A stretch of 64,000 bases of DNA from positions 2,542,001 through 2,606,000 of the forward strand of contig OZ218962.1 of NCBI GenBank assembly GCA_965112735.1, in the 5' to 3' direction. Below, in pieces: positions 1-64,000 of this stretch (positions are counted from its first letter, which is position 1; every line of letters starts with the position of its first letter). The notes beneath the pieces are model-generated. The model did not search any database. It had not been told where the DNA came from and saw only the letters and a list, made by a program, of their open reading frames with translations. This DNA comes from Phaeosaccion multiseriatum. Its lineage: Eukaryota; Protista; Ochrophyta, other classes. A program made the position numbers and the translations under genes.

Positions 1-170
1 CAACTGGTGTACTGGGTGGCGTTTTGGCTGGGGCAGCGCTGGGTCCTGCTCTAGCAGGAGGTTTAATGGCGGCGTCTTCTGTAACTGTCGTGTGGAACGC
101 CGTGCTGTTGCGCTGGAGACTCGCTCGAGAACTTTCCAGGAAGTTTCCTCTTTCTCGGCACAAGGAGTGA
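1..170 (+). CDS. 3' end of a P1B-type (heavy-metal/Cu) ATPase, partial
   Basis: The frame from nt 3 reads ...LGPALAGGLMAASSVTVVWNAVLLRWRL...KE* (TGA 168-170). This matches the last TM helix motif of P1B ATPases (P-x2-A-x3-M-x2-SS-x2-V-x2-N-x-LLL). Confidence 0.7.
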   Translation, partial: TGVLGGVLAGAALGPALAGGLMAASSVTVVWNAVLLRWRLARELSRKFPLSRHKE

Positions 171-340
171 GGAGTTGTATCGTGGGAGAAGAAAAGCACA
201 CAACACAAAATAGACACCCCACAAAACAGAAAGGAGTTTTTTTGATGTAGTTTTGGTAGCCCCGCTCCCCCCCCCACACCAGGAGGGGTGGGGTGGGAAA
301 CCGGGCTTTCGTTTATATGTAAGTCATTATTTATAGCATC

Positions 341-765
341 CTCCCACTCGGGAGGGTAGGAAACTCTGAAAAGCGTAAGGGAACGCACAATTCAGTAGAG
401 AGACGGACGGACAGACAGACAGACAGACAGACAGCTAGAGCCCTCCCGCAATCGGGAGGGTGGAATCTGAAAGGCGTAGGGAACGCACAACTCAGTGGAG
501 AGGCACATAGACAGACAGGCAGATAGACAGACAGACACACAGACAGTGTCAGCCAGCGAGCCAGGCACCAGCCCGACAGAACAAGGCAGCCTTACAAGGC
601 CGTCGTCGGAGAGGGAGGAGAGTGATTCGTCGCGCATTCGCCACCTAGCACAAGCGCGCAAGTGTGCTTCGCTGGTACCACCCAAGCAGGCTCGGCAGGT
701 GAACTGGAGCCTCTCAAGACACTGGAGGAGTCTTTTTTCGCGCTGCTGGTGCCCTGCTGCTCTAC

Positions 766-797
<32 letters not shown>

Positions 798-878
798 CCT
801 CCCCCTCCCCCCGGCTCCCCCTCCCACACTTAGGAGGGCAGGAAACTGAAAGGCGTAGGGGTTACGAACAACTCAGCC

Positions 879-930
<52 letters not shown>
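341..930 (+). repeat. Three direct copies (~341-436, ~443-546, ~820-930) of a ~100 bp unit ending in a (GACA)n tail
   Basis: Shared core approximates gggaggg..gaa..ctgaaaggcgtagggaacgcacaactcag..gagag, followed by (acag)n. Confidence 0.8.
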
Positions 931-1075
931 CATCCTCCGTATCTTTAGAGGCTCCAGTCCAACTGCAGAGCCTGCTTGGGCGGCACCAGCGAAGCAAACT
1001 TGCGCTCCTCGGTGCTGTATCTGCGGCGAACGACGCCTCGGCTGATCTCTCCTCCCTCTCCGAAGACGGACTTGT
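594..1075. repeat. Inverted duplication: 594-729 is the reverse complement of 932-1075 (end of last coding exon plus stop region of the cyclin fusion gene)
   Basis: + strand gcgcaagtgtgcttcgctggtaccacccaagcaggctcggcaggtgaactggagcctct versus - strand gcgcaagtttgcttcgctggtgccgcccaagcaggctctgcagttggactggagcctct. They translate as [16 protein letters not shown] and [16 protein letters not shown]. Confidence 0.9.
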
Positions 1076-1284
1076 GTACGCGATGCAAGTCTTGCACGCA
1101 CGCACGCACATCGCCGAGCTCGAGCTTCATCATCAGAAGCTCCTTTCCCTCGCGGTCAGTGCCGATACAGCTGGTACTGCTCCTGCTACCATCACCGCCA
1201 TCACCCCTCCTTCCGCGGCCACTGCTGTCGCCGTAGCTGCTGCTGCCATCGTAGTTGCTAGTGCTACTGCTGCTGCTACTACTG

Positions 1285-1318
<34 letters not shown>

Positions 1319-4300
1319 AGCCTGTCACGCTTGTGAAGGCGACGCTGGAAAGCTCCTCAGGCCAATACGGCATATCGAGTAAGTAGAGGGCGAGCACAAA
1401 GCAGCCAATGGCCACCACAGACGGACGGTAGCTGCTGGTGACCTGTGGTGGGCAGAGAGAGAGAGAGGAGGTGGAGCGAGGTAGTGCAGAAGGGGGAGGG
1501 GCCGCGAGAGGGGGACAGACAGTGAGAGGGAAAGAGAGAAACAGAGCGGCCCTTGTGGTTAGTGCGATGCTGGAAGGAAGGAAGGAAGGAAGGAAGGAAG
1601 GAGTCTACCCATACACGCATCGCACCCCCCCTACAATTGTTCTTTGTCTTCCTCCCGTCTGCCTGTGCCCCATTGGCCCATGTGCCTCTGCTTGCCCTAC
1701 CTACCATGCACTACCTACCATGCCCTGCATCCCCTACCCTCCCTGACCCTCTGCCCTTCCCTCCCCTCTCCTCCCCTCCCCTCACCTGAATGTCCCCCAG
1801 AGAGGCCTCAGCAATGAACATACTCAGGTACAGCACCCTTCCCTCCTGCATGCGTTTGAGCGCGTCACAAGCCTCCACCGCCAGTCGGAGGAAGTCCAAC
1901 GAGGTGGGCACCACGAGACGAAAGTGTGTGGTGTTGAGGACCTGCTCCTCCATGTCGAGCACCTGAACAAGAGGGGCGGGAAGAAAGGAAGGAAGGGAGG
2001 GAGGGAGAGGGAGGGAGGGAGAGATGGCGGGGAGGGAGGGAGTGAGGGAGGAAGAGAGACGTCAGACGATGGCGTGCCGGGGAGGGAGAGAACAAGATAC
2101 AGAGAGGGAGAAGTATCGAGAAAGAGGGCGTGAGAGAGGGACAGACAGACAGAGAGAGAGAGAGAGTGCGCACCTGGCCGGGTTTGTATGCGCCACTGTC
2201 CGTGGCGGCAGTGAGGTGCTCCACGCCAATGTAGCTCACGTCCTCGCATTTAGACGCCAAGTGGAGGCAAGCTGCAGCCACAAGCTGACGCTCTGACACC
2301 TTGACCCTCCTGTGTATGTGTTTGCGTGTGTGTGTGCGTGTGTATGCGTGTGCGCGTGTGTGTGTGTGTGCGTGTGCATATGTGTGTGCGTGGTGTGTAT
2401 GTGTGTGTTTTGCAACAGAGAGGGAGAAGAGAGGAGGGGGTTGAGAGAGGAGAAGAGAAAGAAAAAGTTCTATTCGGCCTTCTATGTACTTGAGAGAAGG
2501 AGGGAGGGAGGGAGGGAGGTAGAGGAGAGAGAGGGGCGTAGAGGAGCAGAGTAGGGAGGATCACAAAAAAAGGCAGCTCACGTAACTAACTAACTAACTA
2601 ATTGACTCTCTCATCTCTCTATCTCCCTCCCTCCCTCCCTCCCCACCCTCCTCCTCCCTCCCTCCCTCCACTCCACTCACCTGTGCCCGAGGTAGTCATC
2701 CATGCAGCTCACCGCGAGAAAGACAGTGCGATGACAGCGGTTGAACACATTCACCACATCCATGATCCACTCCACCAGACAAAGGCGATCCTCGGCCCCC
2801 ATCAACGCAGGACGCTCCACCACAGCAGTTGGTGATTCAGCAGCAGCATTGCCCCCTGGGCCCATGGCAAGGGCAGGAGGAGGTACAATGGGTGCCTCCG
2901 CCCCAGCCTCCGTCTCAGCTCCAGCGACGACCGCAGCAGCAGCCACAAGGAGAGGATTGGGGTGAGGGACGGAGAGGTGTCCGAGTTGTGGTTCTTCCTC
3001 CCCTCCTCCTCCTCCTCCTCCTCCTCCTCCTCCTCCTCCTCCGCCGCCGCCGCCGCCGCCTCCGTCGGGGTGCTCGTCTTCCAGGTCCATCTCGTGCACC
3101 ACCTCCTCATCCAGTGTAGGGGCCACTCCTGCCGCTCCTGCCATCTGTGACTGTACCTGTGCCACACCTCCTTCCCCTGCCCCTGCCTCTGACCCATGCG
3201 CTGTTGTGGATGGAGCGGGATGGGTGCTGCCTCCTCCTTGCTCCTCGCCCCCCCCCTCCGGCCCACTGCGGCCTTGACTCAAGCGACACCCGTGCGGAGA
3301 CAGCAAGGGTGCCGGCGGTAGAGCAAGGGGAGGGATGAGGGGAGGAGGCTCAGCGACGAAGTTCCGGTTCGGGCAAAGGTCCCTTTCCAGAGTGAGCCAG
3401 TGCGAGCGGAAGAGATAGAGGGTTTCCGCCTTTGACCCCTTTAGTCTTTCCATGGGGGACAGTTTCAGTCCCATCAGCCGACGGGGAGGTGGAGGTGAAG
3501 TACTAACGGCAACGGAAGCACCACACGATGTAGCAGCACGTGCCACTCCCGTCGCAGCTGCCACCCCGTCAGAAGGACAAGGAGGAGGAGAGGTTTGAAG
3601 CGGAACCGCACATCCCACTCCACCACTATCGCCTGCAGCGGTTGGTGCTACGGCAGCAGTCGTCAGGCCTGAACCAAGCTGCTGTGCTCCTCGAATTGGA
3701 CGCCCTGGGCTCCTCACCGTCGCATTCGGGGTCCGACTGGGCGTTGCAGTCACATCTCCTCCTCCTCCTCCTCCTCCTCCTCCTGCTCCTCCTTCCCATC
3801 TTCCGGGTCTGGCGGCCCTCGGAGCAGCCACAGCAACAGCAGGGTCACTTAAGGCTGCAGCAGCAGGGGTGGTCGATTGAACTGAAGTTTCGATACCAAC
3901 ACGAGGAGCAGGAGCAGGCGCACCCCCAGCAGAAGGAGATTCCGCAGAAGGAGATTCCGCAGCAGCACTGCCTGCTCGGTCAACACCACCCCCGCCTCCC
4001 CCGCCTGCGTGCAGGTCAGCTCCAACAACGTTTTCTCTCTCGCTCTCTTTCTCCATTGCAGCAAAGTACGGGTGGCGCAGCGCCGCCTCTGCAGTAATGC
4101 GCCGCTCGGGGTCGATGACGAGCATCTTTTCCAGGAGGTCGATGCCCAGGGGGTCCAGCTCCAGCTTGGCGAACATAGCCTCGAGCTTGCCTTGGCAGCG
4201 CCAGTCGGGATAGGCCTTGTGACTGAGGGAATGTTGGGGGCATACGGAGGGGCGGGGGGGGAGGGGGAGGGGAAGTTGGGTGCGTGTAGGGGGGCGGGGG

Positions 4301-7300
4301 GAGGGTGTATAGACTGGAAACGGGAGGACCGCGAGAGGGAGGGCGAAAGAAGAGTGTGCCAGCGCGGTAGAGAGAGAGAGAGAGAGGCAAGATAGAGAAG
4401 CAAGGGAAAAGGCGACGCCAACAAACCAATCCACCTTGCTCCCTTCCTCCTCCGTCCCCTCCCCTCCCATATATACCCCGCACACACGTACGTGTAGTTG
4501 GGCAATTTATCAAAACCCGGCCAAGTCTTGTCCACCGGCGTGCCCATCATTTGAAACATTTGAAACAGTTGATCAATCTCCGACGACCCTGTGAAGAGTG
4601 GCTCCCCCAGCACCATTTCTGCGAAGATACACCCCACGCTCCACAGATCCACGGCAGCGGAGTACGTTTGTAGGCCCATGAGGATCTCGGGGGGGCGGTA
4701 CCAAAGAGTCACCACCTGTGAAAGGGAGAAGAAATTGTAGAAACATACATACACAAGAGGGGGGGGGAAAAAGACAAAAAAGAATGTGAGTTGGATGTGT
4801 TTACAATCGTGAAAAGGACAGAACAGAAGCCAAAGCACGCCCTCGCCCATTGCCCTTAGTCCACTCATTTGGTGAGGTGGGGTGAGGTGGGGTGGGGTGA
4901 GGTGAGGTGAGGTGGCCTGTTCCTACCTCCTTGGTGTATACTCCATGCGGGTAGCCCGTGAGGCGGACCAGAGCGAAGTCGCTGATCTCGAGTTTGGCAC
5001 CCTCGAGGGGGGAGCCGGGGTTGGGCCCTGAAACAGGTGAGAAGGGCGCCTTAAGTCAGTGTGGATGGCCGTGGATGGCCCGGCTCAACAACACAAGGGC
5101 TTCGATACACAGCTATACAATATAAACCGACGAGATGTCTCCCTTTCCTCTACACCCTTCGCCCTTTCACCCCGTTATCATACCCTATACCCCGCCCCCA
5201 CACACCCTTTACTCCATACCCCATACCCTACATATATACCCCACACACCCTTTACTCCATACCCCATACCCTATACCCTATACCCCACACACCCTCCGTA
5301 CCCCATACCCTATACCCTACATATATACCCCACACACCCTTTACTCCATACCCCATACCCTAAACCCTTCATCCCTCACCTGGCACGAGTAGCAAGTGTT
5401 TAGGCTTGAGGTTTCGATGCAGTACACCTCGGCGGTGGCAGTAAGCGATGCCCGACAGGAGCTGGCGCAACAGAGACCGCACGCATGAGTGAGGAATGGG
5501 CCGATGATCTTCACGCCGCAACGCCGAGTGCTGCTTTTGTTGCTGCCGAGGGGGGGGCTGTGCCTCACTTGTCGTCGAATCCGACATGGCCGGGACTTGC
5601 ACTCCTCCTCCTCCTGCTGCTGCTCCTCCTGCTGCTGCTGCTGCTGTACCACCAACTGCTACAGCTGCTCCCCCACCTCCGCCGCCGTCGGATGCTTGGT
5701 CGCTGCCCTCGACGTGCAGAATAGCGTCAGCTAAGGCGTTCAGACTGCTCAATCCGCCATTCCCTCCTCCTCCTCCTCCTGCTCCTACCCCATCACCACT
5801 AGCACTGCCATCAAGACTAGCCGCAGCAGCAGCAGGAGGAGGAGGAGAGACTAGGACAGCAGCGGGAGTAGGAGTGGCACCAGCAGCACCACCAACTCCA
5901 CCACCACCACCACCCCCACCCCCTCCTCCTCCTCCTCCTCCTCCTCCTCCTCCTCCTCCACTTCCTCCGTTCCTAGGCAGGAAGCTATGCAGAGTGCGAG
6001 GCACAAAGTCGAAGAAGCACCTAAGCTGATGCCTGTGGAGCACCACCCGCCTCAGCAGAGACACATTGGGGTGATCCATCTGCCTCAAAACCGTGAACTC
6101 ACGCAGCATGTAATAGGGAATGCCCTCTCCCCCCGGGTACACGCGAGCACGCTTCATGGCGTACGTGTGCCCGGTCACCCGGTCACGGACCTGTCGGTGT
6201 TTTGTGTGTAAGTGTATAAGTGTGTATGCGTGTGTGCGTGTGTGTATGTGAGAGAGAGAGAGAGACAGTGTGTGTGTATTGTGTGTGTGCGTGGGGGGGG
6301 GTATGGGTGGGTGGAGAGGGAGAAGAAGGGGGGGGGGATGCTTACGGATTGTCATGCACACCCTACTTCTCTTGCCTCGCGAAAGCTCAAGCAGCGGCAC
6401 CCGCCTCACACTCCCAGCCCCACGTAAGCCCCACACAAGCCGTACGTAAGCCCAATGTAAGGCTTATGTAAATCTTACGTGAGCCCCATGTAAGTCTTCC
6501 GTAAGCCCAACGTAACCCCTACGTACGTACCTCGTACAGAAGCCCCTCCGTGCCCTCCCCCCGCCTGCCCCTGTTGACCAGGCGGCCCCAGTTTAGGGAT
6601 CCGTCTGGAAGAGTCCAGCTCATGTTGTTCCACAGCACCGGGCTCTGACATGGAAATATCGATTGATTCCCACACAGGGGACAGAGGACGAGGAGGCGGG
6701 GAGAGCAGCACAGTTGGTGATACAGCAGCAGAAGAGTGGCAAGTATGCAGGCATTGTATGGGTGAGAGGTCGGGGGGGGAGTCAGGCAAAAGGTAATCTC
6801 TCTTCTCATCCTCTCCTCCTTTTCCCTCTTGTCTCACTCTGTTCTCTTCTCTCGTCCCTCCCTCTATCCTTTTCTCTCCTTCCTGTCTCTCTCCCCTCTC
6901 CTTCCTTCCCCGTCTTCCCCTCTTACCTCAGCATTCGTCTTCCACCTCCCGCATACCGCCGATATCGTCGCCAGTCCCTCCAAGTCAATGGGCCTTGCCT
7001 TTCCCCGTCCCTCCTCCTCGGCGTGCACAAAGAAAGAGAACACTTCTCGCAGTAACTGAGCCCCCAATCCCTCGACCTTTGTGCGGTCTCCTCGCATAAC
7101 CCTCTCCACCGCCTTGCTGTCGCCGTTGGCACCACTACTACTCTGCTGGTTCGCGTCCTTTATTCTGGGCAGTTGGTGATACAGCCGCACCCCGGGACCG
7201 CCCCGGGGAGAGGTACAAGGCAGTTGTTGTCGTGAGAAAGGCCCAACGTCCAACGAAAGTGGCGGTAGTAAAGGTAACGACTTTGCTCGGGTGCCGCCTG

Positions 7301-8642
7301 CCTCGACGACGCCTTCTCCTTCTCCTTCCTCGTCCTCCTCCTTGTCGTCGTTTTTCTCTAGAGCCTGCTCTTGCAGTAGATTGGTCCCTCTCACAACACT
7401 CTTCTTGGCCTTCTTCCAGCTGCTGCCACTGTCGTAAGCACTTCCGTAACCGTCGCCACAGCTACCCCTGCTGCTGCTCTTGCTCTTCCTCCGCCTTCTG
7501 CTGCTCTTCTCCCTGCCACTGCCAGCGCCAGTTTTAGGAGTGGCAGCACCAGTGTCGGGAGTGGTGGCCATCGGTGAAGAACGGACGGTGCTGGCCCTCT
7601 CACTTGTGCTGCCATCGCCGCTCTCGCTGTGTGGGGGAGAAAAGGCTGAGACTTCTGACCCAGAGCGAGTCTTTCGCTTCTGAGTGGGCGTCCCGGTGGG
7701 TGGCAGAGAGAAGCTTGGCGAAGGTGATCCCACCGGCGGTAGCGGTGGATGCGGGTGTGCTGAGAACGGCGTTCCTCCTCCTCCTCCTGCTGCTCCTGCT
7801 GCTCCTGCTCCTGCTGCTGCTGCTGCTACTACTACTACTGCTGCTGTGTCAACAGCTGCTTTTGCTGCTGCTTCATCTTCCACGCCCTGTGCCGATGACC
7901 TGGGGCGCCGCCGACTGACAGCAGCAGCAGCCGAGGAGGAGGAGATGGTGGTGGGGACAGAAGAAGGCGAAAGGGGGGAGAGAGGGAACCGCGCGGGTGC
8001 CTCTGTTGCTCCTGTTGCGGTAGTCCCTGGTGCTGCGGCTGTTGCTACTGCTGCTGCTTTGGTGGATAGCCTGGTGGAGTACCGCCGCGGCAGCTGCTCC
8101 GCTTGGGTTCCGGAGGAGTCACCGATCGCCTCCGATGACGCGGGAGGTGCCTGAGCGGGAAGTGCTTCCGATTCGAGTACCAAATCTGGAATGTGCCCTC
8201 CCCCCGTTGCGGACCCGGCTACGTGCACTACTTCTGCTGCTGCTGTGCCTCCTTTCGAGAATGTTACTGCTTCTGCTGCTGCTTCTGCTGCTGCTTCTGC
8301 TGCTGCTTCTGCTGCTGATGATGATGATGATGCTGATAATGCCGATACTACTGTTGATTGTGCTGCTGCTGATGGAATGGACGATAATGATGCTGACGCT
8401 AAGGGGTAGGAGGAGGATAGGTGCAGTGGCGCGGGAGGGACCTGTCCTTGTGCACTCCTCCGCCGCCTTGGTTTACCGCTACTGCTTGACGCGAAGCCGC
8501 GGCGATCACCACTGTCTCCGCTACCGCGTGTCCTTAGCACCCGGCTGCTGGTGGGGGTGTTCGCTGCAGAATCGTCATCTAAATGACATTGACCATCCTT
8601 CAAGTCGCCGCCCCGGCTTCGCTTACCACGACCTCTCCCCAT
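945..8642 (-). CDS. F-box / CDK-like (probable pseudokinase) / cyclin fusion protein, 9 exons
   Basis: In-phase GT-AG exons: 8642-6927, 6644-6531, 6190-5380, 5027-4927, 4715-4492, 4222-2681, 2309-2174, 1962-1786, 1442-945. F-box-like: [13 protein letters not shown]...[16 protein letters not shown]|SPVLW. Kinase: [41 protein letters not shown]|[38 protein letters not shown]. Cyclin: [58 protein letters not shown]. Confidence 0.85.
5180..5368. repeat. Intronic minisatellite built from ATACCC(C/T) heptamers with a ~43 bp higher-order unit
   Basis: The unit ccccacacaccctttactccataccccataccct recurs about 3 times, plus a diverged copy. Confidence 0.75.
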
Positions 8643-9625
8643 GGTCTCTTCAGATCCACCTGCTCCTGTTAATGCTTCTGGAGCAGTGCTGCTGCTGCTG
8701 GTGCTGTTGCTGTTGCGGCTGTGGGCTCCTCTCCCTCCCTTACTGGCTCACTGGTGAGGCCTTGGTGAGACCAGCCTGCAGGAATTCCACTTAGCATTGG
8801 CTCCCGGACACAGCGTTGATGCTTCACCCTCTCCAGTTGATCGAAAGGATTCAAAGGAGGCGAAGCTCAATACCGCCCTGCGCCCTAGATCCACCGGCAC
8901 CAGCAGCGGTGTCGCGCACCCGAACCTGTGCGTAAATTTTTTCCCACTTCGTCTGCTTCCAAAAGAACGTCTCTCTTCGCCCCCCCACACCAGCTGCAGC
9001 CGACGCACAGTCCCTTCACTCCACACCTCAAGCACTCCCGTGGCCTCCGTCCCTCTGCTTTAACCGGTCCAGCTCCTGACGGATGCTAAAGGAACCGTAT
9101 CGTGTAAAACCGGCCCCATCCCAATCTTTGAAAGCGTCCCTCAAAAGCATAGAACTGAAATTTTTCTGTGAGAGGGGTCGTGTTTTTTTCGCGTTTGATT
9201 TCTCCCCCTTTTTTCGTGCCCTTGGTAACTGGTAATCAAACCAAGCTGCGATGCTTTTGCATGCCTTGACCCCCTTCTGTACTTACGGTTGCCTCAGAGT
9301 AAAGTAAGGGGGAGAAGACTTTCACGGTACAGGCAATAACAGATTGAAACGTTCAAGAGAGAGACTCACGCCTCACGCTGAACCCATCCAGAGCCTCAGA
9401 GAGCCTCCCATCTGCTCCACTCCTCGCGCATGGCAGCCTTCCACCCTCCGGTACCATCCGGTGCCATCCGGGTGCAGCCTTGGGACTGAGCAATGCCGAC
9501 ACCGCGTCGTTTCTACTCTTGCGGCGGTTTTGACTGCCGTCCTCCACATCCTCCTCCTCCTGCTCCTCCTCCTCCTCCTCCTCCTCCTCCTCCTCCTCAC
9601 CCTCCCCCTCCTCGTCCTCCTCCTG

Positions 9626-12600
9626 CTACTGATCAGCCCAGTTGACTGCTGCCGTGAGACTGCCGTTGGAGCCTGCGCGCTTCAACGCTGACGCGGGCTT
9701 TACAGACGAGGGCGCAGACGTTGCTGCTTCTGCAGCCGCTGCTCCGTCCCCGCCTCCTGCTGGCGTATCACCAACTCCTGCACCCCCTGCTCCTCCTGCT
9801 GCTGGTGTTGCTGCTGCACCCTCATCCACCCCGTTGGAGTCGGCTGGATTGAGCTTGTATCTGCGCGAGTCAAGCAAGCAAACGGGCAGGGCAGGGTTGG
9901 GGATGCGTGAGTGCGTGCGTGCGTGTGTGCGTGAGGGGGCACACAGGAGGGCGAGGAGGCTGGAACTAGACACTTCTTCCTCCTTCTCCACTCTCATCAC
10001 TAAAGTTACCCCGCCCTCCCACACCCAACCCAACCCACGGCCAACCACCCACCTATGCATGTAGTAGTCGTCCTCCTGCGCCTTCTTCCGTGCAAACTTG
10101 GCCTGATGATATTGCTCGTTCCTGGCGATCCGATCCATAATGGCCTGCACAGTTAGCGTGCTGCGGCTGCTAATCACATGAAAGATGCCTGCCGCCTCGG
10201 CCTCTGCGTACGGGCGGCGGTCGACTGTCGAAGTGTGGGTTAGGGGTGGGGGGGTGGAGGTGGGGTGGGATAGGGTAGGGTAGGGTGGTGGGGTGGGGTG
10301 GGATAGGACGGGACAAACGTGGGAGGTTTGAGGGGAAAGAGGGGGGTTTGTTTTGTTTTGTTGCCAGTCCACGCTTGAAACACAATCACTCTCATCCAAG
10401 CACTTACCGACTCCCTCACTCCTTCTTTCCCTCCCTCTCTCAACCCCCCCCCCCCACCATCCCTCCCTCCCTCACTCCTTCCCTCCCTCCCTCCCTCCCT
10501 TACATGAGTGCTTATCCACATCGTCAACTGTGCCGTGAACAACAGCACTCAGTCCGAGACTTGCAATCATCTCCCTTGTGATCTGCGCGACGAGGCAGGG
10601 TGAGGGTGGGCAGAGAAAGAAAGGAGGGGTAAGAGGCTCTAAATCATTCCTGTCACCTTGATAACTACACCGCCCCTCCACTGACTTACTAACAAACTAA
10701 CCAACCAACCAACCAACAAACAAGCCAGTCCGCTAGCCAGTCAACCAGTCAGCCAACCAGTCAGCCAGCCAACCAACCCACCAACCAACCAATCAACCCA
10801 CCCACCTGCAGCGGGGCGTCAATGAGCACATCATTGACATAGGAGCAGCCCAGCACGCTCAAGACCCTCTCATTGAGGTTCATGATGGGCATGTTAAAGC
10901 CCAACTGCGAGTTGACCACCGCGTCGGAATGCACCCCTACAATGAGGTAGGTGCCTCCGAGCTGCTTCTTTGCCGTCTGAAGCACCTCCACATGCCCAGC
11001 GTGGAACATATCCCACGCACCATCGATATACACCACCTAATGAGAGGGAAGGGAAGGAGGGAGGGAGGGAAGGAGGGAGGAAGGGAGGGAGGGGGGAGGG
11101 AGGGGAAGGGGGGGGGGGGGAGGAGAGAGGGAGGGAGGGAGGGGGGTGGGGACGGAGGGTGTGGGGCGAGAGGGAGGGAGAGTGGAGGTGAGAGGCGGTG
11201 GGGGGGTGGTTGTACACACTGTGAGTTGGTGGAGTTCACTTCAGAGGAAGAAAGAGAGAAAGGGTGTATAGCGCCACTTGCCACACACATCGTAATCCCT
11301 CCCTCCTCCTCCTTCACACCTTCCTGCCAGCGTAATGAAAATCTCCATCGTAAACAGAACTCCTTACGTAAGCACAAGACGTAAGCATAATACACACGCA
11401 CCTTGGCATCCTTAGGCGGCGCACTGACTCCTTGCGAGAAGAGGCGCAGCATCCGCGAAGTGGTGAGGAACTTGGACCGTACGGCCACCCCTCCACCGCT
11501 GCGAGTCTGAGATGACATCACAGGGATCGGCGATCTTCCTCTTCCTCCTCCTCCTCCTCCTCCTGCTGCTGCTCCTGCTGCCGCTCCTCCTACTGATGCT
11601 ACTTTCCCTCCTGCTGCTGCTGACGCGCTGCCGTTTCCGTCCCCTTCCGTTCCACTCACAACTCCTCCTCCTCCCTGTCCCCCGGAGCCAGCAGCAGCAG
11701 CAGCGGCAGCAGCAGTTTGTGATGCAGCAATAGCGGCGGTCGCGGTAGCTCCGACGACAGACTCTCCTACTTCGCTCACACCTGCCGCGGCAGCTGCTCC
11801 ATCCTCTCCCCCTCCCCCGCCTGCTCCGCCTGCCACTCCTCCTGTCGCCGCCATTGCAGCCACGCTTCCTTTCCTGTCAATACCACCACTACCTCCACCT
11901 CCACCAGCAGCAGACTGGTGCGTGCCCCTGCCCCCTCGCGACGGGCTCTTGGAAGCAAGGTGAGGACTCATTCTACCGCCAGCGCCCCCCCCCCCCGCTG
12001 CCGGGTTCCCTGAGTAGTAGTGGTTGTGGTGGGCGGTGCTTCGGAGCAGCATCCGTCCGACTATTTCGGTGGTGGACACTCCTTCGGTGCGGGGGATGCT
12101 GAGATATTTGCCGAGTTTCTTTGCTGTTGCGTACACGTCCTGGCCTGTTTTGTTGGAGAGAGAGGGGGGGGGGGGGGGAAGGAGGGAGAGGAAGAGAGAC
12201 AAAACAGAGAGAAAGGGGAAGAGAGAGAGAGAGAGAGAGAGAGGTGATGAGAGGAGTGAGTGTGAGAGAGAAAGGGATTGATGGAGAGAAAGAGACAAGA
12301 GGGGGAGAGAGACACCATAAACAACCCCACGAAACACCCGCCCTTTCTTTAGGCGCGAAACCTGAGACTTACAACAGTACGCAGCAGCGCAACACAACCC
12401 ACCGCAGCTCCTCCTCCTCCTCCTCCTCCTCCTCCTCCTCCTCCTTACCATTGACAATGCAAGGGTCGTCCCCGTGCACGACGAAGTCGATGTTGTGCTT
12501 CTCAATCACCTCGTTGAGGTACTCCGCCGACATTATATAGGGCACATTGGTCACCACCTGCACAGAGGAGAGGGAGGGGAGGAACATGGGAGAGAGGCAT

Positions 12601-13938
12601 ATGGGCAGAAAGGCGTATGGGCAGAGAGGCACATTGTTTTGTGTTTGACGGTCAAGATGACGTTGGTATTCATATTACACATTACCAATCTTGTTGAGAG
12701 GGAAACAGCGTAAAAGTAAACCATTAAGCACACGCGCACACACACACTTCAGACAGGCTCACACGTAGAGACACAAACATCCACACCCACACCCACACCC
12801 ACACACACACCCACACCCACACCCACACCCACACACACCTCGTCCACGAATTTGCATCCTGAGACGGCCTGCAGCCTTTCGTCCTCTCGCATGACGGGAG
12901 GACCCTTGCATTCAGTGATGCTCTCGTCGCTGTTGACTCCGACCACGAGGTGGGTGCCGAGCAGCCGGCCCTGTCGGAAGGCGTTCATGTGTCCGTAGTG
13001 CATAATATCAAAGGCACCGTCCATCCAGATCCGCACCGGCTTAGAGTCCCCCTGTATGAGTGTGCGTGTGGGTCACCAACGCGTGTGTGTGTGGTGTGTA
13101 TGTGTGTGTGGTAAGTGTGTGTGTATGTGTACGTACGTATACATGTATGTACGCATGTATGTATGTATGTATGTATGTATGTATGTGTGTATGTATGTAT
13201 GTATGTATGTATGTATGTATGTGTGTATGTGTGTATGTATGTATGTATGTATGTTTATATGTGTGCGATGTGAGTGCGTGCAAGAGGCGGCATAAAGCGT
13301 GGAGCGGGAGATAATAGGAGGGTGCATAAGCCGATTGGGTAGGGGGAGGTCAAGGTGCGTATTGTACTAAGGGACCATGTTTGCGCGTACCAAAGGCAAC
13401 GTGAGAGAAGTAAAGTGCGTGCATGCTTAGGCCACAAATCATGCAGGACGTCGACTTCCCTCCCTCGCTCACTCACTCTCTCCCTCGCGCCCGTTCCTCC
13501 TCTCTCCTCTCTCCTCTCTGCCCGGCCTTCCGTCCTCACCTTCTTGGCCTTCTCGTCCTCCTCGATCTCCAGCAGCTTATCCTGCAGTTGACAAACCTTT
13601 TGCATGGCCTCCTCCAGCTCTGCCTGCAGGCGCTGCCTTCTCCGCCGATGCCGATTCCCAAACACAACGTAGTAGAAGAACAGCGTCCCCACCGTAGCGC
13701 CAATACTGACACCAATCTGCTCTGCGTCTGGATACGGCTCCTTCACACCGATATACCGCAAAACTCGCTCCATAAGCCACTCCAACCCGACCATCAGGCG
13801 TGACTGCAGGAGCGCCTGCGAAAGCAGTCGGACGTCCACCATCGTCAGCAGGAGAGCCACTGCTCCTGCCCCCGCGGCTCCCTTGAGCAAATACGTGGAG
13901 ATTTGGGGAGAATCCATTCTCGCCCTTCCCTTTGTCAT
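9626..13938 (-). CDS. PCYT2: Ethanolamine-phosphate cytidylyltransferase (two CTP-transferase domains, N-terminal TM segments), multi-exon
   Basis: Domain 1: RIWMDGAFDIMHYGHMNAFRQ...VGVNSD...ERLQAVSGCKFVDEV, IDFVVHGDD, RTEGVSTTEIVGRML. Domain 2: VYIDGAWDMFHAGH...VGVHSD...PIMNLNERVLSVLGCSYVNDVLIDAP. Confidence 0.93.
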
Positions 13939-14438
13939 CCGCTTACTGCTTCTATGGCACCTCCCCTAAGCCGCCCTACCCGTTCTCCTCACCACAGCCT
14001 ACGGCGCGCCACGGTTTAAAGCGCCCTCCCCTCCGGAGGGTCCGTGGCAGGAGACAGCTCACCGCTGCCACCGCTGCTGCTGCTGCTCTCTTTCTGCTAC
14101 CACTCCCTCTATAGGGATGTGGACACGGCAAGAACAGCAACTCCTCCCTTCGTTCCCTGTGCTCTCCTTATCATCATGCCGCCCTACATCTCTCTCTTCG
14201 CCACATATTTCTCCCCATCCTTACAGAGTCCCAGCCCTGAGGGGAGCCAGCCTACTGCGGGGAGCACGGGCAGATAAATCCTTTTTTCATGTGCTGATGC
14301 TTGTCGGTACTTGTCGGTAGGAAAATAGAGGAAAGGAAAAAAGGAAATGGTAAGGCCGCGTTTGTGGACACGCCCATCCCGATTTTGTGTCGATGCCATC
14401 TATTTTCACCAAAAATGGTCTTCTTCCCCGCCTTCCCC

Positions 14439-16900
14439 TCACTGTACAACGAAAGTCTGCGAACTACTTTGCACGACTTTGCCTGTCGCAGCGGATTTCG
14501 CGCTCCACACTACCTCGATGTCAATCTCGCGAGGGTTGATCTTTGCTCGTGCGAGCTTCAGCGTCCCAGTCACCACGTCTCCTACTTCTAATACAGGCCG
14601 CCCGGAGGGTGCAAACCAGAGCAGCGTCTGTTTCCAGTGAGTTGGCTTGGAGTGGGGTCCGGTGGAGAACCACACGCTGTTGGTGAGCCCCAGTGAGGGG
14701 GCGTCGAAGCCAACGTCGAATGAGACTATGAGACCGCTCACAGGCCCCGCCTCCTTGACGATGAGTCTGAGGAAGGGGGGGAGAGAGAGAAACAGAGGGA
14801 CAGAGAGAACACACACACACAGAGAGAGAGTGAGAGAGAAGCAGAAGAAACCAACGCACAGAGAATGTGAGAGCGCCAACGGGCGGGCGTGTGGGAGCGA
14901 TTTCGTGCTTCCCCACCGCAGCAGGAGCAATGCGCCTAAACCCGATGCTCACTAAGCAAGGACGTATCACGCCTTGCACCTATAGAGTCTTTCACCCCCG
15001 CCCCTCCTCCCCTCCCTCCCCCGCCAGCAGCCCTCCTCCCCCCTCCACCACAGTCAAAAGTCCAAGTCAAGTCACTCACGTGAAGGGGGCCTCGAAATCA
15101 AGGTCCGAGTCCACCAAGCCCATGAGATCAAAGTCCTTCACCAGGCAGCGATCTGTGACTATGAGCGCGCCGTCTACATTCTCCACCCCAGCCTCAAGCA
15201 ATACCAGCTCCTGCACACGCGTATAGTCCAAACCGTGTACGTCCTTCCACCACTCGAGCCGCTTGTCCGGGTCTTTCATGGCCTCAACGAAGAGAGGCGT
15301 CTTGTTGGGCAGTACCACCCCGCCCGGGCGAAGGTATGTGTCTCGGGCGTAGAGCACAGCGGGCAGCATGGTCTCGTAGAAGAGGCAGTAGCCCATCCAC
15401 TCGGATACGATGATGTCCACCTGAGGGGGGAGAGGGGAAAGGAGGGGTCAGACGGGTGGGTGGGTGCATGCGTGGGTGATATTAGAGGCAAGAGGGAGGG
15501 AGAGAGAGAGAACGTCTTCTCCACCTCAGAGAAGATCAAAGAACAAAAAGGTCCCGTGTGCGGACTCCCTCCCGATTAGAGGAGGAGAGACTTTGCCCCC
15601 CTTCCTCCCGTACCTTGTCGACGGGGAGCTTCACCTCTTCCATCTTGCCCTGCAGCAGCGTGATCACGTCGGAGGAGAAACCATTGTCTGCCACAAGCTT
15701 GGTGGCGTCAAGGATGACATCGCTCATGTCCACTCCGATGACGCGGGAAGCCCCTGCCTGGGCCGCAAACATGCTGAGTACGCCAGTGCCGCACCCGACG
15801 TCGAGCACAACCTTTCCTTTGAAGAGGTCAGGATTATCTTTGATGGCTCTCTCGTAACTGCCTGTCCGAACCGTGTCGCGCAGCATCGTCTCGTGGATAC
15901 CAAAGTGGGCGTAGCTGTGTGTTGCGAGTGTTTGTGTGCGTGTGTGTATGTGTTGGAGGAGGGGGGGTGGGGGCGAAGAGGATGAAGGGGAGTAGCAGAG
16001 AGAGGCTGTGAACAATGCGAGACAGGGGAGAATTACACAACAAGGGCAAAACTCTTTCCTCGAGTGCCTTGCGCCTCCATGCACTGGTCGGCATATTGGA
16101 TCTTCCCCCATGAATCATACGAAGGCAAGTGGTGATATCAGGAGCTATCGATCTCACCTGTGAAAGTAGTAGCCGTCGTTGTCGACCTCGTCTGGCTCTC
16201 CTTCACCAGTCGCCAGCGTGTTGAGCAGGGCACCGCTACTAACAAGCTTTGCACGTGCATCCGCCAGGGCCTCACGCAGCAACGCGTTCTCTTTCCGCAG
16301 TCCTTCCATCTCGGCCAGAGATGATGATGATGGTAGTGGGGCTGCCGCTCCTGCTTCTGCTGGAGGTGGCAAAGGCGCGGCACCGGGGAGACTGTCATCC
16401 TCGCTATCATCGCTTTGCTCTCCGCCTCCTTCCCCGTCTTCTACCTCCACCAGGTCTTCCAGGCAGAGCAGAAGGCCGTCATTCTCCAGCACGGGTCGCA
16501 GGAGGTCCTCTCCATCCAGGCTTAGATCCCCTGCCAGTAGTCTCTCCTTTACCAGAGCGGCATCCTCTGGTGACACCGCTGCTGCTGAGCTTTTCACCTC
16601 TCTCCTAATGCAATTGACCAGCTTGATGCGGCCGTAGAAGTCGAGACGGAGGGCCTTGCAGAGCTCCACTACATCCACGCCGTGCGTCTCCTTATCCGAC
16701 TCTACGCAAGCCCGACCGCTGCGATACAGTGTCGACGTGAAGAGACTCTGGCAGCGCTCGCCGAATGCATCCTCCCCGTCCTCCCCTCCAAAGCATCTCT
16801 CCTCCTCGTCCTCCTCCCACCCTTCACCATCACTGTCTGCCAGTCTGGCCTCTACTAGCGCTGCGCCACTGCTCAGCGAAGGAGCAGCAGCGGAAGCCAT
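14439..16900 (-). CDS. PRMT3: Protein arginine N-methyltransferase 3, 4 exons
   Basis: N-terminal LDFYGRIKLVNCIR and LRPVLENDGLL (PRMT3-type). Catalytic core: YAHFGIHETMLRD, VVLDVGCGTG, VDIIVSEWMGY, STGP..KPTHWKQT. Confidence 0.92.
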
Positions 16901-17317
16901 GGGAAAAAAGGGGAATCTATACGTCTATACGGAAGGTGGAGGAGGCCACTCGTTTATGCCCAATCGGAAACCCAAGGGTAAGTTGTACAGTTACGTCTAT
17001 GTCAATGATTTTTTTTTTTTTTTTTTCTCTTCCTTCTCATGCAATGCAGACTCTATTGCACATTAAATCCCACCCAGATCGGTTCAATACACTCCTCGAA
17101 TAGTGTATTGCCACGGGGAGACCTGTTTCAGCAGCAGTTTCAGACCTCTTTTCTCTCTTCTCTTTTCCCTTGTCGTTCGTTCCCGTCCCTCGTCGCTCCT
17201 CGGACATCGGTCGCTGGCGTTATCTCTCTTCAGCTCCTCCCTACAACATGGTCGACACCTGGCGTGCTACTTGCTACTGGCCAGCGGCCAGTAGCATGCT
17301 ACCGGGCCCGCCGCGAC

Positions 17318-17774
17318 CTACCGAGAAGTTGGAGGCACGTTAGGGGTCCAGTCTGGTTGTGGGTCTGTATTGGTGCCCACGTCCACAGTACTCCTCCTCC
17401 TCATAGAGCCCCTCTCGGCCGCCCCCTGGTGGTCGTCTCTTCTGGGCCGCATCTCTGTGGCGCCCTCCTCCTCACGGCCACTGGACCGCTTCATCTCGGC
17501 CGGCTGCTGCTGCTCCTGCTGCTGCTGCTCCTGCTGCTGCTGCCGCCGCTGGTGTATCACCAACTGCCGCTGCTGCTGTATCACCAACTGCTGCTGCTGC
17601 TGTTGCTGCTCCTGCAGCTGCTGTGCTCCTTGTCTCCCACCCACTAACATGTCCGCAGCAGCGTCACCCTCCACGCCTTCTCGTTGTGATCGCTCGGGGC
17701 CTCCTACTTGAAACGACGGTCGCGAGCCCACTTCACGCCGCTGCTGCCGCCGCCGCTGCTGCTGCATTACCAGG

Positions 17775-17816
<42 letters not shown>

Positions 17817-17951
17817 CGCTGTTCCTGTTGCTGTCGCAGGAGCATTTCCTGCTGCTGGCCGAAGAAGCGTTGGCGGCACTCATACTCCCGCCGGTCCTCG
17901 TGTGCGGAACAGTACGGCTGCGGCTGCCCGTGAGGACGATAACACTCGTAC

Positions 17952-17982
<31 letters not shown>

Positions 17983-18510
17983 GCTTCTGCTGTATCGCCC
18001 ACTGCTGCTGCTGTATCGCCCACTGCTGTGCACGTTGCCGCCTCTGCCTTTCACACTCCTCCTCCTCCTCCCATCTTCGTCTCGATTCATCAATCTCTCG
18101 CTGAGTTGGACGAATCCCGTAGGATGGAATCCGAGGGCTGCTCCGATCCACCCCGGAGCACTGCCCCAGGTCATCCGGCTTCAACGCCGCCCTCTCCTTG
18201 AAGGGCTCGACCATTTCTCGCTGCGGCTCTGGGGGTATCCTTCCCGGTAGTGGGGTTCCCCACTCTTGTCCGTGCCTCGAGTACGTGCCTCCTCCTCTGC
18301 CGTGCAGCATCGCTCTTCTTTCCGTTTCCCACACCTGCTCGTCTCGCACCATCCCTCCTCCCTTGTCGCCGCTGCTGCTGCGCCTACGCTTCCTGTGGCC
18401 GCTGCTCTTGTAGTTGTTGTTGTCGGTGGTGGTGGTGGTGTTATTGCCGTCACCGTCATTGTCGTCCTCGTCGCTGTTGTCGTCGTCGTCGTCGTTGTTG
18501 TTGTTGTTGC

Positions 18511-18574
<64 letters not shown>

Positions 18575-18612
18575 GCTGTTGTTGTTGTTGTTGTTGTTGT
18601 TGTTGCTGTTGC

Positions 18613-18703
<91 letters not shown>

Positions 18704-19444
18704 ATTGTTGTTGTTGTTATTGTTGTTGTTGTCGCCCTTGCTGTCCTTGCTCATGTTGTTCTTGCCATTGTTCGTGGTATCGGTGTTGGCGTCTTTGTGG
18801 TTTTCGTCGTCGTTGCTGTTGTCGTTGCTGCTGCCATCGACTGGCGCTCCTTCCTGCCCTAGGCCCTTCTCTCTCGCGTGGCAACTCGGCCGCCGCCCCC
18901 CTCCGGGTGCTGTGTGTGGCTGGCACCGCTTCTGTAGCGTCCTCTTCCGGCTGCGTCTCTCCTCACGGCGCCCTGACGAGCCCCTTCCTGCCTCTCCTGC
19001 TCCCACCTCTGCCTTCCGGCTGCTGCTGCAGCTACCGCTGCTTGTGGATAGTGTTGTAGGAGGCCGGTAGTAAGAGCTGGGCGCAGCAGGTGTCGGAGCA
19101 AGCTTAGAACGCCGTTGGAGGGGCGAACTCGAAGCTGCTGCCGACGATATGTCAGCTGGACGCTGTCTCCTCCTCATCACAGAGGCTCCTGCCGCACCTG
19201 CATCGGGGCCGAGACTGGACCCATATCCCGCCTGCACTGGGAGGCCCACGAGCTGCTCTTCCTTCACTCGAGCACCTCTGGGCGGTTGTTGGTGGCACTG
19301 GTGGTTACTACCCCCTGGCTCCGTTTTGCTGCCTTTTCCAGCAGTCTCGCTTTCGTCCTTGACCGTCTTGCTGGTGCCCCCACAGCTGTTCCAAGGACCG
19401 AGGATGTCCGCGACTGGGCCGATTACTACTGCCGCTGCCACCAT
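17318..19444 (-). CDS. Hypothetical low-complexity protein with poly-Asn and poly-Gln tracts
   Basis: About 2.1 kb open frame from the ATG at 19444. Non-repetitive parts (e.g. WETERRAMLHG, IPPEPQREMVEPFKERAALKPDD) are also stop-free. No recognisable domain. Confidence 0.5.
18494..18730. repeat. Long (AAC/GTT)n trinucleotide microsatellite
   Basis: About 80 near-perfect units; encodes the poly-Asn tract. Confidence 0.95.
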
Positions 19445-19947
19445 CAGCCTATGCAGAGGCGCAGTACGAGAACAACTGCACCAGAAGGGCTGCTGGAGTA
19501 AACGCTGCTGGGGAACGAAGGAGCGAGGCTTTCCACTTACTACTATATAAAATATCACTCTCAATGTCGTCCGTATCCATCTCCCTCAAATGCCCAGTGG
19601 CGGCCCTCTCTTTTCTCCTACCATCCTTTATAACACATAGGTACGCCACCTGAAGTATGGATTGCCTTTGCCCGCATTCTGATTGGGCGGGGAGGGGAAT
19701 CAACGAAAAAAGACGTTAACACCGTTGTGAGAAGTCGGTCTGCCCGAAACCCCTTAAAAAAAAGGGGAAAAAAAGGAAAAAAGGGGTGATTTCCCCCAAG
19801 CAGCCAGAGGGAGAGCTCCTGCATGGTATAGTTAATAAAGGAGTGAAGCACGAAGGGAGAAGTTACACCACCTCGCCTCTGCAAGGAAGGACGGTGCTTT
19901 TTTGCCTTTTTTTTGTTTCGGAAGAATTGAGCATTATTGTAACACCC

Positions 19948-21848
19948 ATGGGGGGGGAGAAGGAAGGCGCTCATCAAGAGGGGGAGCAGGTGGAAGTCCT
20001 GCACGGCGAGGGTCTTTGGTTCCTCGCCACAGTGGTGAAGGCCAGTTTTGTTGGGAAGGGGAGGAGGAAACAGGCCAGGTACGCGGTCCGGTTCGACTGC
20101 GATGACGAGTTGATTCGGGGCGTGGAGGAGTCCAGGCTTCGCTTGCCTCAACAAGCTGCAAAAGTTTTGCCCTTTTACGTGCCAATTGCAGGTAAGGGCA
20201 AGGAGTCTTTGTTTGCTCGTTCCACAATTCCCTCTCCTTCCCTTGACTCCTTTCTTGGCTTCTTGTTCCATCTTTGTAGTCCTCAACTCGCTGTCCATGA
20301 GCCTGCACCGGCAGCAGCCAGGAGAAGCCAGCGACGAGGAGAAGAGGCGGCGCAGAGAGCGGCAGCGAAAGAGAAGGATCGCTGCAGCCCGAGCTGCACA
20401 GCAATCGAGGGACCATCCCACCAGTGGAGGTTGGAGAAAACGCCTTCGAGGTGGCAGGAAAGCAGGAGCAAGTGGTGCTGGGTCGGCAACCATCGCGCCT
20501 TTGCCCGCGGGGATGAAGGAAGAGCCGCAGGGAGGGGAGGGGGGGGGTGAGGGAGAGGTGGGAGGGAAACGAGGGGACCAGAAGCGGGAGGAGGAGGAGG
20601 AGGAGGAGCGGGAGGAGGAGGAGGAGTGGTGGCACACAGGGACAGCGTACTATGTGCACCCTCACCTTTCATGCAAGCCGCTCCGACTGCCCAAGGGGGC
20701 CGGCTCTGAGAAGAAGCAGCAGACCGAGACAGAAGCTAGACTGCACACAATCTCCAAGCTTATGAAGACATCTACCCTCGCGTCCCTCCAGAGCGTGTCG
20801 GGGGACATGGCTCACCAGCAGCACCCCGGCGCAGTAGGTGTGTCCCACAAGGGAAGCGAGAGAGTCACACGCACATACACAGAGAGAGAGGGAGAGAGAG
20901 AGTCAGAGAGAGAGAGAAAGAGAAAAGGAAGAAGGGGAAAAGGCAAAGGAGGGAGGCGTGGCTTGGAACGAGTCAAGTCAAGCAGGAGAGACTCCAGGGG
21001 CCAACTGCTCCTCTCTCTGATCTCTGACCTGCCCCTCTCTGCTTCTGCTGCTTCTGCTACTTTTGTTACTGTCGCTCCTCACTCCAAAAGGTACCACTGG
21101 TCGCCGCAAGAGCAGCAACGGAAGCGCAGCACGGCGGGCGTCGATAGCAGGAGAAGGAGTGGCGGACGACTCCACTGGAGCAGGAGGTGGAGGGGGGGCA
21201 GGGTTTCCGTCTGGCTGGGATCCTTCCAAGCACCGAAAGTCGTCGTCGGCGGCCGCGTCGATAGAGTACTTCCAGCAGCTGAGCCGAGGAGAAGGAGGAG
21301 GAGGGGTCGTCGGGGTAGGAAGGGAAGTCGGGGGGAGATCGGGGTCGGGAGAGGGGTTCAGCTTCGGTGGTGGCCTCGCAGGAGGGCTCGGATCGGTTTC
21401 GGAGAGAGGCGGCGCCCCCGCGGAGGGAGGGGCGGAATTCTTAACCCGGGGCCGCAGCAGGAGCAACAGGAGGGGCAGCTGGCTCGGGCCATCGACTCCC
21501 AGGCTCGGCAGCAGTAGCAGGCGGTCCAGTGCCACAGGCAGCACTAGTAGTAGGAGGCCTAGTGATAGTGACGCAGCCTCGACCGCCCGAGGGGGCAGGC
21601 GTCACAGTAGCGCTGCTTTGTCGACGCTGCTGCAGATGCGAAGGGCGAGTAGAAGGGCTTCGCAGGCGGGCAGGGGCCTTCTCAGCTCCATCCAGGGGAG
21701 GGGGAGTCTCTGGTCTGGAGCGGGAGGCGACGGAGGGGAAGGAGAAGAAGGCTTGGACTTGGGCAAGAAAGTGTACGCTGCCCGTGCCGGCGCGAAGCAC
21801 ACGGAGAGGGGCAAGACGGTCTTTCTCGTCATGCCGCTGCAGGTCTGA
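19948..21848 (+). CDS. Hypothetical protein with an N-terminal Tudor/Agenet-like beta domain, ~3 exons
   Basis: GEQVEVLHGEGLWFLATVVK...YAVRFDCDDELIRGVEESRLR has a Tudor-like pattern. Intron 20192-20279 joins in phase to the next ORF. The last exon ends KTVFLVMPLQV*. Confidence 0.55.
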
Positions 21849-21872
21849 ACAGCGAAACAGTGTTTGAAAGAA

Positions 21873-22745
21873 TCAGCCCCATGCACGGCTAGCGGTTTTG
21901 CTCTAGCCTGCTAGGCCGCTCTAGGCCGCTCACTTTTCAGTCCTAGGCGGCCTCTAGTCCGCCTCTAGGCAGCCTCCCAGTGACCGTGGGCGCGTGCGTG
22001 GTGCCGCCCAGCCAGTGGGTAGCAGCACACCTGTATGTCTGCACTCCTCGTAGGGCCAGCGAGGCAGAAAGAGACAACACGAACCAAGTCTACTCCTCAC
22101 TTCCAATCCCATGCAATACATTTGCTTAAAACTGACTACTCTGTGCACTCTGGGCACTCCCACCGTCCGCCTGGTTGGCGTCTTCCCTAGGCGGCGGCAT
22201 ATAAATAGTCGGCCCCGTGCACGCCTAGCGGCCTAGGCCTATTTTGGAGAATTGCCCGGCCAAGCGAGGGCCGTAGGCCCTCGGCCTATTTATCGGCCGC
22301 CTAGGCGGCGGCCTAGGCGGGGGCCGGAGGCCCGCGGCCTAGGGCAGACGCCAACTAGGCGCAGGTCCAGGGCGGGAATATGCTCGCATGCCCCTGGGCC
22401 GGCCCGGAACCCGCCCAAGTGTCGTCAGTTTTAAGCAAATGTATTGCATGGGATAACTGAGGAGTAGACTTGGTTCGTGTTGTCTCTTTCCGCCTCGCTA
22501 GCCCTACGAGGAGTGCAGGCCTACAGGTGTGTTGCTACCCACTGGCTGGGCGGCACCACGCACGCGCCCACGGTCACTGGGAGGCTGCCTAGAGGCGGGC
22601 TATAGGCCGCCTAGGGCTGAAAAGTGAGCGGCCTAGAGCGGCCGGAGGCCGCCGGCCTAGGCCTATTTCGGCCGAAGGCCGAGCGGCCTAGCGGCCTAGA
22701 CTCTAGGCCGCTAGGCGTGCTGCAAATTGGCCGAGGGCATGGCTG
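21873..22745. mobile_element. Foldback / MITE-like non-autonomous element with long inverted arms
   Basis: ~21914-22136 is the reverse complement of ~22424-22643 (roughly 90% identical by eye). Many CTAGGCCG subrepeats, degenerate CAGCC..ATGC / GCATGGCTG termini, no coding capacity. No clear TSD. Confidence 0.7.
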
Positions 22746-23068
22746 GGCGAGAAGAAAAGAGTTTGCAGCATATAACACCCCTTAAGTGCCATCTATGGTA
22801 AGAAAAGAGTTTGAATATCGGGTGCAGTTTCAGTTTCAGCTCAATACCTTTTCCGGTCAGCACGCCCCTCGTCACCTATTATCATCAAGCCACGCGCTTT
22901 CGGGGTGTGTGTGCCTATTAGCTGACAAGCGCCCCAGAGAGGAGGAGGAGGAGGACGAGGAGGAGGAAGAGAAGGTGGTGGAGTAGAGGAAACTCAAGGG
23001 GGGATCATAGACCAGAAAAGACCTTTTGTGGTTGGTTTGGGAAATCAGTGAGCTGATCGGATTTGGGG

Positions 23069-23611
23069 ATGCGTACCCCTGCAGCATCAGCGCTGGTGGT
23101 GGTGTTCTTATCCTCGCTTGCTTCCGATACATCCGCCTTCTCGACTGCCTTAAAACCATCGACGGCGGCGAGAAGGAGAGTAGCATCAGAACGGCCTTCA
23201 ACAACAAAGCCAAGGGAGGGATGTACAGGGTCGCGTACCGTACTGTCTATGGGCGTGTTCGGTGGGAAGAGCGACGCCGATTTGCTGGAGGAGAAGAGCG
23301 GTGAGGAGCCGAAGAAGAAGGTTATGACAAGGCGGGAGGCCCTACAGACAGGTGAGGGTGAAGCGGTGAACCAAAAGACAAAAAACCGATGTACAACAGC
23401 TGTTCGAAGACGTAGAGTGAACAACCTCGTACAGGTACAGGGTGGCGCTTCGCGCCTCTTATCGAGCGTGAGGGGGCGTGGGGTGTTTAGGGTCCAGGCA
23501 GACAAGCAGGTCTTACTTCTCCTTATTCTATGGGTGTTCTCTCCTCTCTCGTCTCTCCCTCGCTCTGTCTCTCTGTCTGTTTCTCTCTCTAGCGTGCCGT
23601 CTCTCTCTCTG

Positions 23612-23656
<45 letters not shown>

Positions 23657-26600
23657 GTTCTGCCTTATGTTTCGGCCAATTGATCTGCCATCAGATGGAT
23701 AGAACGGCCTCGTCCCCCCCCCCTGATCTACACCTCCTCCTCCTCCTCCCCCCCCCCCTACTCCCCCTCCCTCCTCGGTCTCTCCCTCCCTCCTCTTGCA
23801 CAAGGTCTGACTGCCGCGGTCTCACTGGGCTTCACCGGGCAGGCTCTATCGGTGTCCGCTGCTGACCAAAACGCCGCTGCCACAGCCGCAGCCACAGCCG
23901 CCGCCACCAAGAAGGCCGCCAAGGAGGGTGTCTCCCTGGAGGGGCCTGCGAATGAGTCCTACGACCTCAACAACGAAAGGGTGAGTATTGAGTGCTTCTG
24001 CGCCCCATTCGCACTTCTCCGCTATTACCCGCGAAGTCGAAGCGCGAAGCGAGCGAGCGAACCACAGCATTTGGGCACGAACCTCGTCCTTAGCCTCTGA
24101 TCACACCAGCCTTGCCCCCTTATCCACCTGTCTCATCCCCACCCTGACGCTCTGATTCTCACTCTAACCCACTGACCCTGACCTGACCCTGACTATTGCC
24201 TTACTGCCCTCTACTCTGTTGCAGGTGTTCGACACCCGCCGCCTCAGCTACCTGCCCGCAGAGCCCTCGAGGGTGCTCAACCCTGCCGATATGCCCCAAG
24301 CGCTGCTACTGGGGGAGGTGCACAACAACGTACGTATTGCATACTACTATCAATTTGACTAATTTGATGACTGAGTTTAGTGTTCGGCCCAGTCGATGCT
24401 CTCTCGTCTCTCACCGCATCTCTCTCCCCTCTTCCCCCCCCCCTTCCCCTCCTCATCTCCTATCTTCCCCACAGCCGCTGCACCACCGTATGCAGTTTCG
24501 TATGATCAAAGCCATGAAGGAGGTAAGAAGGGTCACTGTGGGTGTGGGTGCGTGTTTGTGTGCGTGGGTGCGGGTGTGTGATCGTGTGTGTAGTTTTGGA
24601 TCTCTCTCTCTCTCTTGTGTGTGTGTGCATTGCGCTTGTGCGTCTTAATTGTTGTGTTGGTGGGGAAGAAAGAGCCTCTGTACACTTTCCTCATTACTTT
24701 GCCATCCCCATCGCTTTCCCCTTTGTGTGCGTATCCCCCAACGCATGATGATGTTGTGCAGGGATGTGAAAGGGACTCCCAACCCTTCGCTATCGGGCTT
24801 GAGATGCTTTACCGCCACCACCAGGAGGCCCTCGATGAGTATGTGTTTGGCGGCGGAGATATCGCCACCCTGAAATACCGAACCTCCTGGGACAAGGTGA
24901 GAGCCTCTCCCCTGGCCCCCTCCCTCCCTCCTCCATCCCTCCCTCCCTCCCTCCCTCCCTCCCTCCCTCCCTCCCTCCCTCCCCCCCTGCCTCCCTTCCT
25001 CCCTCCCTCTCCCCATCTCTTTCTCCTGCCCGCCCTTCCTCCCTCCCTATCCCACCTGCCTCTGTCCCTCATACCGCATCCATCTCGTGTCATGTGTTTC
25101 ACGCGCTGTGCGTCCCCTAGACGTGGGGCTACGACTTCCTCCTGTACAACAAGATCTTCAGTTACGCAAAGGCCAACGGCATCCGTCTGAGGGGGCTCAA
25201 CGTCCCGCAAGAGGTCATCCGAATGGTCAGCAAGGACGGCATCAACGGGTGAGTGCGTGAGTGAGTGACTAAGTAAATCCTATCCGGGGCATTGAACACC
25301 AAATTCCCCCCAACTCACAACTCTCTTACCCACCCTAACGAGCTTTTGTGGACGCTCTCTTCCTTTTCCCTTTCGATGAGATGTGGGTCGTGCCTACGCG
25401 CTCTCTCTCGCTGTCTCTCTCTCTCCGTCTCTCTCTCCTTCTCTCTCACTCGGTCTGTGTCTCTCTGTCTCTCACTCTCTCTATCTCTCTGGTTCTCTAT
25501 CTCTATCTCTCTCTCTTGTCCCTTAGTGCAGTCCGTATCCACTCCCTCTCCCCCTTCACTCCCTCACTGCACATCACCCCCGCACCCTGCCAAGCTAACT
25601 CTCCGCCCCCCTCTCCCCCTTCCCTCACTCACTCCCTCTCTCCCTCCCTCCCTCCGTCAGCCTGCCTGACAAGCTAAGGAAAGTCATCCCGGAGGTAGAC
25701 CTCACTAACGAGGCGCACTACACTCGCTTTAAGGACACCATGCAAGCCATGGCGGCCTTCCACGGTGAGGAACACTTTCACTTTTTCAGTCTCACTTTGA
25801 GCTCGAGTCTTGAGTTTTGAGGTTGAGTTTTAGGAGCCACCGGGAGAGAGGGGGAGAGGGCAGGTCGAGGAGGAGGGGCAGGAGGAGCAACAGGAGGAGG
25901 AGGAGAGGAGGAGGAGGAGGAGGAGGAGGAGGAGGAGGAGGAGGAGGAGGGGGAGGAGAGAGAGAGTGAGGGAGAGAGCGAGGGAGAGAGCACAAGGTCC
26001 CTGCGGTGCGGCAACACACAAACACTCCACTCAAAACTCCTGATATCAATGCACCACACACCTCACCACACCTCCTCCCACACAGGTGGAAGCATGCCCC
26101 CAGCGCAGCTGCAGAACTACTATGAGGCCCAAACGCTGTGGGAGGAGAGCATGGCGGAGTCGACTGCCAAGCACCTCGATACCAAGGGAGGGAGGATTGT
26201 CGTCATGGCTGGTGTGGGGCACATTCAAAACAGGGATGGACTGCCCGAGAGGATCCAGCGGCGAACAGGTGAGGGATGAAGGAGGGAAAGAGGGAGGGAA
26301 GGAGGGAAAGGAAGGTCGGAGCAGGGGGGGGGGGGGGGTGGGAACAGGTCTTTTTGTCTTACGTGAATGAGATCTGGCGCGTTGGTGACTGGCTTATCAA
26401 AATGTCTGCCTGCCTGACTCACTCACTCACTCGCTCATTCAATCACTCACTCACTCAGTCAATGAGTCTGACTGCATCATTGTAGTGCTTCTGCTCGTGT
26501 CCATCCTCCTCCTTCTCCGTTGCGACTACCTCTGGCTTCTTTTCTTCTAACGCAATAACCACCCCCTTCCTTCCTTCCTTCCTTCCTTCCCGACTCTTGT

Positions 26601-27063
26601 CTACAGGCTTCTCTCCTCTAACCGTGGTGCCTCAGTCCGTGGACTGGGTGGATGGCATGCCCGACATTGAGAGCCCCCCCTCCAGGTGAGATTGGGTGTA
26701 CAACCCCCCCCCCCCCAAACAGAACAATGTGATGGAATGCAAGTAGCATCATATGGTCCTGACGTGGTGTGAAGATGCTGTGGACCCGTTGATTGTCCAA
26801 GTCGTTGACGTAGGAGAGCGCCTGACGACGATTTGAAGTTTCTTGTATGTCGTATATTGTGCACACACAATTTTCTCTCATCTCTTCCCTCAGCTCAGTC
26901 GCCTGCTGGTTTGAGTTTGAGCTTCCTGCAGCTACGGTTTCGCCTTTCTCTATTTTTATGATGTTCTTTTATGTGTCCTGACATGGGCTATCTGTTGCTG
27001 TTCACACGCTCTTGTCATTGCCCGAGCAGGTCGTTTGCCGACGTCGTGTGGTATACAGAGTGA
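23069..27063 (+). CDS. ChaN-like / DUF399 (haem-binding uptake, Tiki superfamily) protein, predicted thylakoid lumen, ~10 exons
   Basis: Signal peptide plus TSA|FSTAL, then TRREAL plus a hydrophobic stretch. Domain motifs: LLLGEVHNN|PLHHRMQ, IGLEML, WDK|TWGYDFLLYNKIFSYAKANGIRLRGLNVP, YEAQTLWEESMA, VVMAGVGH, GLPERI, ADVVWYTE*. Confidence 0.85.
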
Positions 27064-28365
27064 GCGCGCACTGGAACTGAAAACTGTACAAAAAAACACG
27101 GAGAAGGGAGAGCCGTGGTGAAGGGGGGAAAGAGTGACTGCAAAGCACCGCCCCTAACGCGAGAGAGAGCTGATGGGAGAGCTGATGGGAGAGCTGATGG
27201 GAGAGCGAGGTAAAACCGCCACCACCGCCGCCGCCAGCAGCAGCTGTAGCAGCAAGAGCAGCAGCACCAGCAGCAGCACAGCGAAGGCACGAGTAGGATG
27301 ATGGTTTTCCTTCTTTCTTTCTTCTGTGCAGGGCTGACGCGAAGGCCTGCGCTGTTGTAGGGGTGAGAGCTTTTTGTACAGAAAAGGGTTGGGGTCTGTT
27401 TGTCTTGTTTTCTCTTTGCTTTGGGTCTGTTTTTTCTTTCTTTTTGTCTTCTTTGTTGACTTTTTTTGTTTGTTGCCTGGCGCTCCTTCTGGTCCGAAGC
27501 ACCCTTGGGCTCGGGCTGTACATACATATATACGGAGAAGCGTTGTAAGTATATAGGGCGGTGTATTGGGCATGTGTGACATGGGGGGGGGGGGGGGGGG
27601 GTCGAGCGAAGAGACATTGAGGGTTCTCAACCTTTCGTGGGAGCAGCAGCAGACTCGAGGGAGGGACGGAAGCGCTGGGAAAGAGCGCGAGGGTAGAGCC
27701 GTGTGTGTCTGTCTCTGGGGGTGTTTTATACGTTGGGAGGAAGGGGGCGGTCTTGTGACTTGGGTCAATCATACTGGACTTGTGGAGCAGCACGAGAGAG
27801 AGAGAGGAGGCTCGGCGGGTGAAAGGAATGTATAATCGCGAAAGGACTGTATAAGTAAGGAATGTATCAATGGAAAAAAGCTTTCTTCTCTCTCTCTCTA
27901 TCTCTTCTCTTCTCTGCTCTACCATCTGAGTGTGCCGCACAAAGTTGGGGGGGAAGCATTTCATAGTCCTTCAACATTCAAATGAATTCACATCACTGAG
28001 ACAAAGCAGCATCAGCCTGCGCCTGAAAAAAGCCGCCGACAAGAGCACGTGCACTGCCTTCTCTTTCTCTCCTCGCCGATTGGGTTCGGTTTTCTCCTCT
28101 CCGGTGTTTCACTACGTACCCCTCGCACCACACAGCGCCACAGCTGACAGCCGCTGAACTGTTGTGGGGGAGCGTGGCGTGTGCGCAGGGGTGGGCAGGC
28201 GTGCTCATTCACTCGGACGTGACATACGCGAAAGGGGCAGCGGAAAAGAAGGAAGAGCTCCTCAGCCTCCTCCGCTGCCCGCTACACAGCGTAGTCCGTC
28301 CGTCCGTCCCTCCGTCCGTCCGTCCGTCCGTCTACTGCCTTCTTTCCTTCCTTCCTTCCTTCCTT

Positions 28366-30898
28366 TCACCGGGATGCAGCAGCTGATGGGGGCAAATCCT
28401 GCTGAGACGGCGGTGACTCTCGCCTCTTTGTCTCCCCCTTGTTACTACTACTACTACTGGTAGCAGCAGCACCCCCTTCGCTCCCTCCTCCCCCGGCACT
28501 CCACGCCCCGCGAAGGGTGTCAATCGCCTTGCCCGCGTTCTCCTTGACGCTGCCCGCCAGTGTGCTGAGCATGCCTCCCACGCTCTCCTCTTGCTGACGG
28601 AAGGCACTCACGCGATCCGTCAGGCTTTGGATTGTGGGCTCCACTTCTTCCTGAGAGAGGCAAATGCCAAGGGCAGGAGGGCAAAGGATATGGACGGGAA
28701 GGAGGGGGGAGGGAGAGAGGGAGAGAGAGAGGAGGGAGGAGAGAGGAGAGAGGGAGGAGGGAGGAGGGAGACGGGAAGAAGTAGAGCGGGTAAGACGGTG
28801 AACAAGCCCCCTCTTTCCTTCTCTCTCTCCCCCTCTCCTTGCTTCCTTCCCCCTCTTCGAATGCTCTCTCTCCTGGCTTCCTTTTCCCTCCTCTCTGTCT
28901 TAACTCATCCTCTCTGCCCCTCCTCCTCTGTCTCCTTGGCTGACTACTACTCTCCCACTCTTCCTTTCCTCCTCTCTCTCCTTGGCTCTCATTGACTTAC
29001 CCTGACGAGCATCTTCGCTCTATCCAAGGCGGCCCCAGGAGAGTCCAGCGCGGGACGGACGTCAAGATGGATAGACACAGGCTTGTTCTGCTCCCAAGGG
29101 GGTCATGCCCCAAGGGCGGGGGGGGGGGGTGAGGATGCGTGTGTGTGTATGTGTGTGTGTGCGTGTGTGTGTGTGTGTGTGAGTGAGTGAGTGAGTGTGC
29201 GATGTGAGGAGGGGCGGAGGGGCGGGTCAGGGGTACGACGAATAACACACACGTCAGCAGCACATGAGCAGAATGCTATTTCAAAGACAGGGGGATTAAT
29301 GACAGCATATAAACATGAGAAGCACATGGGTAAGATGCTGTTTCAAAGATCCGCAGATGAGGCGCTGTGGTAGTGTACTGTCTACACACGTCTGACGCTT
29401 CGTACCGGGACGGGCTTGCCGGAATAGAAGTCAATGACATATCGGATGTGTTCTCCGTCCCGATCGACGACCCAATCGTGTCGGTCAAATGGCGCCGTGT
29501 AGCCTAGGAACAGCGCACCGTGGAGAGAGAGAGAGACATGGAGAGAGACAGAGAGAGAGAGACACACACAGCGAGAGAGAAAAAGACACACAGACACACA
29601 CACATACACACATACACATACACACACACATACACACACGGAGAGAGAGACAAGAGAGAAAGGGGGCGAGAGGAAGGGTGGGGGAGAGACAGGGGTGGTG
29701 TGAGGAGACTTGAAGAGTAAAGAGGGAAGGGGAGAGCAAGGGAGCGGCACCAGTGAGAGAGAGAATGGAAGAGTTGATGTGGACACAGCGGGAAGGGGGC
29801 GAGGCGGGAGGAGGGAGGCCAAAGACAATTCCATGCCACCCAAGGAGCACACTTGGAGGCCTTCACTTGAAGGGGGCAGAGAGCAAAGAGTAACAGAAGG
29901 GTGAATATCCCATCTTCCATCTTCAGCTGATGCGCCAAGAAAGACATCCGCGCGGCTACACCCACGCAAACCACACCACACTCCCCTTCACACACCGCAC
30001 CTAGCAAATTGCTCTTGAACCACGCCTTGGGGGAGACATCCTTCGGCCGGCCTTGGAACTTGAGCAGCTTCGGGTTTGTGGCTGCTCTTGCCTTCGCCGT
30101 TGCTGGTGGTGGTCCTGCTGCTCCTGCTGCTGCTACTGCTGCTGCCGCTGCTGTTTCCCCCTCCTGCTTCTCTGACCCTTGCTCTGGGGAGGGCAGCAGT
30201 TGGCTCAGAAAGGAGCTCAAGAAACTCGGGGCGGCGTGCAGCTCCTCCCATTCTCTGACTTTACTCCTGCGCAAGGACACAGTGGGTGGGCGGAGGGGGG
30301 AGAGGGGGAGGGAGGGCGAGACGGGGAGAGGGTTTCCGCCATGAGACGGTGGGGAAAAGGAGCTACGCCGGCCTTGGGGGCGCTCTCTCTCTCTCAGGGG
30401 AGGGGCAGGAGGAGCCAGAAGCGCTTCAGAATGGAGCACGCACACGCACACACACACACCAGTACACATACACACACACCCTCACAGGCAAGCACACACA
30501 CGCACACACATATACACACACACATGTAATTCACAGTCTTTAGCACGCCTGCATCACGCACTGCTCACCAGCCCTGCTCGTTGACCGCGTTGTGTATGGT
30601 CAGCACGAAGGGCATGTCTCTCTCCTGCGGGCCGTAGCCCTTGCGCTTCATAGCGTTGAAGTACTGCTGCTCGGAGGGGTATACCCACACGTCCTCGCCC
30701 TCTGAGGGTGGGGATAGAGAGTGGGTGGGGGAGTGGGGGCAGGCAAGGCAGCAGAAAAGGAGACACGAGGCAGGATAAAGGTACACTTCGTTACAGTTCA
30801 TTGGAGGAAACTATGAGTTGAATGGAAGGAGAGAGGGGGGCCTGTGTCAAGAACATGGAGGTAGAGGTGGAAGAGAGGGAAATATAGAGGGGAGGAGG

Positions 30899-30962
<64 letters not shown>

Positions 30963-31339
30963 AAAAGAGGAAAAAGAAAAAACGGGGAAGCAGTAGAGAG
31001 ACATCCGGCAACAAAAAAAAACTCCCTTGGGGAAAGCAAAGCAGGGCAGTACTACTCACTTGGTTGATGACCTGGCGAATAGTGGGACTTGGGAATGGTG
31101 CTCTTGGCCCTGTTCGTGTCCAAGGGATACCGTTGCCCCGCCGCCTTCTCCTGACCGTACTTAAAGTCAGACGCCGCAGCATTGTACTGCTCATCACCCA
31201 CCCCTCCCCCTCCCTTGCCGCCACCACCACCGCTCCCATGGTCAACAGGACACCCTCCCTGCACATTCGCGTGGTCAACGGGACACCCACCTTTCAGCGC
31301 AGTCTCTACGTCTGCTTGGCTGATTGACTGGCCCCCACC

Positions 31340-31380
<41 letters not shown>

Positions 31381-31528
31381 CACTGCTTCTTTCCCCTGTG
31401 GTGTACCTCAGCCAGGCACGAGGGCTGATCCACGCCTTCCACCCACTTCCTCCGCCTGCTCCTCCTGGAGATGCTTGCTTTAGATCCACATCACCCTTCG
31501 CATCATTCCCTGCGGGAGGTGCGACCAT
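28366..31528 (-). CDS. HCCS: Holocytochrome c synthase (cytochrome c/c1 haem lyase), ~6 exons
   Basis: Two CPVDH haem-regulatory motifs, [74 protein letters not shown]. Confidence 0.95.
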
Positions 31529-31769
31529 CTCTCCCTTTCCTTCCTCCCTCTTCTCTCCCTTGGCTGCCTCTCTTTCTCTCCCGGAAGCCTCCGATCAAAT
31601 CAGAATCTCTTCCTCCAGAGACAAAGAGAGGAGAGTAACAGCTCCTTCAGAAGTGTGGCTTCCACTACACTACTACGCAACTTCTTTTGAGACCTGCCTT
31701 ACTTTAAAAAAAAGGGGAGAGAAAAAAGGGGAGAGGGGAGAGAGAAAAGAGAAAAGAGAAGTAAGTAAA

Positions 31770-31850
31770 AGTGAAGGCCTGGAAACCAAAAAATCGAACC
31801 GATTTTTTCAGTGAAGGCCTGGAAACCAAAAAATCGAACCGATTGTTTTC
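31770..31850. repeat. 40 bp tandem duplication upstream of HCCS
   Basis: agtgaaggcctggaaaccaaaaaatcgaaccgatt occurs twice. Confidence 0.9.
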
Positions 31851-31992
31851 CCCCTGTACCTTCCGATGGGCATGCTATCTGCTACGCGCTATCTATGTCC
31901 GCCAGCGTCAGCCGGCGTGCTATCTGCTATCGGACCCTCAGGGCCCGATAGTATGCTATCGAGAATGTGGTCGGTTCACTATGATTAGGAAA

Positions 31993-32094
31993 CGCCGGCG
32001 CAGCCGGCCTGATCACTGATTCTGACCGGCGCCAGCCGGCCTGATTACTGATTATGCGCAAGCCGGGGGCTGATTACTGATTACGACCGGCGCA
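31993..32094. repeat. Degenerate ~30 bp tandem repeat (ccggcgc..agccggcctgattactgatt), about 3 copies
   Basis: Direct inspection. Confidence 0.75.
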
Positions 32095-32276
32095 CACCGT
32101 AATCTTGTCCAGGGTCGATTGAAGGGAGGGTCAAAGGATCAACAGCCCAAGAAGAGGAGGGAGAGTTGGGTGTCCAGTTGTGATTTGTTGTGCCCTTCGC
32201 CACCAAGTTAACTGCGGGACTACAAGTATTGGTATGAACAAGAGGGGAAGATCTGAAGAGGCCTCAAACAGGCTTA

Positions 32277-32655
32277 TCATCTCCTTGGGTGCTTCTTCTT
32301 CTTGCCTGCAGTCACCGTTTCCCATGCCGCCATGGACCCTCCTCCTCCTCCCTTCTGCCCCGCCGCAGTCTTGGCCTTCGCCGCTGCTGCCTTTTGAACC
32401 TCCTCTAGTCGGCTGTTAAAGTCTGCATCCGTCTCGAACCAGCACCTGCTGCTCGCCTCTAACTCGTCCAAGCTCTCCCTTATATCGGGTATCTTGCCAA
32501 CCTCCATACCCTCCTTGACAGTGAGGAGGCGCCCCTTTGTGGCCTCAATCTTCTCGAGCTTCAACAGCTCTACATACAGAGACACGATTTGCTTCGTGTG
32601 TTTGAGAGGATGCGTGATGGGGCGGACGGCCTCTATTTTCTTATATCTGACAGGG

Positions 32656-32688
<33 letters not shown>

Positions 32689-34505
32689 AGGGAGGGAGAG
32701 AGAGAGGGTGGGAGGGAGGGAATATGAGTGTGTGAGATGAAGGGGGAGAAAGGGTGAAAAGACAGCAGGAGAGGGAGGGGAGACTAGCACTCATCCATAC
32801 AAGCACAAATCCAATTTCTTCCCGCCCTCCGAAGTCGCACACCCCACCCCACCCCACCGCACCTTGCTTGCAAAGCTTCCTTCTGCTTGGTCTGCGCTGG
32901 AGTCAGGCTGCTGCCCGAATCGCCAACTCCTTCACCATCGCCCCCGCCCTCCCCTTGAGCCTGCCCCTCCGTCAGGGCTGCAAGCTTATCTGTGATTTGC
33001 CTGAGCTGCCCCGTGCGCTCCTCAGCCGTGAGCTGGCCGTGCTCCACCATTGCCTTCATTGAGGCTTGCAGCCAGGAGATCTTTTCAGCCAGCACTTCGC
33101 GACTGATGAGTGAGCACAAGTGTGAACAACCAACACACAAAGAAGAGAAGCGCATTGAGAAATCAGAGAGAGAGAGACAGAGAGAGAGAGAAGGAAGGAA
33201 GCAAACAAGCGGACAGGGAGGACAGGAGCACTTTGAAAGGGAGGGGAGAAGGGAGGGGTAGATAGGGCAAGAGTGGGTAAGGTCAGGAGGTGTAGGAGGA
33301 GTGGAAAAGCGAAAGGATATTGTTTGCTTCTGAGAACCTGATGGAGTCGTAGAGCTCCTGCTCCGCGTCTGGAGGGAGAAGAGCGGCGAACAAGAGGAGG
33401 AGGAGAGAGATATAGCAAAGAGGAGAGGGAGAAGACCGAGCAAAGAATAGAGCAAAGAATATATGGGGGGGTGGGGTGGGAGGGGGGGAGAGCAGAGCGA
33501 CAGAGAGAGAAGGGGAAGAGGAGGGAAGAGGGAGGATAGTCAGCAGAGGGAGGGGAGAGGGTAGAGAGGGAAGGGGAGAGAGGACGTGAGAGAGGGGACA
33601 GCGAGAAAGAGAGAGCAGAGGCGGAGATGCGTCAATAGTTGCGTTCAATCAGTCACCAAACCACTACCCATTACACCGACCTTCCAGTGGCTGCATGGAC
33701 ACCAGCTTGCCCTCAATGTCTGCCAGCCGCTTGTTCGTCTCTTGCAGCGCCTTGAGGGCAGCCTTACGCTCCTTCCACGCCTGCGTCTTCTCCTGCATCA
33801 TCTCCTGGAAGGTGTCGAGCTCGCTCACGCAGCAGAGGTAGGAAGGACTGGAGGTGTCCTGCATGCCCTCTCCCCCTCCTCCTCCTCCCCCTCCTCCGTC
33901 CCCCTCTCCGCCGCTGCTGTTGGGCCCCTTTACGTGAGGGTACACGTGCATGTCTGAGGCGGAAAGGGGAAAGTTATACTGTAAGGAGATTGCTCTGGCA
34001 TCGGTCAACCTTGTTTGGGAGAGAAAGGTCGCCCCAAAAGTGAGCGGACGCAGGAGGGAGAGAGAGAATCGACTTATCCAAAGAAACGAGCAGCAACCGA
34101 GAGTGAGCTTGTACAGGAGAGGCAACTGAGCACAGTGGGGTTGTACACTCAAGAGAACTTCCACTTACAGAGGAGATTCTTGCCAGTGTCGTTCTGCGTC
34201 TTGAACACGCCTTGGCATTGCAGACTGACGCTGGCTCCTCGATCTTCCTCGAAACCGAGCTCCCTCAAGGTAAAGGCCAGCTTTTTTCCCAAGTCGGGGT
34301 TGTAGCTCGTCCGCACGAGCTTCCCGCCCCCAATCACAAAGCTAAATCGAAGAGGGTTCTCCGAGTCCAGCGGAGTGGAGAAGACCTGCTTCATAAGCTC
34401 CGTCGCCCGCTCGCAGGTGTATCCCGCGAGATCGTACTGCTCGGAGTCTACCGCCGTCATGATCTCCTTCGCTATCCCACAGGCCGCCTCAGCCAACGCA
34501 GCCAT
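32277..34505 (-). CDS. Hypothetical protein of unknown function, ~5 exons
   Basis: Non-repetitive exons joined at GT-AG sites: SEQYDLAGY, FSFVIGGGKLVR, LRELGFEEDRGAS...GVFKTQNDTGKNL, MHVYPHV, AEQELYD, LAEKISWLQ..MKAMVEHGQLTAEE, RCWFETDADF. Confidence 0.75.
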
Positions 34506-34656
34506 GATATTAAGTCTCTCCTCTTGTTTTTTTGTTGTTTGTTATTGGAACGTGAACGTGCCGGGAAAGGATCGACTTCCCCGCGGCTCGAACGAGATGG
34601 CACCAGAGGGGGGGAGGGAGAAGGAGACTGCAGTTGTTTTTTACAAGGAATATAAT

Positions 34657-36714
34657 ATGAATGCGGAGCGAGAGAGGATTGCCGGGAAGGTGCAGGAGTG
34701 GTATGAGAAGAGAACTGAGCAGGAAGCTTCGGGCTGGGGCAGCAGCAAGGAAGATGTCCTGCTCTTGCTCAAGGCCGTCCTCTGTACTGTCGATGTCGAG
34801 AAGCTAAAGACGAACGGATATGGTCCGCTGCACTACATAGCCGATGCTGAGAAGAGCAGGGAGATGCGCTGCTCGGAGGTGAAGGGTACGAGGATGCTGG
34901 AGGCTGTCAAGCTGCTGAAGGAGTGCGGGCTAAACGTTAACACCAAACGAAGCAGTGAAGATGAATTTGTGGCTTTAGGAGAGACTGCTCTCCACGAAGC
35001 TGCATGGAAGGGGAACTTTGACTTGGTGAAGGGACTAGTGGAGGCGGGTGCGAATGTCAACATGAAGTGTGATGCCGGACGGACACCTCTAAGCCTTGCG
35101 GCTCCGGCCGGCCAGCCCATGATAGTCTGGTACTTGTTGAAGCATGGAGCCAAATGGGAGGAAAGCTACGCCTTGCATTGGGCTGCTACTTATGGAAGGC
35201 CTGTGTGTGTGAAGATGCTGCTGAAGGCTGGGGCCAACCTTTCTGAGAAGGATGAGGATGGTGACATGCCCGCCCAGTGCTGCTTCAAAGGGTTGGAGGG
35301 GAGAGGAGGCTCACCAACCGAGCGGGCCGAGGCTCTGTCGATGTTGCTCAAGAATGGCGCGGATGTGCAGGTGAAGGACGAAGATGGCAACAATCTTCTG
35401 CACCTTGCCGTGTCACACGGAAATGAGCAGTGTATCCCCATTCTTGTGGGTAGAGGGCTGCAGGTCGATGCAACGAACGGGACTTTGAACACCCCGCTCC
35501 ACTTGGCCTCTAACAATGGACACTTGGGATGTGTGAGGGAGCTCATTCGCCGCGGTGCACCTCTTGATGCTGTGAACTCATATGGCAGCACTCCCCTCCT
35601 GCTCGCTGTCGGCAAAAGCCACGTGAAGGTTGTCACCGAGCTGATCGACGCGGATGCCTCTGTTCACATCAAGGACAAGAATTCGATCACCGCACTGCAT
35701 ATCGCGGCCGCCCTGGGCAGCATGGAGCTGGTGTACTCCCTGGTGGAGGCTGACGCTTCGGTCGATGCCCTCACCGATGATGGCGAGAGTCCTTTGGTAT
35801 CGTGCATGCGGCCATCTCAAGGCAATGTGTCGGGGAAACGGAAGACTCGGAGAAAATCACCGGGAAAAAGCGAGGCGCGTGGGCAGGTCGCTCGGTTCCT
35901 GTTGAAGATGGGCGCTGCTGTTGACGAAAGGACCATCGCTGTGGCAGGAAAGGTAGGCTTCGGTGGCGTCATTGCTTCTTTCCTCAGGAATGAGCGGGAG
36001 GAGCGCAACGCGGTCAAAGACAGACTTGACACCGTTTCTACCCATTACCTTTCCACGATGAGCGGTGCTGCGGATGAGAAGGATGACACTACTGTGCGGG
36101 TTCGGCTGGTGCATAAGGGCAGTGGAGAGAGGGGCGAGAAGGAGTACGCCTTGAGCATCCCTTTGATGGAGCGGCTGGCGGCGAGGGTCACTGGGGGACA
36201 GGAAGAGAGAGCGAAGACCTCCGCAGGTCGCTCAGCCTCTGCGGCAGGCATTCTTCCGAACATGCTCGACCCAAGGAAGCACGGCTACAAGGGCGACGAG
36301 GAAGACGAAGGAGAGGGGGGAGGCAAGAAGGAAGCAAAGAGCGTGGAGCTGGAGTATGATGGTGTGGACTTTACCGAGCAGGGCTTTGAGGCTGTGGTGA
36401 AGTTCGTGACTACAGGCAGTGTGGAGGAACTTCTCGCGAGAAGACCGGTAGAGGGGCGCGCTAGTAGCAGCGACAGCAGCACGGGAGGAGCAGGGGCGGC
36501 GAGTAGCACAGACACGAAGAAGAGGGAGCGTGTGAAGCTTTTCGACGACGTTAGAGCGAAGCAGGCTCTGCAGGCAGCGGAATTTTTCTGCTTGGAGGGC
36601 ATGGCGAGGGAGGTCAAGACGCTGATGGGCGAGTACGGCTTCGATCTGGTGCAGAACGAGAACGGGAGGGAGGCACAAGAGCCATCGCGGAAGAGGGCTC
36701 GGGCGGCCTCCTGA
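34657..36714 (+). CDS. Intronless ankyrin-repeat protein with a C-terminal BTB/POZ-like domain
   Basis: Many ankyrin units (GETALHEAAWKG, GRTPLSLAA, GNNLLHLAV, NTPLHLASNNGH, GSTPLLLAV, TALHIAAALG). C-terminal FEAVVKFVTTG...ALQAAEFFCLEGM is BTB-like. Confidence 0.85.
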   Translation: MNAERERIAGKVQEWYEKRTEQEASGWGSSKEDVLLLLKAVLCTVDVEKLKTNGYGPLHYIADAEKSREMRCSEVKGTRMLEAVKLLKECGLNVNTKRSSEDEFVALGETALHEAAWKGNFDLVKGLVEAGANVNMKCDAGRTPLSLAAPAGQPMIVWYLLKHGAKWEESYALHWAATYGRPVCVKMLLKAGANLSEKDEDGDMPAQCCFKGLEGRGGSPTERAEALSMLLKNGADVQVKDEDGNNLLHLAVSHGNEQCIPILVGRGLQVDATNGTLNTPLHLASNNGHLGCVRELIRRGAPLDAVNSYGSTPLLLAVGKSHVKVVTELIDADASVHIKDKNSITALHIAAALGSMELVYSLVEADASVDALTDDGESPLVSCMRPSQGNVSGKRKTRRKSPGKSEARGQVARFLLKMGAAVDERTIAVAGKVGFGGVIASFLRNEREERNAVKDRLDTVSTHYLSTMSGAADEKDDTTVRVRLVHKGSGERGEKEYALSIPLMERLAARVTGGQEERAKTSAGRSASAAGILPNMLDPRKHGYKGDEEDEGEGGGKKEAKSVELEYDGVDFTEQGFEAVVKFVTTGSVEELLARRPVEGRASSSDSSTGGAGAASSTDTKKRERVKLFDDVRAKQALQAAEFFCLEGMAREVKTLMGEYGFDLVQNENGREAQEPSRKRARAAS

Positions 36715-36786
36715 GCGTCGCCACTAGGGAACATAAGAGGAGAACCAACAAAGAAGAGGGGTCGATTTGTTGGTAAATGTCCAATG

Positions 36787-36832
36787 AACTGAAATGAATG
36801 AACTGAACTGAACTGAACTGAACTGAACTGAA
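36787..36832. repeat. (AACTG)n pentanucleotide repeat
   Basis: Direct inspection. Confidence 0.85.
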
Positions 36833-37410
36833 GGTGAGGAGGGTTCACCCTTGCGCGTCGAACGTGTCACTGCAGTAGGTAGGCCTCCAGGGAGGAAATG
36901 CAGCACACAGACGGCCTATTTCCCTACTTCCCGAGGTGCCGCTCATGGCTCATACCCGCAAAGCAAGGATCAGCTTCAGTTTCACTTTCAGGTTAATTTT
37001 AATTTCACCTTGAGCAGGCGTAAAAATCGTACATACTTAGCAAGGACACACGTATGAATGCATATAGGGTGAAAACCTCTCACCCTCTCGGCAACCACCT
37101 CTCCCCGGGCTTCCTCCACATCGCGTGCTCCATTCACTGTGCTAAAAGAGCGAGAGCAAGAGCCTAACAGGGAGATGGCAGCTCATGGTCTCGGTCTAGG
37201 CTAGGCTTGCTCGTACCGTTGCAATTGCAGCCCACAAGAAAAGGTGGAGTAGAGGGTGCAGCAGCGATGGCTATGCCCTGCTGCGCTTCACCCCCGAGTC
37301 CAAGCCATGCGGATGTCTTTTCCGAAGCCAAGTCACGCCAAGCCAAGCCAAGCCAAGCCAAGCCAAGCCCTAAGCGAAGTCAAGCTACAGGTATGCCCTC
37401 CTATTCTGTG

Positions 37411-40046
37411 CTATACCTTGTTCAGAGCGCACTCGTGGCTCTTTACGACCATGTCCCAATACTGCGCCACCCCCTTCTGCGCCATTTGTTTCCGAGCTGT
37501 CATGCTGGTGTTGCACTCCTGTTTGTGTGTGTGGGGTGTTGGGAGAAAAGAAACAAGTTGTCACGGTAAGACGATATGGTATGGTGGCAGGGGGTCGGCG
37601 GGGGGTGGAAGTGAGGACGGTCCAAATGGGCCCCAGCAGCCGCAGAAACAGCATCAGGTGCAGCAGCACAGCAGCAGAGGGAGAAGGCGCCGCAGCAGCA
37701 GCAGCAGGCACAGCGGCAGCAGGAAGAGCAGGCAGGTCACCAATACAACAGAAGCACAGAGTGTGTTCTTTAGTTGTAGAGCCGATCCACCCACCCACCC
37801 ACCTGGAAGCGGAAACCCGTGAAACTCCTCTTGAGGATCGTTCCCCTCCACACGAGCTCACAAGGGCTGCCCACGGTCTTGACAGTGGCGGCAGTGTCAT
37901 CCTGTCAGGGGTACGTATCGAGGAAGGAAAGCAGGCCAGCAGTAGCAGTAGCAGTAGCAGGAGGACAGGCAGAGAGAGAGAGCGGTGAGGCAGGGGGAAG
38001 TGTTTGTAAAAAGGCGGGACTGACCCACCTTACGACGCTGAAAGTGATACTTCGCAACCTTTCCACCCCCTCGCACCCCCACCCAGCCCCCTCCCCTCCC
38101 CCTTCCCCTCCCTTCCCCCTCCTCTCCCCCTCTCCCTTCCCCTTGCCTGCCCCTCCCCCTTCTCCCTTTCCCATTCCTCTCCCCCCCACCTTCCCTCCTC
38201 TTCCCTCCCTTTTCCCTCCCCTCCCCTCCCCTCTCCCCTCCCCCTCCCCCCTCACCTCGTCATCCGAGTCGCTATCCAAGTCATCCCCGTCGTCATCGAC
38301 TCCCCACTTGATGCGCCTCGTCATGAGTTTCACATAGCGCTTCACCGACTTGGGACCCCCCTCCACCACCACCATGTTGATGCCGCTGTCCTTCAGCATG
38401 AGCACCTACATACAGAGGGGAAGGGAAGGGGGGGAGGGGGAAGGGAGGTAGGGAAGGGGAGAGGAGGGGGAGGGCATGAAAGGGTGCATCAATACACGAA
38501 TCCTCTTATCTCTTCATTCTCTGAGAAGAAACGGGAAAGAAGGCGAAGAAGCTAAGTAAGTCAACACGAAATGCAATGAATCTCTTACCGTGCCGGTCAT
38601 GTACATTTGCTGGGCATTAACGTCCACTTTGAAGCGCTTCTTGGGGTCATCCAAACTGCTCACACGGAACACCGCCACCTGTGAGTGTGGTCAGTCGGAG
38701 CACCACACACACCACGTAAGTTGGGGAGGGGGGGGGTGAGGATTGAGGTGAACGGTGGCCATTTCTCTTCTCTACCCCTCCTTTCTCTCCCTCTTCTCTT
38801 CCTCTTCTCTCTCTCTCTCTCTCTCTCTCATACGTCGCCATGTGCCCGGTCCTTCTCCATCCTCTCTTCCTCTCCCACCCACAATCAGATGATCACCATT
38901 CACATTCATTCATGCATTCATCATCCAAATCACCACCATAACCACCACCTCCTCCTCCTCCTCCACCACCACCAGCAGCAGCCTCGTACCACCAACTCGC
39001 TCACCTGCACCTCCTTGCTGTGGTCGGCGGCAATCTTATTCCTCTTCTTTTCCCTGCGCTCATCTGGAGTGAGCTTGGCCGCAAGGTTCTTCATGTCGTG
39101 CTCTTCCCTCCGACCCTGCACCTGACTCACTACCAGCTTCTCCACCTTGGATGGGTCCATGATGGCCTGCTCACCAATCACTCGCATAAAGTTTGACAGT
39201 TTCATTTTTGGCTCCGGCGTCTGTGGACGTGTCATGATGTTTGTATGGCACACAAGTAAAGATGGCAGCAGTCAAGATGAGGACAGTGAGTCAGTGCGAG
39301 ACACCAGTGAAGTAAAGTGAGTGAGTGAGTGAGTGAGTGAGTGAGGGAGGGATGGAGGCAAAGGTGTGCGTGAGGATGAGGCCAGAGAGAGGGGGGTTGG
39401 TAAGGCAGTTAAAAACTCAGACAGTCAGTAAGGCAAGCCCGTCAAGCCAATCAATCTCTCAGCGCGCCCTCCTTGTCCAATCTGCACTGTCTTCACCCCC
39501 CATGCCCTCCTTCTCTGCCTCACCGGAAGCAGCCCCAGTGCCCTCATATCCGCGTTCTCCTGCTCCTTCTCCTTCCGGTTCTGCCTGCGGATGCGTTTCC
39601 GCTCCTGCTTGGTGAGAAACACGGGCATAGGAGCTGACTTCTCCTTGGGGGCTTCCCCTGTCACCTGAAGGAGAGGGTCAGTTGATTCGTGTATGGAAGA
39701 GGTATAGCGGAAGGAAGGGAGGAGGGAAGGAGGGAAATTAAAGGCGTATGGGGAGGAAGCGAGAGACGAAAGGGCTCACTAACACTAGAGAAGCAGCTGC
39801 TTCCCTCCCATTTCCCCACCACCACCACCACCACCACCACCACCACCACCGCCACCGCCACCACCACAACATCAACCGCCATCCTCCCCTTCTCTCACCC
39901 CTTACGTACCTTGGCGGGGTGCTGTATATAGGGCAGAGTGTTGGAGTGCTCGGGCTTCATCCTTGCGTACAGAGCGTCAGTGCCCTTCTCGTCCTCCCCC
40001 AGCGGCTCAGGCTCGTACATGTCGGTTTTGCTGGACACAAAAGAGG

Positions 40047-40077
<31 letters not shown>

Positions 40078-42031
40078 AGAGAAAAAAGAGTCAGTGAGAG
40101 CACAAGTAGAGGCAGGGAGCCCCTCCTCAGAGCTTCTTCTGATGAGCCCACCCTTCTCTAAGTCAATAAACCCCCCTACCCACCTGTTGTAGTTGTTGAT
40201 GTCTCTTCGCTTCATGCGTAACTCCTTGTCCAAGAAGGGCTCGTCCCACCACTCCACCTCGGGGGGGGGGGGGTCTTGCACTTCTCTGCAGGGAGGGAGC
40301 TTGTCCAGCTGTATTGGGGTAGACACAGAGAGAGAGAGGGGAGGGGGGAGGGGATTAGAGAGGGAGGGAGAGGGGAGTAGAGAGTGAGGGGAAAGCGGGA
40401 AAGAGAAGTAGAGGGGGAGGGAGAGGGCAAAAGAGAGTGGGAGGAGGTGGAGAGGGCGAGACAGAAAGGCTGAGAGAAGGAGATGAATGAGAGATGCAAT
40501 GCATGAATAAATAAAAAAGATAAAAAAAAAACTTTACCTGTCACACGCACAGACACACACCCGCGCGATACACACCTGCTCTTCCTTCTTGAGTGCCGAG
40601 GCGATCTCGGGGTCAAGCACCTCCGCGTTATTAGCCCTGCCCTCAGCAATGCCCCTCAGCAGGCGGCGCTGTGCGCGACTCCGCATGGTTTCCGCCATCC
40701 GCTGGTACGTGCCCTGCTCCACAAAGTTGAAACCTCTGCGTGTGGGTGGGTGCGTAGGTATGTGTGGTTGGTGAGTGCGGGGCAATTGGGGGAGTTGGGG
40801 GCCTTGCGAAGAGGGAAAAGAGAGAAGGGGAAAAGAAGGACGCAGTGCTCACAGCATCAATTCAACGCCAAATACTGAGTGATGTTGCAAGTACACGGTT
40901 ACTAGCCACTATAGACGGCCCCTCTCACCTTTTTGGCCTCGCTTTGACCGGCTTCGTCGCGCTCACTTCTCTACCCCCCCCTCCCTCCTCGCCCCCCTCC
41001 GCCCCTCCTCCTGCTGCTGCTGCTTCTTCTGCTTCCACTCTATGCGCCAAGTAAGGGTTGGCCTTCGCTTTCACCTCTGCCGCTGCCGCCGCGGCTTTGG
41101 CGGCTGGGCCTTCCTTGTTAATCTTGAGCGTCGCTACGGCGGAGGCACCCCCGATGGATACTAGGTTGCCATCCGCATCCACCTGCCTGCCTTCCGAATC
41201 TGCGACACGACAGGCGGTTGGTTTGGTTACGGAGACATGCAAGGATGCATACTTTGGACGCGAAGGATGCCCCTGCCGTCCACTGTCCTGTCGAATGATG
41301 CTCATCCCATTCGGCCACCCCTCCCTGTAAGACACCAGACACTAACACAAACAGGACATACAGAGAGAAAGAGAAAGAGAGAGAGAGAGAGAAAGACGGC
41401 ATACCATCTCACAGACAGAGGGATACAGGTCTCACCTAATCGAAGGGAGAAGTCTCTCGCCTTCTTGGGTGCTGCCTGCCCGCCGAGGCCCACCCCGCCC
41501 CGCAGAGCTGCGTTCGAGCCCAAGGTGCTGCTGAGCTGAGCTTGGAGCCGCTCCTGCACGAAACATGGGGCGAGGAGGTTACGGAGTGTGTGCACGTGAG
41601 CTCGCGTAAGGCAGACGGAGGGACAGACAGACGGCTTGTGAAATATATAATCCTCAAAGTCGGCAAGACGCGGATAAGAGATCAGTCTCGCTTCCCCCCC
41701 CCTCTTGACCCACCTGCATAGCCTTGAGCTGAGCCGCTTTTGCCGCAGACGCAGACGCTGCTCCTCCCGCTCCTGCTGCTCCGTTCAGAGCGCCTGCACC
41801 CCCCCCGCTCGGTACAGTGCCCACCTTGCTAACCTGCTTGCTAATCTTGGACTCCAGTGCTGCCACGAGCTCTGCCGCTGACTTGGCAGCCCCTCCCACC
41901 GCAGTGGCTGCAGTAGCACCCTCATCTGCAAAGCGAGATCTACGCCTCTTGCCTCCACCCCCCTCCGCCTGGGCACCAGATTGGTCATCGTTGCCCGCCT
42001 CCCTCTCCCGCTTCTTGCTGTCCGCCACCAT
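37411..42031 (-). CDS. PRPF3: U4/U6 snRNP protein Prp3, multi-exon
   Basis: GFNFVEQG, PEVEWWD, YIQHP, VFLTKQERKRIRRQNR, LGLLP|TPEPKMKLSNFMRV, DPSKVE, KLTPDERREKK, FKVDVNAQQ, VVVEGGPK..KRYVKLMTRRIKW, CELVWRG, AQYWD. Confidence 0.95.
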
Positions 42032-42559
42032 CTCTCTATCTATTAACCTACTTCCTATTCCTGCGGCACGACTACCCTGCCGTTTGCGCCTGCTTCAGCT
42101 CGCACTCCTTCAAAGCTCGTTTTCTTCTACCACCATTCTTTAGCCTCTTTTTACCTTCATTGTCAACACCCTCCTCGCTTGCAATATACGTAAGGTTAGT
42201 GATATTATTACAGCTGACAATTTTTGTACCACCACAATATACACCCTTTCGATCCCCTTTCCCCCCAAACGTCATAAAAGGCCTATAAGGGCGATATCAC
42301 GAAAGAAAAGGCAGGAGAAGGAAGCGTAGCAGAAGCCATCTCTCAATCTTCCGGTTCTCTCCGGGTACGAGTAGGAAAGGAAGCAAGAGAGGGAATAAGG
42401 GCTGTCACTCTTCCCGCGCTTCTCCCTGCTTCTCCCATTGGTCGTTTCTCTGGGAGATCAAGGTCGCTCCGCTCGAGTGAAAAGTCATCTCGATTGCCCT
42501 ACTTCCTTTGTCTGCTTCTTCTCACCCTTTTGCCTGTCCAGGAGTAGGCACACCCACAT

Positions 42560-44659
42560 ATGGTCATCAACCCGTACGTCAAAAAGGTGAAGAAGCGTAG
42601 TATCCCCATGCCTGCGAGACCGCGAAAGAGCGCAAGGTAAGACCACCAGAAGGAATTGAGGAGGGATACGAGCACGAACGAGAGCGCGATGACGGAAAGG
42701 GCTTCGTGTTTGAGATGAAATTGTTGAAGAAATTCAAGTACTTCCGTTTCTTCCACTCACCAGGGTTGTTGATGAACCCATCAACATGGCACAGCGCAGA
42801 AGGGCCATCGCGCAGGAGACAATCAATATCACCAACACCCGAGGCTACGTTCTTCCCGATGGGGGCTGTGTGCGTATCGGTCCGAACATGTCCTTCTGCA
42901 TCGGCAACACAATGTGGCACCCTGCCAAGGACACAGCGGTGGGCAACTTCTTCGAGAAACACCTCCCGGGCATGCGGGGAGCGCACACCACGAGCATTCA
43001 TGTGGTCGAGCAAGACACCCTTGAGGCGGCCGGGGCGCTCTCACTCATTCTTGGACTGGACATGCCCCCCACGGAGCCTGGAGGAGGCCCCATTGCCGTG
43101 CTCAACTTTGCATGCCCCGTTAAGCCGGGTGGGGGGTTTCTCGCGGGGGAACAGGTGAGAGGAGAGGAGGAGAGGGCAGGGAGTGTGGCGGGTGGTGGTG
43201 GAGGAAGGCCGCGGGATCGGCTTGCATCAACCACCACAGAGTATATGATGTGGTGGCTGTGTTGAAAGCCAGCGGGACGGGAGCACTCATTTAATATTTT
43301 GACTCCCTTTGCCTTGCCCCGCCAGGCTCAAGAGGAGTGCATCGCTCGTGCCTCAGGATTGTATGAGGCTTTGAAGTCCCGTGGTGCCGCTCCGTTCTAC
43401 GATTTGAACAAAACCCTCATGAAGGACGGAACGTATACACACGCCATCGTCTACAGCCCAAGGGTGCCTGTCTTCCGAGCGGCCGGGGGGGGGCTTCTCC
43501 CCCAGGAGAAGGTCTTTGCGACCAGCGTTATCACCTGCTCGGCTGTAAGTGTGCCAGAGGTCATGAAGGTACAAGACAAGACAGGTGAGGAAAGGAAGAG
43601 GACGAGGCGCTAAGGAAAGGGAGAGGAAAAGACACACGCTTGCTTCTGCAGCATCCATTCCCTCATCCAGGCCCAACACAATCACCTCCTCATGACCATG
43701 TACTTACTGTAACCTTCATCCTGGCTATGGCGCATCTTGCCTCCTCGCCTCACTTCTCGAGCGTAGTTCCTGCTCCTCCAAATGCTTGGCTTGACTGCTT
43801 GTTTCCCTCTGGTGTGGCTTTCTGTTTTCGTCCTGGCCTTCCATCGCTGCGTTCGTCGTATCGTGTTTGCAGGCCAGCCCCTCGGGCAGCCTCTCCTGCG
43901 GGAGGTTTCCGAGGTCATGAAGACGAGGATACGGAAAGTACTCACCGTAGCGGCCCTGCATGGAGACGAACATCTCATCCTCGGTAAGAACTCGAAACCT
44001 GATTGGAGTCACTCCTGATTGGAGTCAGTCCTGATCGGAGTCAGTCCTGATTGGAGTCAAATTGGAGTCAGTCCTGATTGGAGTCAGTCCTGATTTGAGT
44101 CAAATTGGAGTCCCGTTGGGAGGTCAAAAGAGGGTTTCTCTGTTTGGTAGCGCTTCGCTTCGTTCGTGCTGAGGCATACCCAACTCTCGTTTTGTTTTGG
44201 CGAGGGATACGATGACGTACGATTCGATATGCTGGGTGCTCGCCTCCCGGTACACTTGTTGGTCTCCTCCTCCGTGTCAATGCACCTACCTGAGAACGCC
44301 GGCGCTCTCTGTTCTCTGTCTGCCTGCCTACGGGTCGGCCTTGAATTGTATAGTACCAGTGTCAATAGGAAGAAAGGCTAACGATCGCCCCATATGATGT
44401 CTGTGTATTGCGTCCAGGTGCGTGGGGCTGCGGCGGATGTAGGCAAGAGCCTACCAACGTTGCTCGTCTATTTAAATCCGAGCTGGACGGGCCTTTCGCT
44501 GGCGTGTTCAAGACCGTGCTGTTCGCCATCGTACCCGAGAAGAGAGGCAGAAGCAGCGTTCCTGGGAAAGAGGACACCAAAGCCAGAGCCTTCAGAGACG
44601 TGTTCTCCTGTTCCAAGGAGGAGGGAAACAGCACCGACGATAGCGCGAGGACTCAGTGA
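42560..44659 (+). CDS. Bacterial-type poly(ADP-ribose) glycohydrolase (TIGR02452/DUF2263 macrodomain), 5 exons
   Basis: Exons 42560-42636, 42764-43154, 43326-43584, 43873-43983, 44418-44659. Motifs: IAQET, VLNFA..KPGGGFLAGEQ|AQEECIARASGLY, IVYSPRVPVFR, LILG|AWGCG, VARLF, FKTVLFAI. Confidence 0.9.
43998..44112. repeat. Intronic 16 bp minisatellite (CCTGATTGGAGTCAGT)n
   Basis: About 6 full and 2 partial units. Confidence 0.9.
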
Positions 44660-45332
44660 TAAGGCGGGTAGTCTGGAGCACAAAGCACCAGAGATTGAGG
44701 GGAGGGGTAGACACGAGAGTTGCTGCCACCAGTGGCAGGATGGAGACAAGGTTGGGGGGGGGGGCGCAGCATGTCGCTCCTGCCTCGACACCTTTGGCCG
44801 GGGGGCCGAGGGCGGGGGGGGGCAAGTGAACGCATGTACATTTGTGGCATATATGGGGTATATGGTCAGTGTGTTGTAGGTAACAGGTAAGCCGAGGGGG
44901 CGGCATTTGTAGGTATATGGGGCGGGAGTCCGATTACAAAATACTCATTCGCTACTTGAAAGCAGTGTGTGTGGTCGGAGTGTGTGGCAGCAAGTGGAGC
45001 TTTTATCACGGGTGGGGGACAGGAGAGAGCCAAGTACAGGAAACCGATGATGTGCACGTGTTGGTTTGACGCCAACTGTGTGTAGAACTGTAATAATGTA
45101 ACGGCATTTTTGAGAGGAGGAGGTGTCAGAGGGGAAGGATGGCCGAACTCTTCTTCTCCCAAGGCTCGTAGAGGCCGGGATGGCAGGTGAAACCACTGCA
45201 TGTACCAGACACTGCCGAAAATAGCGACAGACTGAGGACTGGACTTTCCTCTGTACGACTCAATCCATTATCCCTTCTCCTATTTTCTCTTCTATTTCCC
45301 CTGCTGATCCTTTGGTCTTTCGGCCGAGGGAC

Positions 45333-47498
45333 ATGTCCAAGGCGGGACACTCCGTGAGAGGCCACTCGCACTCATACAGCCATGTGCAGCAGTATGACCA
45401 TAGCCAGCAGCAGGAACAGCAGCTGGAGAAGCAAAAGCAGAGATCCACGCGAGGGAGGACGGCGACAAGAGAGGACAACTCCTGCTGCTGGCGGAAGCGC
45501 TGGTGCCACTGCTGCTCCTGCTGCCGGAGCCGCTCGAGCGACAGCAGTGATACCGACGAGGAGGATGGGGAAGACACCGATTGTGAGGAGGAGGGGTACG
45601 ATGGGGCGGGACGTTCGTCCGCCTTAAAGGGGAGCGCTCAAAGCAGACGGGAAGCAAAGGAGGCTGAGGCCATGAAAAAGAAGAGAGAGAAGGTGCATTT
45701 ACGTCGCAAGTCCTCAATTCTCTTCAGTAGGTGGAGCGAGGAAGTCCAGGTAAGCACTGCAGATAGAGGCAAGACAAGACATACAGGTTGTCTTGTCATC
45801 ACGGGAACCACCAGCACCCTCTCTTGCGACAATAATTCACCTTCCTGCTGCTGCTCTTGCTGCCGCTTCTGATGTGTCTCTCCTGCGTTCCAACACGTCT
45901 TCTCCCTCCTGTGACCCAAATAGGCACCGATCCGCTTCAACTTGATCCTGTACGGAGACAAGGGCGTAGGCAAGACGTGCTTGCGGAATCGGTGGGTCGA
46001 GAACCGCTACACCCCCAACGCCGGCAAGTACACACAGGCGGAGCAGGAACGCCCATTCTGAGATGAATCCTACCTTGGCCCTGAGCCTGAGCCTGAGCCT
46101 GAGCCTGACTCTGACACTGGCCCTGACCCTGACCCAGAGCCTGACCCTGACCCTGACCCTGACCCTGACCCTGACCCCGACCCCGACCCCGATCCCAACC
46201 CCGACCCCGACCCCGACCCTGACCCCAAACCTTGGCCACTCAGCCTCCTCCCAGGGAGTGGACTTCAACGTGAAGCCGCTGCCACACATTGGTCGCGACG
46301 CCAAGGTCAACGTGTATGACACCAGCGGCAAGTTCGGTTTCAAGAGAATAGGCCTCTCATACCTGCAGGTACTCAGAGTACTCATCTTCACCTCTCTCTC
46401 CTCTCTGTCTCTCTCTTTTCTCTCTTCTCTCTCTCACTCTCTCGCTCTCTCGCTCTCTTTCTTTGGCTCTCTTTCTCTCTTGGTGTATATCTCTGAAATG
46501 GATTGGGGGTGTCAGTGCCTTTGATCATCCTCCCCCCCCCCCTCAGGAAGACCAAACACTCCATACGCCTCTAATCTCCCTGTACCTCCTCCCCTCCCCT
46601 CCCTGTGCCTGGTGTCAGGCCTTTGAGGCGATTCTCTACGTGTATGACATCACAGACATGTCATCTCTCATCGCTCTGAGAGAGTTCCTCACTAGCGACG
46701 AAGCCAAGCTTGCGCTGCGTATTCAGAGGAGGGACGAGGAGGTATGGAAGGACATAGAAACAAAAAAGAAGGACAGGACTTGAAACAACCCACAACGTGT
46801 TAAGCAAAGAGGCGAGGGCCCTCTTTAGTCTAACGACCCACCCTTTCTACGATACTACTGCAAGCCTCGTCCTTTCACGCCCGCCTGTCCGCCTCACTCC
46901 ACCACGAACCACGTCTACCAAATCATACGCCTCTGTCTGCCGACCTACCCACCTACCCACCCGACAGACCATGGGCACCGCAGCGGAGGGGGCCCCGAGC
47001 GCACACCACCAGGGGCAGGGCAACGGTCCACACCAACCCTCCATGGTGCTGGTAGGATGTAAGGCCGACTGTGGTGCACACGAGAGGGAGGTCGGGATGG
47101 AGACAGGGAAGGAGATGGCCGAGGAATTTGGAATGCGCTTTGCAGAAGTGTCCAGCGCCACAGGGCAGGGTGTGGAGGAGTGTTTCCAAGCGGCGGTAGA
47201 CCCCGTGGTGCAGCGGTTACGCGCCCGGGCCGCCAGTGGCGAGAGGAAGAGATTCCGCCATCACTCCTGCGTCAAGGAAGGGGGTGGGGGTGTTGGTGGG
47301 GGTGATGGTAGTGGTAGTGGAAGTAACAGCAAACGTCGTCACTCGGAGCCACCAAATCCCCGAGGGGAGTCGTCGCCAGAAGAGGGGTCAAACTGGAGAA
47401 CCAACGTGCGAAGGCTTCTCATACGAGTCGATAACGCGGCAGACGCTCCCCAAGGCGGCAAGGGGGGGCGCAGCGGCAGCCGCAGTGGCAGCAACGGC

Positions 47499-47531
<33 letters not shown>

Positions 47532-48900
47532 GCAGCAGCAAGTGCAGCAGGTGGTGACACAGCGGAAGATGAGCTGACCTCCACCTTCTCCCGCAAGCCT
47601 ACGGAAGTGTCTATGGAAGAGTTAAAGAGGGAGCTTGCCCTCCTAGATCCCAATGGAGCCGCCGCTGTGAGCATAGGGTAAGTGTCCCACACGTTCTTCT
47701 ATCCTCCTCCTCCTCCTCCTCCTTCTCCGCCTCCTCCTCCGCCTCGTCCTCCTCCGCCTCCTCCTCCTACTACTACTACTACTACTACTACCACTACTAC
47801 TACTCCTCATCCTCCTCCTCCCCCTCCCCCCTCCCGCTCCCCCTCCTCCTCCTCCTCCTCCTCCTCCTCCTCCACAACAGGGCCGAGGACAGGCAGTCGT
47901 CGGACAGGAGTAGGAGCAGCAGCCCCACCGCCACGAGGAGGAGCAACGCCATCGCCACAGCTTCCTCCTCTCTATCATCGTCCAGCCCCGCTGCCGTCGT
48001 CCGACGCTTCAGCGATAGTGTAACCAAGTCTTTCCCCACACGCTTCCGAGCCCCGGGCGGAGGCATGCTAAGTCCGATCTCGAGCCCTGTCGACGGTCGT
48101 AGCCCGGAGTCAACTTCTCCCCGCTCGCCCCGTTCGCCCCGCTCGTCTCATTCTCCTCGATCTCCCTCTCCCCGGGGGGGCTCTGTGTCTCCTCGTGCCA
48201 CGGTCACGTCTCCTAGCAGCAGCACGGCATCCCCCGGGGGGACACGCGGAGGACGAAGAGAGCACGAGAGCGGCGGCGGCAGTAACAGTATTGACATGCG
48301 TCATTCCTCCAGGGGGGCTGGTTCTCCTTCTGCTACAAGTACGGCCTCTGCTGCGTCCCCCCGGGGCACGCCCCAGCAGCGCAAGGGCAGCGGCCCGGTC
48401 ACGGCGGGAGGAGAAGGAGACTCGTCATCATCACCATCATCATCATCGGGCCGGGGTCGGTCATCGCTCGCACGTGGAAGCCCTTCCGCTGCTGCTTCTG
48501 GGGCCGATCCCCCTTGTTCCCCTTCGTCTGCTGCCGACCAACTCAAGAGCCAGAGCAGCTTCATCCTCGCCCAATGGAATCTCCCGAAGGACAAGTCTCG
48601 GGAAAGGCGACAAGTCGGGTGAGTGACTGGGTGTGGTGGCTGGCTGGAGGACATGAGCGGGTGCGTGCGTGAATGTTCCTGTGTGTGCGAGTGCCACGCC
48701 CGATCGCCCGTCGTCTCGTTAGGTGGTTTTGCCTCAGATTCGCTCTTTCGCACCCAGCTACTCGTTAGTCAGTAAACCCCCCCCTGGCATCCCTCCCTTT
48801 CGGCAGGTCTGTGCTACAGAGCCCTTCCGGTTCCCCGAGGGGTTCCGGGCGCAGCTCCCCTCGGAGCTCGGCGAGGCACCCAGATACCTCAGTTAATTAG
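45333..48900 (+). CDS. Atypical Rab/Ras-like small GTPase with long N- and C-terminal extensions, ~7 exons
   Basis: G1 GDKGVGKT, switch I SSQGVDF (via a GC-AG intron 46024-46243), G3 YDTSGK, ILYVYDITD, G4 LVGCKAD, G5 FAEVSSATGQGVEECF. Ser/Pro-rich tail, no terminal Cys motif. Confidence 0.75.
46078..46228 (+). repeat. (CCTGAC/CCTGAG/CCCGAC)n hexamer array in an intron
   Basis: About 25 units. Confidence 0.9.
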
Positions 48901-49268
48901 TGAATACCCAAGTAAGAAATAAGAGCTGATGTGTACTCACTCACGCGAGATGATGTGTAATGTAAGAGGAAAAAAAAAAACAAAAGAAAGAGGAAAGGGG
49001 GAAAAGGGGGAGAGAAAAAAGAGCGGGTATGGTCGCGGTTCAAATTTGCCATCTGTGACCGACTCGGTTGGGCACGTTTTGGGCGGCAGCCGGCCGACGT
49101 TGAGTTTTTGAGCAGCCAACGTGAGACGGTTGTTGACCCCTGCTCTACATGACTTGTCCCTCTGCAGCTACTCAGCTTCCACAGCAGGAAGAAGGGAAGG
49201 GAAAGAAGCGAGGGAAAGGGAGGGTCTGAGGCCGCAGGGAGGATCTAAAGAAAGTGTGGAAGGACAAC

Positions 49269-51582
49269 ATGCACACCAGAAGAGAGGAAGCACCTGAAAG
49301 TAGTGTAGACAGTGGCGGCAGCAGGACCAGCCGCAGCAACTCGAGCAGCGTGCGGACGGGAGGGGGGAAACCGGGACGGGGGCAAGGGCGGCAGCGCAGG
49401 CAGACCTTGGAAGCAGCAGCAGAGGCTGCGGCCACCGAGGGGCATCGGCAAGACGTGTGGAAGCGCTATAAAACGTGCTTTCAATCGGATCTTGGCTTCG
49501 ACCGAATCACCGGCTTGGCGGCCAAGACTCTGCACACCAGCGCAGCGGTCCTGGTACTGAAGCTAGAGAGCGGCTACAGATGGGTCAGCTGGGCTGGGAG
49601 TGTATTCGCGGGAGACGTCGTGTCCAACGTGAGTGCCTGCGTACGTTCTTGCTTGCTGCCTGTGTGCTTGCTCAACTGCGTGGTGGTGGTGGTGATCGCG
49701 GTGTGAGATCCTGGAGGGGCTCCTGCCTGCCTGCCAGAGCGCTATTTGATTCTTGTCTTCTGCGTGTTCAATGTGCCAGTGATGCCGCGGTGCGGAGGAG
49801 AGTAAATTAAGTTTTGGGGAAACCTACCCTAAGGCCCACCAACCCGTCCTCCTCCTCCTTCTCCTCCTTCTTCCTCTTGCTTCTCCTCCTCCTGCTGCTG
49901 CTGCCTTGACCCTGCGGCACCGCTGCTTGCAGACATCCTCCCCCAACCCCCTTGTCGATTATGTGATGAATGGTATCCCTGGTCAGCCGACCATCATCCC
50001 GGACGTCCGTCGGGAACCATCCCTGGCGGGCGCAAACACGTCAACGCTCTTACCGGGCGTGCCCAATATCAGATTCGCAGCAGGTAGTGCACGCTGGCGG
50101 CCTCTCTCTCTCAAATATTGTGTGTACGTTCTGGTAACGGCTCTGTTTCTCCCCCTCAGAGTACGGGAATTAAGAGAGTGGCAGAGTCAGCAGGTCCCTC
50201 TCCACGCTCACCGCCTTTTTGATTGAGCTTAAATTGTTCCCTGAGGGTGAGAGGATTGTGATCGTACATTCCACCGATCAATGTGTCGATTCCATCCAAG
50301 TACAAGGTTAACCGCCCTCCTCCCCTTCCCCCCCCCCGTATCACCAACAGGCGTAGACTTCATGGTCGAAAACGCCCCTCTTGGCGCTCTCATCATCGCC
50401 GACTCAGAGCCCTGGCCAGACGGCATCAGTGTGAGGGAGAAGTGCTACCTCACTGAGTTTGCTCGCCTCGTCACCAGCGAGGTGATGCTTCGCTCCGAAC
50501 GTCGCGCTGAACACGCCTCCTACCTCACCACCACCGCGCACAACCTCAAAATGCCACTCGAGGTGTGTCGTGAGCTCCAGGGGTGGGGCAGGTGGTTCCT
50601 TCCGTGGTTCCTTCCGGCGGTGTGGTTCTGTCATTTTGTTTCTGTGGTGTGGCACTGTGGTTGTCGTTCGGCTGCCATCTTTTCTCTATGCCCACGAAGT
50701 TTTAAATCCCCCTGCTGTCTCCTACAAATACTCACACGAAATCTCATTTCAAGTGTGCCCTCCCCCCATACACCTTTGTCTCTGTTTTGTTCGGTCTTCC
50801 CTATCCCTCCCCCCCAGTACCTGACAACGACCCTGAGTGAATTGAGACAAGAGTTGGACAAGCTGGGGTACAGCGAGACCCCACCCTCACCAGCACCATC
50901 ATCAGCAGTTGATGATACACCGCCACCACCACCACCACCAGCACTTGGTGATACGGCGGCAGCAGCAGAAGCAGCAGCAGGAGCAGCAGCATCGGCGGCA
51001 GCAGAGGTGGAGGGTGGACACGGCGCCTCTGCGCAACAAGATCAGCAGTTGGTGGTACAGCAGCAGCGGGCGGCGCTGGAATGCGCAGAGGTGTGTGTAG
51101 ATATGATGCATCAAACGGTGGGGTGCGCAATTCAGGAGAGCACCAGCATGCTGAACCCCAGTCTGTGGGAGACATCACAGGAGAGAGATGCGAGGGAGAG
51201 TGAGAGCGAAGGGCCAGGGAAGGGCAAGGGAAAAGAGGAGCAAGGTGGTGGTTTTGGGTCCGAGCATGACCCAATGCTAACCATCGCGAGGGGCAAGACT
51301 CTCGTGGAGACGGACGTTCGGGCACTTGTGCAGCGCTGTGTGACAATTGCGAGTCACATGATCCCGGAGGGGGAGGTGAGCGTGCTTGTGGGGGGGGGGG
51401 AGTGGGGTGTATAGACATTTGTCCCAATTCCCAACCCAACCTTCCTTCCTCTCCAACCCCCTTCCTTGCTCACACTCTCATTCTCTATCCTCTGCGGGAT
51501 TGCGTGTGCTGTTTCGTCTGCAATTTTCGTCACCCCCACCCCCCTACTCTTTTCCACCCCTTCTTCTTCTTCTTGTTGTTGC

Positions 51583-51628
<46 letters not shown>

Positions 51629-54114
51629 ATTGTTGTTGTTATTGTTGTTGTTGTTGTTGTTGTTGTTGTTTGTTTGTTGTTGTTGTCTATGGTATGCAGG
51701 CCTCTGTGAATTGCAACGTGAAGATTGTCGAGCCCCCTGCCGTATCACCAACTGCTGACGCTGCGACTCAGCCTATAGGGGACGACGCGGACTGTCTAGA
51801 GGTCCCCGCGCTCGTGAAGACGAATGGCCAAGTTGTGTGGCACTGCATCATGGACCTGCTCAGCAACGCTTGCCGCTTTTGCGGAGGAGGAGAGGTGGTG
51901 AGTGAGAGAGAGAGTGAGTGAGTGAGCGAGTGAGGGATGGAGTGAGTATGAGTGAGTGAGTGAGTCAGTCAGTCAGTCAGTGAGCGAGTGAGTGAGTGAG
52001 TGAGTGGGTGGATGACTGAGTGAGTGAGTTGAGTGAGTGAGTGAGTGACTGGGTGGATGAGTGTTTCGGAGAGGGAAGGCAGAGAGGATGTATGGATGTT
52101 GGAAACACCTCCACCCTACTACTACTACTGCTGCTGCTACTACTACTACTCTTACTACTAGACTAATAGCACTAACTCTTCTTGCTCTTGCTCTTCCTCT
52201 TGCCCCTGCCCCTGCCCCTGCCCAGACGGTGTGTGTGTCGGCGAGCAAGACACATGGGGTGGTGCACATCAAAGTGTGCGTGCAGGACAAAGGGCCAGGG
52301 GTGGCGGAGGAGCTTCTGGGCAAGGTAGGGCGATGGAAGGCGATGGAAGGCGATGATGGTGGGGAGGAGAGGGGGGCGGGGAGGGGGGAGGAAGGTATAA
52401 CAATGAGGAGCTGCGCGTGGGTGTGGGGGGTGTAATTGCGTTTGCTTTTCTACATGCAAGGAAAGCCGCAGCGAGGAGTGGGGTAGTTCAGAGGAAGAGG
52501 ACGAGGGTTTCATCCAGAGACAAGAAGAGCTTCTCTGAGAGGGAAAGACACTCTAGTTTTCTGCGGCTCTGCAAGGATTCTCTCAGAAGGCTCACCTCCC
52601 CCCCCCCCCCCCTCCTTGCATACACACACGCACACTTGCGCGCCCACATATGTACACTTCCCCCCCCCCCCACACACACATATATATACACACTCAAACC
52701 CATGCGCGCACACACGCACGAAAATGCACAGCTTTTTTCAACTCCGTTCATCACCGCGGGCAGAAAGCACGAGGGTCAAGGGCTCGGGTTGTTTTCCGTC
52801 AGCAAGGCCATGAAGTCAATTGGAGGGACGTGCGGCTGTGTGAACCTTGCGCCTTCCTCAGAGGAAGGGGGAGGGGAGGGGGCGGAGGAGGAGAAGGGGA
52901 GGGGCAAGGCGGGCGACAAGGGGGATGAGGAGGAGGGGGAGCAGACAGGTGTGCATGCCTGGATTGAGTTTCCGGACTGCAATAGCCTGCTCTCTACAGC
53001 TGATTCGGAAGAGATGGAAGACGTAGAGGGAGAGGGCTCATCGCCTTCGAGGAGGTGAGGCTTGTAGGGGGTGATGTTGGTGAAGCGAGGGTACACGTGA
53101 TTGTCAGTTGAGGGGAGGTTATTGCTGCTGCTGCTTCTGATGTCGATGGGTCGTACCCAAGCCCTACTGCTGTAGTGTTCGGAACTGAGTTTGGGGTTCT
53201 TATCTGCTTTGCTCATGCCTCCTCCTCCTCCTCCTCCTCCTCCTCCTCCTCCTCCTCCTCTCACTCCTGCTTGACTCGACTCTCGGAATCGCTCTTGCAG
53301 ACGAAGCCTCTCCCCCTCTTTGGCGGATCGCTTCCAAGGTACCCTTTCTTCTCTATTCAAGGCGAAAAACACCACCACAACAAAGACGACAATGTCAACG
53401 AAAAGGGCCCTCGTGATCGACGACAGCTCCGCCACTCGTGACGTCATCACTGACATGCTGCGCCCCCGGGGGTGGAGCGTCGATCAGGTACGATATGGTC
53501 TCTATATGTAGTCATGTCCTGACACACGGTGCCCGTCCCTCCCCCCTCTGTCCTGACACCCCCCACCCCTCTGTCCTGACACTCCTCACCCCTCTGTCCT
53601 GACACTCCTCACACCTCTGTCCTGACACCCCCCACCCCCCTGTCCTGACACACCGTCCTGACACCACGAACGAGCGCAGGCCAAGGGCGCGCACCAGGGT
53701 CTGTCGATGCTCAAGGCGGAGGCATACCAGTTGGTGATACTGGATATGGTCATGCCTGTGATGTCGGGCCTCCAAGTCGTGGTGGCGTATCGAAAGTGGG
53801 TAACTACGCTACTTACCGAGGCTCTGACGGAGGGAGGAGGAGGAGGAGGAGGAGAAGGAGGAGGAGGGGGAGCAGCGGGAGGAGGAGAACAAGGCAACAA
53901 CGATGCGAACAGTCAGGAAATGATTCTGCGGAGGAGAATGACGTACATTGCCATGCTACGTAGCCAGGAGGTGACTGAGGAGGACATGGAGCCGGGGACG
54001 CGCGAACTTGTGAGCGAAGTGTTGGAAAATCCCTTGACGGAAGGCGACATGGAGTCACTCTTGGGCAGGGTGGAGGGGTACATGGGGCAGTTTCAAGTGA
54101 GTCAATTGAAGTAG
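49269..54114 (+). CDS. Hybrid histidine kinase: GAF + HisKA + HATPase_c + receiver, ~9 exons
   Basis: GAF: FDRITGLAAKTL, IIPDVRRE, NIRFAA|G, LGALIIADSEP. H-box TAHNLKMPL, N-box DLLSNACRF, G1 VQDKGPGV, G2 GQGLGL. Receiver: ALVIDDS, YQLVILDMVMPVMSG. Confidence 0.88.
53516..53663. repeat. Intronic ~24 bp minisatellite (TGTCCTGACAC-C-rich), about 7 copies
   Basis: Direct inspection. Confidence 0.85.
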
Positions 54115-54686
54115 GGGTTGAAGAATCGGCCGATTCGTCTCGTTTCCCAAGGCAGCGAACTCCACGGTGGGGTAACGGGCGGCTTATCCCCCCCTCCCCA
54201 GTAGTATAGTACGTAGAAGGGTAGTACTACTTTTCGCATAGAAGTAGTATACTGCGAAGAAAGAAAAGAATAAGAATTGGAGCCCCTTCCCACTGTCCGT
54301 CCGTCCCCCCTCCGGCTGCAGCAGTAGCAGCACAAGCAGAACCATAGCATCATGGGCAGGGCAAGAAGGGGGGGAGAAGGAGAGGGACAGGGTTTCACCG
54401 CCATTTGTGAGTGGCCGTGGATTCGACTCCCTCATTGATGATTTGCGAGAGCTGTTTGCGTCATTCGGCGGCGATTAGCCGTAGCGCTCCAGCGGGCCCG
54501 ACACGGTTCGACACAGGATCCTGGCTGGTATCAACTTTGTTCCAATGGGGAGAACTGATGAGTCAGAGGGACACGACCTCGAGGGCTAAGTTCCCCGGCC
54601 GCGGGCGGTGAGACATTACTTTTAGACAACCATAGATGGCACTTAAAGGTGTAATACATTCCATGATTTGCAACAAATAACGGCAG

Positions 54687-57354
54687 ATGTATAAAGGGTC
54701 AATATACGCGGACAGTGAGCAGATGCAGCCGAAAGAAGGGGGTTGGACGGCCTTTGTGGAAGCTGAGCGCCAGAGGGAAGCAGCGAGGAGCTGCCTCCGA
54801 CACCTGCGCCACAAGAAAAGGGGGAGGAGAGATATCGCCGTGGTAGGCAAGGCTTGCAAAGCAGTCTCTGAGCGGCTGCTTGAGGACTGGCTAGACTGGG
54901 CTGTGAGTGCAGCACCGGAGTCTCGAGTATCATCGTCATCGAGTAGCAGTACTGGAGAACGAAGGAAGAAACTACGCCACGCGTGGCAATCGTTTCGACC
55001 TCGGACCAATGCCGACCTCGCCTATGCCAGCCTTGAAGATCCCGCTCAGGTGTGTTAAAGCCCTGACTGTTGTGCCCACTCTTATATGGCCACCCTACAT
55101 CGTGCCTGGATGGTGATGCTTGTGAACCCGATGAACCAAGACTTAGTAGTTCAGGCCAGAGAGTGTAGAAGGAGAATGAAAAATTTCAGAGGAACGAGGC
55201 GACCCAAAATCCCTCACACGCACCCACATTGAACAAGTTCACAAGCGGAGGCACCCAACCCGCTTCTCCCTACCTACCTCCCTTGGCTGACACGAACAGG
55301 TGCTCCACTTCCTGTCTGAATCCGACGAGGGCTGCTGGCTACCCGACGAAGTAAAGACAGCGCTACGCAGAGCCAAGTCGGAGGGACTACAAGCCATACT
55401 CCTAACGGGCTATCAAGACAGCGCTTTCTTAGGCCCCTGCATCAGGGCGGTGCAGGAATACACAGGGAAACGGTTCGAGGCCAGCGCTTCTGCTGCAGCT
55501 GCAAATGCAAGCCAAGAGTCCGCGGAGGAAGGAGAGGGGGGGGAAGACAGCGAAGGCGATGATGATGATGAGGAGGAGGGGGAGGAGAAAGAGGGGAAGG
55601 TGCAAGGCGAAGACGACGAGGAGGAGGATGAGGGAGGTGAGCAGATCGAGAACCAAGGAGCTCGTGGGGCGAGAAAGGAGCGAGAGCAGATGCAGAGGCA
55701 GCGGCAGCGTAGACGGGGCCGAAGAGGAGGGGGACCTGTCTTCAGAGGCTCCCTGACGGAAGGGCCGCCGCCACCACCACAGCCCTCCTACTTGGAGTAC
55801 GCCGCTGAGGAGTTTTGCCTCTCTTGCGTCGAAAAGGACTTCTCCGGAAGAGGTGGCGGTGAAGGGGGGTGGGACTTTGAACGACGAGCGGCGAGGGGGA
55901 GGGAGGCCCCAGCCACGACAACAGCGACAAGAGTCACCCGTCGACGAGAGCGCGCTGTTCTGCTGTACAATGAGCGTCTGTACGGCCCTTGGGTGCCCTT
56001 CAAGGGGAAGCACTTCCGCGTACAGGTGACCACCACAACAGGGGCTCGAGGAGGAGGAGGAGGAGGAGGAGGAGGAGGAGGAGGAGAAGGAGGAGGAGGA
56101 GAAGGAGGAGGAGCAGGGGAAGATAGTCAGCAGCTGACGTTTGAGGTGGAGCTGGAGCTGGACGCGTGGGCGGCAGAGAGAGACACTTGTCGCTTCGGAT
56201 GTCCGGGTAAGCCACTGCTCGTGCCTTTCGTCCACCGGGAGGAGGAGGACGAGGAGGAAGGGGAGGGGGGGGAGGGGGAGGAGTACGAAGAGCAAAGGGA
56301 GGCGGAGCGGACCGCTGGTTTCCGTGATGATGCGCCATGGGAGGCGGCCCCTCTTGATGGAGGTGCGAATGAACGAGGCAGCGGAGACCTGTCCTCAGGA
56401 GCTGGAGGTGCTGTAACTGTAGCTGGGACAGAGGCCGGTTTGGTCGCGGCACAGGTACGCGTGGGGGATCTAGTGCTGACCCGCGGGGGCAGTGGTCTCG
56501 GGGCAGCAAGTGAGTGGCTGCGGGTGGAGGTGGTAAGCGTGAAGGACGTTGCTGTGCTGCTCTGCTCACAGCTGTCAGACGCAGGGGGGATGGAGGAGGA
56601 GGAGGAGGAGGAGGAGGAGGAGGAGGATGATGATGATGAGAATCACAGTCACAATCACCGTCACAGAAGCGAAAGGAGAATGAGCACACGTTTTCGTAGC
56701 AAGGGGAGGCACCTTCCAAGAACGGTTGGGAAGCAGCCTCCGCAGTCGTGCGCTCTAGTGGAGCTTGAGCCTGCTCTCCTGGCGGGCTGTTTCGTCTATC
56801 GCAAGGTGGGTGGTTGCTCATTGCGTACGGCAAGTGGCCTTAAGTGGAAGGGCGGCAACAGGCATGTTGCCTTGTCTGACGTAAGCAAAGGAATACAGAG
56901 CAGAGAGGCATGGGAATACCATGACACTATTTAATTCCCACCCACTCAACCATCCACCCGTCCATCCATCCATCCATCCATCCATCCATCCATCCATCCA
57001 TCCATCCATCCATCCATCCATCCATCCATCCATCCATCCATCCCCCTATCCCTCGCATGGGCACACAGCGAGGACCTCGTCAACCGCCCATCGCCTTCCG
57101 CCTGCCCGTTCTAGATGCCTCCGTAGGCCTCGCTCACCTCCACACCTGGGCGGCGGAGGACTCTCGTCTGACGAAGATGGAGTCAGATCTCGCCTCTGAT
57201 GTGTGCGCCATGCAGGCCGCAGCCGCCAGGACGTGAGTGCGTGCGTATGTGTGTGTGTGGGTGGGTGGATGCGTATGTGTGAGTGAGTGAGTGAGTGTGT
57301 GTGTGTGTGTGGGTGGGTGGATGCGTATGTGTGAGTGAGTGAGTGAGTGAGTGA

Positions 57355-57387
<33 letters not shown>

Positions 57388-58983
57388 GGTGGGTGCGTAT
57401 GTGGAGTGAGTATGTGTGCGTGTGTGTCAGGAGGGAGTGCGGGCGGGCGGGCGGGCGGGAGGGAGGGAGGGAGGGAGCAAGTGATTTTGTGGTTGAGTTT
57501 GTGGGTGAGGGTGACTCATGTGTGAGAGAGTGAGAGGGCGATTGCATGAGTTGCGCGGGCGTGTGAGTGTGCGCGTGGCTGAGGGCGTGTGTGCCTCCGT
57601 GATTGACTGCATGAATGGATGAGGAAGGAAGAGAGGGAGAGTGAGTGAGTGAGAGACCGAATGCGTGAGTGAATGACCCCGTGAGTGAGTGAGTGAGTGC
57701 GTGAGTGAGTGAGTTAGTGCTTGCATGAGCCTACGCGAGTTGAGTGAGTCAGAGCAGTATAGATGTAGTCAGCTCACCTCAGTCTCTCCTCTATCCCAAC
57801 TTCTTAACCCCTTCTGCTACCCACACCCTACCCCACGTCGTTTGGCACATGTGCGGATGTGCATGCGTGCGTGTGTGCGTGTGTGTCTGCCCTTGTCACG
57901 GTTGCACGACTACCGCTTGACTATCGCTGACTCTAGGAGTCTGTGGCGAAAGGAGAAGGACGAAACCGTCATCGCGGCGCGCCTCCTCTCTCAGCTAAGC
58001 TCCACGCGAGCTACTGACGCCAACAAATGGATGGAGGTGAGGAGAGCGATGAGAGCCAGGCACATTCCTCCGCTCTCACCCCGTCCCCCCTGTGACTTTT
58101 TGGTAGTGCTTCGTAGGCCTGACTGACTGACTGACTGACTGACTGACTGACTGCCTGAGTGAGTGAGTGCCTGTCTGCACTGCCTTCCAACGCCCATCTG
58201 TGACTCTCGGACAACCAACACATGCACATACACAGGTGGGGCAGCTGCTCTTCTCCGTGAGTCGGCACTCCTCCATGCTACAGCGCTGGATACAGTGGAC
58301 TGTCCGGGCGGCGCCTCCACCCGTAGCACCAACTGCTGCACCACCACCTTCTCCTCTTCCTTCTTCTTTATGCACCCCGGCGGGGAGGAGACGCTTAGCA
58401 GCAACAGCAGCAGTTGGTGATACAGGAGGAGGAGGAGGGTCTCCGAGGAGGGGCTTTACGGAGCAGGACTGTGCCCAGGCGTGGAGAAAGATCCGTCCCC
58501 GCACCTCCATGGACAGCCCCGACGCCGTCGGATGCAGAGAGTTCCTAACAGAGGCTCATGTTGCTGCGGCGGCGGCTGCTGCTACTGGATCACCAACTGG
58601 CGCAGCCGCCCAGAGGGCAGGCGACGAGGCCCGGAAGCGACATGTGAGTAACGTGCGAGGGGGGTCAGGGGATCAGACACCATCTCCTGAGTGAGTGCTT
58701 GCAATGCGGAGCGGCAGATATGCAGTTGTTGCCTTCCCCGGTGCTTCTGGTCCACTGTCGAGTTGCTGCCCTGTGTGTAGCACCACTATGTCAACAAATG
58801 ACTCACTCTCTACACTCTCTAAGTGTTGCCCGGTCAACGTGCACATCAGCTACCATCCTCATCGCACCCCCCCCCCCCCCCTTGCCCCGCCCCTTCTTCA
58901 TCACCACGGAACACACCCCTCGCCTCTTCGCAAACAAAACAAACCAAAACAAAACAAAACAAATGTCTGCGCGCACACACCCA

Positions 58984-59031
<48 letters not shown>

Positions 59032-62000
59032 GCAAAGAGATCCTGGCGTGCTTCCCTCCTGAGCGCAAACGCGTACTGCCCTTCCTGGACAGCGCCGGTC
59101 AGCCCCTCGAGGTTCCCTGCGTTACCCTCTTTCGGGGAGGAGGAGGGGGGGGCGCCTCTCGCAACAACGGCGTGAGCGTCCCCCTCCCCCATGGGCTGCT
59201 GTATGGGGTGCCTCCCCTCAGCGATGAGCACTCCCTCGTACCCGGCAGTGTGGAGGCGGAGCTAAGGAAGGGGGATAAGGTGCTGCTTACCACAGAGTCA
59301 GCGGCCGTTTCATGTACGTTTGTGGGCTTGGGGGGTTGGTGGTGGGTGGTGATGGGGGATGCCTGTGTGTGTGTGTGCGTGTCTGTGTGTGCATTTGTGT
59401 GTGTGTGTTCGTGTGTGTGTCTATGTATGCATCCGTGTGTGTGTGTGTGTGGTACGGCCACCCTTCAAGTCGTTGTAGAGGAGGCCATTCCCAACCCCCC
59501 TGCCTCCACCGATCCCCCCCTGCTGCGTCATATGTGTTTTGATCTTGTTATTCATGTCTCCGCCATCTGTAACCACAGCCTTCCTTCCGTCATGGCAGCA
59601 AGTGCTTGCGTTTCGCCTGCAACGGCCTGGAGTCGTGCTACAAGAAACATGGCTGAGGGGAAACCCTTCCACCCATCGTCACCATCATCGGGGTAGTTCG
59701 GACTCACCTACTCCTCAGCAGCGACAGACTCGAACCCCGGGGGGGGACGGGAGGGGGAGCGCAGCAGAGGAGCGGTATGGACATGCAGTACTTATGGCCA
59801 TGCTACCCCCTCCCTACTACGGCTGTGGAGGAGGAGGAAGGAGAGGAGGAGGACGAGGAGGAAGAGGAGAAGCAGGAGCCGGAGGAGGAGGAGGAGCAGG
59901 AGGCGCAGGAGGGGGAGGTGGCACCGGCGCCAAGGGCCGCTCTCGACAACCCCCTCCCCCTCCTCGAAGAGAATTGGGTATCGAAAGTCTGTGGGGCGCT
60001 TGGGTATACAGAGCCCCTTGCGCGGCCCCGGGGGGTCCTCCAGAGGGTGATACAGCACCACCTGCCGATGCGGAAACCGATGGAGGGCTCCTGTTTCAGC
60101 TGCCTGTGCCCGACGCGGCAACGGCCCTCAAGCGGCTCTCTGCCTTGGCGGCTCACGATCGGGAGCAGCAGTTGGTGATGCTGCTGCAGCAGCAGCAGCA
60201 GCAGCAGCAGCGGCAGCGATACTCGGACCATCTCCACCTGCCTCCCTCTCCCTCCTCCTACTACTCTCCGGCCGCACGGCCAGGGGCAGTGGTAGTGCCG
60301 CGGTGCGAGGCCGGCATATCCCCGCGGGGGCAGCAGTTGGTGATACACCAGCAGCAGCAGCAGCAGCAGCAGCTGCATATACCAGTGCCGGGATCGTCAT
60401 CATCCTTTGCTTGGAACTCCCCCCGGGGCAACCATCACCAAAAGATCCAGAAGACGGGCAGGCGCAGTTTCAGTGCCAATGCTTGGGAAGAGCCTCAGGT
60501 CGGATCGTCGGGCTCGGGCTCGCTCCTCACCCCTGCCCCTTCAGTGCACCTCATCGAGGCGCGACAAAACGCCCTGCTTATTGCATGGGGCAAGGCCTTT
60601 GGCCCTGTGCGGGTGGACGTCTTTATGGCCCCACCAAAACGAAGTCTGAGCCACCATTCTCCGACGCGGGGCAGTGGCGTTGGCAGCGACAGCAGCAGCG
60701 ATGATGGGAGGAGGAGGAGGAGGAGGAGGAGGAGCGCTAGGGGGGGGGGAGGAGAAGGAGAAGAAGGCGGCGGCGGCGGCGGAGGAGGAGGAGGAGGAGG
60801 GAGAGGGGGCAAGAAGGTCTCCGAGGCGTTGTCGTCATCTGCGCAGCGGAGCACCAACAGGCCCTTGTGGGTGTGTGTGTACAGGGGCGTGGAGCAGGGC
60901 TGCGAGATCGAAGGGCTCAAGCCGGGCAGACCGTATCGCCTGCGCGTGGCGGAGGAGGGCTCCCACTATCGGTAAGCAGGGCAACGACTGTACCGTATCA
61001 CCAACTGCGGTGGCGGTGGGCTGGGGGCCTGTTGGCTGAGGATTTTTGAATTGTGTTACGAGGCGTTACTTATCGTTCCCAAAATTCGCCCTAGGTCAAG
61101 GCAGGGTGAAAGGGTCGAGGCCTTGATGGGGCGACACGAGGGGACCCCGGTTTCATCGGTTTCATCGTTTCATCGGTTTCATATTTCCATCGGTTGAGAG
61201 CTGTGCGATGAGTACACAACTCAAGGCCCGAGCGAAACAGCAAATGAATGCACCCTTATCCTCTTTCCTCCCTACCTCTATGGCGAATGACACTGACCAA
61301 AGCTTACTAACCTTTTCTGTATTACCAACTGCCGTACGTGTGCACGTCGTAGTCTCGTGGACTTTTGTACCCTTCCGGGGAAGCCCCCGGCCCCAGTAGC
61401 GGTGGCCTGGATCACAGGAGGAGGGGGAGGAGCGGGAGGAGGAGGGGAAGACCGCAGCGACGAGAAGACAGTGAGCCTCCGCCTGTGTCTCTTTGAGAAT
61501 GGCGACTTTGGGGTCCCAACACGAGGAAGCAGCAGCACATCCAGTGCCATCTCGATCTCCTGTTCCTCCTCGTTTCGAGTCTCGCGCGAGGAGAAGCGCC
61601 AGCGGTTACTGCAGTTGGAGAGTCGGCGCCGTCGGAATAGAGAGGAGGAGGTGGAGCAAGCTACAGCAGCAGCAGCAGCGAGTTCGGGTAAGGGTACGAG
61701 CAAGAAGAGTATGAGCCTGGACCTTCGTGCGGGGCGCTTCCGGCTTCAAACTCGTCCGGCAACTCCAGCAGTTGGTGATACATCAGCAACAGCAGCGAGC
61801 GCGAGGATGGGACAGCAGGATGCGACCGAGGGCCATGGAACGAGAAGGAGAGAGAACGGGGGAGGACGACGGGGAGGAGGAGGAGGAGGAGGAGGAGGAG
61901 GAGGAGGAGGAGGAGGAGGAGGAGGAGGAGGAGGAGGAGGAGGAGGAGGAGGACGAGGACGAGGAGGAGGAGGAGGACGAGGACGAGGAGATGATGGTAC

Positions 62001-62496
62001 GGTCATCAGGTCGCGAATAAAGGCAAGAGACCACGCTATAATGGAAGCCTGGGCGCTGGGATCGCCATCGGCGGCGGCGGCGGCTGCTGCGGCTGCTGAT
62101 GGTGGTGGCGGCGGCAAAGCGGAGTGTCAGGACGGTGAGGGTTGGGGAGAGACTGCTGCGCCGCCTGTGGCAACGGAGTGGCAGGACTGCTACTCTGGTC
62201 GGTCAAAATCTGTGGTGGTGACTGGTTTGCAGGCCTATCGCTACACGACCACCACGGCCGCCAACCACGGCAACAACAAGGAGGATGAGGAGAGGAATGC
62301 TTTTACTCATGCCTCATCTGATGCATCCCCGAGAGGAGCAATGGGACTCCGAGGCGGGGTGGTGGGGGTGGTGAGGAGGGAGAGGGCGCTGCATGAGTTC
62401 CGCTATTGTCTCTTGAACGACGACGGGGCGGCTGGGGAGTGGTCAGAGGTGGTGCGACTGAAAACGCCAAAGCTCAATTCACCAAGAGTACGATGA
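54687..62496 (+). CDS. Large multi-exon protein with two PriCT-2-like helical motifs and two C-terminal FN3-like domains
   Basis: PriCT-2-like: [21 protein letters not shown]...LRHAWQSF and [18 protein letters not shown]|VGQLL...MLQRWIQWT...[15 protein letters not shown]3-like: NALLIAW...WVCVYRG...[14 protein letters not shown] and WQDCYSG..SVVVTGL...[11 protein letters not shown]. Some internal junctions are unresolved, so it could be two genes. Confidence 0.55.
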
Positions 62497-62866
62497 TCAA
62501 GTACTTATCGTTCTCACCGGAGAAGAATTTAATAAACTGAACCGAAATTGAGTTACTAATGCGTGTATTGTTTCGTAGTCTTATAATACAACCGCAGACC
62601 CCGTTCGCCAATGGACGAGGGCCCACACCTACACCCGAAGTACATGCAAGAGGTACCATAGTCTTATCAAACACCTCAATTAACAATTGACACTTATAGC
62701 CCTCCCCCCGGCCCTTCAAGCGGCAACGACAAGGGGTACTCTGCTGCCCTCGGGAGTGGGGGATGTTGACCCCCTCAAACATACCGAGATGCATGTAAAT
62801 ATACGCCGCCGTAGGCCACCTTCCTTCTACCGCCTTCTACCTCCTCACCACGAGGTCGCAGAAGCC

Positions 62867-64000
62867 TCAGCAGATGGGTGCAAATGCCCGTTCGTCGGGC
62901 ATCGCTGCTGCGCCCACACCACTAGCAGTAGTGCTGTCGTCGTACTCCCGTATCACCAACTGCTGCTGCTCCACCCCCTCCTCCTCCATCTCCTGTAGGC
63001 AAAGGAGCACCTTGTCGTGCTGCCCTGTCTGCCCGTATGCCTCTAGCATGGCGCTGTAGCAGAAGGAATTGAGGCGTATACCCCTCTCTCGCATGTGCTC
63101 CCCAAGCTCTACCACCCGTCCGTGCTGACTCGCCCTGCTGCACGCCTTCATTGCTGCCGTATAGCACACAATGTTGGGCTTCTGTATCACCAATTGCTGC
63201 GGCTGCTGCTGCTGCTCCTGCTCAGCCGCCTCCATACTGTGCAAGATCTCCAATGCCCTTTTGCACTCGCCGGCCCGACCACAAGCATCGATGGCGATGC
63301 TAAAGCTGAACACATCTGGCTGTGCTCCCTTGTTCGCTGCCGCATCACCTCCCCCCCCTCCTGCCGCTGGAACTGATGCTGGTGCTGGTGCTGCTGGTGC
63401 TGGTGCTGGTGCTGGTGCTGATGCTGCTACTCCTGGTGGTGCTGCTACTTCACCGCCCATCTCCCCAAAGAGATCCAGCCCCTCTCCCATAAACCCCTCA
63501 AATAGCCCGAAAGCCCCTTGCTCCTGCCCCCCCTGCTGCTGCATCTCCGCAAGCAGGTCCAGCGTGACCTCCCATTGCCCTGCCTTACCAAAAGCATCCA
63601 TCACACAGTTGTACAGCAAGGTCGTGGGTTCGAAACCATATCTCTGCTGCATCTCCGTCAGGAGACGCAAGGCTCTTTGCGGCTGGCCGCTCTTGCTGCA
63701 CGCAGTGATGGCCTTTCTAAAACTGTGCATGTCCGGCCGTAGAGAACGCACAGCTCTCCCTCCTCCTCCTCCTCCTCCTCCTCCTCCTCCTCCTTCTCCT
63801 CCTCCTCCTCCTCCTCCTCCTCCTCCTCCTCCTCCTCCTCGTCGTCGTCGTCCTCCTCCTCCTTGTGCTGCTGGTACTCCTGCTGCTGCTTGGTCTTCTC
63901 CACCAGCAGCACAGCCTCGCTGCTCCTCCTCCTCTTCGTTCTCTTGCACGCGAAGTTCTCTCATCACCAGCAACACCTCATCATACCTCGCTGCCTTACT
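62867..64000 (-). CDS. Pentatricopeptide repeat (PPR) protein, 5' end outside the window
   Basis: PDMHSFRKAITACSKSGQ, PTTLLYNCVMDAFGKAGQWE, PDVFSFSIAIDACGRAGE, PNIVCYTAAMKACSRASQ, NSFCYSAMLEAYGQTGQ. Confidence 0.93.
   Translation of the reverse strand, partial: SKAARYDEVLLVMRELRVQENEEEEEQRGCAAGGEDQAAAGVPAAQGGGGRRRRGGGGGGGGGGGGGGEGGGGGGGGGGGGRAVRSLRPDMHSFRKAITACSKSGQPQRALRLLTEMQQRYGFEPTTLLYNCVMDAFGKAGQWEVTLDLLAEMQQQGGQEQGAFGLFEGFMGEGLDLFGEMGGEVAAPPGVAASAPAPAPAPAAPAPASVPAAGGGGGDAAANKGAQPDVFSFSIAIDACGRAGECKRALEILHSMEAAEQEQQQQPQQLVIQKPNIVCYTAAMKACSRASQHGRVVELGEHMRERGIRLNSFCYSAMLEAYGQTGQHDKVLLCLQEMEEEGVEQQQLVIREYDDSTTASGVGAAAMPDERAFAPIC

Follow-up and report, generated by a model that had tools for sequence, protein, structure and literature searches.

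A single gene, found on the minus strand of the window, i.e., of the 64,000-nucleotide stretch of contig OZ218962.1 from Phaeosaccion multiseriatum that was analysed here, runs from position 8642 to position 945. The reading favored, at a probability of roughly 0.6, is that this one gene encodes a disordered N-terminus, an F-box, a catalytically dead cyclin-dependent kinase (CDK), and a cyclin A-like part, with the resulting protein serving as an SCF substrate receptor in which kinase and cyclin pair intramolecularly. The family to which this three-part protein adds a member was known already, though no paper was found on such a protein itself.

The gene consists of nine exons which splice in phase, as an earlier note on this DNA had claimed, and which, read from the sequence, are bounded by GT donors and AG acceptors. 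The exons sum to 5316 nt, that is, 1772 codons, to which is added a TAA stop (947-945) that follows the last coding position of exon 9 (948-1442). Exon 1 (8642-6927; 572 codons) is open from an ATG at 8642 and ends at a GT donor at 6926-6925, with exon 2 (6644-6531; 38 codons) preceded by an AG acceptor at 6646-6645 and followed by a GT donor after 6531. The junction between these two, at 6927/6644, reads CGRWKTNAE/SPVLW, a reading also made previously and confirmed here. Upon tblastn comparison with the window, three relatives (P0001, P0002 and P0005) produce collinear minus-strand matches in the same order as the exons, the ends of those matches are the ends of the exons, and neighbouring residues of each relative join across the introns. 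The splice model of this F-box, CDK and cyclin gene is thus supported by homology, and the locus, so read, is one gene with a protein of about 1770 residues. Four runs were found to cover the stretch, none of them RNA; as DNA contigs from one sample, they display no base differences or indels over positions 1300-7200. Apparent joints in these four DNA-contig runs, considered as possible splicing, were rejected as such, the cause being a dispersed 15-base word, and the contigs include the introns.

It could be supposed instead that this model wrongly merges two or three neighbours, i.e., separate F-box, kinase, and cyclin genes, as the splice model rests on homology and as gene boundaries could lie concealed in the long stretches of low complexity. 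Exon 6 (4222-2681), however, is a single open frame in which the kinase ends and the cyclin starts, with some 1.25 kb between the two that is open throughout and with relatives matching both ends of the exon. Because kinase end and cyclin start share this one exon, and because the relatives are collinear, two separate genes at this locus, one a kinase and the other a cyclin, are very unlikely. The intron that divides the F-box is, in turn, also the one ahead of the exon with the kinase glycine loop, MMETSP transcripts flagged as complete ORFs are among the relatives that unite all three parts in one chain, and CDK-cyclin fusions of Phytophthora infestans have been confirmed by RT-PCR (Judelson and Ah-Fong 2010, PMC3019232). 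With open frames shared and relatives collinear, a mis-fusion of neighbouring genes was rejected, its likelihood being very small.

The N-terminal region of exon 1 is long, of low complexity, and probably disordered. It is the last approximately 47 codons of this exon (7067-6927) that supply helices 1 and 2 of the F-box, with exon 2 supplying helix 3 (SPVLW...), then a conserved NW..(F/L) linker, and then the glycine loop of the kinase. The F-box is split, that is, by intron 1. That the window holds an F-box had been claimed from reading of the letters. With Pfam run exon by exon (F-box models PF12937 / PF00646), the exon 1 tail, which carries one part of the split domain, reaches only 11.5 bits on F-box-like (E 0.27), as against a cut-off of 24.3. 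Nor did the exon 1 tail match solved structures by phmmer, and with BLASTP against the Skp2 F-box only 14 residues aligned. The segment in the window displays Gly in place of the usual Pro of the LP motif, and its loop joining helix 1 to helix 2 is longer by eight residues.

At the level of the family, the claim holds. Relatives reach up to 45 bits on Pfam F-box-like, some of them above cut-off (P0185 with 45.1, P0174 with 43.6, and P0013 with 40.9), and the profile of the family alignment (A3), in which exon 2 adjoins exon 1, finds nothing but F-box proteins below E 0.1 when compared with solved structures, with Skp2 the best (E 1.1e-8) and with Fbw7 at E 2.3e-6. A profile built from relatives only, i.e., with the window's rows left out, was run against all six frames of the 64 kb and matches just two places, the exon 1 tail and exon 2. 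The former aligns with profile positions 4-39 (15.8-18.7 bits) and the latter with positions 43-64 (17.3 bits), such that the two are abutting halves of one profile. The same segment is matched by 97 of the 104 fetched proteins that bear the kinase signature. Among the seven which do not match, six look to be N-terminally cut, as their HRN motif falls within 200 residues of their start. In the AlphaFold model of relative P0005 (pLDDT 84, pTM 0.85), three short helices precede the kinase. A model of the 68-residue F-box region of P0005 by itself has three helices as well, and with it Foldseek returns F-box/Skp1 complexes as about 44 of its top 50 rows, every one of these rows with E above 0.7 and none significant. 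The F-box reading, so qualified, passes at the level of the family as judged from sequence comparison.

The kinase begins in exon 2, with a glycine loop, GEGTEG (6560-6543), which places a Glu at the Tyr15 position, that is, GTEG rather than the canonical GTYG. Exon 3 (6190-5380) then carries the kinase N-lobe, in which the AMK lysine is kept and PYYMLRE is found where PSTAIRE is expected, followed by a Gly/Ala-rich insert of about 145 codons (about 5960-5531), and then the catalytic loop, HRNLKPKH (5419-5396). Upon alignment with CDK1 and CDK2, HRD in that loop is changed to HRN and KPQN to KPKH. Exon 4 (5027-4927, with tblastn matches from relatives at 5028-4918) supplies a DFA (4980-4972) in place of DFG along with an activation loop bearing a conserved Thr (YTKE). 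Exon 5 (4715-4492), which is 67-68% identical to relatives, provides the P+1 loop and helices F-G, and the domain ends at about 4045, within exon 6. Pfam Pkinase is found on exon 3, on exon 5 (E 7e-14), and on the start of exon 6, and among solved structures the exon 3 kinase matches CDK1 and CDK2 best, at 62 bits. The fold had been described previously as that of a complete CDK, with which these matches agree, but that description was silent on the loss of catalysis implied by HRN, KPKH, DFA, and GTEG.

None of the HRD Asp, the KPxN Asn, or DFG of active CDKs is present in the window protein. This is no peculiarity of the window, as across 22 aligned members GTEG, HRN.KPKH, and DFALVR are near-invariant, with all three of these motif changes seen in the window (DFA standing at DFG), while PYYMLRE, the T-loop Thr, and HR.MLVDW are strongly conserved. 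The kinase is, so far as these residues predict, a CDK1/2-like domain in which the catalytic residues have been systematically replaced, and which is catalytically dead. That deadness is the defining trait of the family, and it bears on mechanism.

Some kinases lacking canonical motifs are active all the same, and with this precedent in mind the protein might be viewed instead as a self-activating CDK that works by an unusual mechanism, with its F-box serving only in turnover. Four residues are indeed retained: the ATP-site Lys (of AMK), the helix-C Glu (of PYYMLRE), the DFA Asp, and the T-loop Thr. In nearly every member, however, HRN and KPKH lack the Asp that serves as catalytic base and the Asn that binds metal, DFG has lost its Gly and the glycine loop its Tyr, and the P. 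infestans fusions were themselves judged inactive (PMC3019232). An active CDK was rejected on the strength of HRN, KPKH, and DFA being found in the window and being near-invariant in the family, leaving activity of this sort highly improbable.

Beyond the kinase, exon 6 continues as an open, low-complexity linker of about 415 codons, with the cyclin N-box starting at about 2796 and DRLCLVEW at the MRAIL position, a patch that is less canonical than the family's HR.MLVDW. The core of the N-box is on exon 7 (2309-2174), its end is found together with the start of the C-box on exon 8 (1962-1786; splice sites read, with relatives at 40-47% identity), and the C-box itself, including a Ser-rich insert, is on exon 9 (1442-945, of which 948 is the last coding position). 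Cyclin N and C boxes had been claimed for this gene, and both are recovered by Pfam above cut-offs: Cyclin_N on the end of exon 6 and on exon 7 (for exon 7, E 4e-7, 30.1 bits, cut-off 23), and Cyclin_C on exon 9 (E 1.8e-7, 31.6 bits, cut-off 22). The best solved matches to exon 9 are to cyclin A2, weakly. The double cyclin box, judged by its similarities, is cyclin A-like.

Animal cyclin F recruits SCF substrates by means of the hydrophobic patch of its cyclin. Like the algal protein, cyclin F (FBXO1) combines an F-box and a cyclin in one chain and has no catalytic CDK activity. Unlike cyclin F, however, the algal protein possesses a whole dead kinase between its F-box and its cyclin, and that cyclin domain resembles cyclin A2 (104 bits) and cyclin B1 (81 bits) more closely than it does cyclin F (60 bits). 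Orthology with cyclin F was rejected on these two grounds. Relatives are named in databases as "cyclin-dependent kinase with F-box domain" or as "Cyclin-F", the latter being UniRef's automatic name for many of them, and that automatic name is not supported by the similarities of the cyclin domain.

Searching 1.84 billion proteins with a 77-residue portion of the N-lobe yields top matches most of which are 590-980 aa long, with shorter fragments among them, and in the longer proteins the match sits 70-390 residues from the N-terminus. Fusion proteins of Tribonema and Phaeothamnion (66-70% identity) as well as Aphanomyces (50%) are among these top matches, such that the nearest relatives in an unbiased search are fusion members. 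For 28 long matches, Cyclin_N is present in 22 and F-box-like in 15 at E<=0.01. The window gene has in one polypeptide a CDK-type kinase and then Cyclin_N and Cyclin_C, as seen from Pfam, from the sharing of exon 6, and from collinear relatives, and it has HRN, KPKH, DFA, and GTEG together. By these resemblances the gene belongs to a conserved family of F-box, dead-CDK and cyclin proteins that is found in oomycetes, ochrophyte algae, one labyrinthulomycete, and, though matched there only in part, a dinoflagellate. The novelty of the three-part layout is smaller than was first supposed, as the layout is widely distributed and has names in public protein records. A literature search nevertheless turned up nothing on a natural protein that unites F-box, CDK, and cyclin; matches to "cyclin-CDK fusion" were to synthetic yeast constructs rather than to natural three-part proteins, and were set aside.

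The earlier note's statement that CDK-cyclin chimaeras occur in stramenopiles was correct. CDKs with integral cyclin domains were described from P. infestans by Judelson and Ah-Fong in 2010 (PMC3019232), with an Asp-to-Asn change in subdomain VIb and with the suggestion made that the cyclin domain might regulate protein stability; an F-box is not mentioned. These fusions are of the same family, each a CDK2-class kinase and then Cyclin_N and Cyclin_C, with that same change of Asp to Asn in VIb, and P. infestans proteins P0198 and P0213 are among the family matches. The window protein differs in being about twice as long, which is due to its low-complexity inserts. Two fetched models from P. infestans T30-4 begin at position 30 of the F-box profile and both, as aligned, look to be N-terminally cut inside of the F-box. 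The F-box is constant in the family yet goes unmentioned in the sole paper on that family, and in P. infestans at least two of the reference gene models appear to be cut inside it.

In animals, Skp2, CDK2, and cyclin A meet in one assembly that ubiquitinates p27. The best solved matches to the algal parts are to Skp2, to CDK2 or CDK1, and to cyclin A2, which is a likeness to the SCF-Skp2/Cks1/CDK2/cyclin A assembly (e.g., PDB 7b5l). The latter, however, consists of separate chains and an active kinase, versus one chain and a dead kinase in the algal family, and the leucine-rich repeats of Skp2 are absent from the algal protein. A role for Cks in the algal family would be a guess. Under the receptor reading, the fused cyclin would bind the dead kinase of the same chain as cyclin A binds CDK2, and this pair, though no longer phosphorylating, would keep its binding surfaces, i.e., the P+1 and activation loop with its conserved Thr, helix G, and the MRAIL-like cyclin patch. 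That such a CDK-cyclin interface may form is suggested by the pTM of the P0005 model and by the kind of structures which that model resembles, its 50 best structural matches all being CDK2 chains from cyclin-bound complexes. The F-box, for its part, would dock the kinase-cyclin module onto Skp1-Cul1. Given F-box docking together with binding surfaces retained absent catalysis, it would follow, as a proposal, that the protein acts as a substrate receptor of an SCF ubiquitin ligase, on which CDK substrates, CDK inhibitors, or phosphoproteins bound to Cks would be held while they are ubiquitinated, and the whole would resemble the Skp2-CDK2-cyclin A assembly in hard-wired form. Such a ubiquitin-ligase receptor role is plausible.

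From a different perspective, binding surfaces kept and catalysis lost might describe instead a stoichiometric decoy or scaffold, one that sequesters CDK inhibitors, Cks, CAK, or Wee1-type regulators. Auto-ubiquitination within SCF is common among F-box proteins, and the F-box would in that case serve mainly toward the protein's own instability or cell-cycle timing rather than toward substrate delivery, which would be in keeping as well with the suggestion that the cyclin domain might regulate protein stability (PMC3019232). The F-box, however, adjoins directly the front of the kinase-cyclin module in about 100 fetched relatives, which is an arrangement typical of substrate receptors, and a decoy is considered the less likely of the two.

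If the protein is instead an SCF receptor, then a CDK-cyclin pair will have ceased to be an enzyme and become a means of recognizing proteins for degradation, and oomycete pathogens along with many algae would gain a cell-cycle regulator that has no direct plant or animal counterpart. More tentatively, and at somewhat short of even odds, stramenopiles and perhaps other SAR may possess a conserved class of SCF receptor, undescribed in that no paper on it was found, in which a Skp2-like F-box, a dead CDK, and a cyclin A-like part, all in one chain, would trap CDK substrates or inhibitors and pass them to the ubiquitin system. If true, cell-cycle control would here have a branch of its own, which in animals is assembled from separate proteins.

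The gene runs along the minus strand from 8642 to 945 and reads as nine open segments, separated by canonical GT...AG introns, with frame kept throughout. These exons are found at 8642-6927 (E1), 6644-6531 (E2), 6190-5380 (E3), 5027-4927 (E4), 4715-4492 (E5), 4222-2681 (E6), 2309-2174 (E7), 1962-1786 (E8), and 1442-948 (E9, then TAA), i.e., 5316 nt or 1772 codons in sum. The nine in-phase exons of the earlier note thus hold up, both upon reading of the GT...AG sites and in light of relatives that are collinear with the exon ends, and the 6927/6644 junction reads as had been quoted, ...TNAE/SPVLW... (slash marking the junction). With tblastn, three relatives gave only minus-strand, collinear matches to the window, ones ending where exons end and placing consecutive residues of each relative side by side across junctions. 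For the related protein P0002, for example, the residues matched were 184-221, 219-290, 293-343, 343-379, 375-451, 452-508, 771-805, 805-854, and 854-908. The splice model, that is, is supported by homology. In addition, the kinase ends and the cyclin starts within one exon, where the two are linked by approximately 1.25 kb of uninterrupted open frame, which in random sequence of the same composition would be very unlikely to occur by chance. That the gene model has been mis-fused consequently seems exceedingly improbable and, as read from the DNA, one gene encodes all three domains.

The public sequencing runs that cover this stretch are four in number, all from one sample and none of RNA, and display 0 base or length differences over 1300-7200. 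These runs are of DNA, as their contigs include introns. Splicing was considered as a source of apparent ‘joints’ in those contigs, but was rejected, with copies of a dispersed 15-base word, CAGTTGGTGATACAG, instead responsible for these false joints. The word is present in 17 copies in the window at ≤1 mismatch, versus 0.01 expected: 2826-2840 (E6), 5644-5658 (E3), and 7170-7184 (E1) within coding exons, 6711-6725 within intron 1, and 13 others elsewhere. Two of the latter (QQLVIQQ) are located in a 748-codon minus-strand ORF, 17318-19564, which possesses very long Asn and Gln runs. Also on the minus strand, ORF pieces at ~15076-16111 carry the methyltransferase motif VLDVGCGTG, suggestive of a nearby protein arginine methyltransferase-like gene, one which appears to be unrelated to the fusion gene.

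Within the latter, long Gly/Ala/Ser/Pro-rich stretches, open and in frame, are seen within the kinase (5960-5531, E3), in the kinase-cyclin gap (~4044-2797, E6), and within the cyclin C-box (~1320-1160, E9). Relatives carry short inserts or none at these sites, and these stretches may conceivably harbor hidden in-frame introns. Intron 3 is mostly a tandem array of GGGTAT-like units (5200-5378), and a (CTGT)n microsatellite directly follows the stop codon (850-945).

The F-box is divided by intron 1, with helices 1 and 2 encoded by the last ~47 codons of E1 (the E1 tail) and helix 3 by E2. Due to that division, the Pfam test of the E1 tail is a partial one, for which F-box-like nevertheless was the sole family matched, at 11.5 bits against a cut-off of 24.3 and covering only part of the domain. 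Among relatives, P0005, P0013, P0174, and P0185 score 29.2, 40.9, 43.6, and 45.1 bits, respectively, with the match in each directly N-terminal to the kinase. Entered into the family alignment as separate rows, the E1 tail and E2 abut exactly (0 gap, 0 overlap), and a profile of this alignment, searched against all solved structures, retrieves ~45 F-box proteins as its only matches with E <0.1, with Skp2 best (1.1e-8), followed by Fbw7, FBXL5, and beta-TrCP. When the 64-kb window was divided into its 1455 segments free of stops, a profile built from relatives alone selected just two places: the E1 tail (profile positions 4-39, 15.8-18.7 bits) and E2 (positions 43-64, 17.3 bits), the next, unrelated segment scoring <6 bits. 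Among 104 fetched proteins bearing the dead-kinase signature described below, 97 match the F-box profile; six of the remaining seven look N-terminally cut, as their HRN motif lies ≤200 residues from the start. Modelled with AlphaFold, the P0005 segment has three short helices (pLDDT 85), for which F-box/Skp1 complexes fill ~44 of the top 50 Foldseek rows, though with no single row significant, the domain being so short. By sequence, then, the segment ahead of the kinase is an F-box. The copy in this gene is somewhat atypical, in that the LP motif has Gly where Pro is usual and the helix 1-helix 2 loop is longer by eight residues.

Pfam, applied exon by exon, assigns E3, E5, and the first part of E6 to Pkinase, and the best solved-structure matches of E3 are CDK1 and CDK2 (62 bits). 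The glycine loop reads GEGTEG, with Glu at the CDK Tyr15 position, while HRN replaces HRD, KPKH replaces KPxN, and DFA replaces DFG, replacements that are near-invariant in 22 aligned relatives. Kept are the ATP-site Lys (AMK), the activation-loop Thr, the P+1 loop, and the helix-C Glu, the latter within PYYMLRE at the PSTAIRE position. Across the family, PYYMLRE, the T-loop Thr, and two further stretches (11 and 10 residues) are as conserved as the replacements. Judged by its residues, the catalytic centre is dead and the binding surfaces are conserved, and such loss alongside such retention is the pattern of selection for binding, not catalysis. A kinase that is active in some unusual way would have to accommodate these same replacements, and is quite improbable.

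Pfam likewise assigns E7 and the final part of E6 to Cyclin_N, and E9 to Cyclin_C. Against solved cyclins, the P0005 cyclin part scores 104 bits with cyclin A2, 81 with B1, 70 with D, 60 with cyclin F, and 58 with E. Orthology of relatives to cyclin F was rejected on this basis, and the automatic UniRef name ‘Cyclin-F’ therefore reflects a mix of domains. The family retains an MRAIL-like patch (HR.MLVDWLVEV); that of the window, DRLCLVEW, has diverged further, though Arg, Leu, and Trp persist. Modelled at full length, P0005 yields a mean pLDDT of 84 and a pTM of 0.85, the latter, in a three-domain chain, indicating a confidently placed arrangement of domains. Its best 50 structural matches are all CDK2 chains out of cyclin A or cyclin E complexes (TM ~0.9, normalised to the CDK2 chain), which lends indirect support to a predicted CDK2-cyclin A-like pairing within one chain.

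Searching with the 77-residue N-lobe against 1.84 billion representative proteins yielded top matches mostly of 590-980 residues, shorter fragments among them, with the match located 70-390 residues in from the N-terminus. The best are those of Tribonema minus and Phaeothamnion confervicola (66-70% identity), then Aphanomyces astaci (50%). The 28 long matches include 22 with Cyclin_N, 18 with Cyclin_C, and 15 with F-box-like (Pfam, F-box-like at E≤0.01). A word search with P0005 places family members in many oomycetes (Phytophthora, Peronospora, Bremia, Plasmopara, Albugo, Pythium, Lagenidium, Saprolegnia, Achlya, Thraustotheca, Aphanomyces), early-branching brown algae (Discosporangium, Choristocarpus), Chrysoparadoxa, the labyrinthulomycete Hondaea, MMETSP transcriptomes, and, by a partial match, the dinoflagellate Durusdinium. 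Between Pfam by exon, the F-box profiles, and family members sharing this layout, the earlier reading of F-box, CDK, and cyclin domains is supported. In an otherwise stramenopile/alveolate family, P0224 (F-box-like, 26.3 bits) is labelled as from a chytrid fungus assembly, Batrachochytrium salamandrivorans, which could represent contamination or gene transfer.

In P. infestans, four CDKs that carry cyclin domains at the C-terminus have been confirmed by RT-PCR, their Asp-to-Asn change was remarked upon, and relatives are known from other oomycetes, ciliates, and Theileria (Judelson and Ah-Fong 2010, PMC3019232); F-box, Skp1, and ubiquitin go unmentioned there for these fusions. Of the 67 positions in the F-box profile, the P. 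infestans T30-4 models P0198 and P0213 match from position 30 onward, right at their start, and their kinase starts near residue 43. The P. cactorum and Achlya orthologues hold a complete F-box. Both models thus appear to be N-terminally truncated within the F-box, which may explain that omission. The record name “cyclin-dependent kinase with F-box domain” is already public for Achlya and Thraustotheca, as is “putative protein kinase domain, F-box domain...” for Plasmopara. In full-text searches of the literature, no paper turned up on a natural F-box-CDK-cyclin protein.

In animals, Skp2, CDK2, and cyclin A are separate chains that join in the p27-degrading SCF assembly. The same three are the best solved matches of the parts of the fusion protein, though the likeness is functional only, and Skp2's repeats are missing. 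The cyclin would clamp the dead kinase inside the same chain, the pair would bind CDK-type partners, i.e., S/T-P substrates, RxL-bearing proteins, CDK inhibitors, or Cks-bound phosphoproteins (a role for Cks being a guess), and the F-box would deliver these to Skp1-Cul1 for ubiquitination. From a different perspective, the same binding surfaces might make of the protein a decoy or scaffold, with its F-box merely timing its own turnover, which is possible but unlikely. The ubiquitin-ligase adaptor role, as the earlier note had proposed, is plausible, and a family that is widespread and already known, yet unstudied, gains in this gene a new member of unusual length.

Follow-up and report, generated by a model that had tools for sequence, protein, structure and literature searches.

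A short word joined in phase to CAG tracts is an ultra-short dispersed DNA repeat in a genomic window of the alga Phaeosaccion multiseriatum

How does one short word come to lie dozens of times in a single stretch of an algal genome, on both strands and in several reading frames? The stretch, here called the window, is 64 kb of Phaeosaccion multiseriatum (assembly GCA_965112735.1, contig OZ218962.1, positions 2,542,001-2,606,000 of the forward strand). The word, (G)CAGTTGGTGATAC, has 13-14 letters and about 30 copies in the 64-kb window: 11 exact, 12 with one mismatch and 7 with two (Table 1). All these copies had been listed in the original prediction, and all were recovered with the same coordinates and strands. 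The word consists of a non-CAG core of 9-10 nt (TTGGTGATA-C) to which CAG triplets are attached in phase.

The number of copies is far above what chance would give. Dinucleotide shuffles contain on average 0.00 exact copies and 0.98 copies with at most two mismatches, and Markov models (order 1-6), fitted after the copies had been masked, predict at most 0.002 copies against the 11 exact ones found. Higher-order composition, an explanation that had been named for checking, thus fails to account for the word at orders 1-6. Among 13-mers with at least 11 copies in the window, this is the only one that is not a microsatellite.

Matches with exactly three mismatches are at chance level: 11 were found, where about 12.8 would be expected. 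The family therefore stops sharply at two mismatches. About one two-mismatch match is expected by chance, and the one at 38986 is the likeliest candidate. The copies fall into mismatch classes of 11:12:6:0, in agreement with a Poisson distribution of mean 0.83, the pattern that would be expected from one burst of copying followed by decay. The edges are sharp as well: for GCAGTTGG there are 20 occurrences where 3.5 would be expected, for GGTGATAC 16 where 2.5 would be, and beyond these two the excess drops away. In all, the stretch conserved around the word is about 14-17 nt long.

The word matches no described repeat, mobile element or signal. It is absent from the searched literature and shows no enrichment in bacterial, viral or metagenome collections, and an 18-mer form gave only single, chance-level matches in 596 Gb of bacterial and archaeal genomes. 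The comparison originally made with bacterial uptake sequences (DUS), Chi, KOPS and HIP1 holds as an analogy, in that all are short, over-represented words that ignore the reading frame, but none of the defining features of these systems could be recognised in the window. HIP1 of cyanobacteria is palindromic, Chi and KOPS show a skew with the replication strand, and DUS function in transformation. The present word is non-palindromic, as had been claimed, and its 30 copies are divided 15:15 between the strands. Further, those systems are bacterial, and none of them has a link with the phase of a trinucleotide repeat or with such a repeat at all, unlike the word studied here.

All four translations that had been listed were found again. 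In open frames of at least 250 aa, Q-L-V-I is read nine times, V-G-D-T seven times, V-S-P-T four times and Y-H-Q-L once. The open frame 50281-51414 alone reads the word in three ways (V-S-P-T, V-D-D-T or L-G-D-T, and Q-L-V-V). The claim that copies also sit in introns agrees with 60995 and 61319, which have a GTAAGC 5' site on one side and a CTTACTAAC...GTAG 3' end on the other; the intron itself is predicted from sequence. On the + strand, the copy at 50338 is preceded by a poly-C run and its final CAG stands immediately ahead of a coding stretch, which suggests the 3' end of another intron. A protein-coding motif was rejected on account of the three readings within one open frame and the two copies in the putative intron. 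A structured RNA gene or element was rejected too, given the lack of a family match and the presence of both orientations inside single genes; the window gave no Rfam match at gathering score and contains no tRNA.

The relation to CAG triplets is much stricter than the original wording, "often flanked by (CAG)n", conveys. The flanks are real, but with hardly any exception they keep to one phase and one orientation: the word's own CAG continues the phase of the flanking triplets, and out-of-phase AGC or GCA is nearly absent. Tracts that touch a copy do so in the same orientation in 12 cases and in the opposite one in a single case. The triplet directly upstream of the word is CAG in 61% of the copies, while farther out the fraction is about 20%. 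There are 58 CAG units downstream and 39 upstream of the word; 12 copies have more downstream and 8 more upstream, a polarity that is not significant (sign test, p = 0.5). Many copies are found at the edge of a tract and not within it, several have a tract upstream only, and about 6 of the 23 good copies, 4 of them exact, have no tract at all. The word is the sole complex interruption family in the tracts. As 45 of the 57 CAG/CTG tracts in the window carry no copy, the idea that the word also seeds CAG tracts is unsupported there.

The copies are unevenly distributed. They are clumped, with some only 21-36 nt apart, and absent across 32 kb. The previously described gap at 18.1-50 kb is real and contains just two two-mismatch matches and one copy of the 9-mer core (42829) with foreign flanks. 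Between 18 and 50 kb the word touches none of 15 CAG tracts, compared with 12 of 42 elsewhere, and the clustering exceeds what the availability of tracts gives. There are two tandem pairs, 17554/17578 and 17992/18013, the members of the second having both changes in common, and the copies at 60169 and 60334 have the same layout, CAG-word-(CAG)8. Such local duplicates and regional clustering, together with the locked phase and orientation, point to an origin by mutation or copying.

Table 1. Matches to the word in the window, with flanking tracts and reading context.
Positions	Strand	Match	Tract and flanks	Reading and location
2826..2838	+	one-mismatch (ATA -> ATT)	(CAG)3 downstream	E-S-P-T on opposite strand, open frame 2677-4485(-)
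3639..3651	+	two-mismatch		V-A-P-T, open frame 2677-4485(-)
5646..5658	-	one-mismatch (GTA variant)	5' edge of (CAG)6	V-G-G-T, G/A-rich insert, CDK-like kinase exon
6711..6723	+	exact	(CAG)3 downstream; upstream GCA run offset by one base	
7170..7182	+	exact	no tract	Y-H-Q-L, open frame 6864-8642(-)
9765..9777	-	one-mismatch	degenerate tracts both sides	V-G-D-T, open frame 9626-10399(-)
11713..11725	+	two-mismatch	3' edge of CAG tract	A-S-Q-T, open frame 10937-12505(-)
17554..17566	-	exact	tandem with 17578 (24 nt apart) within long CAG tract	Q-L-V-I
17578..17590	-	exact	tandem partner of 17554	Q-L-V-I
17992..18004	-	two-mismatch variant, core TGGGCGATA	tandem with 18013 (21 nt apart)	Q-W-A-I
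18013..18025	-	same two-mismatch variant as 17992	tandem partner of 17992; local duplication of word and tract	
38986..38998	-	two-mismatch, probably chance	only match touching a tract in opposite orientation	
42826..42838	-	three-mismatch, exact 9-nt core TTGGTGATA; possible decayed copy	foreign flanks	only core copy in 18-50 kb
47548..47560	+	two-mismatch	3' edge of CAG tract	downstream of Ras-family exon
50338..50350	-	one-mismatch	no tract	putative intron 3' end, or else V-S-P-T
50906..50918	+	one-mismatch	CAC/CAT flanks	V-D-D-T, histidine-kinase open frame 50281-51414
50942..50954	+	one-mismatch	36 nt after 50906	L-G-D-T, open frame 50281-51414
51046..51058	+	one-mismatch (GTA variant)		Q-L-V-V, third reading within open frame 50281-51414
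51742..51754	-	exact	CGG follows; mere trace of tract	
53728..53740	+	exact		Q-L-V-I of beta-3 strand, right before phospho-acceptor Asp, receiver domain
58323..58335	-	one-mismatch (CTA variant)	CGG follows	V-A-P-T, 175-aa open frame on + strand
58411..58423	+	exact		V-G-D-T, same 175-aa open frame as 58323
58587..58599	-	one-mismatch	5' edge of tract	G-S-P-T, same 175-aa open frame as 58323
60041..60053	+	two-mismatch		E-G-D-T, open frame 59539-60975
60169..60181	+	one-mismatch	5' edge of (CAG)8	Q-L-V-M
60334..60346	+	exact	5' edge of (CAG)8; 165 nt from 60169	Q-L-V-I
60995..61007	-	exact	no tract	22 nt into predicted intron 60970-61352
61319..61331	-	one-mismatch	no tract	between branch-point-like CTTACTAAC and 3' AG, predicted intron 60970-61352
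61769..61781	+	exact		V-G-D-T, open frame 61357-62496
62950..62962	-	exact	3' edge of short tract, then CGG	Q-L-V-I, end of PPR open frame
63184..63196	-	one-mismatch		Q-L-V-I, Q-rich insertion (12 residues) between two PPR repeats

The word is, then, an ultra-short dispersed DNA repeat. For its spread we favour templated copying at the DNA level, tied to CAG tracts and filtered afterwards by selection, to which we assign a probability of roughly 40%. The CAG triplets would supply the homology or microhomology. When a break or gap forms within a CAG tract or beside it, repair would draw on a word-bearing tract elsewhere, or on a nucleic-acid copy of it, and the core would thereby be placed between CAG units with the phase of the tract intact. 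Local slippage could then duplicate the word together with its tract, while fast contraction and expansion of the tract would leave copies at tract edges or without any tract. Copies that damage proteins would be removed by selection. It should be borne in mind that the copying mechanism, its template and whether copying is still active are inferred.

Templated insertion or biased conversion had been one of the two original proposals. It gives the best fit to this anatomy and is the class we prefer, but pure insertion does not cover everything. At 53728, an exact copy without CAG flanks occupies conserved columns of a receiver domain and aligns with no gap. Neither insertion nor conversion directed by flanking homology can therefore have produced it, and pure insertion cannot account for all copies. 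Insertion is seen at one site only, and there only at the protein level: compared with a brown-algal PPR protein, the copy at 63184 lies inside a Q-rich insertion of 12 residues. Three further observations count against templated copying. The tract-less copies demand that tracts were lost with the word left intact, the edge position of many copies is unlike conversion that needs homology on both sides, and, since there is only one complex interruption family, generic conversion between tracts leaves it unexplained why this sequence alone has spread.

A somewhat unlikely alternative is that the copies are extremely 5'-truncated retrocopies of an RNA ending in ...CAGCAG-UUGGUGAUA-(CAG)n. Such an RNA could represent the 3' end of a non-LTR retrotransposon or SINE with a microsatellite tail, or it could be a template RNA that is over-read as in TERC-ITS insertions. 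The CAG tail would prime on nicked DNA and reverse transcription would halt 13-17 nt into the unique part, at a point set by CAG microhomology with the target. This would explain the fixed size of the word, its sharp upstream boundary and the somewhat higher frequency of tracts downstream, and it permits copies in tract-less DNA. However, beyond CAG no sequence is common to the copies on either side in the window, the scanned open frames showed no reverse-transcriptase or endonuclease domain, the polarity lacks significance, several copies have their tract upstream only, and the receiver-domain copy is length-neutral.

There are precedents for such a route. Some non-LTR elements are target-specific and insert themselves into microsatellites (PMC4640811). 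They resemble the present case in their specific simple repeat, their fixed orientation to it and their many truncated copies; their copies, however, are of variable length with a common 3' region, and the full-length ones encode a reverse transcriptase, while here nothing is shared beyond 13-17 nt. In TERC-ITS, telomeric-like repeats and a fragment retrotranscribed from telomerase RNA were inserted at double-strand breaks, in one RNA-templated step (PMC8537989, PMC2246262). These insertions, too, combine a simple repeat with a short fixed sequence in fixed orientation at many unrelated loci. They are rare, with 41 loci in 22 species (PMC8537989, PMC2246262), compared with about 30 copies per 64 kb here, and they have a telomere repeat and a known template RNA, whereas here the repeat is CAG and the polarity falls short of significance.

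A fragment of an ordinary transposable element was rejected within the window. An alignment of the flanks of the 30 copies yields CAG triplets only, and a search for a longer parent element, which had been named as a check, found none in the window, where all long repeat families are simple-sequence arrays. About 20 large open frames of the window contain no transposase or reverse-transcriptase Pfam domain.

The other original proposal was a binding site for a chromosome-level factor. Here the word would be recognised by a sequence-specific DNA-binding protein (for instance of multi-zinc-finger or Myb type) acting in recombination, replication or chromatin organisation, and be both generated and kept by selection on the DNA. 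The opposite strand of its first six bases would match the consensus site of c-Myb. Independence of frame and strand would follow, as would the retention of exact copies in coding sequence, including the core of a conserved domain without change of length; point changes under such selection explain the receiver-domain copy better than insertion does. But a binding site gives no reason for the CAG phase or for a single orientation relative to CAG, its copies would hardly be clumped at distances of a few tens of nucleotides and missing from 32 kb, and the mismatch classes resemble neutral decay. The locked phase and orientation, the tandem duplicates and the clustering are unlike a site selected for its position, so the proposal found no support and we regard it as improbable.

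Quite improbable, too, is repair from a short word-bearing template, for example a small RNA or a cDNA of the retron-like or DGR-like kind. Such a molecule would overwrite partly matching DNA and leave its length unchanged; its CAG ends would lead it to CAG tracts, and its core to near-matches such as the receiver-domain codons. Of the models considered here this is the only one that covers tract-embedded, tract-less and gapless receiver-domain copies together. Within a tract, the exchange of three CAG units is indistinguishable from a 9-nt insertion and keeps the phase automatically, and the conserved stretch is within the size range of small RNAs. On the other hand, the extra residues at the PPR site are not length-neutral, and we know of no such pathway operating genome-wide in any eukaryote.

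Finally, an artefact, whether from adapters, barcodes, polishing or assembly, or an effect of composition or codon usage has nothing positive in its favour and a negligible probability: the Markov models fail to explain the count, and the copies are diverged by 1-2 mismatches, in frame within real domains and on both strands. Contigs built independently from public runs contain 0.96-0.97 of the sampled 31-mers of 59500-62500, against an arithmetical ceiling of about 0.91 if the words overlapping the six copies there were missing. Part of the locus is also present in a run from another sample and study.

It is possible, and we say so tentatively, that this alga has a genome-writing process that copies a word of about 14 nt to many loci with no element-encoded machinery in the copy. 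One possible form is a self-propagating "selfish interruption" that moves between CAG tracts by ectopic repair; another is a small RNA or cDNA template that also overwrites partly matching coding sequence with length unchanged. The receiver-domain copy hints at the ability to overwrite existing sequence, which, to our knowledge, no known repeat family does. If true, either form would establish a dispersed repeat of a new class and, with it, a new route to in-frame protein change, adding Q-L-V-I, V-G-D-T or V-S-P-T to unrelated proteins through coding exons. A repeat of this kind would be far smaller than any known mobile element and yet present in dozens of copies per 64 kb. It would also provide a natural system for the repair of trinucleotide-repeat breaks from ectopic or RNA templates, with a bearing on the biology of repeat expansion.

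In disease-associated CAG repeats, stabilising interruptions are single variant triplets (CAA, CAT) that arise by point mutation at one locus. The word is similar in being a non-CAG unit in phase within a CAG tract, and it is likewise expected to reduce slippage and breakage, but its foreign core is 9 nt long and recurs unchanged at dozens of loci.

As to the tracts themselves, a parallel is offered by the homopolymeric amino-acid repeats of the apicomplexan Eimeria, while the host here is a heterokont alga related to brown seaweeds. In the part of the Eimeria account drawn on here, CAG repeats are a DNA-level feature located mostly in coding sequence and read chiefly as Gln or Ala, and they are banded along the chromosome with repeat-poor stretches in between (PMC4199364). 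That same part mentions no fixed non-repeat word in the tracts (PMC4199364), in contrast to the invariant 9-10-nt core found here; it is thus the tracts of the window, and not the word, that behave as coding CAG repeats of the Eimeria type. Both tracts and word are regionally uneven, and within long open frames Q or A is the usual reading of a pure CAG run (Q 9, A 6, C 3, S 1).

The 13-mer CAGTTGGTGATAC, here called the word, is far more abundant in the window than any null model predicts. All coordinates and strands of the original prediction were recovered: 11 exact copies, 12 with one mismatch and 7 with two. Dinucleotide shuffles of the window give 0.00 exact copies and 0.98 copies with at most two mismatches. 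The excess also persisted against a Markov null: chains of orders 1-6, trained on the window with the word copies masked, expect at most 0.002 copies, compared with the 11 exact ones. All other 13-mers with at least 11 copies in the window are microsatellites, mostly tetranucleotide arrays.

The family has a clear limit. Matches with exactly three mismatches are as frequent as expected (11 observed, about 12.8 expected), so the family stops sharply at two mismatches. About one of the two-mismatch matches is due to chance; the likeliest candidate starts at 38986 and is the sole match to adjoin a wrongly oriented CAG tract. A Poisson distribution with mean 0.83, or about 6% divergence per site, describes the mismatch classes (11:12:6:0) better than a geometric distribution does; in this small sample, one copying burst followed by decay would give such a pattern. 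Some variants are shared (at position 10, A to G three times and A to C twice). We do not claim subfamilies, as shared variants are about as frequent as chance gives by our own estimate, some 24 mutations over 39 possible changes.

The word is tied to CAG triplets. That it is often flanked by (CAG)n had been reported and holds in an alignment of the flanks; the lock behind it had only been touched on. Read in triplets, the word is CAG-TTG-GTG-ATA-C, and the triplets flanking it are CAG in the same phase, while out-of-phase AGC or GCA are nearly absent. The window has 57 CAG/CTG tracts; of these, 12 adjoin a copy with the same orientation and 1 adjoins a copy with the opposite one. The 8-mers GCAGTTGG (20 copies, 3.5 expected) and GGTGATAC (16 copies, 2.5 expected) mark the edges; outside them the excess declines, and the conserved unit is thus 13-14 nt. 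An extra CAG lies directly upstream of this unit in 61% of the copies. Every one of the 23 copies with no more than one mismatch has C after ATA, and among the 16 exact copies of the core, the 9-nt non-CAG middle of the word, ATA is followed by another base only in the putatively decayed three-mismatch match, at 42829. As the next triplet, 10 copies have CAG, 6 have CGG and 3 have CAC. Where CAG tracts are otherwise interrupted, it is by one variant triplet (GAG, AAG, CGG); no second recurring complex interruption was found in the window.

Some copies lie in pairs. Those at 17554 and 17578 are 24 nt apart, those at 17992 and 18013 are 21 nt apart and carry the same two changes, and 60169 and 60334 have the common layout CAG-word-(CAG)8. 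Local duplication of word and tract together is visible in these pairs. Of the 23 copies with no more than one mismatch, about 9 lie between two tracts, about 8 have a tract on one side and about 6 have none. The tract-less ones are 7170, 50338, 51742, 53728, 60995 and 61319, and four of these six are exact. The tracts show no significant polarity, with 12 copies having more CAG downstream and 8 more upstream (p = 0.5).

The copies are clustered. The gap noticed earlier between 18.1 and 50 kb is real: only two two-mismatch matches and one putatively decayed core lie there. The gap contains 15 CAG tracts. In 1-18 kb the word touches 6 of 29 tracts, and in 50-64 kb 6 of 13. The three-mismatch match listed in the table, where the core occurs for the only time in the otherwise empty 18-50 kb, is possibly the decayed remnant of an old copy.

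Genes, matches and repeats of the window, in window coordinates
Feature	Positions	Strand	Remarks
CDK-like kinase exon and region downstream of it	2677-6436	-	Pfam or PDB match; G/A-rich insert of about 150 residues
Open frame	17318-19564	-	Asn array, four word copies and long Gln runs
GTT/AAC triplet array	18332-18850		About 500 nt; encodes well over 100 asparagines
True inverted repeat	21914-22102 and 22455-22643		Arms of 189 nt, 95% complementary, 352 nt apart
Three-mismatch match	42826-42838		Exact core TTGGTGATA; foreign flanks, GTG before and TTG after
Hybrid histidine-kinase gene	50281-54114	+	Pfam or PDB match; receiver domain split by an intron after ...WSVDQ
Open frame with histidine-kinase H-box	50281-51414		Word read three ways
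Putative intron	60970-61352		GTAAGC 5' site, branch-point-like CTTACTAAC, GTAG 3' end
Ankyrin-repeat gene			Pfam or PDB match
PPR protein			Pfam or PDB match
Ras-family exon			Pfam or PDB match
Cytochrome heme-lyase exon			Pfam or PDB match

The window is eukaryotic, with 53-62% G+C, and its genes are split by introns and rich in low-complexity runs. Translation of the word in several frames, as originally predicted, is evident: in open frames of at least 250 aa it is read as Q-L-V-I nine times, V-G-D-T seven times, V-S-P-T four times, and Y-H-Q-L and I-T-N-C once each. This frame usage parallels that of plain CAG runs, for which Q and A are the main readings and Ser almost never occurs. We also considered that the AGC frame of the word contains TGA and that no copy is so framed in a long open frame. 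This argument was rejected, because the test is circular and plain CAG runs are nearly absent from the Ser frame too.

Intronic copies had been claimed as well, and the splice-like signals around 60995 and 61319 place both in a probable intron, which separates two open frames of one fibronectin-like gene. Its putative branch site is textbook yeast-like, it contains an internal GGTTTCATC tandem repeat, and its two copies are tract-less and share one orientation.

Taken together, these features point towards copying at the DNA level in association with CAG triplets: the lock of phase and orientation, the duplication of neighbouring copies, the clustering by region, and the fact that the copies share no longer sequence. 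A protein motif, an RNA element or a positioned binding site is not what they suggest. Our preferred reading is templated repair, to which we give a probability of roughly 0.4. A break would arise within or beside a CAG tract, and its repair would use as template a tract that bears the word, or a nucleic-acid copy of such a tract, with the CAG units supplying the homology. An interrupted tract may be more stable and hence a favoured donor, as general repeat biology suggests. Tract lengths change far faster than bases, and such changes could strand exact copies at the edges of tracts or without any tract.

Two sites bear on whether the word is inserted or replaces what was there. Compared with a Discosporangium PPR protein, the copy at 63184 lies inside a 12-residue Q-rich insertion between two PPR repeats; no other copy has evidence of added sequence, and here the evidence is at the protein level. 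At 53728, the exact copy in the receiver domain of the histidine kinase, has no CAG flanks and encodes Q-L-V-I within '...AEAYQLVILDMVMPVMSG...'. This peptide aligns without gaps to 'KTKFDLILLDLELPMMDG' of PmrA, as well as to further receiver domains, at the beta-3 strand that ends in the phospho-acceptor aspartate. Judging by this alignment, 53728 cannot be a simple insertion. Coincidence is very unlikely, as the four codons have a chance of about 2% given the peptide (codon usage in solid coding sequence) and the peptide is not the usual one for the site. This copy is the main fact that fits no model comfortably.

Less probable than templated repair is that the copies are extremely truncated retrocopies of a CAG-tailed RNA, or the result of template-boundary read-through as in TERC-ITS, where telomeric-like repeats and a telomerase-RNA-derived fragment are inserted at double-strand breaks (PMC8537989, PMC2246262). 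TERC-ITS are the nearest mechanistic analogue; however, such loci occur rarely and have a known template. The copies that microsatellite-targeting retrotransposons leave (PMC4640811) are longer than the word and vary in length. A binding site under selection is unlikely, since neither the lock, the local duplicates nor the clustering indicates a positioned site. We consider it slightly less likely still that DNA with a partial match is overwritten, at constant length, from a short template of RNA or cDNA, although this is the only model that also covers 53728. An artefact is highly improbable: independently built contigs, derived from four public runs of a single sample, contain 0.96-0.97 of the 31-mers sampled in 59500-62500 (about 9% of the 31-mers there overlap the six copies, so by our arithmetic a share above about 0.91 means that most of the overlapping ones are present in the reads), a run from a separate sample and study holds one third of a larger stretch, and the copies are diverged, in frame and within real domains. 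The remaining probability goes to explanations not yet thought of.

Other ideas were discarded. A transposon excision footprint does not suit a core that is not palindromic, and a telomerase product does not suit a core that is not telomere-like and forms no 12-nt tandem arrays. A 9-nt micro-intron (GT...AG), a tRNA 3' end or primer-binding site, and a likeness to U6 or the tRNA D-loop were dropped because the sequence misfits or the idea was beyond test.

Among known systems, the CAG invasion of Eimeria genomes resembles the tracts here in coding location, Q or A reading and banding (PMC4199364). In the consulted parts of its description, no fixed word within the tracts comes up. The bacterial words HIP1, Chi, KOPS and uptake sequences have only over-representation in common with the word. 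Nowhere in the searched literature did we meet a dispersed repeat of 13-14 nt that is locked to a trinucleotide tract and written into exons, and the string itself turned up only within unrelated primers. We therefore rate the word as outside the known kinds; it may still have a conventional parent element elsewhere in the genome.

The 18-mer CAGCAGTTGGTGATACAG gave nothing beyond single matches, at 76 loci in metagenome contigs, 46 in bacterial and archaeal genomes and 9 in viral contigs. A second copy or a CAG tract is present at none of these 131 loci (0.87 Mb), and the matches are due to chance. An 8.7-kb Discosporangium contig holds no copy, but is too short for this to be meaningful. A search with the clean part of the PPR open frame, free of poly-Gly words, finds brown-algal proteins only, the closest being those of Discosporangium (35% identity) and Ectocarpus (28%). 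The H-box exon of the histidine kinase has no homologue in an exhaustive search of 1.84 billion representative proteins; its sole match is a translated tandem repeat. As the PPR relatives are distant and this exon has no homologue, the source organism is a heterokont alga without a close relative in the searched protein libraries. A protein search with the translated motif region left nothing after low-complexity correction, and an exact-product look-up of two open frames gave no match.

Some further features of the window were observed. Downstream of the CDK-like kinase exon, one open frame has weak matches to a kinase C-terminal and a cyclin N-terminal part, making a kinase-cyclin fusion possible. 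The window has no complex repeat other than the inverted repeat, which is free of word copies and may represent an element of the MITE type or a long hairpin. Simple repeats are partitioned: tetranucleotide microsatellites (GGGA, GAGT, GGAT, CAGA, ATAC, GGAA) dominate the non-coding stretches, and triplet repeats (CAG, GGA/CCT, GGC, AAC) fill open frames, where they encode poly-G, poly-A, poly-Q, poly-N and poly-E.
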